Shown piece by piece: positions 1 to 64,000 of a stretch of DNA of 64,000 nt. The position numbers and the translations under genes were made by a program. The first letter of the stretch is position 1. Each line of letters begins with the position of its first letter. Source of the stretch: Solirubrobacteraceae bacterium. Its GTDB lineage: Bacteria; Actinomycetota; Thermoleophilia; Solirubrobacterales; Solirubrobacteraceae. Below the pieces are notes generated by a model. It had not been told where the DNA came from and did not search any database. It saw nothing but the letters and a program-made list of their open reading frames with translations. The stretch lies in the NCBI GenBank assembly GCA_034665145.1, contig JAXDGI010000007.1, positions 20,356 through 84,355 on the forward strand, written 5' to 3'.

Positions 1-3000
1 GGCGACCGCTCAGGGCCGAGCCGACCTGGCTCTGACCGTCCGCGCTCGGGACCGTGAGGATCGAGATCGCCCCCGGCGTGCTCACCGCCAGGGTGCCGCC
101 GGTCGCCGCCAGCGTCGAACCGGCGATGGTGATCGAGCCTCCGGCGGTGACGGTGACCGGGCCGTTGGCGGACGTCACCGACGAGCTCGCGGATCCGTAT
201 TGGAGGGTGATGGTGCCGGGCGCGGTCACGGTCGTGCCCGCCGCCGACGCGGCGCTTGAGCCGGTGAGGGCGAGGTCGCTGCTGGAGTGCAGGTACGTCG
301 TGCCCTGAGTCGAGCTCGCGTGCGAACCGATCAGGGTGAGGACGCCTCCGGCGGTCACCGACAGGGCCGAGCAGCCGCTCGTCGAGGTGCACCAGGCGTT
401 CTGACCGGCGGCGTCGCTACCGGTCGCGCCGAAGCTCGAGTCTGAGAACACGAGCGCGCCGGGAGAGCTGATCTGCAGCACCGAGTTGGTGACGTTGAAG
501 CCCGAGAAGGTGTCGGTGCCCGTCACCCCGGTGAACAGGATCGCCGTCACCGAGGAGCCGCTGTAGGTGTCGGGGCCGGCCGTGATCGAGAAGCCCGCCG
601 CGGTGCCCGCACCCGAGATCGTGTCTCCGGAGATCGGATCGGTGATGTAGAGCACGTCGGGGCCGCTGCCGCCGGTGATCTGGCTGGAGCCCTGGCCTCG
701 GGTCAGGTAGACCTTGTTGCTGCCGCTGCCCAGGGTGATCGTGCCGGCCGGGCCGGTGATCGTCTCGTTGCCGTTGCCGCCGTGGATCGTGTCTGACGTG
801 TTGCCGCCGAAGATGACGTCGGGGCCGCCGCCGCCGTAGATCGTCACCGCGCCCGTACCCACGTGCTGGATGATGTTCTGACCGGAGCCGCCCTGACCGG
901 AGTCGCTGCCGTACACCGTGCCCGAGCCGGAGCCGGACACGATGATGCTGTTGCTCCCTCCGCCGCCGGCGATCGAGAGGGTGCCGCTGCCGGCGTCGGT
1001 GAACACGTCATTGCCGGCGCTGCCGGTTCCGTAGACGGGGACCTGCACGCTCTTGTCGATGTTGAGCGTCTCCTGGCAGGGCGCGCTGCTCGTGCAGGCC
1101 TGCCCCGACCAGTCCGCGGTCACCGAATGCACGTGCTGGAAGACACTGGTGCGCCCGAACGCGTCCACCTCGATGATCGCGTCGCCGGCCGAGCCGCCGA
1201 TCTGCTTGATCAGGTAGGCGTCGTTGTTGCCGGCGCCACCGATGTTGCGCTGATTTTCCCGCGAGCCGACGTTGAGGTAGAGGTCGGTCGGCCCAGCGTT
1301 GTTGTTCCATGCGTGCGGGTCGCTCTGGGTGCCGGCCAGCCACACCGGCGCGGGCATCTCCAGATAGCCAATCGTGAAGTTCGCGTCAGCGTCGATCGAG
1401 AAGAAGAAGAAGCTGACGGAGATGTGGACGCTCAGCGTGATCGGCACTGATCCGTTGGTCGAGCTGCCCGAGTCGGCCTTGAAGTCGAAACTGAGGCCGA
1501 CGCTGGCCAGCGAGATGCCGAAGGCGTTGACCCCGACACTGGCGCCGCCGCCCAGCTCGAACCGGTAGGCGTCGGCGCTGCCGAGCATGTAGTGCTGCGA
1601 GCTGACGTGGAACCAGAAGTTGCCCGACAGACCAAAGCTGTCAGAGCCGATGGTCATCCCGCCGTTGAGGTCAAGGCTGAAGTTGCCCGAGCTGTCGAGG
1701 GACAGCGACCCGGCGAGGGTGGCGATACCGAAGAAGCTCATGCTCGCGTTGGCCGACAGCGACCATGTATTCGGGCCAGCCACCCCGACCGCGATGGTTA
1801 GGCCGGCGTTGAAGTTGATGACTTTCAACAGCTCGACCTTGCCGGTGAGGCTGAGGTAGAACGAGCTGGGGGCGATGCCGAGCATCGTCTGCCCGCCGGT
1901 GTTGATCTGAAGGGTCCCGCTGGCGTCGATCGTGAACACCGCGGCGTCGGCGGTGGCGTGGACCTGGAGGCTGAGGGCCAGGCCGCCCGAGTAGACCGAC
2001 GCCGCGCCGCTGGCGCTGAAGTTCAGCGGGCCGAGCACGAACGAGAGCTGGAAGGCGATCTGCAGGCCGCCGGGGCCGATCGTGATCATGGCCGAGCCGC
2101 TGGCGGTGGCGAAGCTCCCGAAGCCGATCGTGGCGGTGATGGCCAGCGTGAAGCCCGGCTGGATGGTCACCGGGTTGGAGGTCCCGAACTGCTGGGCGGC
2201 GCCGGTGGTGTTGAGCTGGACCGTGGCCGTGGCCGAGGCGAAGCTGAGCCCGACGCCGCCGCCGAGCGCGCTCACGTCGACTGAGAAGTTGGCCAGCAGC
2301 CCGCGGCTGTCGATCGAGAAGCCGCTGTTGACGATGTTGATGGCGCCCAGCGGACCGAGGTCCATCGCGCCGTTGACGATCAGGCTGATGCCGGGGTTGG
2401 CGCCGGCCAGGCTGAGCGTGAACTGGACGTCGCCGTTGATGGTGATCAGGCTGCCGACCGTCAGGCTGCCGTGCATCTGCAGCAGGAAGCCGGCGGTCGT
2501 GGTGATCGTGGTGTTGACGACCTGCAGGTTGCCCGACCCATCGCGGGCAAAGCCGCCGAAGTTGCCCAGGCTGTCGGTCGTGGTCGCGAAGGTCTGGATC
2601 GTCTTGGCCGTCGTGAACGTGTTGAGCTCGAGCAGGAAGTCACCGTTCAGGTTCACGCCCGGAATCTGGTCCACGGTGAGGGCCAGGTATACGCGGCCGA
2701 CCACACCGGTCTCGGCTGGCGTCGCCCCGAGGAAGACGGTGAGGTTGAGCTGGCCGGCGAGCGCCCCCAGGAAGGAGATCTGCGTGCCGACGGCACCGGT
2801 GATCGACAGCTGCAACCCGCTCGAGCCCGCGGCCGCCTGGATCTGCACGAAGCCGTTGAGCGTGATCGCGCCACCGATGGTGATCTGAGCGTTGATCTGC
2901 GCCGAGACGTAGACCTGGCCGCCGGCCGGGGCGAGCGGGTTGCGCCCGCCGGTCAGCCCGGGAGCGGAGGCGTAGATCGCGATCGTGGTCGGGTCTCCGG

Positions 3001-6000
3001 GGTGCAGCAGGGGCAGGAACGCGCTCGGGATCTGGAACACCTGGTCCTGCAGGGTGGTGTTGAACATCACCGAGACCGTTCCGCTGATGCTGAACAGGCT
3101 GCCCACCCCGGGGATGCCGAGATCGGCGCCCGCGCCGACGGTGAGGTAGCCCGCGACCCCGGGGTTGGTTCCCGGGGTCAGTCCGGTCTGGATGACCAGC
3201 AGGCCCGTGCCCTGGCCGTAGGTGAGCTTGGCCGAGCCCGCGCCGTAGGAGACCGAGGCCGTGACGTAGATGGTCAGGCCGCCCGGGTTGATGCTGAGCA
3301 AAAAGCCGCCGTCCAGGGAGACGAGCGCAGTCGAGGTTCCCGGCGGGGTGATCGAGGCGGCGCCGGCGATCTGGACCAGGAACGAGAGCGGTTGGAGGTT
3401 GAACGTCTGGGTCGCGTTGGACCCGTTGGGGCCCAGGCCGGGCAGGCTCAGGGTGACGTCGTGCTCCTGCTGGGTGAGGTTGATCTGCAGGGTGCCGCTG
3501 CCGTACAGGAAGATCCCGTAGGGCTGCAGGGCCGAGAAGTTGGTGGCCAGCGTCGCCACGCCCCAGATCTGCGGCCCGCTGGCCACCTGATTGCTCATGT
3601 CGAGCTCGAAGAAGCCCGCCGTGGCGCCGACGGTGCCGAGCTTGTAGATGCTCAGCTGGCCGTTGAAGGTGAGCTTGAAGATCTTGTTGACGGGATCGAT
3701 CTCCAGCTTGACGTCGGCCGAGAGCTGCATGAGCGGGGAGCTCGTGAAGCCGGCGGCGTTGAGGATGATCCCGCCCGAGAGCTCGATGAAGAAGCTCTGG
3801 GCCGGGGCGATGACCGCGAAGGACGCGGTCGACGCGGTGCCCCGGTTGCCGGCGCTGTCGGTCCACCCGCCGGCGGCGAAGGTCGCCTTGACCTGACCGG
3901 CGGTGAACGCGCCCGTGTAGAAGAAGCGGAAGGTGTTAGGACCGATCTGCACGACCGGGTAGCTGCCGGTCCCGGCGACCGGGGCGATCGTACCCAGGCC
4001 GGACCCGCTCAGGGTCATCGTCGTCCCGGTCACCGTCGAGGCGTCGACGGTGTGACCGAGCGTCGGGGTCAGGGCGACGTCGACCCAGGTCCCCGAGCTG
4101 TTGATCGTGTACTGCGAGGCGGTCGGGACGTCGCCGGCGGCGGAGGCCGTCCCCGAGAAGTTGCGCCACGTACCCGCGGTGAAGCTAACGGTGAGGCCGC
4201 CGCCACCGGTGTAACCCGAGAAGAAGTAGCGGTACACGTTGCTGGCCGGATTGGTGGCCGCGCCGAGCTGGACCGGAGCGCCGACGAGGACGAGCGTGTC
4301 ACCCGCGGTGTCGGAGATCGTGAGCTGGTTGCCGGCGCCGATCGATGCGGGATCAACCGATTGGCCGCCGGTCGACGGGTAGGTGACGTCGACCCAGATG
4401 CGTCCGTTGAGCGTGACCTCGTTCTGGACGCCGCCGGCCGATGGAGAGGCGAGCGTGCCCGTCGGCGAGGCGACGGTGAACGTCTCGGTGAAAGCCTGGT
4501 TGACGATCCCGGCGCTGTCGGCGAAGGCGCCGGCCAGGAAGGTGACGGTGTAGGTGCCGACGGCGAGCGGGCCACTGAAGCCGTAGCGCCAAGTATTGCC
4601 ATTGCCCTCGCGGGTCGCAGTCCCGCTCAGCGTGACCGGGGTGCCACCCGGACCGCTGATCTGGATCTCGTTGCCCGTGATGGTCGCCGGATCGATGGTG
4701 TTGCCAACCGTCGGGGTGAAGGTGATCTCGATGTAGCCCTGACCGTTGATGACTCCGGCGCCGATCGTGCCGCCCGCCAGGGAAACCACCGTGCTCGTGC
4801 TCGTCGTCGGATCGATGACGGTCTGCGCGAGGTCGGCCGTGGCGCCGCTGACGGTGAAGCTCTGGGTCGTGCCGAGGTTCGGGGCGTGGGGAGGTCCGCG
4901 GGCCGAGGTCGACGTGATCGTGCCGCCATGGAAGGCCACGGTGACCGCCCCGGGGACGAAGCTGCCGGTCAGCAGGTAGCGGTAGATGCCGTTGCCAAGC
5001 GCGATCGGGTTCGAGCCCGAGACGAAGGTGATCGTGCCCAGGCCGATGCCACCGAGGGTGAACAGGCCGGTGCCGGGAGGGTTGTCGAGCGTGCCGCCGG
5101 TCCCCGGGCTGACCTGGACGTCAAGGTAGGTCTGGCCGGCGGGGAAGTCGGCGACCGGATGCGAGACGACGCTGTTGTACGCGGTCGCGCCGGCCGGGGA
5201 GCCGAAGTAGGACACGGCCCGGTTGGTGAAGGTCACCGACAGCGTGCTCGTCGTCGCCCCGCTGGGCATGACGACGTTGACCGGGATCGAGATGACGTTG
5301 CTGCTCCCGACCTGGACCGGCACGCGGGTGGAGTCGACGGTCACCGTCCACCCGTTGGAGGCGGAGATCGTGATGCCGGCCAGGTTGATCGAGCCCGGGT
5401 CGAGCGTGTAGCCGGTGGGGATACCCCCCGTTCCGTTCTGAGGGATCGTGATCTGGATGGTCGGGTTGACGGCGGACACGACCTGGGTGCCGCTCGGGGG
5501 GGTGGTCGTGGTCAGGACCGAGACCGTGACGTTCCCGATCGTGGGCGCGGTCGGGACGTAGTAGGACCAGCTGTTGGGGATGAAGGTCAGGGTCACCGTG
5601 CCCGTCGGGGCGGCAGCGCCGGTGAGCCAGAAGCGGTAGGTCAGCGTCCCCGATCCGCTGGCGACCTGGGTCGGTGCCTGGGCCAGATTGAGGGCGAGCG
5701 TGCCCAGGCCCGAGCCGCCGAGCACGAACTTGGGGCCGCCGCTGGTGATCGAGCTCGGGTTGATCAGGTAGCCGGCGTCGGTCGGCTCGGTGAAGACGAC
5801 GTCGATCCAGTTGCGGTCGTTGAGGACGTTGACGTCGATCGTGCCGCCCTGGCCGGGGTTGAGGATGACCGCGGTCGGGCCCTGGACGGTGAAGGAGCTG
5901 TGGATGGCGCTCGGGTTCGAGGCGCCGGCGGTGGTGTTGCCCGAGGCATCGGTCACATCGGCGTTCTTGATGGCGCCGGCGGCGATCTGGACGGTCACGG

Positions 6001-9000
6001 TGCCGGGCTGGAAGGTGACGCCGGAGCCGAGCAGGTAGCGGAAGGTCCGCGTCCCGGTCATGTCGATCGCGTGGTAGAGCAGGTCGGGGTCGCTGATCCC
6101 GCCCGAGAATGAGGAGGCGCTGAGCACGACGACCTTGGCCAGGTCGGTCACCGTGTAGACGACGTGGCCATTCACCGTCTGGGAGGTGAGCTGGAGACCG
6201 ACGTGGGAGAAGCCGGTGGCGGTGGCCGCCGCGGCGAGCATGTCCGCGGCGTTGCCGTAGTGGGCAGCACCCGGGTTGAACGTCATCACCGTCTCGGTCG
6301 TCGGTCCGTAGCGCCACACCTGGTGGTTGGTCGTATCGAGGACGAGCGGGACCGAGATCGCCCCGGCGGCGAGGGTGATCGTCTCCATCGGGATCGGGCC
6401 CGACAGCGAGATCGTGCCGGTGATGGCGCTGCCGCCGATGGTGATGTGCGCGCTCGAGGCGAAGATCGAGGCGTAGTCGAGGTTGGCTCCGGTGGCGGCC
6501 GTGTAGGTGATGTCGATGTAGTGCTGGCCGCCCGTGGCATCGGTCTGCAGGCCGGGGGCGGCCGCACCCGTGCCGGCCGCGGTCGACGTGTCGGCGACGT
6601 TGACGTCGACTGCGCCGCCATCGGGAGCCGGGGCGCTGACCGTCGCTCCGGGAGCGGTGGTCGCCGCCGCGGGCGACTGCGCGGGAGCCGCGACATCGAA
6701 GGTGACGGGCTGGCCGGAGGAGTTGGCAAAGCCCATCTGCAGCTTGCCGTACAGGGTGAGGAGCTGGACCTGATCGGGAATGTCGGCCAGGAATAGGACG
6801 ACGACCTTGCCGCTGCTCACCTGGGACAGGTCGGCGTAGAGCTTGCCGCTGATCGAGACGTTGTTGTTGGCGAAGTTGAGCTTGCCCTCGATCATGAACT
6901 TGCCGTCGGTGGAGATCATGATCGTCACCTGGCCATTGAACAGCGCCTGCGACGTGTAGATCGAGTAGATCTCGGCCGAGCCGATGATCGTCATCGGCGC
7001 GCTGAAGGCGGCAAAGAAGTTCGCCTGGCCGCCCGTCGCCCGGGCCTGGGCGGCGACCTGCTGCTGAAGGCTGGTCAGCCACTGGCCGGCGCTCAGCTGC
7101 GTGGGCAGCCCGAACTCGGGATTGCGCAGCGCGAAGGGGTCGGTGATCGACGGCAGCGTCTTGAAGAACTCCACCCCGCCGGAGAAGTTGTTGATGGTCA
7201 GGCCGGTGTTGGGATCGAGCAGGATGCCGCCGGGGATCTCGACGTTGACGAACGCCTCCAGCGGGCCGAGCTGGCTGAGGCCGACCCGGAGCGTGAAGCC
7301 GGCCATGCCGCCGATCGAGAAGCCACCCTGCAGGCCCAGGTAGAAGACCCGGTGCGCGACGGTCGTCGTCGTGTCGGACGGATCGATGATGTTGTAGGCG
7401 CTGTCGAGCTTGAGGATTCCCCCGATCAGGCCGCCGTCGAGCTGGCCGCCGAACAGGTCGCCCTTGACGGTGACCCCGAAGGCGTCGATGCCGATGATGG
7501 GGAACTGGCCCTGGAGCAGCAGCGAGGGGTCGATCTGGATGCCCTGGACGGCGCCCGAGACCTCGAGGCCGCCCAGCCCCTGGATCCCGGTGACGCTGGC
7601 CGACAGGGTGAGGATGAAGTGGCCGGGGTCCTGGGAGATGTGGGGCCACTGGATTCCGATGCTGTCGATGCGGACGGGCAGGAAGGAGGGCCACTGGAAG
7701 GAGCTGCCGGTGGCCGAGCCGACGGTGAGGAAGACACCGAAGTTGCTGCCGGCCGAGAAGCTTCCGTCGCCGAGGAAGGCGAAGTTGCGGGCGGTGCCGG
7801 TGATCTCGAGCGTGCCGATCTTGACGTCGGCGCCCACGCTGGAGAAGGAGACGAGCGGATCACTGGCCCCGGCCCCGGTGTTGAGGTTGAAGTTGGTCGC
7901 GTTCAGCGTCAGGAACGAGCCGAGCGTGATCGACATCTGCGCAACGTGGAACTGGAAGGCGGCGACCTGGCCGTTGGCGCCGAAGGTCACGGTCAGGCGC
8001 AGCGCCTCGGTGTTGGGCGTTCCGTCGGTGTTGAGAGCGCCCGGCAGCGCGCTGATCGTGGCCGAGATGGCCTTGCCGGGCAGGAAGGTCGCGCCGCCCG
8101 AGGCGAAGTAGATCGAACCGGCGGTGACCGGGCTCGAGCCCGAGAAGCTCATCGAGAAGTTCTGGACGCCGACCCGGATGTCCTTGAAGGTGAGGATGTT
8201 GCCCAGTGACACGGCGTTGCCGCTGCCGGAGTTGGACAGCGGGTCCCCGGCCGGCGCGGCGACGCCGTAGTCCAGCTCGGCCTGGCCGAGGGTGAACCCG
8301 TTCTGGCGGATGACCAGGCCGGGGATGAGTCCGGAAGCGGTGCTGGTGGCCGACACGCTGTGTCCGGCGTGCGGGTCATAGGGCCGGATCGTGCCGGTGA
8401 GGTTGAAGGCGGGGAAGTTGATCGTGGCGCTGTTGATGACGACGAGCTGCTGGTCGGCGGGACCGGCGGGGTCGTAGGCGATGGCGATGCCCGCGGCCGA
8501 CAGGTTCAAGACGCCGGGCACGGTGGCGGTCAGCGAGGCGACGCGGAGGCTGAACTTGCCGGGCAGGTTGACGCGGAAGTTGCCGCTGAGCAGCCCGAGC
8601 GCGTCGACCTGGATGTCAAACGTGCCGAGGATCCCGGTGAGGTTGACGCTGACCCCGCTGGAGCTCTGCGCACCCGAGGAGCCTCCGAAGTTCAGCCCGG
8701 CCCGGTCGGCGCCCAGGGCGATGGTCAGGTTGAGCATCCCGTCCTTGAAGCCGACGTCGGCGATCGAGATCGTCGGGCCCTGGAGGCTGATCGGCCCGAG
8801 CGCGATCGTCCGCGGGCTGGTGCCGGCGCCGGGGGCCGTGGGCGAGATGGTGAAGGTCTGGATCTGGCCTCGCTGGTTGACGACCGGAGTCACCCCGGTG
8901 CCCTCATTGGTCTGGAAGCTGCCGGGCAGGAAGGTGAGGGTCACGGTCCCGGCGCCGAACAGGCCCGCGGCTGCGTTGCTCGCCGTCTGCAGGAAGTAGC

Positions 9001-12000
9001 GGTAGGTGACCGAGGTCGCGCCGGCGTCGGTGCCGGCGATGAGCAGCGGCGCCCCGACCAGCACCGGCGTCCCGTTGGCGTTGAGGCGCACGCCGATCAC
9101 GCCGGGTCCACTGAGCATGAAGGGAGCGGTTGAACTGAGCGTGGACTTGTCAATCGGCTTGCCGTCCATGCTGCGGTAGCTGATGTCGAGGTAGCCGGCG
9201 GTGTTGAGCGCGCTTGCGGTCACCGGCTGGCCGGGCGCCGGGTTGGCCAGCGCGGCGACCGGAGCGGCTGCGGCGTTGTCGGTGGCGACGAGCGAGAAGG
9301 TGTCGACCGAGCCGATGTCCTGGACGCCGCCGGTGCCAAACGCGCCGGGCAAAAACTGGACGCTGACCACGCCGGTGGCGTTGGTCGGGAAGCCGGTGAC
9401 CGTGTAGCGCCAGGTGTTGACCTGACCGGCGACGCGGGTCGGGGTGGTCCCGATGACCAGGCCGGGAACGGTCTGGCCGCCGATCAGCACCGAGAACTTC
9501 TGCGTCTGGCTCGTCGTCGGGTCCACCCCGGCGCTGTAGGCAATGTCGATGTGATCGAGCGGGTGGGTGGCCAGGGTCTGGTCTGACAGCGTTGCCCCGG
9601 CCAGCGGGTAGGCGACCGAGGCGGTCGGGAACAGCGCGGCGGTCTGGCCCGGCCCCGACGGGTCGATGCCCGACACGCCGAACACCGAGAAGCTGCCGAC
9701 GGAGAACGACGTCATGTGGAAGCCGGTGGCGGGATCGATCGTGAAGCTGGCGCTGCCGCCGATGCTGAACACCTGCGTCCCCGACACGGTGATGCTCATA
9801 CCGGCGTTGGAGATGGCCAGGGTGAGGGTTCCGCTTGCGGACCGGCTGACGGCCAGCGAGCCGTGGATGTCGAGCACCGAGCCCACGGTGAAATGGACGT
9901 TGGCGACGGTGAGCAGGAACGTGTAGGCGGGGACGAGGTCCGTCGTGCCGCCGGTCGGGCTCAGCGGGGTGGCGGTGGTGTTGATCTGGAAGCTGACCTG
10001 GTCTGCGGTGAGCGTGAGCCCGTCGAGGCCGACGAGGGCGAGCGCGCCCGTCGCTGACAGGACGTAGAGACCGTCGGCCTTGCCCGACCCCGGGGCAAGC
10101 CGGAAGGACAGCGTCGCCTGGTTGATGAGCAGGCCGATCGCGTTGGCGTTCGTGGTCCCGTCGGAGTTGGTGTAGGGGCCGCTGCCGACGAACAGCGACA
10201 GGCCCGTGCCCGAGAAGCTGTTGTTGGACAGGGCGAAGTTGCCCTTGATCTCGAGCAGCCCGCCGAGATTGAGGTTGACGTCCTGGGCGACGACCGCGAA
10301 CGTGGTGGCGGCGTCGATCTTGATCGGGATGGCCACCCCGCCGACGGTGACGACCTGGTCCACGCTGGTGCCCGTCGTGTTGACCTCGAGTCCGAGGTCG
10401 GCGCTGCCGATCGAGCCCGAGGCGGTGCCGAGCGCGATCCCGGCGATCCCGTAGCCGCCGCCGGACTTGGGCAGGACCACGAAGGCGCCGCGCGCGTTGG
10501 AGATCGGGCCGACCGAGCTCGAGCCGTTGAACGCGATGTGGGCCACGCCGATCTCCAGCGTCGGCGTCCCGGTGCCGCCGGCCGACGGCGCCGTCCTCGC
10601 ATACTGGAAGAAGAAGTCCCCGGAGACGGAGTTGCCGGCCAGGGTGACGGTCAGGGCGTCGGCCTCGACGCGAACGTAGGGACCGGCGGCGAGGCTCAGC
10701 GTCTGGGTGGCGGGGCCGCTGGCGCCGGTGTAGTGCAGCGTGTCGCTGACGGCCGAGCTGGTCGTGTTGAACTCGATGTTGAGCGACGTCGCCGCCACCG
10801 AGAAGCCGGGGATCTGGACGAACGGACTGCCGCTCAGCTGGCCGGCGATGCCGCCGGGCAGGAGCTCGAGCGCGCCGGACGCGTTGGTGATGGCGATGCC
10901 GGCCGCGCTCGCCGGCGGATTGACCGCCGTGAAGCCGGCCGTGCCGATGATCAGGCTCGTGTGATCAAAGCCGATGCTGACCACCTTGAGGCCGTTCTGG
11001 GTCGTGGTCTGCTCAAACCAGAAATGGGCGGTGAGGCTCTGGCCGAAGATGGTCAGGTTGACCGGGGCGCTGCTCGTCCCCGCCTCCACGCGGAGGTAAG
11101 GGCCGGCAGGGAGCGTGGTGCCGCCGGTGCCCGTGACGTCGGCGACCGGATTGATGGCCGCCGGGGTGGTGTTGAAGGCGACGGTGACCGAGCCGCTGAA
11201 GGTCAGATACGAGGCGAGGGCAGTACTCGGGGTGAGGGTGGCAGTCAGCTCTCCGGCCACACCGGTGCTGGTCAGCTCCACCGTGCCCGTGGTGATCGTC
11301 GCGGTGAGGAAGGTGGTCGTCCCGTTGCCGAGCGCGAGGCTGAGGTTTGAGACGGTGAGGTAGGCGATGTCGCGCACGGGGTCGCGCCCGACGGTCACAT
11401 CGCCGGTGAGCGTCTGGCCGGCGATCCCCAGCGTGATGCTGTGGCCGCTGACCACGTAGCCCGGAGCGAGCTGGCCCTGTGTCTGGCCGGTCGTGTTGAG
11501 GGCGACCGCGAAGGTGCCGCCGACCGTGACGCCGGGGATGTTGATGGCCACGCCGGCGGTGAGCGAGCCGTAGATCCCGGCCGAGGCGATGGTCAGCGTG
11601 CCGGCGGCGTCGGAGACCACGACGAAGGCGCGCTGGCTCGTGCCGATGCGCAGGCTGCCGTTGGCCAGGGTGACGACCGTCGTGTAGCTGCCCGTGGTCC
11701 CGGTCCGCGAGACGGTCAGGTCACCGGACAGAGTCTGGCCGCCGACGGTGATCTGCGCACCCTGAGCCGAGACGGTGAGGAAGTGGCCGGCGGGCAGCGT
11801 CAGCGTTTGCGTTGCCCCGCCGACGGTGAAGACCTCGTTGACCGCCTCCGGGGTTCCGGCCGACTGCAGCGTGTTGAAGGTGATCGTGACCGCGTTGACC
11901 GCGACGGTGGCCGCGCCGCCCAGGTTGACCGTCACGCCGCCGGAGAGCTGACCGGCCGTCCCGTCGGGGGTGATGAGCAGGAGCGCCGAGCCGCCCGTGA

Positions 12001-15000
12001 GCTGGGCCCCGGTCGTGCCCGTGCCGAGGAACAGGCCGACGTTGGTGGCGGCGATCTTGACCACCTTGCGGTCATCAGAGGTGTTCAGCCGCCCATCCGG
12101 GCCGGCGTCGGTGACCGACTGGAAGGAGAACTGCCCGGTGAGCGACTGGCCGAACAGTGTGGCCGTGAACGGCTGGGTGGTGGTGCCCAGCTGGGCCAGC
12201 AGCGAGCCGGGCGCGAAGGCAACGTCGATGGGAATGCCGGTGCCGAAGCTGATCTCGCTGGGCAGACCGTTGAAGGCGACCGTAGCGGCGACGTGGCCGG
12301 TCACGCCGCTGGGGGAGACCGTGAGGTCGCCGGTCCCCTGGGTGATGGCCAGGCCGGCGCTCGCCGAACCAAGCGTGATGGCCAGGTGGGCGAAGGTCAG
12401 GTGGACGGTGCGCGAGGCGTCGCGGCTGAAGGTCACGTCACCGGTCACCGATTGGCCGAGGACGCTCAAGGTCACGCCGGTGCCGCTCACCTTGACGTAG
12501 CTGTTCGTGCCCAGGGTGGTGTCGATGGCCACGCTCAGGCCGGCGGTCAGGTTGACCCCCGGCACGGTGACGGCGATCTGGCCGCTGAGTGAACCGGCCA
12601 GGCCCTTGCCCGTACCGGCGGCGCCGCCGGCGCCGGTGATCGTGAAGCTGCCCTGGCCCTGCGTGAGGGTGACGAAGTTGGTGGCGCCGTTGCCCAGCGC
12701 GAAAGTGACGTTGGCCGCGGTGAGGGTGTCGGCCGTCGCCGTATGGGCGAAGGCGAAATCACCGGTCAGGGTCTGCCCGAGAACGCTGAGCGTCACCCCG
12801 GTTCCCGACAGCTCGGTGTAGGGACCGGTCGGTAGGTCAAGCGACACCGACTGGCCACCGGCCGACAGTGACTCCTTGACCGGGGCGCCGGTCTGGTTGA
12901 CCGCGAAGGCGAAGGTTCCGTCCAGGGTCACCCCGGGGATCAGGTTGTGAAGATTGACAGTGCCCGACAGCTGGCCGGCGATGCCCGTGGGCAGGATGAC
13001 GAGCAGGCCCTGGCCGCCGGAGAGGACGGTCCCGATGGCGCTGCCAAAGCTGACGCTCACGCCGGTGGCGGCGAGGGCAATCTGGGTCTGGCCGGTCGAG
13101 CTGGTGATCTGCTGGATCGCGAAGGAGCCGCTGAGGGTGACCGCGTTGGCAATCGTCAGTGAGATAGCGGAGCCCGAGATCCCGAAGTACGGCCCGCCGG
13201 GGACGGTGCTGCCGTCACCGAGCAGCTGTGGCGCCGAGGTCGTGTTGATGGCGAGCGTCAGGGTGCCGGTCAGCGCGACCGGTCCGAGGTTCAGGCCCGA
13301 GGAGCTCGTGCTCACCGCAAGGTGGCCGGCGATCCCGCCGTTGGTGACGAGCAGCGAGCCCGAACTGATGGTGATGGGCGAGAGGCCGGTCAGCGTCACC
13401 TCGGCGTTGGTGACGGTGATCGACACGACCGAGCTGCCGTTGGCCTGGCTCTGGGAGAAGGCGAAGCTGCCGGTGAGCGTCTGGTCGAGGAAGGTGAGGC
13501 TGAGCGGGCTGCCGGTGACGGCCAGGTACCGGCCGGGTTCGTTGAGCGTCACGCTCTGGCCGCCCACGGTCATGGTCGTGTTGACGGCCTGGTCGGACGT
13601 GTTGAGCTCGAGACCGAGCGTTCCGGTCAGGGTGAGGTTCGGGATCGAGACGGTGACGCTGGCGGTCAGGGCGCCGACGAGCCCGGCAGAACCGCTGCCG
13701 AGGGCGCCGTAGGCGAGAGTCCCGGCCCCGCCGCTCAGAGTGAGCACCGGCGTGCTGGCGTTGCCGAGCACCATCGCGAGGTTTGAGACCGTCACCGCGA
13801 CGATGTCGGCGCCGCCGTGGATTCCGCGCTGGAAGGTGAAGTTCCCGTTCAGCGTCTGACCGCCGATGGCCAGCGCCACCCCGGTGCCCTGGACGAGGAG
13901 GTACGGGCCGGCGGGAACGTTGATGCTGACGCTCGACCCGCCGACCGTGAATTGCTGGTTGACCGCGGTCGCGGTGCTGTTGACGGCGAGCGTGAAGGTT
14001 CCGCTCACCATCGTCCCGAGCCCGGTCGGATCGACGGTCGCGGTGAGCGTGCCGGCGATCCCGCCGGCGCTGATGAGCAGCGCGCCGCTGGCCTGCGAGA
14101 CGCTCAGCTGGCTGCCCGAGGGCCCGATCGTCATGTGGCCGTTGGCCAGGACCACCTCGACCAGCTTCTGCGGGGTCGCCCCGGGTGCCGCCTGCGGACT
14201 GAGCGGGATCGTCACCTGTGAGAAGGAGAAGTCGCCCTGCAGGGACTGACTCCCGATCGTCAGCGTGGCCCCGGTGGCCGTGACCCGGAACAGGCCGGCG
14301 GCGAGCGAATCGGTGCCGACGGTCTGGGCGGCCGTCGTCGTGTTGATGGCCAGGGTGGCGGCGATCCCCGAGCTGAACAGGCCGGTTGCCGCGGCGGTGA
14401 CCTGGGTGCTGAGCTCGCCGTAGACGCCGGCCGCGCCGAAGGCGAGCTGGCCCGAGGTGATCGCCACCGAGACCCCGGAGCTGCCGCTGCCCAGCGCCAG
14501 GATCAGGGCGCTGCCCGAGGGGACGCTCGTGCCGAGCAGGATCTCGAGGTGGGCGGGAACGGAGCCGGCGGCGTCGACGTAATGGAAGCCGATCGCCCCG
14601 GTCAGAGACACGTCGCCGAAGGCGAGGGTCAGATTAGTCCCGTCGATGATCGACGTCGTGTCGGCGATCCCGAACTGCGGGGTGCCCGTGTTGTTGAACG
14701 ACACTGTCGCGGTGCCCGAGAGCTGGAGGCCCGGCACGCCGACAACCTGAACCGTGCCTGTGGCCGAAAGCGCGTACTTCCCGCTGGATGGATTGGTGAA
14801 CTGGTAGGGCTGGGTGAGCGTGAGGTAGACGCCGTGCGCGGTCGGGTTGATCGTGGCGCCGCTGATGAAGGCCGGGCCCTGGCCGAGGAAGACGATCATC
14901 GTGCCCGACACGCTGTGCGTCCCGGAGCTCGCGTCGAAGTTGCCCTCGATCTCGACGACGTTGCCGATGTTGATGATCCCCGAGCCGGCGACGTCCATGA

Positions 15001-18000
15001 ACGGGGACCCGCTGGAGTTGATCGCCTCCGAGGAGGAGAAGGTGATCGGCAGCGTCACCCCGGCGACGGTCACCGTCTCGTCGACGGAACCGTGGGTGTC
15101 GTTGACGCGGACCGAGACATTGGCGCTGGCGTTGAAGCCGCCGGTGCTCGTGGTCGCGTTGACCGTCCCCGAGAAGACCCCGGCGAAGCCGCCGTTGATG
15201 AGAACGAGCGCGCCCTGGGCGGTGAGGCTGACCGGGTCAGCCGCCTTGCCGGTGTCGGCGGAGGAGTTGCCGGTCACCGAGGCGGTGACGTTGGTGAAGC
15301 CGATCCGCGTCAGCGGGACCGGTGTCCCCTGATACAGCAACGCTCCCGAGCTCGCGTTCTGCGCGACGAACAGGTCAGGCTGGCTTGAGCCGGTCAGACT
15401 CGTGAGCAGGACCGCCGTCGGGGTGACCGTGCCGGTGCCCGTGACCACACCGGCCTTGAACTGGCCGGCGGAGGTCGCGGCGGCGCCCCGGTTGAGGTAG
15501 AGCAGCGGACTTCCGGCCGCCGTGCCGAGCACGAGGTCGGGCAGTCCGTCGCCGTTGACGTCCCCGGTGGCCAGGGCGACCGCGGTCGAGGCCGCCCCGG
15601 AGGCGGTGCTCAGAGTCTGGGCGGAGGCAAAGTTTTGCCACGTCGTGCCCGTGCCGTAGCCGCGGTTGAGGTAGACGTAGCTGGCGCCCGTGCTGCTGGT
15701 CACGACGAGATCGGGCAGGCCGTCCCCGTTGACGTCCACGGCGGCCAGGCCGGTCACGGTCGGGGTCTCGGAGCCAACGGCCGCGGCCCCGCCCAGGCCC
15801 GGCCACAGAGTCGAGACGACGGCGGACCCGGGGGGCACGTCGTTGGCGAAGCTGCCCAGGCCCGTGAAGGTGTTGCCGCTGATGTTGGCGTAGCTGATGG
15901 TCTGTCCCCCGACGAGCAGGCTCCCCGAGTTCGGGAAACCGGTGGTCGAGGCCACGGTCATCGTCGTCGAGGTGTGGCCGAGCGTCGCCGACAGCGAGGT
16001 CTGAGGACTGGCCTGGTTGAGATAGAGCTTTGTCGTGACCCCGGTGCCGCCGATGATCACGTCGGTGAGGTGATCACCGTTGACGTCGGCCAGCGCGACT
16101 GCTGTCCCGCCGTTGCCAAGCCCGACGCTGGAGAGCGTGAACGCCCCAGCGCCGTTGCCCAGGTAGAGGTGGTTGGCGATGCCGGCAACCACCAGGTCAG
16201 AGTTGCCGTCGCCGTTGAGATCACCGACGGCCACGGCGGCGGCGCCCGGGGTCGATGTGCTGCTCGCCGCCGTCGTGGCAAAGCCCTGCCACTGCGACGG
16301 CGTGACCGTGGCGCCGAGCAGCTCGGTGATTGAGCCGGTGGGGAAGGTCAGGCCGGTGAAGCTCTTGCCGTCACTGCCCAGACCGGAGTAGCCGACGAGG
16401 TCGCCGCCGACCCCGCCAACGAGCAGGTGGCCCTGCTGGTCAAAGCCGGCGGTCGAGGTCACCGTCATCGTCAGGGCGCTGGTCAGCAGGGCGCCGGTGA
16501 GCGCGGTCGACGGGCGCCCCTGATTGAGGTAGACGCTCGTCGTTCCCGCGGTGCCGCCGGTGGCGACGATGAGATCGAGCAGGCCGTCGTGGTTGATGTC
16601 GGCCAGGGCAACGGAGGTGATGGGGGCGGTGGCCGTACCGCTGATCGTGGGCAGCAGGTCCGAACTGGCCGGGGCGAAGCCCAGCCAGCGGCCCGACGCA
16701 TCCTTGCCCTTGTTGAGCCACAGCTGGGCTGGCCCCCCGGTGACGGCGAGGAAGACGTCGGGGAACCCATCGCCGTTGACGTCGCCCGAGGCGATCGCGG
16801 TGACGCCGGCCGCGGTCGGAACCAGCGCCGTGCCGTAGGCGGTCGAGGCGAAGCCCGGCTGGCTGGACTGATCAAAGGCGAAGCTCCCGGTCATCGTGAC
16901 GGCGCCGGCGACGGTCAGGGAGGCGCCCGTGGCGGTCACCGAGACATCCGGGCCGGCGGGGACGTCAATCGTCACGCCCCCGACCGTCTGGTTCACGGCG
17001 TGGGTGCCGGTGTTGATCTTGAGATCGAGCCCGGTGGCGCTGAAGCTCGCCCCCGGCACGTTGAACGTCGTGCTCGGGATGCTGCTCGCCGTGAACTCGG
17101 CGGCGACGCCGTTGCCATCGATGATCAGCGCGCCCGCCACGTTGTCGGCGGCGGTGATGTTCACGTAGGTGGTGGTGCTGGTACCGAGCCTGAGGGCGAG
17201 ACCGGTGATCGCCGCCTTGACCACCGTGTGGCCGTCACCGGCTGTCGTCCTCGTCAACGTGACACCCGTGGCCGAGATCGACTGGCCGGCAATGGTGAGC
17301 GTGGTCGGGTTGCCTCCGGTCAGGTCAAAGGTGTTGGCGGCGAGCGAGCCCTGCGTCACCTTCGTCGTGTTGAAGTCGATCGTCAGCGGACTCGTGAAGC
17401 TGAGCCCGGGCACCGTGCTGGCCACATCCCCCGTGAACGAGCCGTAGATCCCGCCGTCCTTGGCACCGGGTGTCGTATTGCTGATCAGGCTCAGCGAGCC
17501 GCCCCCGTTGGTGACCGAAAGGAAGTTTGTGGTTCCATCGCCCACGTTGAGGGCGACGTGGTCGAAGGTGAGCGTGAGCACGCCCGTCCCGGCGGTGAAG
17601 GTGAAGTTGCCGCTCAGGGTCTGGCCGCCGGCGGTGATCGTGACCCCGGTGCCGCTGACCTGGAGATAGTGACCGGAAGCCAGTGACAGCGCGAACGGCG
17701 TCGGTGAGCCGGGCTGCGGAACGAGGGCCGAGATCGCCTGATTGGTCGAGTTGACGACGAGGCCGAAGGTCCCTCCGAGCGAGACCCCGGGGATGTTCTG
17801 CAGCGAGACGGCGGCGGTGAGCCGGCCCGCGATCCCGACCACTGCGGGCTTGGTCGGGGTCGCCGTCTTGGCCGGCGTGTTGATGAGCAGCAGCTCGCCG
17901 CTGATGCCGGTCAGGGTGAGGAAGTTGACCTTGCCGTCGCCCAGACCGAGGGTGCCGTTGGCGATGGCGATGGCCACGGCCTTGGGATCGTCGGCGTTGC

Positions 18001-21000
18001 CCGGGATCCCGTCCTCGCCGGGGCCGGTAGCGACCTGACTGAGCGTGAAGTCACCGCTGATCGTCTGGCCGAGCGCGCGCAGGGTGGCGCCGATCGCCTC
18101 GAGGCTGAGGTAGGGGCCGGCGGGCAGATCGAGGGAGAGAGCCTGGCCCCCGACGGTGAGGCTCGTGGCCACAGCCGTCGAGCCGGTGTTGATGGCCAGC
18201 GTATAGGTGCCGGTGAGCGACACGCCGAGCGAGGGGTCGAGCGAGAGCGAGGCGCTGAGCGTGCCGGCGATCGCGCCGGCGCTGAGCTGCATCAGGCCCG
18301 ACACGCCGGAGGCCGAGACCGCTCCGCCGATGAGGCTGAGGGCACCGTTGCTGATTCCGATGGTGAGCACCGAGGCGCCCGCACTGTCCTTCGTGGCAAC
18401 GAGTGCGAGGTTGCCGGTCAGCTGCTGGCCGAGGATGGTGAGGGCCGCTCCGGTGGCGTCGAGGCGCAGATAGGGCCCGGCGGGTAGCCCCTGAGCAGCC
18501 GCGCCGGTCGTGTTGACGTCCAGCGAGAACGTGCCCGAGAGCGCGACGCCGGGCACCGGCGCGAGGACGACGGACATCCCGATCGAACCGGCGATGCCGG
18601 CGCTGGAGATGACGAAGGTTGAGGTGGTGGCCGACTGGGTCGCGGTCAGAATCGGTGTCCCGGTGCTGCCGCCGAAGGCGCCGCTGAGGTTCGCGGTCTG
18701 GATCTGCAGCTGCGGGGCGCCGCCCACGATCTGGCGGCTGACGGTGATGTCGCCCGTCAGGGTCTGCCCGAGGATCGTCAACGACACGCCGGTTCCCGCG
18801 ACCTGCACGAACGGACCGGGAAGCAGGGCCAGGTCAACCTGCGTGCCGCCGACCGTGAAGCTGTCGATCAACGCCGCCCCGGTGTTGACCTGCAGGCCCA
18901 GGGTGCCGGTCACGGTGACACCGGGGACGGTGAGGGCCACCGCGGCGGCGAGCGTGCCGGCCACCTGCCCGGCGTCGACGAACAGTGCACCGGTGACGCC
19001 GGTGATGGAGAGTGGGCTCGAGCTGCCGCCGAGCACGAGGGAGCCATTGGCGACCCCGAGCTCCAGGATCGTGCCGGCGTTGTGCGAGGTGACCTTCTGC
19101 ACAGCGAAGTCGCCGGTCAGGGTCTGTCCGCCAACGGCGAGCGTGGCGCCCGTCGCCTCCAGGCGTAGGTAGGGACCGCTCGGGACGTCAAGGGCGACCG
19201 TTGTCGTCCCCACGGTAAAGCTCTGGCTGACTGCGCTCGTCGTCGTGTTGACCTGCAGGACGAAGGTTCCGGAGAGCGCAGCGGCGGTCGGCAGGGTGAG
19301 GCCGACGTTGCCGCTCAGCGAGCCGGCCACGCCGCCCCCGGTCAGGAGCAGAACACCCTGGCCGCCGGTCAGCGAGGCGGTCGCGCCCGAGCCACCGAAG
19401 CTCAGCGCCACGTTGGCGGCGACGATCGTCGTCGCGGTGGACCCGTCGGGCAGCGTCGCGTTCTGGATTGAGAAGTCCCCAGTCAGCGTCTGGCCCAGGA
19501 TGGTGAGGGTCGTCTGGCTGCCGGTCACCCGCACGAAGGGGCCGGCGGGGAGATCGAGCACGACGGTCTGACCGCCGAGGGTGACCGAGCTCGAGACCGG
19601 CGCGACACCTGTGTTGATGGCCAGCGCGTACGTCCCGCCGAGCGTCACGCCGGGGACCGAGACCCCGAGCGTGCCGCTGATCGTGCCGGCCAGACTGCCC
19701 GCACCCATCTGCAGGGTCCCGGCGGCGCCGGTGATGGCCACCGCCCCCGAGCCGAGCGACAGGCTGACGCCGGTGGCGGTGATGGCCAGCCCGGCGCTGT
19801 CGGTGCTGAAGGCGAAGTTGCCGTTCAGGGTCTGGCCGAGGAGACCGAGCTGGCCGCCCACGAGCTGGACCGAACCGGGGTTGGGACCGGCGAAGGTCAC
19901 AGCGACTCCGGGGCCGCTGGAGCTCGGGATGGTCAGCGTCTCGTTCAGCACCTTGCCGGTGTTGTTGAAGGCGACGGTCACCGTGCCGGTCAGGGTCAGC
20001 CCGCTCACACCGAGCACGGTCGCCGTGCCCGCGGCGACAAACGCGTAGGTCGACCCGATCTGGATGAGCCCGACCTGGGCGCCGCTGATGAGGATGCCGG
20101 TGGCCAGCGGGTTGGGCGCACCGCTGGCCAGTGTTCCCGGACCCTGGCCCAGGAACACGCTGAGGCCGTTGCCGGCGAAGGCCTGGGCCGCGGCGCCGTC
20201 GGCGAGCGTGTAGCTGCCCGCAGAGACGTTGCCCTGAATCGTGACGAAGTTGCCGACGTTGAAGGTGAGGCCGTCGATCGAGAGCCTGAAGTACGGCGTC
20301 TCAGACTGGCCGAACTGAACCTCGATCGGCTGGCCGCCGACGGTCACCGTGGTGTCGATGGTCCCGCCGGTTGTCGGGTCGTGGATCGTGTTGACCCGGA
20401 GGACCGCGTGGCCGCCGACGGTCACCGAGCTCGAGCCGCCGGTGACCGTCGCCTGGAGGACCCCGGCCGCGCCTGTGGCGGTGAGGACCAGCGCGCCCGA
20501 TCCGTTACTCAGCGTCGCGCCGCCGGCCGAGGCCGAGACGTTGGCCGCCGCGATCACCGTCTGGGCGCTGCTCCCAGTGCCCTGGCGCGAGAAGGTGAAG
20601 TCGCCGTGCAGGGTTCCGCCGGCCAGGCCGAGGTCCACCCCGCTGGCGGTGACGCTGACGTAGGGGCCGGCCGGCAGGGTGAGGGTCGTGGTGCTCGAGC
20701 CGATCGTGAACGGCTCGGTCACGGCCGTCGGGATCGTGCTGATCGCCATCGAGTAGGTGCCGACGCCGAGGGTGACACCGGACGGGAGCGAGAAGGTGAC
20801 GCCCGAGATCGACATCGCACCGGCGATCCCGGCGCGGGTGATGAGGAGCTGGCCCGTCCCGTCGGCGACGGTGACGGCGCCACCGCCGAGGCTGAGCAGC
20901 ACGCCCTCGCTGCTGCTGTTGCTGAAGGCGACCTTCAGCGCCGGGGCGCCCGTGGCGTCGGTGCCGCGCTGCAGGACGAAGTCGCCGCTCAGGATCTGGC

Positions 21001-24000
21001 CGGCCACCGTCAAGGTGGTCCCGGTGCCCTCGATGGCCAACAGCGCGGACGCCGGATGGGTGTCGATCGCGACGGTCAGGCCGGTGCCGAAGGCGATCCC
21101 CGGGAGGCTGGTGGCAACCGTGGCGGTCAGGTTCCCGGCCACCCCGGCCGAGTCGACCGTGAGGGTGCCGGCCGCGCCGCTGACCGTGACCAGACCGCCG
21201 CCGAGCGACAGGGCACCGTTGGCCAGTGTCACCATGGTGGCGCTGCTCGTCGTGCTCAGGGTGACGTCCCCGGTGATGACCTGATCAAGGGCGGTGAGGG
21301 TGACGCCCGTGCCCGCGACGCTGATGTAGCGGCCGGTGGGCAGGGCCAGCGTGATCGGGGTCCCGCCCAGCGCGAAGACATCGTTGACCGGACCATTGGT
21401 CTGGTTGAATTGGACGGTGAGTGCGCCGGTCAGGGTGAAGCCGGGCACATGGAGAGTCAGGGCCCCGCTGGCCGTCCCGGCGAGCCCGGCCGAGCTGACG
21501 AGCACGGCCCCGCTGCCGTGACTGAGGGTGGCGATGCCGCCGCCGATGGTCACGTTGAGGTTGGTGACCGCGGCGATGACGATCGGCGCGCTGCCGGCGT
21601 CGGTCGTGCGCTGGAAGCCGAAGTCGCCGGTCAGCGTCTGGGTGCCGACGGTCAGCGTGGCCCCGATCAGCTCAGCGCGCAGGTAGGGGCCGGCGGGGAG
21701 GTCACCGACCGCGGCCGGGGTCGTGTTGATCGCCACCGAGATCGTGTTGGCGGTGAGGCCGGTGAGCGGGCTGGAGACGAGGTGGGCGCTGAGCGAGCCC
21801 GCCACCCCGGCGCTGGTGACGGTCAGCGAGCCAGCGATCGTGTCCAGCGAGAGGAAGGTCGTCGTCCCGTCACCGACGGTCAGCGTGGCGCCGGCGACGG
21901 TGAGGACGGTGGTGGTGACTCCGGCCGTGGTCGACCGCTGGAGGGTGAGGGTGCCGGTGAGGCTCTGGGCGCCGATGGTGATCGTCGCGCCGCCGGCGGT
22001 GAGCGAAAAGAAGTTGCCGGCCGGGACGGTGGTGGGCTGGCCGCCGATCGTGAAGCCCGGGGTGGCCTGACCGGTCGTGTTGAGCAGAAGGGTGAAGGTG
22101 CCGCTCACCGAAGCACCAGGGATGGTGACCGCGACGGTCCCGCTCAGTCCGCCCGCTACGCCCGCGGCCGAGATCTGCAGCTGGCCCGATCCGTTGGTCA
22201 GCGTGGCCAGCGGGGGTCCTCGCGAGCTGACGTTGCCGTTGCCGTCCGAGAGCGAGACGGAGGCGTTGGCGATCGTGACTGAGATCGTGCCGGCGGTATC
22301 AGTGAGGGCGAGGTCACCCGTCACCGTCTGACCGAAGACGTTGAGGTTGAGGCCGAGGCCGCCCACCGAGACCGACGGCGCGGTGGCCGTGGCCACGTCC
22401 TGGCTTCCCTGGAAGACAAGCGGCAGCGAGGTGCCCGAGCCGGGCAGGGCGACCGTCTCGTTGAAGGTGTTCTGGAAGGCGTTGATGCGCACGCGGCCGG
22501 TCCCCGAGGCGCTGACGCCGTTGGTCCCCACCAGGGCGACGGTGCCCGAGGCATCCAGCGCGTACTTCCCGCTGTTGTCGGTGAACAGGACGACATTGGC
22601 GTTGGTGATGAGTAGGCCCACGGCCAATGGGTTGGTGTCGCCGTTGGCGAGCAGACCGGGGCCGTTGCCGAAGAAGACGGTGAGCCCGCTGCCGGCAAAC
22701 GTGCTCCCGTGCAGACCGTTGGAGGCGACGACGCCGTCGGTGAGGCTGACGCTGCCCGACAGCCAGATCGAATTGCCGATCTGGATGGTCAGGTCCGAGA
22801 TGGAGACGCTGAACAGGTTCCCCTGACCAGACCCGTAGTCGACCGTGAGCTGCTTGCCCCCGAGGCTGACCGTGGCGTTGATGGCCGCGCCGGTGGTGTT
22901 GATCTGGAGGATCACGTTGCCGCCGGCGGTGAAGCCGGAGCCACCCACCGCCGCCGTCCCCGACACGTAGCCGGCAATGCCGGGATGGGCGCTGTCGGTG
23001 GAGACCACGATCAGTCCCTCGCCATCGGAGACGGTCGGCGAGGAGGCGCTGCCCAGCCAGACCGATACGCCGCTCATCCCGACGATCGTGGTCGTTGCGC
23101 TGGCCACCGACTGCTGCTGGAAGAGAAAGCTGCCGGCCAGCGAGCCGACGGTGTTGCTCGTCCCGGGGGTGATGACCGCGGTCTTGGGCACGGTCACCGC
23201 GGCCTGGATATAGGGCCCGGCTGCAATCGCGGTCGTGTCACCGCTCACCGTCACCGGAGCGCCGGTCGTGTTGACCTGGATCTTGGCCGTCAGACTTCCG
23301 CTGGGCGCGAACCCGGGGAGGGCCACCGTCGCGCTGGCGCCGATGTCAGCGGCGACACCCGCCGAGCTCAGTTGCAGGGACCCGCTGGCGTTGGTGATCT
23401 GCAGGTAGCTACCGAAGCTCAGCGCGACCGCCGAGCCGGTGATGGTCACGCCGCCACCGCCGGCGGCCAGCGTGAACGTGCCGCTCAGGCTGGCCGAGCC
23501 GACGGTCAGCACCGGAGTGGGCGCGGTCCCCGAGACGGCCATGGTGAAGTGACCGCCGGTTCCCGAGCTGGGCAGCGAGACGTCGCCGGTCACGGCGCCA
23601 CTGGCCGTGATGCCCGGGACCGCCAGCGTCAGTGCCGACGCGCTGAAGCTGCCGTGGAATCCACTGGTGGTATCGGCGGCGAGGGTGGCTGAGCCGCCGG
23701 TGATGGAGGCCAGGCCGCCGCCGAGCGCAGCGGCGACATTGGTCAGGGTGAGGGAGACGCCATTGCTCGACGGTGTGACGATCACGTCGCCGCTCAGCTG
23801 CTGTCCGAGCAGGGCGACGGTGATGTCCTGGCCGCTGAAGTGCGAGAACGGAGTCGTACTGCTGGCCGCCCCCGGGACGTTGACCGTATAGGCGCCGGCG
23901 CCGACCTGGATCTGGCGGGCGACCGGGGTGGTCTGGGTGTTGCGCTGGACGCCGACCAGGCCGGTGAGCGTGACGCCTGGCAAGCCGGTGAGCGCCCCGA

Positions 24001-27000
24001 GACCGCTGGCCTGCAGCGTGTAGGAGTGGTCGGGCTCGACGACGAGGCCAAGGCCCGCGCCGCTGACGGTGAGCTGCGTCCCCGTGCTCGGACCGATCGC
24101 GACGAGCACGCCGGTGGCCCCGATGAGCAACTCTGTCGCCCCCGACGGCCCCGTCCCCGGACTCCTGGCCACGGCGAAGTTGCCGGCCAGCGAGAACCCG
24201 CCGACGGCGAGCGTCACGCCGGTGCCTGTGAGCGCGGCGGCCCCGGCCACGACCGGCGCCGTCGTCGCCCCGGCTTCAGGCAGGGTCACGTCAGAGCCCG
24301 TCGTGTTCAGCTCGGCGCGGAACGCGCCGGTGAAGCTCAGGTCGGAAACGTTGACGACGGTGGCGTCCCCCTCAGCGCGCATGGCGAACGTGCCGTTGGG
24401 CTCGAGCACGAAATGGGCGAAGGCGCCCGAGCCGCCGAGTTGGAGACCAACGTCCTGGGCCGAGCTGGACCCGCGCTGGCCGAGGAACAGAGACGCGCCC
24501 GTCACGTCGATCGTGGTCAGCTGGCTGGCCAGGTCGCGCGTGAAGGTGAAGGCCCCGGTCACATCGCCGAGTGGAGTCTGGAGCGTGGGCGAGCCCGTGG
24601 CCGTGAGGGTCGACACGGGGACGTCGGCGGACGGGGTCGTGAAGTGAGCGATCTGGCTGCTGCTTGTGTTGATGCTGATGCTGAGCGTGAGCGCGCCGTT
24701 CAAGCTCAGGGGCGCGAGCAGAGCGGGCAGCGCGCCCGAGACCGTGCCGGTCGCGGCGAACGTGCCATCGGCGTTGATCTGCGCGGCGGCCGAGACGGAG
24801 GTGCCGGTGATCGAAACGGCGATCGCCGAGCCCGAGCGCGAGAAGCTCAGCGCGCCGCTGAGATCGAGGAAGGCGGGGAGCTCGAGCGCCCCGTTGCCGG
24901 CGATCGAGAAGGACGGCGTGGCCGTGGTGGTGTCAAAGGCGACGGCGAGCGACGCGACGAGCGTGAGGCCCGGGACGCCCACCAGCCGGGCCGCCCCGGT
25001 CACCGAGCCGCTGGCGCCTGTTGTTCCCGTGGTGAGCGTCCCCACCGCGCCGGTCACCGTCACGGCGGCTGAGCCGGCGGCGATCTGGGCGCTCGCCCCG
25101 GTGGCCGCGACGGTGAAGGTCGCGCCCGAGACGGTGAGCGCGAACTGGCCGTTGAGGGCGCCCACGGCGCCCAGCGTGAGGGCGGCGGTGCCGCTCAGCG
25201 ACGTCCACGGGCCGGTCACTCCGGTGGGCTGGGCCATGGCCAGAACGACGGTTCCGGCCCCGGTGTCGATCGTCACCGGCGCGGCCGAGAGATCGCCGAG
25301 ACCGTCGTAGGCGGCGTGCCATCCGGTCCCGGTCAACGTGAGTGAGCCGGCGCCCGCGACGGCCACGTCACCGGTGGCAAGAACGGCGAATGTGGGACTC
25401 CCGCCCGCGTCGGGAGTGCGGGCGACCAGACCGAGGCTGGCGTTGCTCAGCGATGCCGTCGGGCCGCTGGTCCCGGCGGTGAGGGTCGCGCTGACGCCCG
25501 TCGCGCCGAGCGTGGTCTGCATCGTCGTGCCGTTGTCGGAGTAGGTGACCTTCAGGCTCGAAGCGCTGAGCGTCACGAAGTTGCGGATGCTGATGCTCGG
25601 CGAGGCCAGCGTGACGGTCAGGGTGCCGGCGGTCGCCGCCTGGCCGGCCAGCGTGTAGGTGCCGGTGACCGTCCCGAAGGTTGCGTTGAACGGTCCGCTC
25701 GTTCCGGTGTCGATACCCCCGCCGCTCGAGCTGATGGTCACCGTGCCGGCGAACCGGGTGTTGGCCCCGGTGCCGGTGATGCTGATGTTCGAGAAGCTCA
25801 GGGAGGGAGCGCCGAGCTCGAGCACCCCGCCGATCGTGAGGTCGCTGGGCGCGGTGATCGTCGTCGTTCCCGTGAGGGCGCCCGACACGTACTGGTTGAG
25901 CTCGGTCTGGACGAAGGCGAGCAGGTCGGAGAGCGGGCTGCTCGCGGTGAAGTAGGTGGAGAAATGCGGCAGCCCGGCGCTGACGATGCCGGTGCTCGGG
26001 TTATAGGCCGAGGTGATGGCGACGGGTGCGCCGGCCGGCGGGAGGTAGTAGATGCTGGGCGAGGCGGCGCCCTGGGCGACCGTGATGGACAGCTGAGGAG
26101 CGACCGCGAACTGCTCGATGAGGGCGCCGGTCACGGTGTCGACCGCGGTGAGGTCGTAGGCGGAGGACAGCGCGTTGAGCCCGGCCACGGAGACGGTGGA
26201 GACGGTCACACTGACCTCGGCGTCGTGCGGCAGGCTGCCGGGCGCGAAGGTCAGGGTGGCGTTGCCCGCACTGATCGAGCCGCCTTGCGCGGCCAGGATC
26301 AGAACAGGTCCATAGGTGACGGGGGGTCCTCGGGCGCCCAGCGTTCCCGAGTATGTGGCGCTCACACCTTGCAAGGCGCCGGCTGACGAGGTGGCTCCGA
26401 CGCCCGGTGGCGTCGCCGCGGTGGCCTGGGTCAGGTCACCGGCGCCCGCGGACGGGGCGGCCCCGGCGGCGCTGGGCACGATCCCGGCAACGGTGCTGGG
26501 AGCCGGCGCGCCGCTGCCCGCGGTGGGGCTGCCGGACACGGCGACGTTGGCGGCGGCGAGCAGGGCCGGGTCGGCGCCGCTGCCGTCAAGCGCGGTGGAG
26601 CCAGCGCCGGCGTTGCCGGTGGCCGCGCCGACAGCGCTCAGTCCGGCGGTGACGAACGTGCCGCCGGTGGTCGCGGCGGCGAGCTCGATGGCCGGCGCGC
26701 TGAGGGCGCCGGTCATGGCCGGAGCCGCGGTGGGCGCTTCGGTGGCGGCGATGGTGGCGACGGCGGCGCTGCTCTGCACGCCGGCGGTACCGCTGTAGGC
26801 GATGTTCGATGTGCCCGCGGGCTCCGCCGTCGAGCCGCCCGAGGCCCCCGAGCCGCTGCCGGTGATGGTGGCCGGCCGCGGAGTCACGCTCGCCGACGAC
26901 GAGCCGGCCGAGTTCGAGCTGTCCGTGCCGTTCGACCCGCCGGTGGTGCTCGAGCCGCTGCTGTCAGCGGGCGGGGCGCTCGGCGATTGTCCGCCGCCGC

Positions 27001-27307
27001 CCGTGGGCGACGAGCCCGAGCCCGACGGACTCGACGGACTCGACGGACTCGACGGCGAGGAGCCGGGCGGCACGGTGGCCACCTGCGGCGCGACGGTCGC
27101 GCTCGCCCCGCTGCTGTCGGCGCTGGTCGAGGCGCCGCTCTGGATCTGCTGATCGGTCGGGGAGGGCGGTGCGCTGATTTGCGAGGAGCTCGGGTCAGCC
27201 GGCGCGGCGGTACTCGTCGGACTGCTGGTGGAGACCGGAGTGCTGTCCGAGCTGGGGGTGGCCGCCGGTGTGTCGGTGGCGGCGGGCGTCGGGGCCGGGG
27301 TGGGGGT
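1..27307 (-). CDS. Giant repetitive surface/secreted protein (adhesin-like), at least 9,102 codons, 3' end outside the window
   Basis: The minus frame with codons ending at positions 2 mod 3 translates to coherent G/T/S/A/V-rich beta-type protein wherever I translated it. The ORF track has no minus-strand ORF terminating in this frame between 1 and 27307, which implies no internal stop. The long plus-strand ORFs in register with it are antisense shadows. Confidence 0.95.
645..1040 (-). repeat. RTX/hemolysin-type Ca-binding-like Gly-rich nonapeptide repeats
   Basis: GSAGNDVF, GGGGSNSI, GGSGQNII, YGGGGPDVIFGGNTSDTIHGGNGNETITG, GSGSNKVYL, TGGSGPDVLYI. Confidence 0.75.
3860..9600 (-). repeat. 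About 9 Ig-like repeats with (Y/W)(I/L/V)D(V/I)x(F/Y) and (Y/W/F)R(Y/F) motifs, in two blocks (9600-8870 and 6530-3860)
   Basis: DHIDIAY ~9550, GYLDISY ~9190, HYIDITY ~6515, NWIDVVF ~5805, TYLDVQV ~5125, GYIEITF ~4730, IWVDVTY ~4395, TWVDVAL ~4085, each followed by a YRY-like motif. The Ig fold is an inference. Confidence 0.7.
9900..25500 (-). repeat. Array of about 30-35 protein-level beta-rich repeats of ~115-125 aa, interrupted by the FG-GAP block
   Basis: Recurring landmarks LPAGP(Y/F)LR and GQTL(T/S)G(D/N)F; examples near 19540, 19170, 18810, 18470 and 18110 give a period of ~340-370 nt. The count is approximate. Confidence 0.85.
15365..16810 (-). repeat. FG-GAP/VCBS beta-propeller repeats (six clear, one degenerate)
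   Basis: DVNGDGFPD 16783, DINHDGLLD 16600, DLNGDGNSD 16222, DVNGDHLTD 16087, DVNGDGLPD 15736, DVNGDGLPD 15562, degenerate LTGSSQPD ~15395; most are followed by an (L/V)(Y/W)LN-type strand. Confidence 0.9.
25949..26290 (-). other. ZU5-like domain ending in an HFS autoproteolysis motif
   Basis: GGSISAGNATLTFAPGSLPHDAEVSVT...AYDLTAVD...IYYLPP...GIVSAGLPHFSTYF; HFS codons at 25966-25958. Confidence 0.75.
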
Positions 27308-28165
27308 CTAAGCCGTGCTGGGGGCCGGGGTCGGGGCCTCGGGCGGGGTGCCCCCGGGCACGGGCGCCGGCGCGGGTGACGGGCTGGAGGCCGAGCTCGG
27401 CGTGCTCGCCGGCTCGGCGCTCGAGGCGGCCGGGGCGAGGTGGGCGCGACTCAGGTGGCTGGTCGAGTTGGTCGCACTGGTCACGGTGGTGCCGGGGCCG
27501 CCGTTGACGGTCACAGTGGGAACCGGCGTGCCCGACGGCGCCGGCGCGCCCGCGCTCGGGGCGGGCACGACAACCGGCGGGGGAGGGGTCGGCAGTGGCG
27601 GCAGTGGCTGCGTGTTGACGACGATCGGCGCGGCCGAGAGGGCGTGAGCAAGTCCGCCGATCACACCCGAGGCGGTCGTCGGAGCGGTGCTCGTGGGGGC
27701 AGAAGTGAGCGAGTACGAGCTCCGCTGGACGGGGATCTGCTGGCGGGTCACCCGCCGTGCGCCGGTCTGGCGGACGAGGTGGCGGGTTCCGGCTGACGGG
27801 GTCAGGCGCCGGCTGGCCGATGCCGGGCGGCTCGCGCTCCCCGTCCCGCCGGCGCCTGCGCCGGCGCCGGCCTGGCTTGGACCAGACCGCCTCCGCGCGG
27901 CGTGTGCGGCCTTCGGCACGGCGAGCACGGGGAAGCGCACCGCCGGAAGCACGACGTTCGGCAGCGGGGTGACGACGTCGGGCGGGTTCAGAGCCGCCTT
28001 GGCCGAGGCGGTGGCCAGAGCCGCATACGGGAGGCAGAGGGCGAGCAGGCCAACGACCCCGAACCAGAAACGGTTGCGGCGGGAGGCGAGCACGCCGAAG
28101 CTCGGCGTACGGGCGGCGCCGGAGGTGGTCGCTCCGGCGTATGCGGGCATTCGAAGAATGTTCAT
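27308..28165 (-). CDS. Signal-peptide-bearing Pro/Ser/Thr/Ala-rich N-terminal segment, in frame with the giant ORF and ended by TAG at 27310-27308
   Basis: RRNR-FWFGVVGLLALCLPYAALA-TASAKA resembles a Sec signal or N-terminal anchor. In-frame ATGs occur at 28189, 28165 and 28150, so the start is uncertain. The low-complexity linker continues seamlessly past the TAG. Confidence 0.75.
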   Translation of the reverse strand: MNILRMPAYAGATTSGAARTPSFGVLASRRNRFWFGVVGLLALCLPYAALATASAKAALNPPDVVTPLPNVVLPAVRFPVLAVPKAAHAARRRSGPSQAGAGAGAGGTGSASRPASASRRLTPSAGTRHLVRQTGARRVTRQQIPVQRSSYSLTSAPTSTAPTTASGVIGGLAHALSAAPIVVNTQPLPPLPTPPPPVVVPAPSAGAPAPSGTPVPTVTVNGGPGTTVTSATNSTSHLSRAHLAPAASSAEPASTPSSASSPSPAPAPVPGGTPPEAPTPAPSTA

Positions 28166-28287
28166 TACGGCATCGTCGCCAGCCGGCATGGTGCCGGTCC
28201 AGGCGGCCCTACGGCGAGGCTTGGGCCCCCAAGCTTTGCCCCAACTGTCGAGAGGACGGTCCCTGCGCCCTCGCGACGACCCCGGCA

Positions 28288-28316
28288 AAGTGACAGAGCG
28301 CGTACCCCCCTGTCAA
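28288..28316 (-). promoter_or_regulatory. Putative sigma70-type promoter of the giant gene, with an overlapping inverted repeat
   Basis: Perfect TTGACA at 28316-28311; 18-nt spacer; CACTTT preceded by TG-N (extended -10-like). TGACAG-N13-CTGTCA palindrome spans 28315-28291. Confidence 0.45.
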
Positions 28317-28520
28317 TCCTTTAAGCGTGTCTAAACGAATGTTCTATTCGGTCCGGTCCCGGGACCGTCTCGCCTGCGTGGCTCGTCGCCGCCCCGCGCC
28401 CCTGCCGCCCGCGCCCACCGGAGCTCGCGAGCTCGAGGCCTATCCGGGCTCTACGCTGACCTCAACCTCTACCTTAGCCTCAGCTCGCGGTCCGGGCCAG
28501 CCAGCTTGCCGGGTCGGAGG

Positions 28521-28724
28521 TCAGGACCAGGGGGGCAGAGGCGCGGAGAAGCGCATGACACCCTCGTGCAGCGCGGCCTCATGCCACGGGTCGCGACGGA
28601 CCGGGGGCGGTGCCGGGGTGGGCGCGGTCTCGCGCATGAACTGTTCGAGGGCCGCCACCACGGCCGCAGCCTCCTCCGGGGAGGCGTCGGGAGCAATGAG
28701 CGCAAGCCGGGGCCGTCGGTTCAT
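28521..28724 (-). CDS. Acyl-CoA carboxylase epsilon subunit-like protein
   Basis: 67 aa, DASPEEAAAVVAALEQF...DPWHEAAL matches the actinobacterial epsilon-subunit pattern; a carboxyltransferase gene is nearby on the same strand. Confidence 0.75.
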   Translation of the reverse strand: MNRRPRLALIAPDASPEEAAAVVAALEQFMRETAPTPAPPPVRRDPWHEAALHEGVMRFSAPLPPWS

Positions 28725-28752
28725 GCCGGAGCGAGGGTACAGTGCGCGGCCG

Positions 28753-29700
28753 ATGCCGTCACTACCGGTTCTCGATCACGATGCCGTCCTCGCCGCGGTG
28801 TCCCCCGCCGCCGCCATCGCCGAGGTGCGGGAGGCCTTCCTGCGCTTTCGCGCCGGCGACTGGGTGATGCCGGCCAAGGTCTACTTGCCCAGCCCTCCCC
28901 ACGGTGACTTTCGCGCCATGCCGGCCCGCGGCGACGGCTTGGCCCTGCTCAAGTGGATCACCTCGTTCCCGGACAATCCGCGGCGCGGCTTGCTCACCGT
29001 CAACGGGATCATCTGCCTCTCCGATGCCGAGACCGGCCTGCCGCTCATGCTGCTCGACGCGCGCGCGGTCACGGCGCTGCGCACCGGCGCGGTGGCCGCC
29101 GTGGCCAGCGCCGCGCTGGCGGCCGCGGCGTCCGGCTCGGTGGGGCTGATCGGCTGCGGACTGCACGGCGCCTGGGCGGCTCGCTGTCTGGCCGAGGCGG
29201 GCTTCGGACCTGGGACGTGCGCGGACCCCGACGCGAACGCGGCGCGGCGCGTGGCCGATGAGCTGGGCTGGTCGGTCGGGACCGCGGCTGAGGCCCTGGC
29301 CGCCGATGTCGTTTGCTGCGTGACCCCGGGCAGCACCCCGCTGTTTCATTCTGGCGATCTGCGCCCGGGCCAGCACCTCAACATGCTCGGCGCCGATGGG
29401 CCCGGCAAGGCGGAGGCGACACCAGAGGCCGTCGCCGCCTGCCGCCTGTTCTGCGACGAATGGGAGCAGGCCTCACACGGGGGCGAGCTGACCGGAGCGA
29501 TCGAGGCCGGGCTCGTCCAGCGCGCTGATGTCGGCGAGCTCGGGGCGGTCCTGAGCGGCCAGGCCCCGGGGCGTGACGGTCCGACCGAGACGACGCTGTT
29601 CGACTCCACGGGTCTGGCCATCCAGGATCTGGCCGTCGCCGCGGCGGCCTACCGGGCCTGGCGCGATGGGGCAACGCGGGCCCAGACAGTAACGCTCTAG
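28753..29700 (+). CDS. Ornithine cyclodeaminase / mu-crystallin family protein
   Basis: DFRAMPA, TALRTGA, Rossmann IGCGLHG, FDSTGLAIQDLA. Confidence 0.9.
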   Translation: MPSLPVLDHDAVLAAVSPAAAIAEVREAFLRFRAGDWVMPAKVYLPSPPHGDFRAMPARGDGLALLKWITSFPDNPRRGLLTVNGIICLSDAETGLPLMLLDARAVTALRTGAVAAVASAALAAAASGSVGLIGCGLHGAWAARCLAEAGFGPGTCADPDANAARRVADELGWSVGTAAEALAADVVCCVTPGSTPLFHSGDLRPGQHLNMLGADGPGKAEATPEAVAACRLFCDEWEQASHGGELTGAIEAGLVQRADVGELGAVLSGQAPGRDGPTETTLFDSTGLAIQDLAVAAAAYRAWRDGATRAQTVTL

Positions 29701-29752
29701 CTGAGCCAGAGGGTCTGCCCTCACCGGGCTCGGGCACCCGACGCCGCGATGT

Positions 29753-31321
<1,569 letters not shown>

Positions 31322-31397
31322 GGGGCGGGCGAGTTTATAGGGCGCCGCGCGACGACGGTGGACGGCGGGGGTCTTTGTCACGCGCGCGCGAGTGACG

Positions 31398-31520
31398 CAG
31401 CGGACGCGCGCTGCCCCATGCGCACGGTGGCCCAGCGGACGCGCTCTGCCCCGTGCGCACGGTGGCCCACCGGACGCGCTCTGCCCCATGCGCACGGTGG
31501 CCCAGCGGACGCGCTCTGTG
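31398..31520. repeat. 35-bp tandem repeat, about 3.5 copies, intergenic
   Basis: CAGCGGACGCGCTCTGCCCCATGCGCACGGTGGCC units start at 31398, 31433, 31468 and 31503 (partial), with 1-2 substitutions each. Confidence 0.95.
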
Positions 31521-31571
31521 GCCCGTGCCCACGGGTCCCCGAGACCGCGGGTCTCATTTCTCACCCTCGAG

Positions 31572-32393
31572 CTAGGCGCGGGAGAACGGCCGGCGGTGGG
31601 GGGTGCCGAGGCTGTCCAGGGCATCGACCAAGGCCTCGAGCTCCGGAGCGCGGCTTTCCGCTGGCTCCGGCTCCACCCACGTCGATGTCTGCGGCTGGGG
31701 GTCGGCGTCGGGGTCGGGATCGGGCCTGGTCTCGATGGCGAGCGCCGGCCGGGGCGCGGGCTCGGACCCAGTGGCGGGCGACTCACCCTCGCCGGCCAGC
31801 TCGATCAGCGGATCTTCGTCACCGAGCGGGCCGGGCTCGGGCCGCGAGCCTCGCCGAAACCCGAAGAGACGGGCAAGGAAGCCCGGGCGGGCGGGTGCGG
31901 GCTCGGATTCGGTCCGCAGGGCCGGTTGTGCCGCCGTCTCTGGTTCGGCCGCCGCCTCTGGTTCGGCCGCCGCCTCTGGTTCGGCCGCCGCCTCTGGTTC
32001 TGGCGCCGTGGTCGGTGTGGCCACGGTCTCTGGTTCTGCCTCCGCCTCCGGTTCGGCCGGCGCTTCTGGTTCGGCCGGCGCCTCCGGTTCGGCCGCCGCC
32101 TCCGGTCCTGCAGCCATCTCCGTTCTCGCCGCCGCCTCCGGCTCCACGGCAGGTCCGGCCGCCTCAGCCGTTGCCGTCAGCACCACGCGGGTCCCCCATC
32201 CCGAGGGCTCGAGGGTCACCGTGCCGCGTACATCATCGCCCTCCCAGGCAACGGCGGTTTCCGGTTCGAGCCTGGTGATGCGGATCTCGCCAAAGGCGCC
32301 CAGGTGGCGGCTCAGCGACTCGCCGTCGCTGCATTCCGCCCACAGCTCGGGCGTGGATTTGACCAGGGTCCGGCTTGCCTCGTGCATCGTCAT
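31572..32393 (-). CDS. Hypothetical protein: SRPBCC-like N-terminus plus acidic (A)AEPE(A) tandem repeats
   Basis: [16 protein letters not shown]...[19 protein letters not shown]; 18-bp in-frame repeats at ~31934-32104. Confidence 0.7.
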
Positions 32394-32627
32394 GGGCAGA
32401 GGTTTCGCCCGGCGGCGGAGGACTCCTGCCCTCGCCGTCCGCCTGCAAGGGCCGGCCCGAAGAGGGTGGGGAGGAAAACCCAGCTATTGGAGTTTTGGCC
32501 AGCCGGCCCGTCGGGCCGCCTCGCACCAACCATCCGTCCAGACGCCCCCTGGATGACGGCTGGCAAGCCTTGACTATCGCCGTGCGACGGCGAACACTGG
32601 ATCGAAGGTAGGGGCGTCGGGCCGGTT

Positions 32628-32688
32628 CCGGCTCACCGCGTCCGAGTTCCGGTGGGGACCGGCTCACCGCGTCCGAGTTCCGGTGGGG
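32628..32688. repeat. 31-bp direct repeat, 2 copies
   Basis: CCGGCTCACCGCGTCCGAGTTCCGGTGGGG(A) at 32628 and 32659. Confidence 0.95.
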
Positions 32689-32743
32689 GCAGGGGCGGGT
32701 CTGTCCGGTCTGCCCGCGACGCACAACACACACAAGGAGTCCA

Positions 32744-33358
32744 ATGCCCTGGTTTCGTACTCACCGACCCAGCGCCGCGCTGGTCGTATCGATCATCGCG
32801 TTGATCGTCGCCCTGGGCGGCACCGCCTATGCCGGCGGGCTGGTAGGCAAGAACAGCGTCGGCACCAAGCAACTGCGCAAGAACGCCGTGACCACAGCCA
32901 AGATCCACAACGGCGCGATTACCGCCAAGAAGCTCAAGAAGGGGCTGCTCGTGCCCCACGCCCAGCGCGCCGATTTCGCCAACGGGGCCAGCGCGGCGTT
33001 CACCGCCGGACGCGCCTCCAGCGCGGACACAGCGGGCTCCGCCGGGGCGCTCACCGGCGTCAACGTGGTGAGAAGCGCGGCAACGATCAATCCCACCCGT
33101 CAGCAGACCTTCGTGCAAGCCAACTGTAAACCGGGTCAGTTCGTCGTCGGCGGTGGTGCCTGGACCGACGGGACCGTCAACGAGTCCGTCAACTCCTCGT
33201 GGCCGACACGGCAGGCGGCGACTGACACCGCTCCCGATGCCTGGGGTGTGTGGATGAACAACAACGAACCTAGTGACAACCTGGTCTACGCCTACGCGAT
33301 CTGCGTGTCCGGAGCGGTCGCGTCAAGCTACTCCGGTTTCCACGCCGTCCACAAGTAG
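32744..33358 (+). CDS. Secreted protein with short NAVTTAKI-like repeats and a Cys-paired C-terminal beta domain
   Basis: Signal RPSAALVVSIIALIVALGGTAYA; NSVGTKQLRKNAVTTAKIHNGAITAKKL; ANCKPGQFVVGGG...YAICV. Confidence 0.8.
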   Translation: MPWFRTHRPSAALVVSIIALIVALGGTAYAGGLVGKNSVGTKQLRKNAVTTAKIHNGAITAKKLKKGLLVPHAQRADFANGASAAFTAGRASSADTAGSAGALTGVNVVRSAATINPTRQQTFVQANCKPGQFVVGGGAWTDGTVNESVNSSWPTRQAATDTAPDAWGVWMNNNEPSDNLVYAYAICVSGAVASSYSGFHAVHK

Positions 33359-33369
33359 CCAGCATGCCC

Positions 33370-33420
33370 GGAACCTCCGTCTCAAAGTTGCAGATATGGC
33401 AACAAAGAGACGGAGGTTCC
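33370..33420. terminator. Long hairpin between convergent genes (terminator or REP-like element)
   Basis: Perfect 14-bp arms GGAACCTCCGTCTC / GAGACGGAGGTTCC enclosing an inner GTTGC/GCAAC stem. Confidence 0.55.
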
Positions 33421-33484
33421 CCCGGCGTCCGCGGTCAGCGGCGGCTGCCGGCCCCACCAACGCACACCTCGTGACCGCGGGCGG

Positions 33485-33550
33485 ACCCCAGACCCCGGAC
33501 CCCAGACCCCAGACCCCAAACACCAGACCCCAGAGGCCTGACCCCAGAGC
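33485..33550. repeat. Degenerate heptamer (ACCCCAG) tandem repeat
   Basis: accccag accccgg accccag accccag accccaa ... accccag. Confidence 0.8.
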
Positions 33551-33626
33551 CTGGCGCCGCCGGAAACTCCCTCCGGGAACGGCCGGACGGTCTGGTCGCC
33601 TCGGGACGACCCGACCGCAGCCGAGC

Positions 33627-34142
33627 TCAGCTGCCGCCGGCGTGTGTGGCCATCAGGAAAACGGTGATGACCACGATGATCTGGATCAGCGTGCCGCCGA
33701 TCGTCAACAGCCGCTGGCCGCGCGTGTACTCGTCACTCCACTGGGCGGAAACCCGCTGGCCGCCCGCGGCCACGCCGGTCGCGGCCAGATCCCGTTCGGC
33801 CAGGTCGGCCAACCGTCCCGAGCGACGAGTGATCAGAGCGCCCTCGATGGCACCGATGACGAGCGCCGCCACGATGCCCCACTGCACGTAGAACGACTTC
33901 CATTGGTGCTTGTCGCTGGCCAGGTAAATGCCGGCCAGAACAAGAATGAGAAGCCCGGGGTTGACCAGATAGCGGCCGATGCGCTGACGTGCGCGCAGCA
34001 GCCATGGCACGACGCTCGGATCCAGTCGCGCGGCGCTGGCCAGCAGCACCGGGAAGGCGAACACGACGCCGAACCCGACCACGACGGCCAGGATATGGAT
34101 GGCCAGGATGAAATCCGAGAAGGCGACGGCGGAGATCAGCAT
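33627..34142 (-). CDS. Membrane protein, DUF2269-like
   Basis: About four hydrophobic segments; AIHILAVVVGFG, LVLAGIYL, terminal VFLMATH. Confidence 0.65.
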   Translation of the reverse strand: MLISAVAFSDFILAIHILAVVVGFGVVFAFPVLLASAARLDPSVVPWLLRARQRIGRYLVNPGLLILVLAGIYLASDKHQWKSFYVQWGIVAALVIGAIEGALITRRSGRLADLAERDLAATGVAAGGQRVSAQWSDEYTRGQRLLTIGGTLIQIIVVITVFLMATHAGGS

Positions 34143-34151
34143 CGAGAGCGT

Positions 34152-35771
<1,620 letters not shown>

Positions 35772-35824
35772 GAACTGGCACCTTACCGAGCGACGGCGGG
35801 CGCCCCCACTAACGTTCAGCAGAC

Positions 35825-36454
35825 ATGCAGGTCAGGGTTCGTCTGTTCGCCGCGCTGCGCGAACGCGCCGGAGCCGGGGAGTTGGAGCTCGAGCTTCCCC
35901 ACGGCGCGCTGGTCCGTGACGCGCTGCGCCAGGTGAGCGCGCTGACCCAGGGGGTTCCGGTGGTCATGGCGGTCAACCACGAGTACGCCGGCGAGGACCG
36001 GGTGCTCGCGCCCGGGGACGAGCTGGCCCTGATCCCGCCCGTTTCCGGCGGCGCGGTGGGCGTCATCCACGTGCGGATCACTGAACAGGCGTTGCGGCTT
36101 GACCCGCTGCTTGACCGGGTGCGTGATTCCCGGGCCGGCGCGGTGGTCACGTTTCTCGGAGTGACCCGTGAGGTGGCGGCGCTCGAATACGAGGCCTACA
36201 CCGAGATGGCCTCAGCCAAGCTGAGCGAGATCGTCGCCGCCGCCGTCGAGCGCCACGGGCTCTGCGCCGCCGCCGTCGAACACCGGATCGGGACCGTGGC
36301 ACTGTCCGAGCCCTCGGTGGCCATTGCCGTGTCCGCCCCGCACCGCGCCCAGGCCTTTGCCGGCGGTCGGGAGATCATCGATGAGATCAAGGTTCAGGTC
36401 CCGATCTGGAAGAAGGAGGAGGGCGAGTGGGTGGACGGCGTGAGTCCGAGCTGA
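35825..36454 (+). CDS. moaX: Fused molybdopterin synthase MoaD-MoaE (MoaX-like)
   Basis: VRLFAALRE...ALIPPVSGG (MoaD) followed by GAVVTFLG, LEYEAY, HRIG, VPIWKKE (MoaE). Confidence 0.9.
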   Translation: MQVRVRLFAALRERAGAGELELELPHGALVRDALRQVSALTQGVPVVMAVNHEYAGEDRVLAPGDELALIPPVSGGAVGVIHVRITEQALRLDPLLDRVRDSRAGAVVTFLGVTREVAALEYEAYTEMASAKLSEIVAAAVERHGLCAAAVEHRIGTVALSEPSVAIAVSAPHRAQAFAGGREIIDEIKVQVPIWKKEEGEWVDGVSPS

Positions 36455-37809
36455 GGGGCCTGCCGGCTGTCCATGAGCTCGCCGACCAGCTGGATGCGCC
36501 CCACGTCCTAGCCGTGGCGGCGGCGCGCCGTGCGATCGCCGAGCGGCGCTGTGCGCTCTTGGCCGACGCGGAGGCAGGTCACGGCCAGGCCGAGGCGGAG
36601 ACGGGGGACAAACTGGCCGACCGGGCGCGAACCCTGTTGACCGCGCTGGCGTCGCCCTCCCTGCAGCGGGTCATCAACGCCACTGGCGTGCTCATGCACA
36701 CCAATTTGGGTCGCGCGCCACTCAGCGACAGCGCCCAGGCGGCGGTGGCGCGCGTGGCCAGTGGCTACAGCAATCTCGAGTTCGATCTCGAGGCCGGCGA
36801 GCGGGGGTCCCGGCACGACCACGTCGACGGCCTCTTGCGCGAGCTGACCGGGGCCGAGGCGGCGATGGTGGTCAACAACGGCGCCGGCGCCGTGCTGCTG
36901 GCCGCAGCCGCGCTGGCTGGCCCAGGCATGGCGATCGTCATTTCCCGCGGCCAGCAGGTCGAGATCGGCGGCGGTTTCCGCATCCCCGACGTGATCGCCC
37001 AATCCCGCTCGGAGATGCTTGAGGTCGGCACCACCAACCGCACCCATCGGCGCGATTACGAGCGCGCCCTGCGCGATCCGCCGATTCCCGTCGGCGCCAT
37101 CCTGCGCGTGCACCAATCCAACTTCCGCACCCTCGGCTATGTCCACGATGTCACGATCGAGGCGCTGTGCGAGTTGGACGCACCCGTCATCGACGACATC
37201 GGCTCCGGCGCTCTGGCCGGCGCAGACCGGATCCCGGCCCTCGCCGATGAGCCTGATCTGGGGCGCTCGGTGCGGGCCGGAGCGGCGCTGGTCACCTGCT
37301 CGGGCGACAAGCTGCTCGGTGGCCCCCAGGCCGGCCTCCTGGTCGGGAGCAGCACCGCGGTGGCCGCCGCGCGCCAGCACCCGCTGGCCCGGGCGCTGCG
37401 CATCGACAAGCTCTCGCTGGCCGCGCTCGAGGCCACGCTGATGCTGTACCGCGACCCGGATCGAGCGATACGCGAGATTCCCGCCCTACGGATGCTCGCC
37501 ACCGAGGAGGCGGTCCTGGCACAGCGCGCACGGCGGCTGTGCGAGGGCATCGGCCCGCCCGCCGAACTGGTGCGCACCGTTTCACGCCCGGGTGGCGGAG
37601 CGCTGGCCCTCACCGAGCTCGAGGGCCCGGCGGTCACGCTGGGGAGCGACCTCGATCCGGTCCGTGTGGCCTCGGTCCTGCATCAGGCCCATCCCCCGGT
37701 GATCGCCCGCATCCACGACGGGCGGCTTCTCTTTGACCCCCGCACGCTCACTGACGCCGACGTCGAGCCGGTGGTGCAAGCCGTGCGGGCCGCCCTGCCC
37801 GCGCTATGA
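36427..37809 (+). CDS. selA: L-seryl-tRNA(Sec) selenium transferase
   Basis: VINATGVLMHTNLGRAP, YSNLEFDL, VEIGGGFRIPD, EVGTTNRT, SGDKLLGGPQAG (PLP lysine), RALRIDK. Confidence 0.95.
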   Translation: MGGRRESELRGLPAVHELADQLDAPHVLAVAAARRAIAERRCALLADAEAGHGQAEAETGDKLADRARTLLTALASPSLQRVINATGVLMHTNLGRAPLSDSAQAAVARVASGYSNLEFDLEAGERGSRHDHVDGLLRELTGAEAAMVVNNGAGAVLLAAAALAGPGMAIVISRGQQVEIGGGFRIPDVIAQSRSEMLEVGTTNRTHRRDYERALRDPPIPVGAILRVHQSNFRTLGYVHDVTIEALCELDAPVIDDIGSGALAGADRIPALADEPDLGRSVRAGAALVTCSGDKLLGGPQAGLLVGSSTAVAAARQHPLARALRIDKLSLAALEATLMLYRDPDRAIREIPALRMLATEEAVLAQRARRLCEGIGPPAELVRTVSRPGGGALALTELEGPAVTLGSDLDPVRVASVLHQAHPPVIARIHDGRLLFDPRTLTDADVEPVVQAVRAALPAL

Positions 37810-39311
37810 GCGGGGGCCCGCTCACGCTCGGCACCGCCGGCCACATCGATCACGGGAAAACCGCCCTGATCCAGGCGCTGACCGGCATCGATTCTGACCG
37901 CCTGCCGGAGGAGCAGGCCCGGGGAGTATCGATCGAGCTCGGCTACGCCAACCTCGAGCTCCCCTCGGGACGGCGGCTTTCCATCGTCGATGTGCCCGGC
38001 CATGAGCGCTACGTGCGGACGATGGTGGCCGGTGCGACCGGGATCGACCTCTACCTGATGGCCATCGCCGCCGACGACGGTGTCATGCCCCAGACGCGTG
38101 AGCACGCGGCCGTGCTGCGCGCACTCGGCATCGATCACGGCGTGGTCGCGGTGACCAAGAGCGACCTGGCTGATCCCGAGCCGGCATCGCTGGAGGCGGC
38201 CGAGCTCCTACCCGGCGCCGAGCTGGTGGCGGTCTCGGCGCGCCACGGCAACGGTCTGGACGCGCTGCTCGCCGCCCTCGACCGGGTGGCGGCGGGACTA
38301 CCCGGTCGCAGTGCGGCTCCCGGGGAAACCCGGCTACACGTCGACCGCGTGTTCTCGGTGCGGGGGGCGGGCACGGTCGTCACCGGCACCCTGTGGTCGG
38401 GCCAGATCGCCCGCAGTGACCGGCTCCGTCTCGTGCCCGCTGGGCTGCGCGCGCGGGCCCGGGAGGTGCAGGTCCACGACCACGCGGTCGACCGGGCCGC
38501 CGCCGGCCAACGAGTCGCGGTCAATCTCGCCGGCCTGGGCCACGACGAGGTGAGACGGGGGGATCTGCTGACCCAGGAGGGAACGCAACTGGAGGAGACA
38601 TTCCTCATCGACGCCGAGCTGAGCTTTGCCTCGAGACGCAGCGAACCCGACACCGGCGCCCGCGTGCACGTCCATCACGGTACCCGGGAGACGCCGGCTC
38701 GTCTGGCCTGGTTGGGCGGCGCGTTCTGGCAGCTGCGACTCGAGCGGCCCCTCATCGCCGTTGAGGGCGACCGGCTCGTGGTGCGTCAGATTGCCCCGCC
38801 GGACACGCTTGGTGGCGGACGGGTGCTCGACGCCCACCCGCGCCGGCACGGCCCCGGCCGCGAGCTTCTCGCCCGCCTGACCCGGCTGGCCCGCGGCGAG
38901 CCCGATCCGGTGCGGGAGACGATCGCGCCCACCCCCGAGCCAGCCCCAACGCCGCTGACCCTGTCGGCCTCGGCACTGGCCCTCGAGGCTCGCCTGCGCG
39001 AGGCTGGCTTCGAGCCTCCACCGGACGGCGAGCTCGACCGCGACGACCTCGCGGCCCTGCGCCGGGCTGGGCGCGCGGTGCGGATCTCGCGCACGCTTCA
39101 CTTCCACGCCGATGCCGCGGCGGAGGTCCGCCGCCGGGTGCTCGCGCTGGCGGCTGAGCATGGCGGCGCGGTCACGCTGGCCCAGCTGCGCGATGCGCTG
39201 GGCACGTCACGCAAGTTCGCCCAGGCGGTACTCGAGCACCTGGATGGGGAACGGGTGACGATCCGACGCGGCGATGAGCACGTGGTCCGCCGCCAGCACC
39301 GCGAGGCGTGA
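37806..39311 (+). CDS. selB: Selenocysteine-specific elongation factor
   Basis: GTAGHIDHGKT, DVPGHE, PQTREH, TKSD, C-terminal LGTSRKFAQAVLEHLD; start overlaps the selA stop. Confidence 0.95.
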   Translation: MSGGPLTLGTAGHIDHGKTALIQALTGIDSDRLPEEQARGVSIELGYANLELPSGRRLSIVDVPGHERYVRTMVAGATGIDLYLMAIAADDGVMPQTREHAAVLRALGIDHGVVAVTKSDLADPEPASLEAAELLPGAELVAVSARHGNGLDALLAALDRVAAGLPGRSAAPGETRLHVDRVFSVRGAGTVVTGTLWSGQIARSDRLRLVPAGLRARAREVQVHDHAVDRAAAGQRVAVNLAGLGHDEVRRGDLLTQEGTQLEETFLIDAELSFASRRSEPDTGARVHVHHGTRETPARLAWLGGAFWQLRLERPLIAVEGDRLVVRQIAPPDTLGGGRVLDAHPRRHGPGRELLARLTRLARGEPDPVRETIAPTPEPAPTPLTLSASALALEARLREAGFEPPPDGELDRDDLAALRRAGRAVRISRTLHFHADAAAEVRRRVLALAAEHGGAVTLAQLRDALGTSRKFAQAVLEHLDGERVTIRRGDEHVVRRQHREA

Positions 39312-39332
39312 ACGGTGTGCGATCCTGGCACC

Positions 39333-39722
39333 GTGGAGCCGCGGATCAGCCTGGTCACGCTCGGGGTACGCGACCTGGCCCGCCAGAGGGCCTTCTACGA
39401 GGCACTGGGATTCTCAGGCGCCCACCAACCCGACGACGAGGTCTGCTTCTTTCAGGCCGGCGGCCTGGTCTTTGGCCTGTGGACTCAGGTCGGCGGCCAC
39501 GGCGCGCCTGGGATCGAGCTCGCCCACAACGTCCGCGGCCCGGAGGAGGTCGAGGCCGTCCTGAGCGAGGCCGAACGGGCCGGCGGGACGATCGTGCGGC
39601 CCGCGGCGCAGATGGAGTGGGGCGGTATCTCGGGCGCGTTCGCCGATCCGGAGGGTTACGTGTGGGAGGTCGCCCACAATCCCGATTGGACGCTCGGCTC
39701 AGACGGCTCGGTCCGGATCTAG
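39333..39722 (+). CDS. VOC/glyoxalase family protein
   Basis: PRISLVTLGVRDL...FYEALG...WGGISGAFADPEGYVWEVAHNP. Confidence 0.9.
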   Translation: MEPRISLVTLGVRDLARQRAFYEALGFSGAHQPDDEVCFFQAGGLVFGLWTQVGGHGAPGIELAHNVRGPEEVEAVLSEAERAGGTIVRPAAQMEWGGISGAFADPEGYVWEVAHNPDWTLGSDGSVRI

Positions 39723-39737
39723 ATAGATTTCAGCGCC

Positions 39738-40685
39738 GTGGCCACGTGTCTCGTCACCGGCGGTGCCGGTTTTCTCGGCTCTCACCTCTGCGATCGGCTG
39801 CTTGCTCGCGGCGACCGGGTGATCTGCATCGACAACCTGGAGACGGGCAATCTCAACAACATCGCTCACATCCGGTCGGAGAAGTTCGACCATCGCAACA
39901 TCGACATCATCGAGCCCTACTTCATCGATGAGCCGGTCGATTTCGTCTTTCATCTCGCCTCCCCGGCCTCCCCCATCGATTACCTGCGCCTGCCGCTGCA
40001 CACCCTGAAGGTCGGCTCGTACGGGACGCACCACACGCTCGGGGTGGCCAAGCGGCATCGGGCTCGGTTTTTGACCGCCTCGACGAGCGAGGTCTACGGC
40101 GATCCCAAGGTGCATCCGCAGCCCGAGACTTATTGGGGTCATGTGAACCCGATCGGCCCGCGCGGGGTCTACGACGAGGCCAAGCGCTACGCCGAGGCGC
40201 TGACCATGGCCTATCACCGCCAGCAGGGCGTGGATACGGCCATCATCCGCATCTTCAACACCTACGGGCCGCGGATGCGTCCCCACGACGGGCGGGCGAT
40301 TCCGACGTTCCTGCGTCAGGCGCTCCAGGACCGGCCGATCACGGTGTTCGGCGACGGTTCCCAGACCCGCTCCTTCTGTTATGTCGATGACCTGATCCGG
40401 GGGATGATCGCCCTGGCCGAGTCGGGCTATCACGAGCCGGTGAACATCGGCAACCCCAACGAGTTCACGCTTCTCGAACTGGCCGAGGAGGTCATCAGGG
40501 CCACCGGCTCGAACTCCGAGATCGTCTATGAGGCGCTGCCCACCGATGATCCCCAGGTGCGTCAGCCCGACATCACCCTCGCGCAGGAGGTTCTCGGCTG
40601 GGAGCCGGAGATCATGCTCGCCCAGGGTCTGCGCCAGACGATCGAGCATTCCGGTCGTGAGGCGCTGGTCGGCGCCGCCCGCTGA
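39738..40685 (+). CDS. UDP-glucuronate decarboxylase-like NAD-dependent epimerase/dehydratase
   Basis: [51 protein letters not shown]. Confidence 0.92.
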
Positions 40686-40774
40686 CGTATTAGCCGGCTC
40701 ACAACTCCGTAACTCTGGGGCCCAGCTACCGTTATCTGCGGGTGGGGAGTAGCAGATCGGCCCCTGACCGCTCG

Positions 40775-42292
40775 ATGATCGACCACGACGAGGCCATCCA
40801 ACAGCGTGTGAGCCGTGCCTACGGTGGCGGCGGCCTGCGTCTGTCCGAGGCCGATATGCGACGGCGCACCCCGCCGCTCTTCATGTTCCTGCTGCGCCGG
40901 GAGACGCTCCGTCGCGTCAGCCGGGTGACGGCCCTGCTCGCCCTGGACTTCATCGGCGTCACCGGCGCGCTCTATACGGCCATCCTCATCAAGCTTGCCC
41001 TGCGCGGTCACTTCGACCTGGGCGGGGCCTGGCAGTACATCCGCCCCGCGCTCACCTTCGCCTACATGGTCACCGTGCTCCTGTTCGCCCGGCAGGACCT
41101 GTACGCCGAGCGGGCGCGCCGCGCGGGGCTACCCAAGATCGCCACCGCTCTGTTCCAAGCCACGGTGATCTCGCTCGTGTTCGCGCTGGCCAACGGCGAG
41201 CACTTCTCGAGCTACTACGTGTTCTACGGCTCGCTGTTCTTCGGCATCGCCTATATCAGCGGGTTGCGCCTGCTGTACACCCGCGTGACCGGGCGACTGC
41301 TGGAGCGCGCGGGCTACCGGCGGCGGTCGCTCCTGGTCGGTTCGGGGCGGCACCTGGACACGGTCGCTCACGCCCTGGCTGAGAACTCCGAGCGCCCGAT
41401 CGAGCTGGTCGGGTTCATCTCGCTCACCCCACGCTCAGACAACGGACTGCGCTCCCTGGGCCAGCTCGAGGATCTGCCCGAGATCCTCACCGCCGAGCGG
41501 GTTGAGGAGGTCGTGATCGCCGATCCGGACTTCCCCCACGACCAGGCGCTGGACCTGGTCGAGCGATGTCACCTGCGGGGGATTACGGTGAGCGTGGCTC
41601 CGTCGACGATGGAGATCCTGTTTGACCGGGCCGAGTTCGTGCCCGGCGAGACGATCCCTCTGTTCACCCTCCGGCCGCCGGTGTTCGAGGGACTGCCGTT
41701 CGCGGCCAAACGCAGCTTTGACCTGATCGTCTCGAGTCTGCTGTTGCTCGTGCTTTCACCGGTGCTGGTGGCCATCGCCCTGGCGGTGCGCCTGAGCTCT
41801 CACGGCCCGGTCATCTACCGCTCGATCCGCCCAGGCATGGCCGGCCGCCCGTTTCACTGCTTCAAGTTTCGCACCATGCGCGCCGGTGCCGACCAGAGCC
41901 AGGCCGATCTCGAGGATCTCAACGAATCGAGTGGCGCCCTGTTCAAGATCCGCGAGGATCCTCGGCTGACTCCGATCGGCCGGGTCCTGCGCCGCTTCTC
42001 GCTCGATGAGCTGCCCCAGCTGGTCAACGTGCTTCGCAGCGAGATGTCCCTGGTCGGGCCCCGCCCCCTGCCCATGCGCGATTTTGAACGCCTGGAGGAG
42101 TGGCACAAGAAGCGCTACCTCGTGCTGCCCGGCATCACCGGGTTGTGGCAGGTCTCGGGCCGCTCAGAGCTCGACTTCGATGATCTCGTCCGCCTGGACT
42201 TCCTCTACCTCGAGCGTTGGTCGGTGTTCCTCGACATGGCCATCCTGCTCAAGACGATCCCCGCCGTGCTGAGCCGGCGGGGTGCCTTCTAG
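40775..42292 (+). CDS. Polyprenyl-phosphate sugar phosphotransferase (WcaJ/CpsE family)
   Basis: N-terminal TM segments; KRSFD, FKFRTM, DPRLTPIGRVLRRFSLDELPQL, MSLVGPRP, PGITGLWQV; start uncertain. Confidence 0.92.
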   Translation: MIDHDEAIQQRVSRAYGGGGLRLSEADMRRRTPPLFMFLLRRETLRRVSRVTALLALDFIGVTGALYTAILIKLALRGHFDLGGAWQYIRPALTFAYMVTVLLFARQDLYAERARRAGLPKIATALFQATVISLVFALANGEHFSSYYVFYGSLFFGIAYISGLRLLYTRVTGRLLERAGYRRRSLLVGSGRHLDTVAHALAENSERPIELVGFISLTPRSDNGLRSLGQLEDLPEILTAERVEEVVIADPDFPHDQALDLVERCHLRGITVSVAPSTMEILFDRAEFVPGETIPLFTLRPPVFEGLPFAAKRSFDLIVSSLLLLVLSPVLVAIALAVRLSSHGPVIYRSIRPGMAGRPFHCFKFRTMRAGADQSQADLEDLNESSGALFKIREDPRLTPIGRVLRRFSLDELPQLVNVLRSEMSLVGPRPLPMRDFERLEEWHKKRYLVLPGITGLWQVSGRSELDFDDLVRLDFLYLERWSVFLDMAILLKTIPAVLSRRGAF

Positions 42293-42538
42293 CCGCGCGC
42301 GCCCCGCGGTGGGTGGGCGGCTCGGGCCGGGGCGTGGCGCCCGGGGCATGGCGCGCGAGCGCGCGAGCGGCCGACCGTGGCGAGCGAGCAAGCGGCCGAG
42401 CGAGCGAGCGGCCGAGCGAGCGGCACATTTTGACCTCGCCGGCCTTTTTGCGGCGGGGTGGTTGCGATCGTGGGCCAAGACGGCCAGCTTCGTGACTCAC
42501 CCCCTGCCACGGCGCCTCGCGGGGTCGATATGTGCCGC

Positions 42539-42620
42539 GGGGACGCGGGGCCGCCGGGACGCGGGGCCGCCCGGACGCCGGGCCGCCCGGACGCCGGGCC
42601 CCGGGGCCGCCGGGCCGCGG
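42539..42620. repeat. 16-bp GC-rich tandem repeat, about 4 copies
   Basis: GGACGC(G/C)GGGCCGCC(G/C) units at 42541, 42557, 42573 and 42589. Confidence 0.85.
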
Positions 42621-42984
42621 GACACACGGGGGACCGACGACAGACCCACGTGAGCGCAGCCGACGAACTAGGGCGCCCCGGCGAACCGGGCAACGGGCAA
42701 TGGGCGGCCGAGGTTGGCCGGCGCGTCGGCTCCTGGCCGGGGGGTGCGGCGCGGGCGGTCCACGCCGAGGGCGACCCACGCGGTGCGGAAACTCGCCGCC
42801 CGTCAACACCTCGCGCTGAGAGCAATCGTTTGCACCAAGCGGCATGACGGAGGCTAGAACCGCACAGCACACAGGTGAGGCGCGGTGGCACCTGCGGATG
42901 CTTCATGTGGGCCGCGCGCCGTGTCGACACCGAGGGCGCGTGAGCCCGCGCGACCGGCGCAAACTCCGTACCCTCCCGCCCACG

Positions 42985-43656
42985 ATGCCGCCCACCGACC
43001 GCTTTGTCATCAGCTTTGCCGCCGAGCCGCCCCAGGAGGCGCTGCCCTACGGGCGCTGGGCGGAGACCCTGCGTGGCTACTTCCTGGCCGCCGCCCGGGA
43101 GATTGATTCCGATGGCGAGGACCTGGGCGAGCCCGGGCAGATCGCCTGGTTCCCGGACCGGACCTACGGGGGGCGGACCTATGTCCCGGCCGTGGCCCGC
43201 ACGTCGACCGGGTTTGAGCTGTTCGGGTTCGTGGCCTTCAGCGAAGGTTCGGGCGGCCCGAGCGAGTTCGAGGCCCGGGCCGACTTCACCGGTGAGGTGG
43301 CCGAGCAGAACCCGGATTGGAAGCTCGACCTCAATGACGACGTGGTCGCCACCTGGCGGGGTGACGCAGGCAAGACGGCCGACATGACGCTGGTGTGGGG
43401 GACGCCGCTGTTGCCCGGCGGGGCACTGGTGACCGGCGAGCTGGCCAACCTGGCCGTCGATCAGTGCGAGCTCATCGAGGAGCGCTTCACCCTGCTGGCG
43501 CCCGACAACTACCGCTCAGACTATCTCGAGGTCAAGCTGTGGGACCGGCGGGGCGAGCAGCTCGCCTCCGAGTCGCTCTACGTCGACGACGAGGACGAGG
43601 AGGCCGAGGAGGCCTCCCCCGACGCCCCCGCCGGCGACGACGCCGCCGCGGGCTGA
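42985..43656 (+). CDS. Hypothetical acidic protein
   Basis: Globular-looking [21 protein letters not shown]...LASESLY with an acidic tail. Confidence 0.7.
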
Positions 43657-44690
43657 CGGCCGTCGCGGGTCAGCGCGGCGGGGAGCTGCAGGCGGATCTC
43701 CTCGTCGGTCAGCGGGTAGTGACAGGCCGCCACGCCGGTGGCGCCCGGCCGCTTGACCTCGAGCAGAGGCTCGTCCTGAGAACAGAGCTCCTGCGCCTTG
43801 GGGCAGCGGGTGTGAAAGCGGCACGCGCTGGGCGGATTGGCCGGGCTGGGCACGTCGCCGCTGAGGAGCTGGCGCTCGCGTTTGCCGCCGCTTGGATCGG
43901 CCACCGGGACCGCTGACAGCAGCGCGCCGGTGTAGGGGTGACGCGGCTCGTGATAGAGCTCATCGCCGGGAGCCATCTCGACGATCTTGCCCAGGTACAT
44001 GACCGCGACCCGGTCACACATGTGGCGCACGACCGAGAGGTCATGGGCGATGAAGATGAGGGTGAGGCCGAGATCGCGTTGCAGCTCGCGCAGCAGATTG
44101 AGGACCTGGGCCTGGATTGATACGTCGAGCGCTGACACCGGCTCGTCGGCGATGAGCAGCTTGGGTTCCAGGGCCACCGCCCGGGCCACGCCAATGCGCT
44201 GGCGCTGACCGCCGGAGAACTCGTGCGGGTAGCGGTTGTAGTGCTCGGGGTTCAGCCCCACGCGGTCCATCAGCTCCTGGACCTTGCGCTTGCGCTCGTC
44301 CTTGCCCGTGTGAAGGTTGTGGATCACGAAGGGGTCGGCGATGATCGAGCCGACCGTTTTACGCGGGTTCAGTGAGGAATACGGGTCCTGAAAGACCATC
44401 TGCATCTGACGGTGCAGCGCCTTGAGGTCGTCCTTCTTTTGCGCGAGCACATCGCGGCCGTCGAAGGTGACACTGCCCGAGGTCGGATCCATCAGCCGGC
44501 ACAGCAGGCGGGCGGTGGTGCTCTTGCCGCAGCCGGTCTCGCCGACGATCCCGAGCGTCTCCCCCTCGGACACATCGAAGGAGATCCCGTCGACGGCTTT
44601 CACCGCGCCGATCTGGCGCTGGATCAGGATGCCCCGCTTGATCGGAAAGTGCTTGACCAGGTCGCGGACCTCGATCAGGGTGCTGCTCAT
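43578..44690 (-). CDS. Peptide ABC transporter ATP-binding protein (OppF/DppF-like)
   Basis: [37 protein letters not shown]. Confidence 0.93.
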
Positions 44691-45832
44691 GACGGCTCCT
44701 GCGGGGCGGCGCCCGACGGCGGGGTTGAGCTTGCCGTGGCCGGGGCCGGCGGGGCCCCGCTCGTGCCGCCGGCCTGGCCGTTGCTGGAGGCGGCCAGGCG
44801 CTGCAGCGACTCGAGGTCGCGGCCCTCCCGCAGCCCGCGCCAGATGCGCTGGCGGACCGAGGGCTCGAGCAGACAGGCCGCCGCGTGTGACTGACCCGAG
44901 GCGACCGGCTCGAGACGGGGATCGATCTGCTTATGGGAATCCTGCACGTAGGGGCAACGCGGATGAAAGTGGCAGCCTGACGGGCGGTTGATGAGGCTCG
45001 GCGGGCGTCCCGAGATCGGCACCAGCTCCTCCCCCCGCGGACTGTCCAGGCGCGGAATCGACTTCAGCAGACCCCAGGCGTAGGGATGCTGGGGTTCATT
45101 GAAGATCTCCTGGGCGGTGCCCCGTTCCACGATCCGTCCCGCGTACATCACCGCGATGTCGTCGGCGACCTCGGCCACCACGCCGAGGTCGTGAGTGATG
45201 ATGATGATCGCCGTCCCCAGACGGTTCTGGAGATCATTGAGTAGGGCGAGGATCTGGGCTTGCACCGTGACGTCCAGAGCCGTCGTCGGCTCATCGGCGA
45301 TGAGCAGCTTGGGTTCGTTGGCCAGCGCCATGGCGATCATCACTCGCTGGCGCATGCCGCCGGAGAACTCGTGCGGAAACTGATCGACCCGGCGCTGGGG
45401 ATCCGGGATGCCCACCAGTTGCAGGAGCTCCCCGGCGCGGCTTCGCGCCGCCTTGCGCGAGATCGAACCGTGTGCCTGCATCGCCTCCACCAGCTGCCAG
45501 CCCACCTTGTAGAACGGATGCAACGCGGACAAGGGGTCCTGGAAGATCATGGCCACGTCGTTGCCGCGAATCGTGCGGAGCTTCTCGTCAGACATGGCGA
45601 CCAGGTCCTGGCCGCCGAACATGATCCTCCCGCTGATGTCCGAACCCCGGCTCCGGGTCAGCCCCAGGGTGGTCAGCGAGGAGACCGTCTTGCCCGAGCC
45701 GGACTCGCCCACGATGCCGAGCGTCTTGCCCTCCCCCACGGCGTAGGAGATCCCGTCCACGGCCCGGACGATCCCGTCATCGGTCCGGAAGGAGACGCGC
45801 AGATCCTCGACGTTGAGCAGCGCATCGCTCAC
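44687..45832 (-). CDS. Peptide ABC transporter ATP-binding protein (OppD/DppD-like)
   Basis: [33 protein letters not shown]. Confidence 0.93.
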
Positions 45833-45860
45833 GAGCCCGCACTCCCGATTCGTACCTTCA

Positions 45861-46823
45861 TCACGAGTAGCGCACGCGAGGATCGAGGTAGGCGTAGGAG
45901 ATGTCGACGATGATATTGGCGACGACGATAAAGATTGCCGCCAGGAGGACGGTGCCCTGGACGATCGGAAAGTCGGCATTGATGATCGCCTGCCAGTTCA
46001 GGCGCCCGATGCCAGGGATGTCGAACACGGTCTCTGTGATGACCGCACCGCCCAGCAGGGTGCCGACATCGAGGCCGAAGATCGTCACCACCGGGGTGAT
46101 CGCCGACCGCACGCCGTGGCGCCAGACCACGCGCCGCTCCGCCAGGCCCTTGGCCCGGGCGGTACGAATGTAGTCCTCGCCCATGGCTTCGATCAGACTG
46201 CCGCGCAGCAGCCGCGAGTAGATCGCCGCCGATGTCCCGGCGAGCACGATCCAGGGCAGGATCAGTGACGTGAACCAGTCAACCGGGCTCGAGGTCAGGC
46301 CCACGTAGCTGGCGGCGCCAGGGAAGATGTGGTAGCGGCCGATGTCGTTGGAGAACAGGAACAGGAGCATGATCCCGAACCAGAACACGGGCATCGAGAC
46401 GAACACGAGCGCCACGCCCATGGCCGTGCGGTCCAGCAGGGTGCCGCGCCGGATCGCGGAGATGATCCCGATCGGGATTCCGGACAGCAACCACACCACC
46501 GCCGCTCCCACGGTGAGGGACAGCGTGGCCGGCAGGCGATTGGTGATCAGGCTCAGCACCGAGGCGCCGCTGTAATAGCTGTAGCCGAAGTTGAAGTGAA
46601 GGATGATCCCCTTCATGTAGTTGACGAACTGCGTGTAGATCGGCTGATCGAGTCCGAGCTCGTGACGGATGTGGGCGATCGTCGCGGGGCTGGAGTTGCG
46701 CCCGGCGCGCAGAATCGCGGGGTCGGCCGAGGGGAAAACGTCGAAGAACAGGAAGGTCAGCGCGCTGACGAGGATCAGCAACACGATGCCCCACAGGATG
46801 CGGCGGATGATGTACGTGGTCAT
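45861..46823 (-). CDS. Peptide ABC transporter permease (OppB/DppB-like)
   Basis: MTTYIIRRIL, LGLDQP, EDYIRTARAKG, ITETVF. Confidence 0.93.
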   Translation of the reverse strand: MTTYIIRRILWGIVLLILVSALTFLFFDVFPSADPAILRAGRNSSPATIAHIRHELGLDQPIYTQFVNYMKGIILHFNFGYSYYSGASVLSLITNRLPATLSLTVGAAVVWLLSGIPIGIISAIRRGTLLDRTAMGVALVFVSMPVFWFGIMLLFLFSNDIGRYHIFPGAASYVGLTSSPVDWFTSLILPWIVLAGTSAAIYSRLLRGSLIEAMGEDYIRTARAKGLAERRVVWRHGVRSAITPVVTIFGLDVGTLLGGAVITETVFDIPGIGRLNWQAIINADFPIVQGTVLLAAIFIVVANIIVDISYAYLDPRVRYS

Positions 46824-46896
46824 GGCTGGTGGGTCGGGGAGAAAGAGCGATGGACCCCGCCACACAGGGTGGCGAGGTCCATCGTCAGGACGGCTC

Positions 46897-48747
46897 CTAC
46901 TTCAACGAGGTGAAGGCGAAGTCCCAGGTGCCCTCATTCCAGAGCTGGTTCACGCCGGCGACGTTCTTGCTCTCGATGTTGGGCTGGTTGCCGAACTCCT
47001 CCGGAATCGCGGCGGCATCGGAGACGAGCATCTTGTCGACGTTGGCCCAGGCCTGGGCCCGCGCGGTCGGATCAACCACCAGCGCCGCCTTCTGCATGGC
47101 GGCATTGATGGCCGGGTCATTGGTCTGACTCCAGTTGGAGTTATTGGTGGGCACGATCGCCGGACCGTAGAACGTGGCGTAGAGCACGGACAACGGGTCG
47201 GCGAAGTCCCGGATCCAGCCGACCGTCGGGCAGGCGTCGATGTTCTGCTTGGGTACTCCGCAGTACTTGGAGTACATGGTGGCCTGGTCAACCTCGGTGA
47301 CGTGGGTCTTGAAGCCGAGGCTGGTCATCGCCGAGTTGACGATCTGGATGATCGCCGGATCGTTGCCGCTGTTGGCCCCGACCACCTGCACCGTCGCGTT
47401 GCCGGTGTACTTGCCGCTCTTGTAGCCGGCCAACTTCATGTACTTGGTCGCCACAGCCATGTTGCCGCTGGGATTCTTGTTGAAGTCGACCTGTGGTCCC
47501 GGGTAGCCACCGGCCTGCACAAAGCCGGACACGCCCGGGTAGATGAAGTGTGTCGCGGGCTCGGCGACCAGCGACCCTCCGCGGGCCTTGACGATCGCCG
47601 CCCGATCCAACGCCGCCCAGACCGCGCGGCGAGCATTGACGTTCTTGAACGGACCGGCCTGGTTGTCAAGAGCGACGTAGTGGTCCCCCGAGCCTTGCGT
47701 GAACGTGATCTGCGACGGATACTGCTGGTAGGCCAGCTTGACGTTGGCCTGCGAGGGGGTGTCGAGCTGGATGGCGTTTGAGCCCTTCAACGTCTGCTGC
47801 CCGATGACCGTGGCGTCGCCACCGACGTTGACGTTGATCCGGTCCACGTAGGCGGGGCGGAAGTCGGTCGAGGCCTTCCAGTTCGGGTTACGAACCAGCG
47901 TCTCTGACTTGCCGGGCTGATAGCCGATGCCCTGGATCTTGCCGGTCTTGTCCGCTTGGACCATGTATGGCCCGGTGGCGACGAGATACTGCGAGCCGTA
48001 GGTCGTCGGGCTGTGCTTGTCCAGCGGGGCCACAAACGACTGCGGCAGCGGCGCCGAGATCGGCAGGCTCAAGGCCTGGAGCAGCAGGCCCGCCCCCGGC
48101 TTGGCCATGTGGAAGACGATTGTCGTCTTGTTCGGGGTGGTGATCCCGGGGATCGGGCCGCCCTTCCAGCTCTTGCTGCTGGTACCCAGCAGCGGCGCCG
48201 GAGCACCGGCCCCGAAGTAGGCCGGGAAGTAGGCGTTACCGACGTTGGGGTTGCCGCCGCGCTCGATCGCGTAGGCCACGTCGGCCGAGGTCACGGCCCG
48301 GTTGACCGGGGGCGAGAAGTGGACGTCGGGGCGGATGTGGACGGTCAGGGTCTTGCCGCCGTTGGTGATACCGCCGTTGGAGGTGGTCGGCAACACGGTG
48401 GCGAGATCAGGACGCACGGTGGTCGCGGAGTTCGGTGGGTAGGAGAACAGCGGCCGGTTGGTGGCCTGGATGAGCGCGTAGTCCAGGGCGTAATACGACT
48501 GGCCTGGATCGAGATGCTCGAAGTCGCCGCTCGAGTAGACCTTCAGCGTGCCGCCCTTCTTCTTGCCGGTGAGCTGCTGGCCCACCGGGTTCTCTCCCGC
48601 CTTGAGCGGGATCTTGGGTGAACCGCTGGCTGAGCTCGATCCTCCCCCGGACGAGCTGTTGGAGCTGCTGGAGCCGCACGCGGCGGCGCCAACGGCCAGC
48701 AGCCCGGTGGCCGCAAACGCGGCCAGGCTGCGTGTACTACGCCTCAT
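46897..48747 (-). CDS. ABC transporter substrate-binding lipoprotein, family 5
   Basis: Lipobox-like AAACG, AGGAGG RBS upstream, DPG, PDLA, ATGPY, NARRA. Confidence 0.9.
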   Translation of the reverse strand: MRRSTRSLAAFAATGLLAVGAAACGSSSSNSSSGGGSSSASGSPKIPLKAGENPVGQQLTGKKKGGTLKVYSSGDFEHLDPGQSYYALDYALIQATNRPLFSYPPNSATTVRPDLATVLPTTSNGGITNGGKTLTVHIRPDVHFSPPVNRAVTSADVAYAIERGGNPNVGNAYFPAYFGAGAPAPLLGTSSKSWKGGPIPGITTPNKTTIVFHMAKPGAGLLLQALSLPISAPLPQSFVAPLDKHSPTTYGSQYLVATGPYMVQADKTGKIQGIGYQPGKSETLVRNPNWKASTDFRPAYVDRINVNVGGDATVIGQQTLKGSNAIQLDTPSQANVKLAYQQYPSQITFTQGSGDHYVALDNQAGPFKNVNARRAVWAALDRAAIVKARGGSLVAEPATHFIYPGVSGFVQAGGYPGPQVDFNKNPSGNMAVATKYMKLAGYKSGKYTGNATVQVVGANSGNDPAIIQIVNSAMTSLGFKTHVTEVDQATMYSKYCGVPKQNIDACPTVGWIRDFADPLSVLYATFYGPAIVPTNNSNWSQTNDPAINAAMQKAALVVDPTARAQAWANVDKMLVSDAAAIPEEFGNQPNIESKNVAGVNQLWNEGTWDFAFTSLK

Positions 48748-48798
48748 AGAGCTTCCTCCTGATGGTGTTATCTGCATTGGGCCTGAGCCGGGATCGGC

Positions 48799-49785
48799 TC
48801 ACCGCGACTCCCCGCGCGGGTTAAGTGCGTCAAGCAGCCCGTCGCCGAGCAGGTTGAACGCGAGCACTGTGAGTAGCAGAGCTACTCCGGGAAAGAGGAT
48901 GTACCACCACTCGGTGGTCGATTGGGCCGACGCGTCAGAGATCATCTGTCCCCAGCTGGCGGTCGGCTGCCGGATGCCGACGCCGAGAAAGGACAAGGCG
49001 GCCTCGAACAGGATGTTGGTCGGGATCAGCAGGCTCGAGTAAACGGTCAGCGGCGCGACCAGATTGGGCAGGATCTCCTTGAACAGAATCCGCCGGTTGG
49101 ACGCCCCCAGCGACCTGGAGGCCTCGATGAATTCCTTCTCGCGCAGCGAGAGCACTTGGCCACGGACGATCCGGGCGATGTAGGTGAACGAGGCGATGGT
49201 GATGATGAAGATCACCGTGCCCAGCCCGGGCTGGATCAGGCCGCCGGCGCAGCCGCGGACACCGCAGGCGGCCCCGATGCCGAGCCCCAGGACGAGCACG
49301 GGGAAGGCCAGGAAGACATCGACCGTGCGCGAGATGACGGTGTCCACCCACCCGCGGTAGAAGCCGGCCAACAGCCCCATCACCGTGCCGATCGCGGCCG
49401 CGATCGCCGTCCCGATGATCCCTACCTCGAGCGACACCCGCGAGCCGTAGATGACGCGCGAGAAGACGTCGCGCCCGAGCTGGTCGACGCCGAGGGGATG
49501 CGCGGCGCTCGGCCCGGTGGGAGAGCCAAAGGCGTCGAGCGCATTGGAGTTGTTGACGTAGGGACCCGGAAGACCCAGGACGTCGACGACCAGCGGCGCG
49601 GCGAGGGCGAGGACGATCAGCAGGAGGATGAAGACGGCCGAGACCATCGCCACCCGGTCAGCCCGCAGTCGCCTCCAGAAGAGCGCAAGCGGCGACCGGG
49701 CCGCGACATCAGACGAAACCAGCTCGGCGCTGTCAAGAGTGGCTTCGGACTCGGCAATGAGCTCGGAGCTGGCACCGATGCTCAT
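48799..49785 (-). CDS. Peptide ABC transporter permease (OppC/DppC-like)
   Basis: HPLGVDQLGRD, YGSRVSL, EFIEASRSLGA, EAALSFLG, SWGQMI. Confidence 0.93.
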   Translation of the reverse strand: MSIGASSELIAESEATLDSAELVSSDVAARSPLALFWRRLRADRVAMVSAVFILLLIVLALAAPLVVDVLGLPGPYVNNSNALDAFGSPTGPSAAHPLGVDQLGRDVFSRVIYGSRVSLEVGIIGTAIAAAIGTVMGLLAGFYRGWVDTVISRTVDVFLAFPVLVLGLGIGAACGVRGCAGGLIQPGLGTVIFIITIASFTYIARIVRGQVLSLREKEFIEASRSLGASNRRILFKEILPNLVAPLTVYSSLLIPTNILFEAALSFLGVGIRQPTASWGQMISDASAQSTTEWWYILFPGVALLLTVLAFNLLGDGLLDALNPRGESR

Positions 49786-49943
49786 CGGGTCGTCGGCGGC
49801 GCGCCGCGCCGCACCTCAGCAGCCTCCATGCGCAGATCGAACCATATGCGGCTCCCCATGTCACTCAACATTAATGCAGCCTCAACGAAGCTGGCGCGCC
49901 GGCGTCGCACCCAGCTACGCTGCCGGTTTCGCGCTGCACCTCG

Positions 49944-50015
49944 GCCCTCGTAGCTCAACGGATAGAGCACGCGCCTCCTAAGCGCGGGATGCAGGTTCGA
50001 TTCCTGCCGGGGGCA
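49944..50015 (+). tRNA. tRNA-Arg (anticodon CCT)
   Basis: Acceptor GCCCTCG/CGGGGGC, D arm TAGCTCAACGGATAGAGC, anticodon arm CGCGC-CTCCTAA-GCGCG, T arm CAGG-TTCGATT-CCTG; CCA not encoded. Confidence 0.95.
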
Positions 50016-50112
50016 TCCTGACCGCGCGTGACGACCGGTAGGCGGTGCCGTGCTACGGTCCGCGCGTCGCCGCGTGAGCATCCACGCCCTCGATCGCGGC
50101 CATTCACCTCCA

Positions 50113-51621
50113 GTGTCACGTCGCATCCTGGCAGCCGCCACCGGCGTGGCCTCGTCCCCCGAGGCCACCACGACCACGTCCACGTCTGAGACGTGGACGC
50201 TCCGGCTGTTTTTGCGCCGCCATCCCTGGTGGGGCGTTGCCCTGGGCATGATCGTCCTCTCGGCGGCGATCGTGGAATGGGCCGGCACCCGGCCCGGGTT
50301 TGATCCCTATGGCTGGCTGGTCTGGGGCCATCAGGCGACGACTCTGTCGCTGGACACCAACGCGGCGCCCTCGTGGAAGCCGCTGCCCTTCCTGTTCACC
50401 GTCATCTATGCGCTGGCCGGCCACTATGAGCTGGGACTGTGGATGGTCACCGTGACGGCCGTGTCGTTGAGCGGCGTCGTCTTCGCCGGGCGCATCGTCT
50501 ACCGCCTCACGGGCGCGCCGCCCGAGCGCCGCTGGGCGGGAATCGTGGCCGGGGTACTGGCCGGCGCGATGCTGCTGGGCTTCTCCAACTACTTCCACTA
50601 CGTGCTCAGCTCGCAGTCGGACCCGATGATCGTTGCCCTCTGTCTGGGGGCGATTGACTGCTACGTGTACGGACGCCCACGGGCTGCCTTCGTGCTCGGG
50701 GTGCTGGCCGCGCTGGGCCGGCCCGAGGTGTGGCCGTTTCTGGGCCTGTACTCGCTGTGGCAATGGCGGCGCCGGCCCGAGCTCCGCGGCCTCCTGATCG
50801 GCGGCTGGGTCATCGTCGTGCTGCTCTGGTTCGGCATCCCGGCACTCACATCCCGCAGCCCGTTCGTGGCCGCCTCCAACGCGATGGGCTCCGGCCGGCG
50901 GCTTCACAGCAACAAGATCTTGGGGACGATCGGGCGCTTTTTCAGCATCAATGAGCTGCCCGTGCAGCTGGCCGCGCTGGGCGCCGTGGGTCTCGCCGCG
51001 CTGGGAGTGCGCAGGCCGAGAGGGCGCCAGGGCCGCCATGAAGGCGACCAGCGCGACCTGATCACGCTGGTGCTGGCGGCCGGGGTCGTGCTCTGGGTGA
51101 TCGTCGAGATCGCCTTCGCGCTGCACGGCTGGCCGGCGCTGGCCCGTTACATGTGGGAGGCCGGAGGCGTGCTCGTGGTCCTCGCGGGCATCGGCATCGG
51201 CCGCCTGCTGGCCGACCGACCCGCCGTGCCCCGCCTCCCGGCCTGGGCCGGGATCGGACTTGTCGCGTTGCTCGTGGCCGGCCTGGTGCCGACCGCGATC
51301 ACCCACGCCCGGGCCGAGCACCGCGACCTCAAAGGGCAGCGGCTGCGCACGACCGAGATCCGCCGCCTCACGCCGGCCATCAACCAACTCGGTGGCGTCA
51401 GGCGTCTGGCCGGCTGCGGGGAGCCCCTCACGCGTCTCGAGTATCAGACGATGCTCGCCTACACGCTGAACCTCAATGTCTCCCGGGTCGGCTTCAAGTA
51501 CGGCCAAGCCATCGCCCACGGCAACCCAATCGTGCTCTTCACTCCGACATCGCACGGCTGGCTGATCCAGGCCATGCACCAGACGGCGGCGCGGTGTCGT
51601 TCCCTACCGCAGGCGCGCTGA
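50113..51621 (+). CDS. Polytopic membrane protein, possibly GT-C-like
   Basis: About 10 hydrophobic segments; first loop PGFDPYGWLVWG...PSWKPLP; RPE motif. Start uncertain and function inferred. Confidence 0.65.
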   Translation: MSRRILAAATGVASSPEATTTTSTSETWTLRLFLRRHPWWGVALGMIVLSAAIVEWAGTRPGFDPYGWLVWGHQATTLSLDTNAAPSWKPLPFLFTVIYALAGHYELGLWMVTVTAVSLSGVVFAGRIVYRLTGAPPERRWAGIVAGVLAGAMLLGFSNYFHYVLSSQSDPMIVALCLGAIDCYVYGRPRAAFVLGVLAALGRPEVWPFLGLYSLWQWRRRPELRGLLIGGWVIVVLLWFGIPALTSRSPFVAASNAMGSGRRLHSNKILGTIGRFFSINELPVQLAALGAVGLAALGVRRPRGRQGRHEGDQRDLITLVLAAGVVLWVIVEIAFALHGWPALARYMWEAGGVLVVLAGIGIGRLLADRPAVPRLPAWAGIGLVALLVAGLVPTAITHARAEHRDLKGQRLRTTEIRRLTPAINQLGGVRRLAGCGEPLTRLEYQTMLAYTLNLNVSRVGFKYGQAIAHGNPIVLFTPTSHGWLIQAMHQTAARCRSLPQAR

Positions 51622-51628
51622 GGACCGT

Positions 51629-52189
51629 TCAGGCCCGGTCGGGGCGCTCGGGATAGACCTCGTCGATCGTCGACAGGGCCACGAACGGCGCGGCCGCCGC
51701 CTGCTCGATCGCCTCCGCCCCGCCGGCCAGGCGGTCACAGACGGCGAGGACGCCGCACACCTCATGGCCCTCGTCGCGCAGGGCCTGCAGGGCCTTGATG
51801 GTCGAACCTCCGGTGGTGACGACATCCTCGACGAGCATGCAGCGGTCCCCGGCCTCGAGCTGGGGACCCTCGATCCGCCGCGCCAGCCCGTGGCTCTTGG
51901 TTTCCTTGCGCACGAAGAAGGCCTTGACGTCGGCACCGCCGGCCAGCGCGGCGCAGGCGATCGGATCAGCGCCCATGGTCATCCCGCCCACCGCGCTGGC
52001 CGACCACTGCGCCGCCTGATCAGCTACGAGCTCGGCCAGGGCGGCAAAACCCTCCGGACGCAGAATGGCCCGCTTGGCGTCGACGAGATACTGGGCGGTG
52101 GCACCGCTGGTCAGGACCACCTCGCCGATAACCAGCGCATGGTCGCGCAGCTCCTGCAGCAGACGCTGGCGTGCGTCGCTCACGCTCAC
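51629..52189 (-). CDS. pyrE: Orotate phosphoribosyltransferase
   Basis: LTSG..YLVD, FFVRKETKSHG, PRPP loop VEDVVTTGGS. Confidence 0.92.
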   Translation of the reverse strand: MSVSDARQRLLQELRDHALVIGEVVLTSGATAQYLVDAKRAILRPEGFAALAELVADQAAQWSASAVGGMTMGADPIACAALAGGADVKAFFVRKETKSHGLARRIEGPQLEAGDRCMLVEDVVTTGGSTIKALQALRDEGHEVCGVLAVCDRLAGGAEAIEQAAAAPFVALSTIDEVYPERPDRA

Positions 52190-53208
52190 CGGTAAACGTC
52201 GACGACGTCGCCGAGCGCGAGCCAGTTGTAGATCGAGATCGCGTCCGAGATCGGCACCCGCATGCAGCCGTGGCTGGCCGCGTAGTCGGGCGCCGGGCTG
52301 TAGCCGTGGATCGCGTAACCCGTGTAGAAGAAGCTCGAGTAGTACATGCCGTCGGGCAGGTAGCCGGGCGTGCGGCGGTAGACGCGGAAGTGGCCGAGCA
52401 CGGTTGGGGTCGATGGCTTGCCCGAGCTGATCGGGTAGATCCGGTAGACCTTCGCGCCGTAGATCTCGGCCAGCAGCTGGCGGCCGAGGTTGCCCTCCAC
52501 GTGCTTGCCGTCGTGGGGGTGGCGAACGGGGAAGCTGCCGCGGCCATCGAGCAGGGCGCTGACCGTGCGGCCGTCCAGGTTCTGGGAGAACCCGCGGCGG
52601 AGCAGGCGATGGTAGGCATCCAGGGCCAGACCGGTGTGCTGGTCATAGACCCCGGTGACCGGCACCCACACGTGGAGGGCATTGAGCTGCTGCTGGACGA
52701 GGGTGACGAACGCCCCCCGCGAGCCGAACCCGGCCCCGGTGCCGAGCACCGCCACGGAGCGCTGGTTGAAGAAGGCGCGCATCGACGCGGTGCCCTCATG
52801 GCGGACGCGAACATGGAGGACGCCGAGGCTCGGACTGGCGACGCGCTCGGTGAACACACCCAAGCGCCCGTTGGGCGAGGGCTTGACCCTGAGGCGGTCG
52901 GACTTGACCAGGCGGCGGCCGAGGTAGGAACGCACCGTCACCGACTGTCCGGCCACGTAGGGAGTGACGACGCCCTGGACGCTCAGCGCCCGGCTGGGCA
53001 CGGTCACCGCATTGCCGTGGACGAAGAACGCGTCCCGCACATACAGGTGCACGGAGGCCTTGGCCGGCGCCGGGGTGCTGGTGAGCGTCGTGGCCGGGGG
53101 CGGCGGCTGGCCCGGTGTCCCGGCGGCCAGGGCGGTGCCCGTGGCGGTTGATGCGGCCAGCCCGGCGGCCGTCACCAGCGTGGCGAGGGAAGCGATCCTG
53201 AGGTGCAT
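52186..53208 (-). CDS. Secreted L,D-transpeptidase (YkuD) with a peptidoglycan-binding-like domain
   Basis: Signal peptide; YPISSGKPSTPTVLG; AIHG...ASHGCMRV. Confidence 0.9.
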   Translation of the reverse strand: MHLRIASLATLVTAAGLAASTATGTALAAGTPGQPPPPATTLTSTPAPAKASVHLYVRDAFFVHGNAVTVPSRALSVQGVVTPYVAGQSVTVRSYLGRRLVKSDRLRVKPSPNGRLGVFTERVASPSLGVLHVRVRHEGTASMRAFFNQRSVAVLGTGAGFGSRGAFVTLVQQQLNALHVWVPVTGVYDQHTGLALDAYHRLLRRGFSQNLDGRTVSALLDGRGSFPVRHPHDGKHVEGNLGRQLLAEIYGAKVYRIYPISSGKPSTPTVLGHFRVYRRTPGYLPDGMYYSSFFYTGYAIHGYSPAPDYAASHGCMRVPISDAISIYNWLALGDVVDVYR

Positions 53209-53251
53209 GGCGGGAAAGTAAATCAGCCGCCTGGCCCGATGCCTGGGATTC

Positions 53252-54106
53252 TCAGACCAGACGAGGGGCCCGCACGGCCAGAGGGCCGGTGATGGCGGCC
53301 ACAATCAGCCATGCCCCGACGATCAGCGCGATGATCTCGCCCGCGTTCCAGCCGAGTTGGTTGACGCCCAGCGCGAGGGCATTGTTGGCGCTGTGCAAAG
53401 CGATGCACGGATACAGCGATGCGGTCCGCCAGCGGACGAGACAGAGCACGAAACCGAGGAAGCCGAGGGGGATGAGGTACTGGATCGGGGCCGAGCTGAG
53501 ATGGACGAGGCCAAACAGGATGCCGGTCAGCACGGCGGCCAACCAGACGCCCAGATCGCGCCCAGCCACGGTGATCTTCAGGTGGCGCAGCGCGCCGAAC
53601 ACGAACCCGCGGAAGAACAACTCCTCGGCAATCGGGGCGACAACGCAGACGAAGATGGCGGCCCCGACGAGAGCCGCGGTGCTGTGGGTCACGCCCAGCT
53701 CGCTCGGCAGCTTGTCCTGGCCGTGGAGGCGGAATATGGCGCCGTACATCGCCGTCACCGCGTAGTAGCCGATGACGGCGAGAACGAAGGCAGCCACCGC
53801 CCGGCGCGGAGCCGCCGGACGAAAGCCGAAGTTGGCCAGGCTGGCCCGGCGACCGAGGAAGGCGAAGTACAGCGCCGCGGCAACGAAGCTCAGGTCAAAG
53901 ACGATGTCTCCGGCGATGCTGACCGCCGGGGAGGGATGGCTGAGGCTGGAGCCACCCGCCGCCCCGACGAGCTCGACGAGGATCGTGGCCACTGTGCCCA
54001 AGCCCAGGCCCAGGATGATTGCCGCCGGCACCGTCCACGCCGGCCACGGCGGCACATCAGGTTGCGCTTCGGAGTCAGACACCGGTTCTGGGGGTGGGTC
54101 GGACAT
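53252..54106 (-). CDS. CPBP (CAAX/Abi) intramembrane metalloprotease
   Basis: APIAEELFFRG, LFGLVH, IALHSANN. Confidence 0.92.
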   Translation of the reverse strand: MSDPPPEPVSDSEAQPDVPPWPAWTVPAAIILGLGLGTVATILVELVGAAGGSSLSHPSPAVSIAGDIVFDLSFVAAALYFAFLGRRASLANFGFRPAAPRRAVAAFVLAVIGYYAVTAMYGAIFRLHGQDKLPSELGVTHSTAALVGAAIFVCVVAPIAEELFFRGFVFGALRHLKITVAGRDLGVWLAAVLTGILFGLVHLSSAPIQYLIPLGFLGFVLCLVRWRTASLYPCIALHSANNALALGVNQLGWNAGEIIALIVGAWLIVAAITGPLAVRAPRLV

Positions 54107-54134
54107 GGCTGCCAAGGGTAGGGGCCGCGACGGC

Positions 54135-54848
54135 TCAGGCGAGGCGCGTCAGCTCCCGCAGGCTGGCGATCGTGAGCACGCCCGCGTCGGCGCCGGTGCC
54201 CAGGCGGTCGAGCCATACCGGGCGTATGCCGGCGGCACGGGCGCCGGCCACGTCCTCCTTGAGGGAGTCACCGACATGGATCGCATCGGCGGCGCTGACA
54301 CCGGCCTGAGCCAGGGCCGCCCGGAAGATGGCCGGGTCGGGCTTGGCCGCCCCAGCCGCGGCCGACGTGATCACCCCGTCCAGGCGGGCGGCAACGCCGA
54401 CCCGGTCGAGTACCTCCGGCAACGAGCTGTCCCAGTTGGAAACCGCGACGAGCCGCAGCCCGGACCGGCGGGCGCGGGTCAGCGCCGGCAGGGCGTCGGG
54501 ATAGAGCGTGAAGTGCAGCGAGGCCAGCAGCGCCTCGGCCAGCTCGGCGCTGGAGACCTCCGGCAGACGGCGATCCTCGGGCAGCCCGGAGCGCAGCGCC
54601 TCGGCCGCGGCCAGATGCAACGCGCTCACCCCGGCGGCGTCGGCCGCGCCGTGCATGTGGCGGCGGTAGTAGGCGATCTCCGCGCTCACGGCCCGTTCGG
54701 CCTCGTCGGCGGAGACCGACAGGCCAAACCGGGCGGCCAGCTCGCGGCGCAGCCGCGGGCCGGGGGGCGTCAGACGGACGAGGGTCCCCATCGCGTCCAG
54801 GAGCAGAGCCCGAGGGGCGAAATCCAGCAGCTGCATGGTTCGTGACAT
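54135..54848 (-). CDS. HAD-superfamily hydrolase
   Basis: LLLDAMGTL, VSNWD, KPDPAIF, HVGDSLKED. Confidence 0.9.
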   Translation of the reverse strand: MSRTMQLLDFAPRALLLDAMGTLVRLTPPGPRLRRELAARFGLSVSADEAERAVSAEIAYYRRHMHGAADAAGVSALHLAAAEALRSGLPEDRRLPEVSSAELAEALLASLHFTLYPDALPALTRARRSGLRLVAVSNWDSSLPEVLDRVGVAARLDGVITSAAAGAAKPDPAIFRAALAQAGVSAADAIHVGDSLKEDVAGARAAGIRPVWLDRLGTGADAGVLTIASLRELTRLA

Positions 54849-54985
54849 GAGGACTGGGCTGAGCGCACCGGGCAGGAGCCTGTGCGGGCGGAACGAAACA
54901 CCTTTGGAGCTACACTGGCTGATCCGTTCGGCGCCGCCGTGACCGCGCCCGAGCGACCGCAGTCAGCAGGCCACCACGCTACTCC

Positions 54986-57169
54986 ATGAGCCGCCGCGAT
55001 CGACAGCGCCGACGACGCCGCAACCGCGGATCGGCGCTCAAGCGCTTCTTTGCCATGACGGCGGTGCTCGCCATCTGCGCGGGCGTCATCGGCGCCCTGG
55101 CGGTGGCGGGCTGGGTGGTCAACGTGGCTCAGTCGGCTCCCGACCTCAGCGCACTGAAGGCCCAGATCCCCGGCTCGCCCTCGCAGGTGTTCGCCGCCGA
55201 CGGCAGCTCGCTCGGCTACATCTGGTCCCCCACGGTCCGCAATCCGCTTCAGGGCCAGGCCATTCCTCGACGGCTGCAACAGGCCACGATCGCGATCGAG
55301 GACCGCCGCTTCTACCAGCACGGGGCGCTGGACTATCAGGGCATCGTGCGGGCCGCCATCCGCGACGCCCTGCACGGCGGCACCAGCCTTCAGGGCGCGT
55401 CGACGCTGACCATGCAGCTGGTTGACAACGTGTACCTGCCGCCTCGCATCCGGGCCGACCGCAACCTCAAGTACAAGATCATCCAGGCCAAGCTCGCCGA
55501 ACAGCTCGAGGGGATGCATCACAAGAACTGGATCCTCACCAGCTATCTCAACGACGTCCCCTACGGCACGGTCGGCGGCCAGACCGCCTATGGCGTCAGC
55601 GCCGCCTCCAAGATGTTCTTCAACAAGCCGGTGAACAAGCTCGACCTGGCCCAGGAGGCGCTGCTGGCCGGCCTGCCCCAGGCACCCTCGCAGTACAACC
55701 CGTTCAGCGACCTCCAGGCCGCGCGCCGCCGCCGCGCCGAGGTGCTGCAGGCCATGGTCACCGCCGGGTACATCACCCAGGCCCAGGCCGCCAGTGCCAA
55801 CCGCGAGCGGTTGCAGGTGCATTCCGATCAGTCGCTGCTCATCCGCCGCGACCCCTACGTGTTCGACTACATCCAGCAGTCGGTGGCCCGGGACCTCTGC
55901 CCCAAGACGCCCAACAACTGCCCGACGCTGACCCACGGCGGGCTGAAGGTCTACTCCACGATCGACCTGCGCAAGCAGGCGCTGGCCGAGCAGGCCATCT
56001 TTGCCCATGAGGGCGGCCCCGGACAGCCGGGCTCCGGTCTGGCCTCCGTGGATCCCAGCACCGGCCACATCCTGGCCATTGCCTCCTCGGGCAACTACAA
56101 CCAGACCAAGTTCGACTACGCCACCCAGGCCCACCGCCAGCCCGGGTCCTCGTTCAAGGTGTTCGTGCTGATGACCCTCATTCATGACTACCACGGCGAC
56201 CCCAACCAGACCTACTACAACTCACACCTACTCGCCCCCGGGTGGCTGCCCGGCTATCCGACGTATTCGGTCCACACCGCCGAGGACTCCTACCAGGGCA
56301 ACATCAACATCACCAAGGCGACGGTCCTCTCCGACAACACCGTGTTCGCCCAGCTCGATGCCGATGTGGGGCCCGACAAGGTGCGCAGCACCGCCTACGC
56401 GATGGGGATCACCACCCACCTCGACGCCCTGCCGGCCGAGGCAATCGGTGGTCTGCGCACCGGCGTCACCCCGCTCGAGATGGCCGACGCCTACGCGACG
56501 CTGGCCAACGGCGGCAGCCACGTCCCGGCCACGATCATTAACAAGGTCGTCTTTCCCGACGGCAGCGTGCGTAACTTCGGCAATCCGACCCCGAAACGGG
56601 TGTTCACCGACGGCGAGGCCTACGCGGCCACCAGCGTCCTCAAGGGCGTGATCACCAGCGGCACCGGTGTCCCGGCCAACTACGGCTGCCCGGCGGCCGG
56701 TAAGACGGGAACCGCCGAGAACTACGAGAACGCCTGGTTTGTCGGCTACACCCCGCGCATGTCGACCGCAGTCTGGGTCGGCTACCCCCAGGCAAACATC
56801 CCCATGGCCAACGGCTTTGGCGGTACGCTCGCCGCCCCAATCTGGAAGCAATACATGTCGGCCGCATCGGGCGGCTACTGCGGGAACTTCCCGCCGCCGA
56901 CGACCCCGTTCAGCGGCACGGCCTACTTCGGGTCTCACGGGTCCACCGGCAGCTCGTCCACGCTGCCCAAGAGCACACACTCGTCCGGTCAGACCGCGAC
57001 CAACCCGTACACCAACCCGAGCCTGTTCGCCCAGCCGCCCCAGCCGGGCCCGGGCACCGGCAACGCGCCCAGCGGCGGCAACGCGCCCAGCGGCGGCAAC
57101 GGCGCCGGCAACGGCGCCGGCGGCATCGGTAACGGCAACGGGAACGGCAAGAGCAAGAAGACGCACTGA
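54986..57169 (+). CDS. Class A penicillin-binding protein (transglycosylase-transpeptidase)
   Basis: AIEDRRFYQH, GASTLTMQL; SxxK (GSSFK), SxN (SDN), KTG; Gly/Asn-rich tail. Confidence 0.95.
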   Translation: MSRRDRQRRRRRNRGSALKRFFAMTAVLAICAGVIGALAVAGWVVNVAQSAPDLSALKAQIPGSPSQVFAADGSSLGYIWSPTVRNPLQGQAIPRRLQQATIAIEDRRFYQHGALDYQGIVRAAIRDALHGGTSLQGASTLTMQLVDNVYLPPRIRADRNLKYKIIQAKLAEQLEGMHHKNWILTSYLNDVPYGTVGGQTAYGVSAASKMFFNKPVNKLDLAQEALLAGLPQAPSQYNPFSDLQAARRRRAEVLQAMVTAGYITQAQAASANRERLQVHSDQSLLIRRDPYVFDYIQQSVARDLCPKTPNNCPTLTHGGLKVYSTIDLRKQALAEQAIFAHEGGPGQPGSGLASVDPSTGHILAIASSGNYNQTKFDYATQAHRQPGSSFKVFVLMTLIHDYHGDPNQTYYNSHLLAPGWLPGYPTYSVHTAEDSYQGNINITKATVLSDNTVFAQLDADVGPDKVRSTAYAMGITTHLDALPAEAIGGLRTGVTPLEMADAYATLANGGSHVPATIINKVVFPDGSVRNFGNPTPKRVFTDGEAYAATSVLKGVITSGTGVPANYGCPAAGKTGTAENYENAWFVGYTPRMSTAVWVGYPQANIPMANGFGGTLAAPIWKQYMSAASGGYCGNFPPPTTPFSGTAYFGSHGSTGSSSTLPKSTHSSGQTATNPYTNPSLFAQPPQPGPGTGNAPSGGNAPSGGNGAGNGAGGIGNGNGNGKSKKTH

Positions 57170-57280
57170 CCTCGGCGCGGGCGGTTCGCACCGCGTCGCG
57201 TCATCGCCACGAGCGGCTGGTAGCTTTGTCAAGCGGCCGCGCGGAACGTGCGTGCCCTCAAACCAAGGCTCTATCTGCGT

Positions 57281-57502
57281 ATGCCCAAAGAAGAAAAGGT
57301 CGAACTCGAAGGCGAGGTTGTCGAGGCTCTGCCCAACGCGATGTTCCGCGTCAAGCTCGACAACATGGATCGGGTCGTGCTCGGTCACGTGGCGGGAAAG
57401 ATGCGGCGGTTCCGCATCCGCATCCTCCCCGGAGACCGGGTGCGCGTCGAGCTGTCTCCGTACGACCTGGATCGCGCGCGGATCGTCTATCGCCACCGCT
57501 AG
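57281..57502 (+). CDS. infA: Translation initiation factor IF-1
   Basis: [24 protein letters not shown]...GKMR...[16 protein letters not shown]. Confidence 0.96.
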
Positions 57503-57580
57503 GCGGACCTGTGCTGACCCGGCGAGTGGCCGGGCGCAGAGCCATCGCGCGAGCCCGGCACTCGGCGGCGGACCGCGGTG

Positions 57581-58543
57581 ATGCGGGAACTAGAGCTGAT
57601 CGAGGCGCTCGGCCAGGTCCTGAGCCCCGGCAGCCCACGCACGCTGCGCTGGATCGGCGATGACGCCGCGGTGGTCCGCGCCCGGCCGTACGCGGTCACC
57701 TCGGTGGACACCATGGTCGACGGGGTCCATTTCCGGCGCAGCCAGCTGACCCCGGAGGAGATCGGCCATCGCGCCCTCGGCGCCGCCCTGTCAGATCTGG
57801 CCGCGATGGCGGCCCTCCCCGGAGAGGCCTATCTGTCGCTGACCCTCCCCCCGGGGATGGACCACGCCGAGGCGGTCGCGCTGGCCCGAGGCGCCCAGAG
57901 GCTGGCCGAGCGCCACGGGGTGGGGATCGTGGGCGGCGACATCACCACGGCTCGCGAGCTGATGATCTCGGTCACCGTGGTCGGCTGGGTCGAGGACCCG
58001 GCGCAGCTGGTCAGCCGCAGCGGTGCCCGGCCGGGGGACCTGGTCGCCGTCACCGGGGCGCTGGGCGGGGCGGGGGCAGGATTGGCTCTGATCGAGGGGC
58101 GGGCCGCGGGAGTCGCACTTAACGATGCGGTGCGCGGCGCACTGCGCGAGCGCTACGCGCGGCCCACCCCCCAGCTCGACGCCGGCCGGTGGCTGAGCGA
58201 GTGCGGAGCAACGGCGATGATCGACATCTCCGACGGTCTGGCCACCGACGCGCGGCACCTTGCCTTGGCCAGCGGGGTGAACGTGGAGCTCGACTTGCAC
58301 CGCCTGCCGATCGCCGACGGAGCGGACGAGATCGCCGCTGAGCTGGGTCGCGACCCGCGCGAACTGGCCGCCACCGCCGGGGAGGACTTCGAGCTCTGCG
58401 TGACGCTGGCCGCCCGGACTTTTGAGCGCGCCGCGACGGGTGCGGCGGCGATTACCTGTGTCGGACGCGTCCTAGCCGGAGAACCGGCGCTGTCGCTGCC
58501 GGGCGCCCGCGGGGCGCTGGCCGGTTATGAGCACTCCTCCTGA
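57581..58543 (+). CDS. thiL: Thiamine-monophosphate kinase
   Basis: MRELELI, IGDDAAV, DTMVDGVHF, SDLAAM, GGD, MIDISDGL, GEDFEL. Confidence 0.94.
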   Translation: MRELELIEALGQVLSPGSPRTLRWIGDDAAVVRARPYAVTSVDTMVDGVHFRRSQLTPEEIGHRALGAALSDLAAMAALPGEAYLSLTLPPGMDHAEAVALARGAQRLAERHGVGIVGGDITTARELMISVTVVGWVEDPAQLVSRSGARPGDLVAVTGALGGAGAGLALIEGRAAGVALNDAVRGALRERYARPTPQLDAGRWLSECGATAMIDISDGLATDARHLALASGVNVELDLHRLPIADGADEIAAELGRDPRELAATAGEDFELCVTLAARTFERAATGAAAITCVGRVLAGEPALSLPGARGALAGYEHSS

Positions 58544-58719
58544 GCGGGCGGTGATCCGGCGACGGCCAGCTGGGTGCCGAGCAGGCGACGCAGGATGGCG
58601 GTGGCCACCGCCACGGCGTCGACCTGATACTCCCCACGTCCAACCTGCTCTTGAATCTGGTCGAGGCGCAAGACGCCCTGTCCTTGGTTTGGTCCTATGG
58701 GCACGGTAGGCCGGATCAA
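58525..58719 (-). CDS. Small protein resembling the FlgM anti-sigma C-terminal region
   Basis: RLDQIQEQVGRGEYQVDAVAVATAILRRL; start uncertain (TTG 58719 or a downstream GTG/TTG). Confidence 0.55.
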   Translation of the reverse strand: MIRPTVPIGPNQGQGVLRLDQIQEQVGRGEYQVDAVAVATAILRRLLGTQLAVAGSPPAQEECS

Positions 58720-58804
58720 CGTGGGTCAGTGTCGGCAGTGGACGCTAAACCCTCCACCGGACGGCCCGGATTTCGACGTTTCGCCCACCGGCGGTGCGGC
58801 GAGT

Positions 58805-59479
58805 TCAGGCTGGTCCGAGCGGTGTGACCGAGCGCAGTCGCGCGAACACGATGATGCGCTGCGCCGCTGAATACAGGGGGTTGCACGCGGACAGCACAAG
58901 CCGGTCATAGCCGACGTTGTGGGTCACCCACAGCGCCGTGGGAAGCACGATCCGGTGGTACTCGACGCGGTAGGTGAAGCGGCCATAGGGCATCGTGACC
59001 ACGATCCGGTCGCCCGGGGCGAGCTCGTTGATGCGCCGGAACGGGGCCAGGTATGTCGTGCGATGCCCGGCGACGGCCACGGTCTGGCCCATCCCCGGCA
59101 GGGCGGTTCCCGGGTAGTGCCCCGGGCCTTTCTCGAGGCTGAGCTCGTCGGTGCCCTGGACGATCGTGTAGCCGGCGCCGATCTTGGGAATCCTGATGGA
59201 GCCCACCGCATCCCCGGACTTGACCTCGCGTTCCTCGCGCCGGGCCAGGTAGGCGATCCGCTCGTTGCGTGAGCGCAGGCCGGCCAGTGCCGAGCGGTCG
59301 ATAACCGAGAGGGGGGCCGTGCGGTAGCTCAGGTACTGGCGGTCGACCTGACCGCGGACGATCAGGCCGATGGCCGCCGTGACCGGCTCCTGCCAGACCA
59401 GCGTCACACCGGCATCGAGGACCAGGAACAGTCCCGAGAGGATCAACACCGACGAGATATCGCGGATCAGGCGCCGCAC
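58805..59479 (-). CDS. Sortase, probably class E
   Basis: N-terminal TM; GPGHYPGT, AGHRTTY (His), LSACNP (Cys), QRII (Arg). Confidence 0.92.
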   Translation of the reverse strand: MRRLIRDISSVLILSGLFLVLDAGVTLVWQEPVTAAIGLIVRGQVDRQYLSYRTAPLSVIDRSALAGLRSRNERIAYLARREEREVKSGDAVGSIRIPKIGAGYTIVQGTDELSLEKGPGHYPGTALPGMGQTVAVAGHRTTYLAPFRRINELAPGDRIVVTMPYGRFTYRVEYHRIVLPTALWVTHNVGYDRLVLSACNPLYSAAQRIIVFARLRSVTPLGPA

Positions 59480-59482
59480 CGG

Positions 59483-61264
59483 TCAGCGGCGTAGAGCAGA
59501 CTCGGTGCCGCCCAGCGAGCCCGGACCGGCATAGCTGACCGGCCCTCGCACGGTCACCGGGACGGTCTCGGGCCGGGGCTGACGAGCGGCCAGCACGAGC
59601 ACGCTGGTGACGACCACGCCGCACCCCAGAAAGAGACTCCACTCGAGCACGGCCACGAGCCCCACGGCATGGCCGGCCAGCATCAGGACCGCGGCCCATG
59701 CCAGCTCCAGGGGGCCATAGCCGAGGACAACGCCGTAGTAGACGGCGACGGCGGCCACCGGAACCAGCCCCAGCACGAGCAGCCCGAGACGGATCGGCAG
59801 GTGCAGACGCAGGTCGGGACTGATCGCGGCCAGCCACAGATGCAGGGCGGGCACCGCCAACAGGGCGGCAAACGGGTTGGCCAGCCAGATAGCGACCGAG
59901 ACCGCGCACATGATGAGCAGCACCGCGGCCACGATTGCCTCGTGATGCTCGGTGAGAATTCGCTTGCGCGGCCCGCGACCGGCGGCGAAGCGCAGCGCGG
60001 GGGGACGTAACACAGCGAAGGAGGCGAGCGCGACCAGCGCGGCCAGAATGAGGATCAGCACGGTTCCGGTGTGGGGCGCGATGGCCACGGCGGGCAGCGG
60101 GCCGGGCGGCGCGACCGAGATCGCCCCGACCAGACGCGCGGCGAGCAGGAACAGAGCGGCCAGGAAGAACGGTGCCGCCGCCGCGAGCACGACGACGAGC
60201 CAGCGCCACACAGAATGTCCGTGGCGGCGCGCGCGAGCCAGTCCGTCGATCGTGGTCATGACCACGGGCACGATGAGCGCCAGGACCAGCAGCGACAGAG
60301 CCCAACCCGGCACCTGCTTGCCGCTGAAGATCAGATACGGACTCGGGGCCGGGATGTTGGGTGCGCCGTCCAGCGCTGACACGGTGGCCAGCACCGAGCG
60401 TCCGACCGAGTTGAGCTGATCCGGGCCGCCCAGGGGCGCATCCGGGGCCGGTCCCCGCTCACCGGAGAGAGAGAGCGTCACCGCGGGAACGCCCTGGCCA
60501 CCAAACGGCGCCTGGGCGGAGGTACTGAGCGGGAAAGCGAGGTGCGCGAACTGGCCGAACAGGCTCGTGCCCGACGTGGTCATCGCCGCCTGCTGGCTGA
60601 GCTGGGCGCCCAGCGTGCTGCGCAACAGCGGCGGCGCCACCGTCTGGGCGTTTGACCACGGGATCACGATCGGCTGCCGGGGATGGGCGCTGGCCAGGTC
60701 ACCGAGGGCGATCACGGCATCGACCGGCCCGCTCAGACGCGAGGCGAGCCGGAGCGCCCCGGCCGTGCCCTCGGAGCCGCTCACGGAGGCCAGGACGATC
60801 GTCCGGTGCAAGGTCTCGCCGGCCAGGTCGCGGGCCAATTCGAGTTCGGTGGCGGTGCCGGACAGGGCCGCCGTGGCGGGGGAGCCACGCGCGTCGCGGG
60901 CGGCCACGATGACGATGCTCCCGCTCTGGATGCCAGGACGGACCGCCACGACGTTCTGCAGCGTGCGGGGCCCGGCGGCGGTCTGGCCCGAGAACGTGTC
61001 GGTAGTGACGGTGTAGCCGTCGTGCTTGAACGCGCTGCCCAGCGATGAGGCCAGGTCGTAGTCCGCGGCTGACCCGGGCGGACGCGTGGGGTACTGCGCC
61101 GAGAGCCGCGACATCGCGTTGAACACGTTCTGGCCGTTGAAGGCGTCCGGTGCCAGCGTCGAGGGCAGCGGCGACGGCTGGTCGGCGAAGGAGAAGCCCA
61201 GGACCAGCACGGCCAGCGCCACGATCACCAGACCAGTCCGGTAGATGCGACCATCAAGCATCAA
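59483..61264 (-). CDS. Membrane protein: N-terminal TM, degenerate M28 peptidase-like domain, C-terminal TM bundle
   Basis: RPPGS, IVIVAARD, SGTATELELAR, RTIVLAS, IALGD, then about 7 hydrophobic segments. Confidence 0.75.
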   Translation of the reverse strand: MMLDGRIYRTGLVIVALAVLVLGFSFADQPSPLPSTLAPDAFNGQNVFNAMSRLSAQYPTRPPGSAADYDLASSLGSAFKHDGYTVTTDTFSGQTAAGPRTLQNVVAVRPGIQSGSIVIVAARDARGSPATAALSGTATELELARDLAGETLHRTIVLASVSGSEGTAGALRLASRLSGPVDAVIALGDLASAHPRQPIVIPWSNAQTVAPPLLRSTLGAQLSQQAAMTTSGTSLFGQFAHLAFPLSTSAQAPFGGQGVPAVTLSLSGERGPAPDAPLGGPDQLNSVGRSVLATVSALDGAPNIPAPSPYLIFSGKQVPGWALSLLVLALIVPVVMTTIDGLARARRHGHSVWRWLVVVLAAAAPFFLAALFLLAARLVGAISVAPPGPLPAVAIAPHTGTVLILILAALVALASFAVLRPPALRFAAGRGPRKRILTEHHEAIVAAVLLIMCAVSVAIWLANPFAALLAVPALHLWLAAISPDLRLHLPIRLGLLVLGLVPVAAVAVYYGVVLGYGPLELAWAAVLMLAGHAVGLVAVLEWSLFLGCGVVVTSVLVLAARQPRPETVPVTVRGPVSYAGPGSLGGTESALRR

Positions 61265-61361
61265 GCGACTTTATAGCGGGGTCCGGCCACGCCCGAGGCC
61301 CGGCGGCGCGCTCGTGTCACCCGGCAGGGCATGGCCATTACTCTTGTCGATTAGAAAGAGA

Positions 61362-62075
61362 GTGGCCGATCGATCAGCCCGCATCCTGCTCGTCGACGAC
61401 GAGCAGTCGATCCAAACGCTGCTCTCCTACCCGTTGCGTAAGGAGGGCTACGAGGTCGTGCAGGCCACCGATGGCCGCCAGGCGCTTGAGCGCTTCGACG
61501 AACAGGCCTTCGATCTCGTTGTCCTGGACCTCATGCTGCCCCAGGTCGATGGCCTCGAGGTGTGCCGCCGGCTGCGCAGCCAGAGCTCGGTCCCGATCAT
61601 CATGCTGACGGCCAAGTCAGAGGAGATCGACAAGGTCGTCGGCCTTGAGCTCGGCGCCGACGACTACATCACCAAGCCGTTCTCCCTGAGGGAATTCTCC
61701 AGTCGCATCAAGGCTGCCCTGCGGCGTGCCGAGATGAGCCGCCCGACTGAGACCGCGCCCGACGAAACGCCCCTGGAGATCGGCCAGCTGCGGATCGACT
61801 TCCCCAAGCGCACGGTGCGCGTGCGGGGCGACGACGCGCAGCTGACCTATGTCGAGTTCGAGATCCTGGCCGTATTGGCACGGGCTCCCGGACGCGTGTT
61901 CACCCGCGACATGCTGCTGGCGCGGATCTGGGGTGACTCGGCCTACCGCGACCCGCGCACGATCGATGTCCATATCCGGCATCTGCGCGAGAAGATCGAG
62001 CGCGATCCCAAAGATCCCGAGTACCTGTTCACGGTCCGCGGCGTCGGATACCGGTTCCGCGACACCGAGCCCTAG
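61362..62075 (+). CDS. OmpR-family response regulator
   Basis: ILLVDDE, LDLMLP, MLTAK, GADDYITKPF, RTIDVHIRHLR, TVRGVGY. Confidence 0.95.
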   Translation: MADRSARILLVDDEQSIQTLLSYPLRKEGYEVVQATDGRQALERFDEQAFDLVVLDLMLPQVDGLEVCRRLRSQSSVPIIMLTAKSEEIDKVVGLELGADDYITKPFSLREFSSRIKAALRRAEMSRPTETAPDETPLEIGQLRIDFPKRTVRVRGDDAQLTYVEFEILAVLARAPGRVFTRDMLLARIWGDSAYRDPRTIDVHIRHLREKIERDPKDPEYLFTVRGVGYRFRDTEP

Positions 62076-63488
62076 GTGGTGCGAGCGCCCGTGCGGCTAT
62101 CGCTTCGCAATCGGCTGGTGCTGATCTTCTTCGCGATCACGTTGCTGTCGATCGGGGCCCTGTACCTGTATGTGGCGCCCGGCCTTCAGACACGGCTGAT
62201 GGGGGCCAAGCTGCAGGAGCTGGCCCGATCCGTTCGCGCGCACTCCGGGCCCCTGCGGCAGACGGTGGGAAGCTCGACGTCCCAGCCTGCGGTCCGGGAT
62301 CTCGTGGTCCGCCTCGGAGGCGCCTCCGGCGATCGGATCACGTTGTTGTCGGTCAACGAGGCCCAGGGCTCTCACCAGCTGGCCGTGGTCGCCGACTCCA
62401 CCAACCCCGCGGCCCGGGGCGAGCTGCGCTTCCCCGTCGCCCGCCGGGCCATCGCCCGCAACCGGCTCGTCACCGGGACCGAGCCGACACGCTCGGGGAC
62501 CACGGCCGAGGCGGCCCTGCCGATCCGCTACGGGGACCGGGTGGCCACGGTGATCGTCTCGTCTGCCCCGGTGTCGGACATCGTGCGCGCCGGGGCCACG
62601 GTGCGCCACGAGATCCTCGTCGCCGGTGGGATCGCGCTGGCCGTGGCCCTGATCGCGGGCTATCTGGTCGCGCGCTGGCTCTCCCAGCGGGTGCTCCGCC
62701 TCGAGCGCGCGGCCAAGCGCGTCGCCGCCGGGGAATTCGGCCAGCCGATCCGCGTCGATTCCTCGGACGAGCTCGGTCAGCTGGCCAGCACGTTCAACGC
62801 GATGCAGGAGCAGCTCGAGCAGCTCGAGCTGGCCCGCAAGAGGTTCATCGCCACCGCGTCACACGAGCTGCGCACACCCGTGTTCTCGCTCGGCGGCTTT
62901 CTGGAGCTGCTCGAGGACGAGGATCTCGACCCCGAGACCCGGCGGCGCTTTCTCGAGCAGGTCGGCGATCAGGTCCGCCGGCTGCAGAAGCTCTCGGTCG
63001 ATCTACTCGATCTCTCCCGTCTGGAGGCCGGGTCGCTCGATCTCAACCCCGAGGAGGTCGACCTCTCAGAGCTGACGCGCTCGGTGTCGGGGGAATTTGA
63101 GCCGACCCTGGCCCAGCATGACTCCAACCTCGAGCTGCGGTTGCCCTCACGGCGACTGGAGGCCCAGTGCGATCCCGTGCGCGTGGCCCAGATCATGCGC
63201 ATCCTCATCGATAACGCCCTCACCCACACTCCGTCCGGGACCAAGATCACCGTCACCGCCGCCCGTGAGAACGGCAGCGTGCGCCTGGCCGTGCGCGACG
63301 ACGGCAGGGGGATCGACCGGGCCGTCGCCCAGCGCATCTTCGAGCCGTTCTACACCGCCGATGACGCCCAGGGGTCGGGCCTCGGGCTGGCCATCGCTCG
63401 CGAGCTGGCCGAACGGATGGCGGGCGGACTGTCGGTCAGCTCGACCCCGGGCAGCACGGAGTTCCGGCTCGAGCTACCCACGGCCTGA
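62076..63488 (+). CDS. HAMP-domain sensor histidine kinase
   Basis: Two TM segments, DELGQL HAMP, SHELRTP, LIDNA, DDGRGI, GSGLGL. Confidence 0.95.
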   Translation: MVRAPVRLSLRNRLVLIFFAITLLSIGALYLYVAPGLQTRLMGAKLQELARSVRAHSGPLRQTVGSSTSQPAVRDLVVRLGGASGDRITLLSVNEAQGSHQLAVVADSTNPAARGELRFPVARRAIARNRLVTGTEPTRSGTTAEAALPIRYGDRVATVIVSSAPVSDIVRAGATVRHEILVAGGIALAVALIAGYLVARWLSQRVLRLERAAKRVAAGEFGQPIRVDSSDELGQLASTFNAMQEQLEQLELARKRFIATASHELRTPVFSLGGFLELLEDEDLDPETRRRFLEQVGDQVRRLQKLSVDLLDLSRLEAGSLDLNPEEVDLSELTRSVSGEFEPTLAQHDSNLELRLPSRRLEAQCDPVRVAQIMRILIDNALTHTPSGTKITVTAARENGSVRLAVRDDGRGIDRAVAQRIFEPFYTADDAQGSGLGLAIARELAERMAGGLSVSSTPGSTEFRLELPTA

Positions 63489-63514
63489 GCGCACGGAGCC
63501 GCGGTGGCTGCGGC

Positions 63515-64000
63515 TCATGCCGGAGCGAGCGCGGCCCAGCCGTCGAGCAGCGCGAGCCACACCTCGCTGCGGGTTGGAAAGGCCGGCATGGCGTGCATCA
63601 ACCGTTCGCGCGGGACCTCGGCCACCACGGCGATCGTGGCCGCCTGCAGCCAGTCGGCCACCTCGGGACCGGTGAAGGTGGCGCCGATCATCCGGTCACG
63701 CCGGCGGTCGATGACGAGCCGGGCGCTCGACCGGGCTCCCTTGCCGACAAAGCTCGCCCCCGGGGTCCGGCCGATCTCGGCATCGACGGCGTGGGCCTCA
63801 ATGCCCTGCTCAAGCGCGGCGGCCAGGGTCAGGCCGACGGCCGCCACCTGGGGCTCGGTGAACACGACCCGGGGGACACCCGGTCCGTCGGCCTGCGCGC
63901 GCAGGTCGCGGTTCATGATGTTGGCGCTAGCCACGCGAGCCTGGTACTTGGCGGCGTGGGTGAGCAGGGCGCGTCCGTTGACGTCCCCGATCGCGTAGAG
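63515..64000 (-). CDS. Class I pyridine nucleotide-disulfide oxidoreductase, C-terminal part only
   Basis: LYAIGDVNG...LTHAAKYQ, VPRVVFTEPQVAAVG, AFPTRSE; 5' part outside the window. Confidence 0.88.
   Translation of the reverse strand, partial: LYAIGDVNGRALLTHAAKYQARVASANIMNRDLRAQADGPGVPRVVFTEPQVAAVGLTLAAALEQGIEAHAVDAEIGRTPGASFVGKGARSSARLVIDRRRDRMIGATFTGPEVADWLQAATIAVVAEVPRERLMHAMPAFPTRSEVWLALLDGWAALAPA

Follow-up and report, generated by a model that had tools for sequence, protein, structure and literature searches.

Fibrillar adhesins are typically 1-5 k aa long. In Gram-negative bacteria, the RTX adhesins LapA, MpIBP and FrhA combine a giant repeat extender of BIg domains with ligand-binding modules, C-terminal RTX nonapeptide blocks, a C-terminal T1SS signal and an N-terminal retention plug. 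The fibrillar adhesins or 'periscope' proteins of Gram-positive bacteria are exported and very long, carry other modules on a stalk of tandem beta repeats, possess a low-complexity linker spanning the wall, and are encoded by variable accessory genes (Monzon et al., 2021, PMC8286594; Whelan et al., 2021, PMC8201768). In bacterial MAIN domains, which are small beta domains ending in H-F-S beside a cell-anchoring part, cleavage exactly at HF/S has been proven experimentally, and the resulting fragments stay associated (Brogan and Rudner, 2026, bioRxiv 10.64898/2026.05.12.724683). Large surface proteins of bacteria have been proposed to carry ZU5 autopeptidases at their N-terminal base, from where these would release filamentous chains (Zhang et al., 2012, PMC3482391). 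Lastly, genes encoding more than 10,000 aa and the so-called 'huge proteins' constitute a rare and mostly unannotated class (West-Roberts et al., 2023, bioRxiv 10.1101/2023.11.21.568195; PMC11573180); among the surveyed giants, Actinobacteriota were the commonest source outside Omnitrophota, and long continuous beta structures were predicted (West-Roberts et al., 2023).

Here we describe a genuine, single and very large protein-coding gene of an uncultured soil Solirubrobacterales bacterium, most of which lies in a 64,000-nucleotide stretch of metagenome-assembled DNA (hereafter, the window). The order Solirubrobacterales, within Actinomycetota, is Gram-positive, and the monoderm actinobacterial host proposed in a first-pass annotation of the window agrees with the lineage. 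The protein shares with the periscope group its predicted export, great length, modular beta-repeat stalk, linker and accessory distribution. However, it is ~11.5 k aa long, its stalk repeat falls outside all described stalk families, its repeats are old units with orthologs at the same positions in other species rather than near-identical copies, and it displays neither LPXTG near the C-terminus, nor a known wall anchor, nor a known adhesive tip domain. With the RTX adhesins it has in common a repeat extender with modules and C-terminal RTX blocks, and calcium dependence is probable; unlike them, it belongs to a monoderm host, has an N-terminal Sec-type signal and an extender that is not BIg, and no type I secretion genes (ABC transporter, MFP or TolC) were found near it. 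An H-F-S-ending small beta domain beside the cell-anchoring part recalls the MAIN proteins, although the orientation is opposite to their typical order of signal, cargo, MAIN domain and C-terminal anchor; the position at the N-terminal base of a filamentous protein recalls the ZU5 releasing peptidases, but a ZU5 profile match is lacking and the predicted fold comes from a low-confidence model. As for the giants of Omnitrophota, these reach 30-85 k aa, so the protein studied here is far smaller; it also bears a different repeat, contains no SecA-DEAD domain in any Pfam scan, and shows an N-terminal hydrophobic segment alone instead of numerous transmembrane segments.

Extent and integrity of the reading frame

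One minus-strand frame is open from stop to stop between window position 27307 and the window edge (9,102 codons), which reproduces exactly the frame reported by the first-pass annotation; from its first GTG, and with open ends allowed, it covers window 2..27082 (9,027 aa). That report understated the gene, as on the complete contig it does not close until C7:14141-14143, for a total of 11,173 codons free of internal stops. The absence of the gene from the ORF track was correctly attributed to a stop lying outside the window, which is the sole cause. Upstream of the long frame (hereafter, the body), and separated from it by a single TAG, 285 further codons begin at an ATG at window 28165, so that 285+1+9,102 codons fall inside the window, as the estimated ~9,390 aa had implied. 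The whole gene therefore runs from that ATG to a stop 6.2 kb past the window's left edge, spanning ~34 kb, or 11,459 codons if the TAG is counted as a Ser codon. Its parts within the window, from the N-terminus onwards, are the following:

27311..28165, minus strand: N-terminal 285 codons, with ATG at 28165 (MNILRMP...), export signal, Arg-rich conserved region and start of the linker
27308..27310, minus strand: single in-frame TAG inside the linker (...APSTA-stop-TPTPAP...)
26348..27307, minus strand: low-complexity linker of Pro/Thr/Ser/Ala/Gly, occupying body aa 1-320; Ser+Thr make up 33%, Pro 12% and Lys+Arg 0.3%
25943..26341, minus strand: HFS domain, beta, ~135 aa, starting RGPP and ending LPHFSTYF, with the HFS codons at 25958-25966; candidate ZU5/GAIN-type autoproteolytic tether
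25112..25942, minus strand: beta-rich transition segment from the HFS domain to the first clear repeat; body aa 456-732; 41-48% identity with G001
16868..25111, minus strand: repeat array I, 22 tandem ~118-aa all-beta copies; body aa 733-3480; 20-48% mutual identity
15269..16867, minus strand: FG-GAP (integrin-alpha-like) beta-propeller inserted in the rod; body aa 3481-4013
9842..15268, minus strand: repeat array II, in which the 118-aa repeat recurs 16 times; body aa 4014-5822
3260..9841, minus strand: divergent beta-rich middle region; body aa 5823-8016; weak internal repeats of 23-34% identity by self-BLAST
1490..3259, minus strand: further 118-aa repeats, ~5 copies, all degenerate; body aa 8017-8606
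1..1489, minus strand: body aa 8607-9102, reaching the window edge, with the first RTX nonapeptide block and the first CX5C pair

The probability of so long an open frame arising by chance in DNA of 70% GC is given by ln P ~ -216, and the frame is the only one of its kind in the genome, where the runner-up reaches 1,621 aa. Codon-position composition is markedly asymmetric (GC3 0.93, versus GC1 0.60 and GC2 0.57), and the 285 codons upstream of the TAG display a GC3 of 0.87. The first-pass annotation had named internal stops, frameshifts and misassembly as grounds for rejecting its reading; exact translation of the 11,173 codons shows no stop, and two independent soil runs provided contigs that cover window 7400-27196 (~20 kb) end to end, with 0-3 mismatches per piece and zero indels. 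The 19 SNPs in those contigs comprised 10 synonymous, 9 nonsynonymous and no stop-creating changes. A chimeric join, or a repeat array collapsed or expanded from the metagenome, might be suspected as an assembly artefact in a repetitive gene from a fragmented assembly of 299 contigs, and Logan contigs do end within the linker. However, the repeats are merely 20-48% identical as protein, too divergent for misassembly, the independent runs return the same sequence in pieces of 0.8-2.7 kb, and collinear orthologs exist in other assemblies, namely an open frame of 11,704 aa and ~34.5 kb in G041, within a 2.5-Mb contig. We hence regard an artefact as highly improbable. No transcripts of the gene were found in the few metatranscriptomes searched.

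A separate question concerns the single TAG, which is surrounded by continuous Pro/Thr/Ala linker. The signal, linker and HFS domain are unbroken in G001, G002, G041 and G164, which we take as indicating one gene across it. Programmed recoding through pyrrolysine or a suppressor was ruled out, since no tRNA with a CUA anticodon occurs in the source genome, and its selA/selB and tRNA-Sec serve UGA, not UAG. A soil-metagenome contig from an independent sample (X5), of 99% identical DNA, carries a G instead of the window's T at position 27309, and thus reads TCG (Ser) in place of TAG; the intact gene therefore amounts to the 11,459 codons given above. Contigs from eight of the nine soil runs covering this stretch break within 27197-27345, and X5 alone crosses the codon, which indicates that the high-GC linker is poorly covered and error-prone. 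Accordingly, the assembled strain has either an intact gene, with a TAG introduced in error during assembly or sequencing, or one that was inactivated very recently.

In the latter case, a true nonsense TAG would split the export signal from the body and no functional giant protein would be made here. The codon is indeed present in the assembly, the missing tRNA-CUA leaves it unsuppressed, the next in-frame start is a GTG 75 codons past it without a signal peptide, the related G041 copy has many frame changes, and most relatives have no such gene, as fits a costly and often-lost one. Conversely, the TCG of the independent sample, the lack of further stops or indels in the other 11,173 codons, the synonymous tilt of population SNPs, and the location of the TAG in an error-prone stretch spanned by one run argue for an intact gene. 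On balance, a very recent pseudogene carries an appreciable but clearly minor probability. Given the source TAG without a suppressor tRNA and the frame changes of G041, some lineages may carry dead copies.

Modules from the export signal to the distal tail

Near the N-terminus, an RRNR motif precedes a 23-residue hydrophobic segment, FWFGVVGLLALCLPYAALATASA (window 28001-28069), the only segment that stands out in a whole-protein hydropathy profile in which no 19-residue window has a mean above 2.2. Tat export, considered on account of the conserved RRxRFWF motif, was judged unlikely for a protein of 11 k aa. The Arg-rich conserved region ends in ...APIVVNTQP, and the beginning of the Pro/Thr/Ser linker also falls within these codons; in G041, G001 and G002, this N-terminus runs on into the body without a break. 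Linkers of like kind and different sequence occur in G001, G002, G041 and G164. This linker, directly visible in the sequence, had been listed among the modules by the first-pass annotation, together with a ZU5-HFS module, for which the outcome was mixed. The LPHFS motif is invariant in the giant protein, G041 and G002, and G164 has ALPHFSHY, so it is conserved across four lineages. The ZU5 fold is weakly supported: an AF2 model of the domain reached a pLDDT of 50 (low confidence), and the best PDB fold matches of this model were ankyrin ZU5 domains (3ud2_A, prob 0.99, E 0.053; 3f59_D, TMt 0.52), with probabilities of 0.99 and 0.94, TM of 0.44-0.52 and non-significant E-values of 0.05-0.35. 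At the sequence level, the domain gave zero Pfam matches at E<=1, zero relevant PDB chains at E<=10 and no profile match to ZU5. From motif conservation and this model, we consider that the HFS domain is probably self-cleaving. In G001, a Peptidase_M10 domain occupies the position of the HFS domain, and therefore proteolysis at the base is suggested as the conserved function.

Beyond the transition segment, the rod comprises 38 clear and ~5 degenerate copies of the 118-aa repeat, counted by HMM iteration and repeat alignment; this family makes up ~40% of the protein's length and forms the tandem stalk. Simple autocorrelation revealed no sharp period for this repeat because of indels. It has no Pfam, NCBIfam or PDB match, belongs to none of the catalogued stalk families, and recurs in 1,875 representative proteins from several phyla. 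When three repeats were modelled with AF2 (pLDDT 84, pTM 0.76), the structure was all-beta, with ~9 strands per unit; Foldseek searches with this model against PDB and BFVD returned no significant match, the best ones (TM 0.25) being porins, LptD and the apoB belt, all of them meander sheets of a generic sort. Within the rod, the propeller was recognized by FG-GAP_3 (E 5.3e-29, 101 bits against a cut-off of 26.9, 5 stretches) and FG-GAP (E 1.1e-27, 95.9 bits against 22.1, 6 stretches), and NCBIfam yielded a sub-threshold XAC2610 match inside it and nothing else. HemolysinCabind (RTX) matched 4 stretches within the last 794 aa (E 4e-12), the first nonapeptide block lying at aa ~8824-8852 (window 752-838). 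The order of repeats, FG-GAP propeller, further repeats and RTX blocks proposed by the first-pass annotation is thus borne out by the two arrays of ~118-aa units and by the FG-GAP and RTX matches; the Ig-like repeats and beta blocks that it had listed before the RTX blocks are putative. The divergent middle region has no Pfam match and no family assignment.

Past the window, the gene extends for 2,071 more codons (C7:14144-20355), where beta repeats of 22/66-residue period, a stretch of 51-61% identity to G001 and additional RTX blocks precede a C-terminal tail rich in Lys-Pro. HMM iteration did not resolve aa 5900-7850 and 8900-9650 into a second and a third repeat family, and a fourth seed drifted into the main 118-aa repeat. 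Searches with phmmer against PDB sequences gave nothing for the first 8,000 aa and a marginal CyaA RTX match alone for the last 3,285 aa (E 0.0013); overall, Pfam, NCBIfam and PDB sequences leave ~90% of the protein without a match. Charged residues are few (2.2% Lys+Arg, 1.0% Glu), and four CX5-6C cysteine pairs are present.

Orthologs and neighbouring genes

Among the genomes sampled within the order, 2 of 151 carry the gene. In G001, which belongs to the same genus, it is a single intact frame of 11,704 aa, collinear repeat by repeat, with an identity of 30-49% in the rod and 51-61% over the last 1,500 aa, the most conserved part. The divergent middle region is likewise collinear with its G001 counterpart (40-53% identity), apart from a stretch around aa 6900-7500. 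In a member of another genus (G164), the frame, which was sampled at both ends, is open over 12,213 aa, and the G041 copy is collinear over its 34.5 kb and carries at least 30 frame changes.

A collagen-like gene starts 24 nt downstream of the giant's stop; it is 44% identical in G001, and in G164 a collagen-like gene begins at the giant's stop itself. A downstream secreted protein of ~450 aa and a lipoprotein are also conserved with G001, and the flanking genes on both sides encode metabolic enzymes or small secreted proteins.

Proposed function of the giant protein

Several features point to an exported extracellular fibre: the N-terminal signal, the linker, the FG-GAP and RTX modules, the cysteine pairs, the scarcity of charges and the beta rod. 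These agree with the fibrillar adhesin or surface appendage of the first-pass annotation in respect of the fibre; the adhesin part lacks its usual counterparts, as no known adhesin tip domain or wall anchor was detected and no catalogued adhesive domain appeared in any Pfam scan. Based on its architecture, the protein is most likely a cell-tethered, possibly force-releasable, fibrillar-adhesin-like appendage. Export would occur through the N-terminal signal or signal-anchor; the N-terminal region would then hold the protein at the cell, with the Pro/Thr/Ser-rich linker, of ~600 residues, crossing the wall. The small beta domain ending in LPHF/S probably cuts its own chain in the manner of ZU5, GAIN and MAIN domains, after which non-covalent contacts alone would hold the body of ~11,000 residues, and force could shed it. 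The body, with its at least 38 copies of the 118-residue all-beta repeat, would form a rod whose rigidity is predicted from the pTM of 0.76 of the three-unit model; the FG-GAP propeller sits mid-rod, and the distal, most conserved end bears the Ca-binding RTX blocks and the polycationic Lys-Pro tail, for which anionic surfaces are possible ligands. The secreted collagen-like protein encoded immediately downstream and the other conserved secreted or lipoprotein genes are the candidate partners.

A released exoprotein, akin to a polymorphic-toxin-like weapon, would make a different use of the same parts: a ZU5-type domain would free the filament and the distal C-terminal region would act on other cells. 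ZU5 autopeptidases are reported at the N-terminal base of large filamentous toxins with beta-propellers (Zhang et al., 2012, PMC3482391), and both the conservation of the C-terminal 1,500 aa and the RTX blocks are compatible with such a role. However, Pfam and NCBIfam revealed no toxin, RHS, SpvB or HINT domain, the next gene encodes the collagen-like secreted protein and no immunity-like small gene follows the giant, and the C-terminus is collinear between species, not swapped. We thus consider a toxin improbable. As a whole, the best explanation remains one giant gene for an exported, cell-tethered, fibrillar-adhesin-like appendage, intact or very recently knocked out in the assembled strain, and we hold it to be likely. 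A bolder and rather unlikely version of this appendage would have the 118-residue units fused into a continuous amphipathic beta-sheet rod or tube of well over 100 nm, hung by a reversed GAIN-like HF/S latch that sheds the ~11,000-residue body under load, and forming, with a collagen-like trimer and accessory secreted proteins, an undescribed appendage of Thermoleophilia; if true, the continuous sheet would represent a fibre fold without a solved counterpart.

Giant bacterial surface proteins of this kind are rare but not unprecedented. Proteins exceeding 10,000 residues are seldom found and almost none is characterised, and ORF tracks and fragmented metagenome assemblies hide their genes; this one was concealed by running off the window edge without a stop, by one questionable stop codon and by long-read copies riddled with frameshifts. 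It is nonetheless well suited for study, as orthologs of 11,704 aa (full-length and intact) and 12,213 aa (open frame) are available, and its positionally conserved repeats provide good alignments for structure prediction. The repeat family, with its 1,875 representative proteins, has no database name and no matching solved structure, and the candidate self-cleaving latch at the base of the fibre would stand in mirror-image orientation to the bacterial MAIN domains.

The open frame and its reliability

The giant gene is real, conserved and very large. Its frame, on the minus strand, runs out at the window's left edge: 9,027 aa when read from the GTG at 27082, the first in the frame (ORF listing with open ends allowed), or 9,102 codons counted stop to stop from 27307. 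The window corresponds to C7:20356-84355, and across the whole contig (C7) the frame closes at a stop at C7:14141-14143, after 11,173 codons with no internal stops. The hidden gene of at least 9,100 codons proposed by the first-pass annotation is therefore confirmed and proves longer, and its absence from the ORF track was correctly attributed to a stop beyond the window. In 70% GC DNA, the ln P for a chance open frame of 11,173 codons is about -216. Further, GC content is 0.93 at codon position 3 against 0.60 and 0.57 at positions 1 and 2, the normal coding signature for this genome. In the whole assembly (4.4 Mb, 299 contigs), the next-longest frames do not exceed 1,621 aa, and the profile of the protein's repeat matches the giant frame only.

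Misassembly of the region, a possibility raised at the outset, is not supported. Two independent runs supply contigs of 0.8-2.7 kb that together cover window 7400-27196, each with 0-3 mismatches and none with an indel. The internal repeats share just 20-48% amino-acid identity with one another, which makes repeat-driven misassembly unlikely, and we regard an assembly artefact as extremely improbable. The 19 variants in the tiling contigs (10 synonymous, 9 nonsynonymous, none stop-creating) form a pattern that fits moderate purifying selection.

Related genomes with counterparts of the giant gene
G041: Solirubrobacterales MAG (MFD01213.bin.2.34), 81-84% identical
G002: Solirubrobacteraceae MAG (BP_495)
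G001: same genus as the window genome
G164: same family, different genus

The G001 ortholog is one 11,704-aa frame, collinear by segment with residues ~450-11,100 (numbered from the first codon past the TAG described below), with 30-49% identity in the rod of repeats and 51-61% over the last 1,500 residues. Each repeat thus has its own positional ortholog, and the array is old and not homogenised. In G041, the closest relative, the copy (G041:C2:664001-704000) sits within a contig of 2.5 Mb and keeps its collinearity for ~34.5 kb, with one 3,907-aa frame and then at least 30 frame changes; these are unevenly spread (the first near aa 3,550, densest beyond aa ~6,000) and may be long-read consensus errors or real decay.

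The in-frame TAG and the N-terminal segment

The upstream boundary of the frame is a TAG at 27308-27310, amid an unbroken Pro/Thr/Ala linker (...APTPAPSTA*TPTPAPTPAA...). It is preceded by 285 in-frame codons, with an ATG at 28165, encoding the N-terminus MNILRMP...SRRNR-FWFGVVGLLALCLPYAALATASA-KAAL, in which a positively charged n-region is followed by a 23-residue hydrophobic segment; the first start codon past the TAG, a GTG 75 codons downstream, comes without a signal. N-terminus, linker and next domain form a single unbroken frame in all four related genomes. Among nine soil-metagenome runs covering the TAG stretch, the Logan contigs of eight end within 27197-27345. A 272-nt contig from one public run (X5) spans the codon and, as placed by mismatch bracketing and its clipped end, carries G at 27309 against the window's T, so that the coding-strand codon is TCG (Ser), not TAG. 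No tRNA with a CUA anticodon is present in the genome. From the TCG and the uninterrupted relatives it follows that the intact gene has 11,459 codons. The assembly's TAG reflects either a mistake in sequence of very high GC content and poor coverage, or a nonsense mutation of very recent origin; that the gene is a freshly inactivated pseudogene is unlikely, if still worth weighing, and would concern the window strain only, not the gene family.

Ahead of the hydrophobic segment (window 28001-28081, minus strand) stands (S/T)RRxR(F/Y)WF, which resembles a twin-arginine motif and recurs in the N-termini of G001, G002 and G041; that of G164 is without it. Separately, the adjacent genes selA (selenocysteine synthase) and selB (its elongation factor) occupy window 36427-39311 on the plus strand, and two tRNA-Sec genes identified by ARAGORN lie elsewhere in the genome; UGA is accordingly decoded as Sec at some sites, a matter unconnected with the TAG. 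ARAGORN also returned a single unusual tRNA-like gene, its 'anticodon' just two bases long (tRNA-???), at c[36473,36563] of its contig.

Domain organisation, the repeat and the base

Segments of the giant protein past the TAG (minus strand; residue numbers)
1-320: Pro/Thr/Ser/Gly linker, by composition
~323-455: beta domain, from RGPP to LPHFSTYF (HFS domain)
456-732: transition segment
733-3480: 22 copies of the ~118-aa repeat
3481-4013: FG-GAP propeller (Pfam FG-GAP_3 E 5e-29, FG-GAP E 1e-27)
4014-5822: 16 further repeat copies
5823-8016: divergent beta-rich region, weak internal similarity
8017-8606: about five degenerate repeat copies
~8824-8852: RTX block
8900-9650: stretch with a 22/66-residue period
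Last 794 aa: four further RTX stretches (E 4e-12)
C-terminal tail: PKPKPKPKKHKPKPKKHKAKPKKHK..., 41% Lys+Arg, 27% Pro
8738/8744, 8973/8979, 9737/9744, 10191/10198: CX5-6C pairs (the first at ~window 1076-1096, the others outside the window)

The protein is rich in Gly (14.5%), Thr (13%), Ala (12%) and Ser (10%), and poor in Arg (1.2%), Lys (1.0%) and Glu (1.0%). Its only 8 cysteines in 11,173 residues form the four CX5-6C pairs, all in the distal third, which are likely small disulphide loops. Translation of the full contig, through which the first-pass annotation expected to find the C-terminus and any sorting signal, places there the Lys/Pro-rich tail, kept in G001 and absent in G164, with no LPXTG-type motif near it.

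Most of the protein consists of the unnamed repeat, whose consensus, ITVANVSLSLGSGSAGLTITGASGALVLSSAGVAGSLSGTVTVGVPGVTLSGTLTLAINTTGAAVNETLTVGGSSVTLTLPAGPYLSVSATGVTLTIGGQTLTGDFAFSR, alternates hydrophobic residues with Thr, Ser and Gly, and which has no match in Pfam, NCBIfam or PDB sequences. An AlphaFold2 model of three consecutive units, with the same protein's other repeat triplets as alignment, is all-beta (pLDDT 84, pTM 0.76), with ~9 strands per unit, among them runs of 12-16-residue hairpins; a pTM this high across three units suggests that they form a continuous, rigid body, not loosely linked beads. Foldseek returned nothing significant for this model in PDB or BFVD, the best matches (TM 0.25) being generic meander sheets (porins, LptD, apoB belt). 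A profile built from 36 copies and searched against 1.84 billion representative proteins matched 1,875 at E<=0.001, of which 474 reached E<=1e-30; single proteins contain as many as 49 copies. The few named carriers are 'hypothetical' or 'calcium-binding' (Propionibacterium sp., Verrucomicrobiota, Rariglobus, an Olavius symbiont), and three large repeat-containing proteins carried no Pfam domains. The repeat is rare in the order to which the window belongs, being present in 2 of the 151 genomes sampled (the window genome and G164, where it resides in a 12,213-aa frame). The main building block is an uncharacterised, widespread fold.

At the base, the HFS motif is conserved: LPHFS is invariant across the window genome, G041 and G002 at just 49% overall identity, and G164 has ALPHFSHY at this position. 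The domain has no Pfam match even at E<=1, and its profile found nothing relevant among PDB sequences. Its AlphaFold2 model, from three sequences only, is poor (pLDDT 50); the top PDB fold match is the ankyrin ZU5A-ZU5B pair 3ud2_A (prob 0.99, E 0.053, TMq 0.44), with ZU5-ANK 3f59_D ranking 12th (TMt 0.52), which is suggestive, not proof, of a ZU5-type domain. Thus, of the modular order first proposed, the linker, the repeat arrays (22 and 16 copies), FG-GAP and RTX stand by sequence or Pfam; for the ZU5 label, Pfam and PDB profile searches gave no match, and the fold match is weak.

Zhang et al. (2012; PMC3482391) proposed that autopeptidases of the ZU5 superfamily, which they unite with GPS/GAIN and Nup98, form the N-terminal base of large, filamentous surface proteins and toxins in bacteria. 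Bacterial GAIN-like 'MAIN' domains cut between Phe and Ser of the HFS motif, the fragments staying associated, and shear-triggered release has been proposed for them (Brogan and Rudner, 2026; bioRxiv 10.64898/2026.05.12.724683). The usual order of MAIN proteins is signal, cargo, MAIN and C-terminal anchor (same preprint); the giant protein is its mirror image, with putative anchor, linker, HFS domain and giant cargo. In G001, the place of the HFS domain is taken by a Peptidase_M10 domain (matrixin, HELGH), after which come several Ig repeats of the ASH/HYDIN type (locus L008:2520-6416, minus strand, G001:C247), so the base module is swappable; the replacement would fit proteolysis at the base as a conserved requirement. 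A reversed GAIN/ZU5-type latch is plausible.

Gene neighbourhood and proposed function

Genes downstream of the giant gene
C7:13332-14117, minus strand, just beyond the window's left edge: secreted collagen-triple-helix protein, 261 aa, beginning 24 nt past the giant's stop
L001:8663-13212 (C7 coordinates), minus strand: two paralogous ~450-480-aa secreted proteins, a small membrane protein and a lipoprotein

The collagen-like protein has ~19 GXY triplets and a ~115-aa globular C-terminal part; the paralogs are 71% mutually identical, with no Pfam match, and the lipoprotein has the lipobox LAACGSS. Sulfate-assimilation genes follow this cluster, and upstream of the giant gene lie housekeeping genes (ornithine cyclodeaminase, carboxyltransferase, methylmalonyl-CoA mutase, MoaD/E, SelA/SelB). 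The downstream cluster is conserved: behind its giant gene, G001 has counterparts of the collagen-like gene at 44% identity, of the ~450-aa protein at 53% and of the lipoprotein at 46%, and in G164 a collagen-like gene begins at the giant's stop. As the ~450-aa protein and lipoprotein are kept in G001, they may be accessory factors.

The giant protein carries an N-terminal hydrophobic signal and domains typical of extracellular proteins, and a giant surface protein is a well-supported reading. It would be exported by Sec, with its N-terminus as a tether, and would cleave itself between HF and S, retention then being non-covalent and possibly force-sensitive; release as a toxin-like exoprotein we hold to be improbable. 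As a rigid rod, it would hold the propeller, together with the conserved RTX/polycationic end, out into the surroundings, where the protein would adhere to anionic surfaces of soil or cells.

The initial reading as a fibrillar adhesin or surface appendage gains from the signal, the extracellular-type domains and the repeat array; the protein would work like fibrillar adhesins, yet falls outside the class, as Pfam scans gave no catalogued stalk or adhesive domain and there is no LPXTG near the C-terminus. It would likewise work like RTX adhesins, yet is not one of them: its host is a monoderm, and the genes on either side include none for type I secretion. Surveys have already recorded genes above 10 k aa, with Actinobacteriota named as the commonest source outside Omnitrophota, whose giant class has a SecA-DEAD domain and many transmembrane segments, both absent here (10.1101/2023.11.21.568195). 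Therefore, the protein is not categorically new, and it offers experimental work on giant bacterial proteins a good place to start.

Follow-up and report, generated by a model that had tools for sequence, protein, structure and literature searches.

RGPP motifs as conserved candidate arrest points within a giant, predicted exported beta-repeat protein of Solirubrobacteraceae

Arrest peptides of the RAPP/RGPP type halt the ribosome, and pulling force on the nascent chain releases the stall (PMC7897499, PMC10951233, PMC10987492, PMC12992588). RGPP is the strongest, EF-P-refractory and most context-tolerant of these arrest cores, with the most robust arrest in four different contexts, and, of seven Streptomyces RAPP/RGPP proteins assayed, every one arrested on both actinobacterial and Bacillus ribosomes (PMC12992588). 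Mutagenesis of the core has shown that Arg is irreplaceable, that Ala and Gly are interchangeable and that both Pro residues are needed; the core alone is insufficient, and the adjacent N-terminal residues matter (PMC12992588). RGPP is also excluded more strongly than any other tetrapeptide in 10 major bacterial groups (PMC12992588), bacterial proteomes purging it because it can halt ribosomes beyond EF-P relief.

The R[GA]PP core that defines ApdA (Actinomycetota), ApdP (RAPP), the RQH family and seven Streptomyces lividans peptides is found in identical form in the giant protein described here, which comes from the same phylum as ApdA and the Streptomyces peptides. The original prediction attributed RAPP/RGPP-type arrest motifs to ApcA as well; the attribution holds for ApdA and ApdP (both RAPP) but not for ApcA, the natural core of which is RAPG. 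The known RAPP/RGPP peptides carry an N-terminal export signal on the same polypeptide, as is predicted for the giant protein. However, they are small regulatory products (<300 aa) whose motif lies close to the C-terminus and which control a downstream gene, whereas the present case is a ~11,500-aa structural protein with three internal motifs, each followed by thousands of codons, at which arrest is a candidate function. The motifs lie 3,700 to 10,800 residues from the C-terminus of the 11,098-aa open reading frame (ORF), and the genes downstream of it, which encode two paralogous secreted proteins, have no evident link to the motif positions (the upstream neighbour encodes a carboxyltransferase).

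The logic proposed below is similar to that of Escherichia coli SecM, in which nascent-chain arrest is relieved by the Sec machinery pulling on the exported chain. The core of SecM is, however, RAGP rather than RGPP, and SecM monitors Sec activity to regulate secA and is then degraded, whereas in the giant protein the arrested chain itself would be the cargo. RAPP leaders also occur upstream of non-Sec genes, as with Bordetella pertussis CruR, and extend RAPP-type arrest beyond Sec/YidC regulation; unlike the giant protein, these are still short leaders that control the gene downstream (PMC12992588). An ApdA-like RAPP leader upstream of secDF was not found in this genome, a result that counts against an arrest reading. 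In eukaryotes, the arrest mediated by the SRP Alu domain and the XBP1u pause hold elongation until the nascent chain is at the membrane translocon; here the analogy is functional only: these pauses occur in different organisms, work by different mechanisms and are unrelated in sequence.

The window, that is, the whole stretch of 64,000 nucleotides that was analysed, contains 9,027 codons of the giant ORF, which extends past its left end by 6.2 kb (Table 1). The product, predicted to be secreted to the surface of this soil-dwelling actinobacterium, has a computed mass of 1.086 MDa, in agreement with the roughly 1 MDa originally predicted, and is an all-beta, G/T/A/S-rich chain with little Arg (1.23% of residues) or Lys (0.99%). 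It includes 39 beta repeat units of ~105 aa each, and its RTX-like match is weak and sub-threshold (19.4 bits vs a cut-off of 23). A single TAG (27310-27308) separates the giant body from the in-frame upstream ORF in this assembly; in a relative (G002), the stretch homologous to the upstream ORF runs unbroken into the giant ORF. The predicted N-terminal export signal (signal peptide/TM segment) of the upstream ORF counts in favour of translational arrest because force-released arrest peptides need such a signal.

Table 1. Coordinates of the giant gene, the RGPP sites and the associated features (positions in the window; residue numbers of the giant ORF)
Feature	Position	Residues (aa)	Strand	Remarks
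Upstream ORF, in frame with the giant body	27308..28288		(-)	Signal-like segment RRNRFWFGVVGLLALCLPYAALATASA and beginning of low-complexity leader
Giant gene body	2..27082		(-)	FG-GAP repeats at ~aa 3780; RTX-like match at ~aa 8750
RGPP site 1 (TLGARGPP)	26321..26332	251-254	(-)	End of N-terminal leader
First conserved domain after site 1	25949..26320	255-378	(-)	Ends LPHFSTYF
RGPP site 2 (SSRGPP)	22211..22222	1621-1624	(-)	Invariant in G001 and 7/7 genome-contig loci
Loop insertion SDGNGNVSSRGPP bearing site 2	22211..22249	1612-1624	(-)	10-aa gap in paralogues (alignment)
Beta repeat unit, RGPP-bearing sub-type	22043..22372	1571-1680	(-)	~105 aa; 1 of 39 units
RGPP site 3 (SARGPP)	4889..4900	7395-7398	(-)	Conserved as TS.[SGA]ARGPP in G436, G439, G440, G442
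Enlarged loop GGTITSTSARGPPHAPNLG	4871..4927	7386-7404	(-)	Within Ig-like tandem domain

The complete ORF contains exactly three RGPP motifs, at aa 251, 1621 and 7395; these are the three that the original prediction had located, all in frame. The giant ORF lacks RAPP, RAGP and RAPG, and each of its three GPP tripeptides lies within RGPP. With Arg as scarce as it is, the chance expectation, guessed originally to be well below one copy, was computed at 0.044 RGPP from the composition and 0.022 under a first-order Markov model, and at least three copies were obtained in 0 of 5000 composition-preserving shuffles. RGPP is 12th among the recurring 4-mers of the protein, and the single-protein statistic alone would be marginal after look-elsewhere correction over all tetrapeptides; it is the conservation of the sites in relatives that removes chance as an explanation. 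Elsewhere in the proteome encoded by this genome, RGPP occurs 6 times vs 28.8 expected (ratio 0.21), which makes it the third most depleted of 12,571 tetrapeptides; the observed/expected ratio for RAPP is 0.29. The giant protein thus accounts for 3 of the 9 RGPP motifs in the genome.

Homologous giant proteins had been set beforehand as the comparison on which the arrest reading could fail, and all three sites are kept in orthologues from other Solirubrobacterales and Actinomycetota genome bins that are 42-54% identical. In one complete orthologue (G440; 10,845 aa), R[GA]PP occurs in frame three times and no more, at aa 598, 1423 and 7070, and these are the counterparts of the three sites. Among 150 distant representatives of the family, one per separate cluster at 50% identity, 43 RGPP motifs vs 1.81 expected (~24-fold) are spread over 37 proteins, with AGPP, SGPP, GGPP and TGPP depleted, and 3 of the 4 RAPP motifs of the family occupy places homologous to RGPP sites. 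Of the seven representatives whose N-terminus is genuine and signal-bearing, five carry R[GA]PP in their first ~1100 aa. The motif is not required for making such large proteins because two large family members, P0012 (6015 aa) and P0019 (5674 aa), are devoid of RGPP. At homologous sites, Arg and both Pro are invariant and position 2 is Gly or Ala only, a pattern of evolutionary variation that agrees with the substitutions which mutagenesis showed the arrest core to accept (PMC12992588). A Gly-to-Ala exchange is also the gentlest change in a structural motif of any kind, which counts against an arrest reading. The codons, by contrast, differ between orthologues (Arg CGC/CGA/CGG/CGT; Gly GGA/GGC/GGG/GGT; Pro CCC/CCT/CCG), and selection accordingly acts on the peptide.

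The three sites have dissimilar surroundings. Site 1 closes a disordered leader rich in Ser, Thr, Pro, Ala and Gly, and the first conserved domain (GPVLILAAQGG...LPHFSTYF) follows directly; the corresponding sequence is GSGRGPP in G002 and GLGARGPPGTYGPQLISA in three further loci (L026-L028), the equivalent place in the family member P0013 is occupied by RAPP, and in G001 a different domain follows the motif. The domain after site 1, which contains the conserved tripeptide HFS, had been labelled ZU5, an assignment that profile searches do not confirm: Pfam gave no match even at E<=10, a PDB profile search gave only a chance-level match, and the AF2 model (pLDDT 36) is too poor for use. Site 2 lies in an insertion where the paralogous repeat units have a tight turn (SLSLGDGTT.F). 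In the family, this sub-type comprises 22 units; the motif is RGPP in 21 of them and RAPP in the other, and it constitutes the sole contiguous invariant block. The AF2 model of this loop places a coil at residues 173-186 between two long strands, with pLDDT <50 at 176-181. The loop bearing site 3 exceeds its counterparts in the adjacent paralogous domains by 5-7 aa (self-BLAST gaps vs aa 7447-7545 and 7665-7757), and in orthologues the stretch that follows the motif differs by up to 10 aa with ARGPP fixed. Since sites 2 and 3 are loop insertions and site 1 is the end of a disordered leader, RGPP can be regarded as an add-on rather than as part of the fold core.

Judging from these sequence patterns, there is about an even chance that the three RGPP motifs are conserved force-sensitive points of elongation arrest or pausing that tie the translation of the giant protein to its Sec export. 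Under this scenario, the RGPP core would block peptide-bond formation once the P-site tRNA carries Arg-Gly-Pro and the A site is occupied by Pro-tRNA, EF-P would give no relief, and the ribosome would wait until export driven by SecA/SecYEG, helped by folding outside the cell, pulls the nascent chain taut. Site 1, located after the signal peptide and a ~550-aa unfoldable leader, would keep translation waiting for the translocon to engage the chain, ahead of the synthesis of the first foldable domain; further down the chain, sites 2 and 3 would resynchronise translation with export. We infer both the stalling of the ribosomes of this organism at these sites and its release by export. Release by the protein's own folding is less likely because the newly made chain at each site is either disordered or an unfinished domain. 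The residues that precede RGPP are small and flexible (G/S/T/N/A) and may make weak contacts with the tunnel.

More tentatively, and with somewhat less confidence, this scheme could be extended to a whole family of giant secreted beta-repeat proteins (5,000 to 13,000 aa) in soil Actinomycetota, in which RGPP would serve as an internal 'slack sensor' that holds the ribosome until export catches up. The first hold would come after the signal and the unfoldable leader. Such holds would prevent cytoplasmic folding or aggregation of a beta-rich cargo of megadalton size and would possibly let Rho abort transcription of the 34-kb gene upon export failure. The known uses of RGPP are in short leaders that control the gene downstream; in the present case it is positively conserved at three syntenic positions inside an exported megadalton protein, while the rest of the genome avoids it five-fold. 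If these sites stall, they would represent a second use of arrest peptides, in which the synthesis of a very long secreted protein is paced to its export, with a bearing on how chains of 10,000 or more residues can be produced and exported without misfolding in the cytoplasm; and if the slack-sensor reading is true, this would be the first arrest peptide to act in cis on its own functional cargo rather than in a disposable regulatory leader. If they do not, they would provide a natural set of arrest-escaping RGPP contexts that would help to define the contribution of the adjacent N-terminal region.

The alternative that fares best, although we consider it rather unlikely, is that RGPP works at the protein level once the chain has been exported, as an exposed site of cleavage or maturation (e.g., [AS]R|GPP, by an Arg-specific protease), modification or docking, that it is conserved for this role, and that translation tolerates it because any stall is overcome by the pull of export. 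All three sites are in surface loops or a linker, within reach of an enzyme or partner, and the short consensus [AS/G]-R-G-P-P recurs across structural contexts. Moreover, site 1 is at the leader/domain boundary and adjoins the HFS motif, taken at the first reading of the sequence for a possible self-cleavage site, which suggests that the N-terminal region may be processed. However, at ~40 homologous RGPP sites, Lys is never substituted for Arg, despite being nearly as common in the giant protein, whereas trypsin-like sites and salt bridges usually accept Lys. Furthermore, no gene for a protease, modifying enzyme or partner is evident beside the giant gene, cutting in a beta-hairpin loop (site 2) or in the loop of an Ig-like domain (site 3) has no obvious use, and a further explanation would be needed for the choice of a tetrapeptide that the genome otherwise purges.

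A purely structural role, in which a rigid Gly-Pro-Pro kink starts the next beta strand with Arg packed on the sheet, appears improbable. The family does employ G-P turn motifs structurally (LPAGPY[LV]R and FLGxGPA, with PAGP found 386 times and AGPY 296 times), some of the RGPP and RAGP motifs of distant members are plain variants of these (V/IRGPPL, LFLGRGPPRL, IRAGP[FY]), which also speaks against the arrest reading, two ordinary units carry GGPP in the same hairpin turn, and at site 2 the motif always precedes a hydrophobic, strand-located residue ([LIF]). Yet a structural need would be expected to recur, whereas the insertion is present in only one of the 39 units of the giant protein, and its loop is modelled with low confidence and without packing. 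Neither does the variable length of the loop after the fixed ARGPP of site 3 fit a turn, and the sites lack a common fold context given that site 1 is in a disordered low-complexity leader and is followed by another domain in G001.

Chance, excluded by conservation at three syntenic sites, and a DNA-level feature, be it a GC-rich oligonucleotide, a recombination or methylation site or a slippery C-run for frameshifting, are together very improbable: although sites 1 and 2 share 11 nt (CGAGGACCCCC), the rare GGA codon (5.8% of Gly codons in the gene) is used at all three sites and the frame of a nanopore-derived relative (G436) breaks right at the C-run of site 3, the DNA-level reading is largely refuted by the codon differences among orthologues that encode an invariant peptide, GGA is commoner before Pro (12-18%), so that the nominal p for its use at all three sites is only ~0.002-0.006, the breaks in G436 look like homopolymer errors, and the frame stays open for thousands of codons past each site, with off-frame stop distances that follow no common pattern.

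RGPP is present three times in the giant protein, the 11,098-aa product of a minus-strand ORF, each time in frame and at exactly the predicted coordinates (Table). The part of the protein outside the window contains no more RGPP and no RAPP, RAGP or RAPG. The original prediction had put the chance expectation well below one copy, in agreement with the values obtained here (0.044 from composition and 0.022 from a first-order Markov model), and in the shuffle check that it proposed, none of 5000 shuffles contained at least three copies. Arg precedes all three GPP tripeptides of the protein. Considered by itself, with a correction for all tetrapeptides, the excess in the giant protein would be no more than marginal: RGPP comes 12th among its recurring 4-mers, and both the Lys/Pro tail and the repeat motif PAGPYLR outrank it. 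The significance of these copies is sharpened by the genome-wide avoidance of the motif. RGPP is actively purged from this genome: in a crude background set of 3,073 other ORFs, it is seen 6 times where 28.8 copies would be expected (ratio 0.21). This is the third strongest depletion among the 12,571 tetrapeptides with an expectation of at least 20, and the ratio for RAPP is 0.29. The giant protein accounts for ~1% of the residues in the ORF set, yet for one third of the RGPP in the genome.

The complete gene extends in the contig to 11,098 codons, encoding a protein of 1.086 MDa with 14.5% Gly, 13.1% Thr, 12.2% Ala, 10.3% Ser and just 1.23% Arg. Pfam matches are limited to FG-GAP repeats (around aa 3780) and a weak RTX-like region (around aa 8750), and the bulk of the protein consists of a ~105-aa beta repeat unit, present in 39 copies (1,531 copies in the 151 family proteins surveyed). 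Between the signal/leader ORF and the giant body stands a lone in-frame TAG, across which the low-complexity sequence carries on without change, and in the same-genus relative G002 the homologous N-terminus continues uninterrupted into the giant ORF. At the C-terminus (last ~60 aa, outside the window), a strongly basic KPKPKPKKHKPKPKKHKAKPKKHK... tail follows a Pro/Ala/Val-rich stretch, and LPXTG is absent there despite the sortase gene in the window. Downstream on the same strand are two paralogous secreted proteins (~460-480 aa) without an assigned function that may be functionally linked to the giant gene.

Table. Coordinates of the RGPP sites, the giant gene and associated features (window numbering unless a contig is named).
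Feature	Coordinates	Strand	Remarks
Site 1	26332-26321	minus	aa 251, TLGARGPP
Site 2	22222-22211	minus	aa 1621, VSSRGPP
Site 3	4900-4889	minus	aa 7395, TSARGPP
Arg-Gly codon pairs of the three RGPP	26330-26325, 22220-22215, 4898-4893	minus	
Giant ORF	27082 to left edge of window	minus	open frame
Upstream ORF	27308-28288	minus	326 codons; same frame; signal-like segment and start of low-complexity leader
In-frame TAG	27310-27308	minus	
HFS domain after site 1	25949-26320		aa 255-378; ends in conserved LPHFSTY(F)
Segment modelled with AF2	21683-22765		aa 1440-1800
Sortase gene	58808-59479		
Two paralogous secreted proteins	-10720..-9347 and -8594..-7143	minus	C7, the contig of the window, in the host genome G000
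Predicted 175-aa protein	C177 9433-9957	minus	host genome, outside the window

Conservation in homologous giant proteins, another check proposed with the prediction, was found for all three sites. The complete orthologue in G440 (10,845 aa) has R[GA]PP in frame at aa 598, 1423 and 7070 only, that is, at sites 1, 2 and 3. Site 1 reads GSGRGPP in G002, ahead of the same domain (42% identity), and GLGARGPPGTYGPQLISA in three further genomes; in G001, the leader ends in PGSGRGPP, though a different domain comes next. Site 2 is kept in G001 (51% identity) and at each of the seven genome-collection loci, and site 3 takes the form TS.[SGA]ARGPP in G436, G439, G440 and G442 (about 52-85% identity), the loop right after it differing in length by up to 10 residues among orthologues. 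Strong purifying selection maintains RGPP at these three syntenic loop or linker positions of the exported megadalton protein. The close relatives from public genomes are all labeled as Solirubrobacterales, Solirubrobacteraceae or Actinomycetota metagenome bins; a survey of 400 genomes across the phylum (E ≤ 1e-15) matched the host genome only, the sparseness of the family being the reason that no homologues were added. In the closest relative, the nanopore-derived bin G436 (loci L030, L034 and L038; C2, about 679.7-680.6 kb), the frame changes exactly at the C-run of the site-3 Pro-Pro and once more upstream, which is most likely homopolymer error rather than biology.

HMMER, run in full against 1.84 billion representatives, yielded 786 relatives, of which the best 150, one per cluster at 50% identity (219,607 aa), were surveyed. 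In these best 150 of 786 relatives, RGPP is seen 43 times against 1.81 expected, spread over 37 proteins, and AGPP, SGPP, GGPP and TGPP are rarer than expected. The site-2 insertion defines a distinct sub-type of the repeat unit, L[ST]D-x5-6-[ASP]-RGPP-[LIF]xxL[ST]NG; the 22 units scoring >95 bits against the sub-type model have RGPP in 21 cases and RAPP in one (family representative P0025), with no other variant, and RGPP is the sole contiguous invariant block in an alignment of 18 sequences. Three of the four RAPP in the family occupy positions homologous to RGPP sites, namely site 2 in P0025, the position immediately ahead of the HFS domain in P0013, and SGRAPPA in P0089, a context that parallels AGRGPPA in four other members. 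No replacement of Arg by Lys was found at these site types among the family representatives. Of the seven representatives whose N-terminus is genuine and bears a signal, five contain R[GA]PP in the first ~1100 residues. Pro-Pro is generally rare in the giant protein (14 in 11,098 aa vs ~24 expected) and in the family; the sole PP of several representatives is that of RGPP.

RGPP is the stronger of the two RAPP/RGPP-type motifs, and EF-P fails to relieve the arrest (Fujiwara et al. 2025, PMC12992588). Within the arrest core, Arg is irreplaceable, the change from Ala to Gly is fully permissive and both Pro are needed; the core by itself is insufficient, the adjacent N-terminal region being important as well (PMC12992588, same group). 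Across 10 major bacterial groups, no tetrapeptide is more under-represented than RGPP; S. lividans has just nine RAPP/RGPP proteins, and 7/7 of those tested arrested on Streptomyces and Bacillus ribosomes (PMC12992588). Our literature search retrieved no paper on conserved internal RGPP in giant secreted proteins. The substitutions tolerated at the conserved sites are exactly those tolerated by the arrest core. From the conserved RGPP in an exported protein we infer, with about even confidence, that the three sites are points at which elongation arrests or pauses until force releases it. The ribosome would stop while its P-site tRNA carries R-G-P and its A site is occupied by Pro-tRNA, and translation would resume once Sec-driven export puts the nascent chain under tension. 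Site 1, which follows the signal and a ~550-aa unfoldable leader and immediately precedes the first conserved domain, would gate entry into foldable sequence, and sites 2 and 3 would bring translation and export back into step. Folding of the protein is a less likely cause of release because, at each site, the last ~100 residues are either disordered or part of a domain that is still incomplete.

Site 1 is the end of the low-complexity leader, site 2 is an insertion of ten residues where the paralogous units have a tight turn (SLSLGDGTT.F), and the site-3 loop is longer by 5-7 residues than those of the adjacent paralogous Ig-like domains. RGPP is thus an add-on in loops and linkers, outside the fold core. 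Such positions fit an exposed site of processing, modification or docking, an explanation that we consider possible but distinctly less probable than arrest: it accounts neither for the strict exclusion of Lys nor for the choice of a motif that is otherwise removed from the genome, and no cognate enzyme is evident near the giant gene.

That RGPP is purely a structural turn is improbable. The family does contain many G-P turn motifs, as well as distant RGPP/RAGP variants of LPAGPY and FLGxGPA, but the insertion is present in only one of the 39 units, site 1 is located in the disordered leader, and the site-2 loop is modelled with low confidence. The AF2 model around site 2 (pLDDT 73.7, pTM 0.64) predicts that the repeat region forms a ribbon whose antiparallel beta hairpins are long (12-16 residues), with the insertion as a putative coil (model residues 173-186; pLDDT <50 at 176-181) and RGPP at the C-terminal end of this loop, two residues ahead of the predicted strand that starts at 187. 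A Foldseek search of the PDB with the repeat fold gave no match at E ≤ 0.001 and none better than E = 0.04, the top matches being porins (TM about 0.1). For the HFS domain, the ZU5 label of the original prediction is matched by no Pfam family even at E ≤ 10 and by no PDB profile, and the AF2 model from a 4-sequence alignment (pLDDT 36) is too poor to use. RAGP, the SecM-type core, is ~3-fold enriched in the family (18 vs 5.6 expected; P0012, P0014, P0015, P0022, P0052, P0059, P0086 and other representatives); it mostly occurs as [DNQE][IV]RAGP[FY], which resembles GIRAGP of SecM but is a variant of the LPAGPY[LV]R turn motif of the unit, and looks structural. The three sites do not represent one repeated domain, given that their contexts are unrelated beyond [AS]RGPP and that sites 2 and 3 belong to different domain types; across the family, RGPP turns up in several local contexts that are unrelated.

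At the DNA level, sites 1 and 2 share CGAGGACCCCC. The Gly codon is the rare GGA at all three sites (5.8% of the giant-gene Gly codons) and the Arg codon is the rare CGA at two of the three (3.7% of Arg codons); site 3 also has the rare CCT. This bias is soft and partly explained by context, GGA being generally more frequent ahead of Pro (12-18%). GGA is found in the site-2 codons of G001 and at one G002 site, whereas other orthologues encode the same peptide with GGC, GGG or GGT for Gly, and CGC, CGG or CGT for Arg and CCT or CCG for Pro are used. Such variation under a constant peptide indicates that selection acts on the peptide and, together with the higher frequency of GGA before Pro, led us to reject a DNA motif as the selected feature. 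For practical purposes, both chance and a DNA signal can be dismissed. Frameshifting or slippage at the C-run was rejected as well, since the distances to off-frame stops (6, 3 and 86 codons in the +1 frame; 106, 113 and 178 in the -1 frame) follow no common pattern.

The giant-protein sites resemble the RAPP/RGPP arrest peptides in core, export signal and pattern of substitutions. Those peptides, however, are small, carry the motif C-terminally and control a downstream gene, in contrast to the sites described here; because two defining features of the class fail, these sites are not to be classed with it, and stalling at them would be a new use of a known device. The list of RAPP/RGPP-type peptides given with the prediction (ApcA, ApdA and ApdP) is slightly off in that the natural core of ApcA is RAPG. 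No ApdA-like RAPP leader was found upstream of secDF in the host genome. On another contig of this genome, a predicted 175-aa multi-TM protein has ...PRTPRAPPAPPQR* as its C-terminus, which places RAPP five residues before the stop, a layout that matches the Streptomyces-type RAPP arrest peptides. On that strand it is followed, past two opposite-strand genes, by the gene of a 183-aa membrane protein.

Follow-up and report, generated by a model that had tools for sequence, protein, structure and literature searches.

How is an extracellular protein of many thousands of residues fastened to a bacterial cell, and could the fastening be undone by the protein itself? The question is raised by a locus of a Solirubrobacterales-like soil actinobacterium, in which a window of 64,000 nucleotides (the whole stretch of DNA that was analysed) carries a giant repetitive protein on its minus strand. 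The initial annotation had proposed a ZU5-like domain with an H-F-S motif at the base of this protein as a possible self-cleaving tether. Our preferred reading, to which we assign a probability of roughly 0.6, is a divergent autoproteolytic domain of the ZU5 superfamily, with a hydrophobic anchor and a long disordered linker on one side and a surface-fibre body of 10,724 residues on the other.

Layout of the locus

The probable true N-terminus is an ATG at 28165 (MNILRMPAYAG...), identified by translation, hydropathy and comparison with orthologues. It is followed by an Arg-rich stretch (SRRNRF) and a hydrophobic segment (together 28001-28165, minus strand). This segment (FWFGVVGLLALCLPYAALATA, 28001-28069) was the sole TM-like segment of the locus in a hydropathy scan, and A-S-A|K comes after it. 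Its role is that of a signal-anchor or of a cleavable signal peptide: since it ends in A-S-A, it could be cleaved rather than serve as an anchor, and cleavage at A-S-A|K would leave the N-terminal fragment without attachment to the membrane. Next comes a low-complexity linker of about 557 residues (26330-28000, minus strand), which is rich in Pro, Ala, Ser, Thr and Gly, contains short conserved juxtamembrane motifs such as PPDVVTPLPNVVLPAVRFPVLAVPK, and has the same layout in two orthologues (L001 and L002). Full N-termini came from these two orthologues only, most metagenomic homologues being contig-end fragments.

The domain under study follows the linker as 133 all-beta residues (25931-26329, minus strand; residues 252-384, where residue 1 is the GTG at 27082). 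Translation of the minus strand (...AQGGSISAGNATLTFAPGSLPHDAEVSVT...GIVSAGLPHFSTYFTASS) reproduced the sequence quoted in the initial annotation, with GGSISAG starting at codon 267 (26284) and LPHFSTYF ending at codon 378 (25949). The motif H373-F374-S375 lies at 25958-25966, with H373 at 25966-25964, F374 at 25963-25961 and S375 at 25960-25958. The F|S bond, with Ser as the predicted nucleophile, thus falls between 25961 and 25960, and the earlier placement at ~25961 was correct by codon count. Immediately 3' of the predicted cut lies the strand TYFTAS (25940-25957).

An amphipathic helix (PLSDLLAFVQTELNQYV, 25886-25936) bridges the domain and the first turns of the beta-helix. In a 216-residue model (maa6c0fbb789b) it spans residues 139-155 with a pLDDT of about 80-85, and beta strands that run into the repeat body follow it. 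The helix is confined to one homologue subfamily, and other homologues continue with 'WTITLD...HTV' at this point.

The body itself (2-25885 in the window, minus strand) has a high content of Gly, Thr, Ala and Ser, in beta-helix-like repeats. It had been estimated at over 8,600 residues after the cut, in agreement with the 8,653 residues that we counted inside the window; in the whole contig it extends to 10,724 residues, with the stop codon 6.2 kb beyond the window start. A Pfam scan of 11,173 residues detected only FG-GAP and RTX repeats. The FG-GAP propeller lies around 15.4-16.8 kb, and a TcdB_toxin_midN match inside this region (E 0.003) was under its cutoff. Beyond the window, the body continues with RTX repeats and a Lys/Pro/His-rich tail that is very basic (KPKKHK). 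Hydropathy and inspection of the C-terminus revealed neither a TM segment nor a sortase signal in the body, and for this reason a link to the sortase encoded at 58.8 kb was rejected.

Fold and family of the basal domain

The AlphaFold2 model of the domain alone (m26a939d2e692) comprised ten strands and was of high confidence (pLDDT 96.7, pTM 0.89). Among the 11 best matches of this model in a Foldseek search of the PDB, nine were ankyrin ZU5, GAIN or NLRP1 FIIND domains (TM 0.52-0.67, probability 0.99-1.0), a further one was an axonemal chain, and probabilities dropped further down the list. The ankyrin ZU5 domains included 3kbu_C (E 5.5e-4, TM 0.67) as well as 3f59, 6m3p/q/r and 3ud2. GAIN was represented by CD97 (9mqr_A, TM 0.67) and BAI3 (4dlo_B, TM 0.52), and FIIND by rat NLRP1 (7crw_A, TM 0.56, probability 1.0). 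A longer model gave the same picture. The ZU5-like fold anticipated by the initial annotation was therefore recovered, and not an unrelated one.

Sequence searches placed the domain in a family that is divergent and unannotated. At 50% identity, its homologues fall into no fewer than 99 clusters, most of them from Actinomycetota of soil, and database names are limited to 'hypothetical', 'beta strand repeat-containing' and 'large repetitive protein'. No Pfam match was obtained with the first 1,200 residues or with the domain, and one of 34 homologues matched Pfam ZU5 weakly (E 0.05). The family profile A2, however, retrieved from another actinobacterial genome a remote domain (L011, E 5e-7), which itself scored 25.4 bits on Pfam ZU5 (PF00791) against a cutoff of 21. 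The connection of the window's domain to Pfam ZU5 is thus transitive through L011 and not direct. Searches of PDB sequences by phmmer and with profiles (the domain, alignments A1 and A2, and the remote L011 domain) yielded only spurious matches (E >= 0.02). REC102, which shares a coincidental PHF..Y, antibody V domains and phosphatases were among these and were dismissed as chance.

The H-F-S site

H-F-S occupies the loop that joins the two final strands of the model, E115-119 and E125-130. The latter is TYFTAS (residues 125-130 of the domain-only model by DSSP), which belongs to the sheet of the domain and is modelled with a pLDDT of about 98. In PIDD, Nup98, CARD8 and NLRP1, the HFS/SFS site likewise lies in a C-terminal loop of the sandwich, with a long strand following (PMC3210808). 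The motif of autoproteolytic ZU5 domains, [H/S]-[F/L]-[S/T] before a long strand, is therefore present, and its site agrees with that description.

Conservation at the site was nearly complete: H-F-S was kept in 71 of the 75 homologue clusters that cover it. All three residues were among the most conserved alignment columns and were invariant in the 34 aligned homologues (alignments A1 and A2), down to 29% identity; an aromatic residue at +2 was conserved as well. Remote homologues carried HFS or HFT, and the only change seen at +1 was Ser to Thr, so that the nucleophile is conserved in kind. Both the position in the loop before the last strand and the near-invariance are in keeping with the earlier view of H-F-S as a possible cleavage motif of the ZU5 type.

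Proposed cleavage and tethering, and competing explanations

With fold, motif, conservation, position and domain order in hand, self-cleavage at F374|S375 is likely by analogy with characterised domains. Once exported, the domain would fold extracellularly, and its backbone would be strained by the buried Phe374. The hydroxyl of Ser375, assisted by His373, would attack the carbonyl of F374 in an N-to-O acyl shift, and the resulting ester would be hydrolysed. The products would be a fragment of ~734 residues, in which anchor and linker precede the ZU5 sandwich, and a body beginning with STYFTAS, the first strand of which would be held in the ZU5 sheet until it was pulled out or the sandwich unfolded. 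The TYFTAS strand in the sheet of the model fits such a retained strand. Being part of the ZU5 sheet, the STYFTAS strand would most likely keep the two chains together non-covalently, and the fibre would then be mounted on a detachable joint instead of a covalent one. By the same analogy, the chains may remain associated after cleavage and may be released by force or by a signal.

Cleavage might instead serve a one-way release or maturation, which we regard as possible, if somewhat unlikely. Anchor and linker would then be an export leader, with no lasting tether or regulated shedding, and the body would be freed immediately, whether to the wall, to an S-layer-like coat or to the medium. The body does have candidate attachment elements of its own in the RTX repeats and the very basic KPKKHK tail, and this Lys/Pro/His-rich tail might hold it. 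To our knowledge, however, the fragments have stayed associated after cleavage in every characterised ZU5, GAIN and FIIND domain. Moreover, the +1 strand is modelled with high confidence as an integral strand of the sandwich, and its spontaneous dissociation should therefore be slow.

If the ZU5 fold does not cleave at all, the domain would have a structural or binding function where the fibre begins, for instance docking to the cell wall or to a partner. H-F-S would then be kept for packing, with Phe in the core and His and Ser in a tight turn. Many ZU5 domains, such as those of ankyrin and UNC5, do not self-cleave, and the best structural matches of our domain were ankyrin ZU5 domains of this kind. 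The Phe is structurally important in every ZU5 domain (PMC3210808) and could be conserved on that account, but H and S were as conserved as F over the 75 clusters, and the sole substitution at +1 in remote members still supplies a nucleophile. Furthermore, non-cleaving ZU5 domains are without H-F-S; UNC5b has Leu at the Phe position (PMC3210808). We consider a non-cleaving domain unlikely, and self-cleavage at F374|S375 remains the preferred reading.

The gene may also be broken in this genome. In this assembly the linker contains an in-frame TAG (27308-27310, minus strand; codon 334 of the joint frame), so that anchor and giant protein fall into separate ORFs. If this TAG is real, the giant ORF lacks an export signal, and the ZU5 domain would be a pseudogene relic or the body would not be made. 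The stop is a lone one with the same reading frame on either side, the hydropathy scan revealed no signal peptide or TM segment downstream of it, and the gene family has a patchy distribution and is missing from genomes of the same genus, as expected of a gene that is often lost. The 33.5 kb open frame, which contains no other stop or frameshift, argues against long-standing decay. Both orthologues (L001 and L002) lack the TAG and have the same start, with a single continuous ORF running from the TM segment through the linker and the ZU5 domain into the body. An assembly error is plausible because the TAG lies in a low-complexity stretch of 76% GC where the Logan contigs of all four public soil runs break (between 27197 and 27316). 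We judge a broken gene improbable.

A chance H-F-S in an ordinary Ig-like or beta-sandwich spacer domain is effectively refuted: although the tripeptide occurs twice in the giant protein against 0.41 times expected from shuffles and is thus by itself not beyond chance, its conservation in 71 of 75 clusters and its position are, the Foldseek matches are specifically to ZU5, GAIN and FIIND and not to Ig, and the remote member L011 matches Pfam ZU5.

More speculative, and in our opinion doubtful, is a mechanical role: at the foot of a fibre of micrometre scale, the cleaved ZU5 joint would work as a fuse or as a sensor. When the body of 10,724 residues came under load, the STYFTAS strand would be drawn from the anchored sandwich, the fibre would be shed before the membrane was damaged, and the emptied ZU5 domain with its linker might be exposed as a signal. 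Such a joint, if real, would be a bacterial counterpart of the mechanochemistry of adhesion GPCRs and their GAIN domains, with inverted topology.

Relation to known autoproteolytic domains

A ZU5 domain at the base of large bacterial proteins has already been predicted. Zhang et al. (2012, PMC3482391) proposed that N-terminal ZU5 autopeptidases cut large bacterial toxins or surface proteins at the filament base, also noted them in large surface proteins that carry adhesion modules, and placed the Nup98 autoproteolytic domain in the same superfamily. Like theirs, our domain is situated close to the N-terminus of a protein that is very large and secreted or filamentous. Their proteins, however, mostly combine SpvB, beta-propeller and RHS modules with a C-terminal toxin, whereas the body described here is made of beta-helix, FG-GAP and RTX elements. 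The Pfam scan of 11,173 residues detected no SpvB/propeller/RHS core with a C-terminal toxin of the polymorphic toxin type, and only RTX repeats, no recognisable toxin domain, were found at the C-terminus. Two further differences are that the present subfamily lies mostly below Pfam ZU5 detection and that the superfamily motif is CxH in their description and H-F-S here.

With FIIND of NLRP1 and CARD8 and with PIDD, the domain shares the ZU5 sandwich, an [H/S]-F-S motif that precedes a long strand at the C-terminal edge of ZU5, and a Ser nucleophile (predicted in our case), at a sequence identity of about 11%. FIIND autoproteolysis occurs between ZU5 and UPA (PMC8081665), and the fragments of FIIND and PIDD remain associated after cleavage. 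FIIND and PIDD, however, belong to animal signalling proteins of the cytosol, with UPA and a death-fold domain after ZU5; ours is extracellular and leads into a helix and a beta-helix, and Pfam detected no UPA or death domain in the first 1,200 residues, the domain or the giant protein. The autoproteolytic domain of Nup98 has the identical H-F-S, a buried Phe and a Ser nucleophile, as predicted here. It differs in that it was absent from the 50 best structural matches of our domain in Foldseek, belongs to a nuclear-pore protein and is cut at its very C-terminal end.

Bacterial autoproteolysis outside the cytoplasm has been demonstrated for the SEAL domain (PNAS 2023, PMC10556640). SEAL has an alpha/beta SEA fold, another motif (SEA/SEAL domains are cut at a G|S-type site) and a role in regulated intramembrane proteolysis; the eukaryotic SEA domains that it resembles are described as non-covalently associated after cleavage and separated by mechanical force. 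The likeness to our domain is functional only; the model of our domain is all-beta and not alpha/beta, and no SEA fold was among its structural matches.

We found no biochemical cleavage of any bacterial ZU5 domain in the searchable literature. If confirmed, cleavage at F374|S375 would provide a bench-tested case of bacterial autoproteolysis of the ZU5 type, located at the base of a protein that ranks among the largest recorded in bacteria. Such a result would back the 2012 prediction, with the same self-cutting sandwich in bacteria as in animal PIDD, NLRP1/CARD8 and adhesion GPCRs, and would offer a simple model domain of 133 residues for the self-cutting chemistry. For this genome the significance is modest and concerns how a giant fibre could be joined to its anchor and released from it. 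An HMM built from alignment A2 would annotate the members of a family that current databases leave unnamed.

The GAIN/GPS domains of adhesion GPCRs and polycystin-1 offer a further comparison. Structural similarity in Foldseek is confined to the beta-sandwich portion, which resembles GAIN subdomain B. The helical subdomain A is absent, its place upstream being taken by the low-complexity linker, and so is the Cys-rich GPS motif: our domain is free of Cys and has HF|S, not HL|T. Predicted similarities are a cut in the turn before the last strand, a strand that stays embedded, and a huge extracellular adhesive part that is held non-covalently to a membrane-anchored part. The predicted topology is nevertheless inverted, as the membrane-proximal fragment here would comprise the sandwich and the shed part the strand. 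Remote relatives such as L009 do show the GAIN-like order, in which the domain precedes a TM helix.

Position of the proposed cleavage site in the giant protein

The source assembly of contig C7 (JAXDGI010000007.1) comprises 4.4 Mb in 299 contigs at ~70 % GC. Translation of the minus strand revealed a single enormous open frame running from 27082 to the start of the window; on the full contig its stop lies 6.2 kb past that start. Over the whole contig, the giant protein has 11,098 aa if counted from the GTG start (27082) and 11,173 aa if the count begins at the stop before it. The initial annotation had proposed that a ZU5-like domain, placed here at 25931-26329, possibly cleaves itself at an H-F-S motif, and the peptide it quoted was recovered exactly in the minus-strand translation, with GGSISAG starting at 26284 and LPHFSTYF ending at 25949. 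H373, F374 and S375 are encoded by 25966-25958, which places the F-S bond between 25961 and 25960 as claimed. A cut at this bond would leave a body of 8,653 aa within the window, in agreement with the earlier figure of over 8,600, and one of 10,724 aa when the frame is followed to its stop.

The body contains an FG-GAP propeller, RTX repeats close to its C-terminal end and a basic tail of the KPKKHK type; no toxin domain, transmembrane segment or C-terminal sortase signal was found in it by Pfam, hydropathy and sequence analysis. The C-terminus is encoded at C7:14143-20355, before the window start, where RTX nonapeptide repeats are followed by a tail of 50 residues rich in Lys, Pro and His (KPKPKPKKHKPKPKKHKAKPKKHK...), which might bind wall polyanions or eDNA.

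Fold of the domain and conservation of the motif

The domain had no Pfam match, and PDB sequence searches returned nothing meaningful. Given the homologue alignment, AlphaFold2 modelled the 133-residue domain alone as ten beta strands (pLDDT 96.7, pTM 0.89); a 216-residue construct reached pLDDT 86.6 (core 92-98) and gave the same Foldseek list. Against the PDB, the top match of the domain-only model was ankyrin ZU5 (3kbu_C, E 5.5e-4, TM 0.67), with further ankyrin ZU5 structures (3f59_D, 6m3p/q/r, 3ud2), the GAIN domains of CD97 (9mqr_A, TM 0.67) and BAI3 (4dlo_B, TM 0.52) and rat NLRP1 FIIND (7crw_A, TM 0.56) also among the leading matches, all at probability 0.99-1.0. The top eleven also include an axonemal component (8j07_k3), and lower matches fall to probability 0.5-0.8 and TM ~0.3, except two more axonemal chains. 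The proposed relationship was thus upheld, the matches being ankyrin ZU5, GAIN and FIIND rather than an unrelated fold. Profile A2, built from a homologue alignment, detects the domain in L011, a locus in another actinobacterial genome (E 5e-7), and this family member attains the Pfam ZU5 threshold (PF00791; 25.4 bits, gathering cutoff 21), so that it offers a transitive sequence bridge to Pfam ZU5. Judged from the models, the domain very probably has a ZU5 fold; together, the Foldseek matches and the bridge indicate that it belongs to the ZU5 superfamily, defined by Zhang et al. 2012 as covering ZU5, GPS and the Nup98 domain (PMC3482391).

By itself, the HFS tripeptide is not beyond chance: the giant protein contains two, where shuffled sequences give an expectation of 0.41. 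Since 0.41 are expected per protein, the second (TPFSHFSGQDI, residue 1081, window ~23840-23842, within the repeat body) is probably due to chance. When a 183-residue segment was searched exhaustively with HMMER against 1.84 billion representative proteins, 99 homologous clusters were recovered, 60 of them at E <= 1e-10, and nearly all homologues spanning the site carry L-P-H-F-S-x-[Y/F]. In an alignment of 34 sequences with identities as low as 29 %, the invariant columns are two Gly, Phe, two Ala, Gly and Tyr plus the motif H, F and S. Among all matches, HFS is present in 71 of the 75 site-covering clusters, the other four having RFS, HSS, HFR and RFR. More distant members, which the family profile detected in genomes elsewhere in the phylum, have HFS or HFT (HAT in one), so the +1 residue there varies only between two hydroxyl nucleophiles. 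A main rival to self-cleavage is that the domain is structural and does not cleave, against which this conservation speaks.

Probable self-cleavage and its alternatives

The domain-only model places H-F-S in a short loop that joins its two final strands (115-119 and 125-130). Compared by description, this position agrees with the published HFS/SFS site in PIDD, Nup98, CARD8 and NLRP1; in FIIND, cleavage between ZU5 and UPA requires catalytic His and Ser (PMC8081665). The analysis shows three features of the locus: a domain with the ZU5 fold, an H-F-S motif conserved at the canonical position, and a location with a membrane-proximal linker on one side and the huge repetitive body on the other. 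By analogy, we consider self-cleavage of the domain probable (roughly 0.6-0.65). Following export and folding of the domain, Ser375 would attack the carbonyl of F374 in an N-to-O acyl shift, after which hydrolysis of the ester would yield a body that starts with STYFTAS; its first strand would keep it plugged in the sandwich. We infer this mechanism from the chemistry known for PIDD, Nup98, FIIND and GAIN.

The idea of self-cleaving bacterial ZU5 domains as a class is not new. Our search of the open-access literature found computational statements only and no bench test of any bacterial ZU5, which does not prove absence. The nearest experimentally shown bacterial analogue, the SEAL domain, differs in fold from the ZU5-like domain. 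The case described here has features of its own: the subfamily is divergent and invisible to Pfam's ZU5 model and has H-F-S where CxH was quoted in 2012 (PMC3482391), and the host protein, neither RHS nor toxin, has ~11,000 residues and a long disordered linker to its anchor.

That the cleaved chains would stay together as a tether, and that breaking it would serve a function such as force-triggered shedding or a fuse, is more doubtful, and we regard this part of the proposal as tentative. A main rival is immediate one-way release of the body, as proposed by Zhang et al. 2012 (PMC3482391). The stretch after the predicted cut, TYFTAS, is a beta strand (pLDDT ~98) assigned in the model of the domain alone and hence paired inside the sandwich, as persistence of the tether would have it. 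Just past this strand, an amphipathic helix (SPLDGL..I.PLLQQYLADA) is encoded at 25886-25936. Homologues split in two here, into this helix type and a type with a beta segment (..WTITLD....HTV.V), so the module receiving the ZU5 strand is not fixed.

An ORF at 27311-28288 shares the frame of the region upstream of the GTG, divided from it by a lone TAG at 27308-27310. It encodes an Arg-rich N-terminus, a hydrophobic segment, FWFGVVGLLALCLPYAALATA, followed by A-S-A|K, and a Pro/Ala/Ser/Thr-rich linker; a hydropathy scan found no other hydrophobic segment in the whole locus. Two relatives lie on long contigs, one in a Solirubrobacterales MAG and one in an Actinomycetota MAG, with 80 % and 67 % identity, respectively, in the domain. 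Each has a single unbroken ORF that starts with the same N-terminus and continues through a ~570-700-residue linker and the ZU5 domain into a giant body, which indicates that anchor (or signal), linker, ZU5 and body is the ancestral order. The gene may be broken by the TAG in the source genome, but Logan contigs of four independent soil metagenome runs all break at 27197-27316 (76 % GC, low-complexity linker, in-frame amber codon) between perfectly matching flanks, leaving the TAG-bearing stretch without independent assembly support. Removal of the hydrophobic segment at A-S-A|K would leave the N-terminal fragment without a membrane anchor, and attachment would then have to rely on conserved juxtamembrane motifs or the basic C-terminal tail.

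Relatives and neighbouring genes

The domain is single-copy in the source genome. Of 401 genomes sampled from the phylum, 11 carry it, and it was found in no sampled member of the same genus or family; the gene is thus accessory and patchy. Homologues are named only 'hypothetical protein', 'beta strand repeat-containing protein' or 'large repetitive protein' in public records, with no Pfam domain over the ZU5-like segment.

Related loci differ in architecture. L009 (G392:C26, match 1501-1875) encodes a 467-aa protein whose domain (…TIAHFSYYIVV…) is followed after ~20 residues by a C-terminal transmembrane helix and an Arg-rich tail, a GAIN-like order in which the ectodomain would be cut just outside the membrane. 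L010 (G326:C20) and L011 (G220:C1) have several CxxCH motifs directly after their domains (HFT and HFS, respectively), which suggests multihaem cytochromes that may be self-cleaved off an N-terminal part. L006, L007 and L015 (G049:C31, G034:C10) are tandem paralogues of ~600 aa ending ~15-20 residues past HFT; their tails (such as ...ATALPFTGR or ...TTMPFTGN) are LPxTG-like but lack a following hydrophobic tail.

Immediately downstream of the giant gene and outside the window (C7:8663-14117), four same-strand genes encode exported proteins that possibly serve the fibre as accessory factors. One is collagen-like (G-X-Y repeats, signal peptide), two are paralogous secreted proteins of ~460-480 aa starting (A)D(D/T)FLPH..., and the remaining one is lipoprotein-like.

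Follow-up and report, generated by a model that had tools for sequence, protein, structure and literature searches.

A single in-frame amber codon interrupts what appears, from its reading frame and its relatives, to be one gene of 11,459 codons in a genome of the Solirubrobacteraceae, and this stop is probably a base-call or assembly error. The window, i.e., the whole stretch of 64,000 nucleotides that was analyzed, corresponds to positions 20356-84355 of contig C7 (JAXDGI010000007.1), in a bin of 4.4 Mb and 299 contigs. Positions 27310-27308 of its minus strand read TAG in the context ...PTPAPSTA-stop-TPTPAPTPAATD... (with longer flanks, ...PEAPTPAPSTA-stop-TPTPAPTPAATDTPAATP...). This is codon 286 of the 11,459.

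The frame is open for 334 codons on the 5' side of the TAG, back to a TGA at 28315, and for 11,173 codons on its 3' side, down to a TGA at C7:14143. The gene thus ends 6.2 kb past the left edge of the window. Counted from the ATG at 28165, which aligns with the MNNFR and MNVKS starts of the orthologues L001 and L002 (see below), it comprises 285 codons, the TAG, and 11,173 further codons, i.e., 34.4 kb; the 28 kb given for it in an earlier note on this DNA was too short, as the gene extends beyond what the window shows. The product predicted by the gene caller (P0001, 293 aa) starts at 28189, eight codons earlier than this ATG. The N-terminal 285 codons (27311-28165, minus strand) hold a conserved module and the start of a low-complexity linker rich in Pro, Thr, Ala, and Ser (26347-27610, minus strand). 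The linker spans around 420 residues between the module and a structured region, is hypervariable in the alignment of the orthologues, and has the TAG inside it. The giant body (1-27307, minus strand), delimited by its reading frame and domain matches, has 9,102 of its 11,173 codons inside the window. The earlier note had placed the TAG in a continuous Pro/Thr/Ala linker, had seen no signal peptide 3' of it, and had given 27082 and 26716 as the first GTG and ATG. All of these descriptions hold: there is no hydrophobic signal-like stretch in the sequence 3' of the stop, and none of the starts has a convincing Shine-Dalgarno sequence. The first in-frame GTG (27080-27082, minus strand), 76 codons 3' of the TAG, is unsupported as an independent start. 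The genomic neighbors are housekeeping genes, namely a divergent ornithine cyclodeaminase, a carboxyltransferase, a methylmalonyl-CoA mutase, MoaE/ThiS, and SelA.

In the N-terminal part, an Arg-rich stretch precedes a hydrophobic helix of 23 residues (SRRNRFWFGVVGLLALCLPYAALATASA). The SRRNR motif and the helix (FWFGVVGLLALCLPYAALATASA, 28001-28084, minus strand) constitute a presumed signal peptide or N-terminal membrane anchor, a role that fits both the sequence and its conservation. The module covers 27800-28165 (minus strand) in the window, 4216-4590 in L001, and 4282-4650 in L002, and 32 representative proteins in public data share it, with the consensus MxxxxMPAYAG...[ST]RRxRFWFG(V/I)xGLLAL.LPY...A(S/A)xKA...RFPVLAVPK. 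Residues R29, F35, P46, and Y47 are invariant in an alignment of 18 family members, and the module has no match in Pfam or NCBIfam. The twin-arginine-like motif directly before the helix is odd, given that the protein is far too large for Tat export. Those family members that could be checked either are fragments at contig ends or continue into body sequence. A homologue of the 285-residue piece that stands free at similar size was not found; the sole match is the 293-aa product called in the window itself.

The body is composed, in this order, of a structured region, internal repeats, an FG-GAP propeller (E = 7.8e-36), RTX nonapeptide repeats (E = 2.6e-12), and a basic tail. The repeats, over residues ~1,500-6,300, are diverged and beta-rich, and the RTX repeats lie at the C-terminus, outside the window. 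The tail that follows them consists of ~55 residues dominated by Lys, Pro, and His (PKPKPKKHKPKPKKHKAKPKKHK..., PKPKKHK-type) and is encoded at C7 ~14144-14330 on the minus strand, ~6.0-6.2 kb left of the window start. Its binding partner may be the cell wall or a polyanion, and neither an LPXTG motif nor a hydrophobic anchor was found at the C-terminus. A Pfam match to TcdB_toxin_midN (28.9 bits) overlaps the FG-GAP repeats and covers no separate stretch, so we took it for cross-matching between repeats and not for kinship with toxins. Just 3' of the linker, the body has a ...GLPHFSTYF motif (25949-26290, minus strand), which reads VLPHFSTYV in the relative L003.

The product would be a megadalton secreted or surface-tethered repeat protein of ~11,459 residues, whose export and anchoring are predicted from the sequence. 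It combines the features of giant secreted repeat adhesins, i.e., an N-terminal signal or anchor (with export predicted), repeat arrays, and FG-GAP and RTX domains. It resembles the giant RTX adhesins (LapA, SiiE, MpIBP) and the Gram-positive Ebh and Embp in its megadalton size, its diverged beta-rich repeat arrays, the Ca-binding RTX near the C-terminus, the FG-GAP propeller, and the low-complexity spacer at the cell-proximal end. In contrast to these proteins, its host is a soil actinobacterium of the Solirubrobacterales, its N-terminal module matches neither Pfam nor NCBIfam families, and it ends in a Lys/Pro/His tail. Among the neighbors checked, up to window position 37809, type I secretion genes were not seen.

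To compare the gene with its relatives, we used a fragment of the body as bait and retrieved two orthologous loci, L001 and L002, both in Solirubrobacterales MAGs. The nearest relatives that we found are MAGs labelled Solirubrobacterales and Solirubrobacteraceae. The body is 80% identical in L001 (on a 2.5-Mb contig) and 68% identical in L002, while the first ~750 residues are 62% and 51% identical, respectively. In both loci, the N-terminal module, the linker, and the body are encoded by a single unbroken ORF (L001 4216-13701, L002 4225-11235), which runs off the retrieved locus. There are thus relatives with an intact ORF collinear to both pieces, and this collinearity excludes the chance juxtaposition of two ORFs. 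The earlier note had proposed to compare orthologues for a sense codon or a conserved TAG. Both orthologues have a continuous frame with sense codons throughout and no TAG at the homologous position. Judged by this comparison, the stop is a private feature of the assembly analyzed here. The dN/dS values computed against L001 are 0.22-0.26 for the body, 0.33 for the N-terminal module, and ~0.5 for the linker, which indicates that both halves are real coding sequences under long-term constraint.

In several other loci (L003, L004, L007, L008, and L009), the module is called as a short separate protein, in each case for a mundane reason. The N-terminal module of L004 is cut off by the end of the contig. 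In L003, which is 39% identical, the module and a body of at least 2,198 aa differ by a -1 frame, and the switch occurs within 10 nt holding a CCCC run (L003 1160-1185). This break is probably a long-read homopolymer error; other contigs of the same assembly are full of frame breaks typical of such errors (L006, which has a split carboxyltransferase). L007 and L008 have several frame breaks each. L009, a 1,178-nt MEGAHIT contig, had looked like a relative assembled from short reads and broken in the linker, and we discarded it as a palindromic chimera: its positions 282-1176 encode the N-terminal module on both strands, an inverted-repeat artefact of assembly. Finally, the syntenic regions L005 4001-7601 and L008 2778-5613 carry only the module, the linker, and the first body motif (GTLGARGPP...) before unrelated genes begin. 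These remnants, of 899+303 aa or multiply broken, adjoin the carboxyltransferase (L005) or the ornithine cyclodeaminase (L008); the giant gene seems to have undergone deletion or decay at these sites. The breaks in the relatives differ in kind and occupy non-homologous positions, which suggests a linker prone to errors and decay rather than a conserved recoding site.

The reading that we favor starts from one gene, in which the N-terminal signal or anchor module, the Pro/Thr/Ala linker, and the giant body would be encoded in a single frame. Short-read coverage would collapse in a stretch of 80-86% GC, the assembler would bridge the gap on minimal read support, and a wrong consensus base would give the TAG. 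We infer that the base itself is wrong; the organism would then make the intact protein, and the stop would have no biological role. The loss of Illumina coverage in such GC-rich sequence is established. Here, the local GC content is 80-86% at 27250-27450. Only 3% of the 34.4-kb gene falls in windows with a GC content of 82% or more, and one of these (27245-27462) contains the sole lesion of the gene.

To assess the read support of the site, we compared the region with the Logan contigs of ten soil runs (X1-X10). The sequence of the window is present in soil metagenome runs, the best being X1 with 0.83 of the sampled words. The X1 contigs show zero mismatches over 26900-27196 and 27317-27700 and end exactly at the edges of a gap, leaving 27197-27316 without contig support. 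The wider gaps of X2-X4 include this stretch, with contigs resuming or breaking at 27333 (X2), 27345 (X4), and 27443 (X3). Contigs of X5 and X6 are absent from 27170-27370, and what X8-X10 show on 27230-27560 is limited to short unrelated pieces. One contig of 272 nt, in X7, crosses the site of the TAG. Over 27371-27560, no mismatch was reported for it; the adjoining piece with the TAG, 27291-27370, contains two differences. As positions were listed only for differences away from contig ends, these two would sit near 27291. Logan drops the 31-mers that are seen once per run (PMC12424806). Together with the gaps in the contigs, this means that the words carrying the TAG were seen at most once per run in at least nine runs. 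The lesion is thus located in minimally read-supported sequence, as judged from both contig gaps and GC content.

Other searches gave no independent copy of the junction. The 293-aa product has none in the protein collection, where its cluster has one member from one contig. Read-through queries of 120 aa and 585 aa spanning the junction had no match in the search for homologous proteins, and no same-species copy was found in metagenome contigs with a pattern carrying NNN at the TAG codon or with a protein scan using the N-terminal module. We also tried to estimate an error rate from pairs of coding-like ORFs in the same frame split by one stop across the genome, and set this count aside as too unspecific (96 hits, mostly ordinary neighbors).

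An error is favored by the single-ORF orthologues, by the lack of a free-standing homologue of the N-terminal piece, by the contig gap at the very site of the lesion, by the two X7 differences in the piece with the TAG, by the use of TAG as an ordinary stop in this genome (see below), by the intact state of all 11,173 codons on the 3' side of the TAG, and by the position of the sole lesion in extreme-GC sequence, which amounts to 3% of the gene and is where errors concentrate. Some observations speak against it. The rest of the gap translates to normal linker sequence with the frame kept, and many assemblers require at least two supporting reads, which a multi-sample co-assembly could supply; the TAG would then be real. 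In addition, few codons of the gap are one step away from a stop: only 2 of the 360 substitutions possible in the gap would create one, against 1.7% for the gene. A stop-creating error within the gap is therefore improbable in itself, and the same rarity counts against a true nonsense mutation there. Our locus resembles the known short-read consensus errors at GC-extreme stretches in that the lesion is private, in 80-86% GC, at a place where the contigs of at least nine runs are interrupted and the flanking sequence matches without differences. It differs from them in that frame and linker composition are kept across the gap and that the sense allele is known from orthologues alone.

The main rival, which we regard as clearly less probable, is a real nonsense mutation that the sampled population acquired very recently. 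The gene would then yield a membrane or secreted stub of 285 residues, and the body, having neither start nor signal, would not be made or not be exported. It would be a fresh pseudogene, or a segregating loss-of-function allele that saves the cost of a ~1.1-MDa protein. The stop does stand in the deposited consensus, and assemblers usually want more than one read. The locus also decays in relatives, as the remnants in L005 and L008 illustrate. All 11,173 codons on the 3' side of the TAG are intact, so the stop, if real, must be very young, which fits the absence of a second lesion: a dead gene would remain without one with P = 0.02 at 0.001 neutral substitutions per site, an estimate that counts 1,690 nonsense-capable substitutions and assumes indels at 0.1 per substitution. 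On the other hand, a real mutation as the sole lesion in 34.4 kb would have to coincide with the 3% of extreme-GC sequence where the contigs of at least nine runs break. Moreover, 31-mers with the TAG were not seen twice in any of these runs, and the 293-aa product occurs in no independent assembly.

A precedent comes from Staphylococcus aureus: in strains Mu50 and N315, a mutation has divided the 33-kb ebh gene into ebhA and ebhB (PMC3868527). The two cases share a giant surface-protein gene (~33 kb in ebh) that is one ORF in most relatives and carries one point lesion. The lesion of ebh, however, is a frameshift and has been confirmed in the finished genomes of cultured strains, whereas ours is a nonsense codon known from the consensus of a low-coverage metagenome bin alone. 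If the stop were real, it would represent an ordinary case, i.e., a giant adhesin gene just after its inactivation.

Two further readings keep the TAG as a functional element, and we consider both very improbable. In the first, the stop would be leaky: a near-cognate tRNA would allow a little full-length protein next to much short product, and the TAG would throttle expression. Basal readthrough of UAG exists in bacteria, the frame stays open throughout on the 3' side of the TAG, and whichever residue was inserted in the linker would be tolerated. However, the stop is not conserved, both orthologues having a sense codon. TAG terminates 342 of the 1,140 long coding-like ORFs (~30%; coding-like by GC3), in other words it is a common terminator. 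ARAGORN identified 54 tRNAs, two tRNA-Sec, and one tmRNA, and none of the 54 tRNAs of this incomplete genome of 299 contigs has a CUA anticodon. Furthermore, a segment of 136 nt around the stop and 3' of it is predicted to be no more stable than shuffled sequences (minimum free energy of -40.2 kcal/mol against a mean of -38.3, z = -0.58). The locus has in common with the readthrough of Q-beta A1 and retroviral gag-pol, and with UAG codons for pyrrolysine, an in-frame stop between parts of one frame and a tolerant linker. It departs from them in the lack of conservation of the stop, of a stimulatory structure, and of a dedicated tRNA among those found, and in the frequency of TAG as terminator. 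Hence, of the three origins put forward in the earlier note, sequencing (or assembly) error and recent nonsense mutation survive, while leaky readthrough finds no support: the stop is absent in the orthologues, is ordinary in this genome, and has neither a matching tRNA nor a notable structure.

In the second of these readings, which we hold to be about as improbable, the amber allele is real and kept in the population, and either readthrough or reversion between TAG and a sense codon sets the amount of the ~1.1-MDa surface protein. If true, the cells would have an inexpensive means to turn production on and off, or to dim it, located just past the export signal in a linker that tolerates mutations.

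Least probable of all is a division into two real genes, one for a small N-terminal membrane protein and one for a giant protein that starts independently at the GTG at 27082 or 27073 or at the ATG at 26716: these in-frame starts exist, the GTG at 27073 with a weak AGGTGG before it, but no signal peptide follows the TAG, promoter-like or terminator-like sites were not found in 26600-28900, the candidate starts lie in the hypervariable linker that the orthologues read through as one ORF, and the small product lacks a free-standing homologue.

For annotation, this means that the 293-aa orphan and the signal-less giant next to it should be treated as one gene of ~11,459 codons, with the stop flagged as unverified, as a possible sequencing error or recent nonsense mutation, and given no biological interpretation. 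There is also a more general trap, since the Pro/Thr/Ala linkers of high-GC Actinobacteria break giant genes in assemblies, through loss of coverage with short reads and through homopolymer indels with long reads (as in L003). The biology is ordinary.

The window also encodes SelA (36427-37809, plus strand), and the two tRNA-Sec genes of the bin are of the UCA type. Together, SelA and these tRNAs make it probable that the organism produces selenoproteins, and an in-frame TGA elsewhere in its genome may in some cases be a Sec codon.
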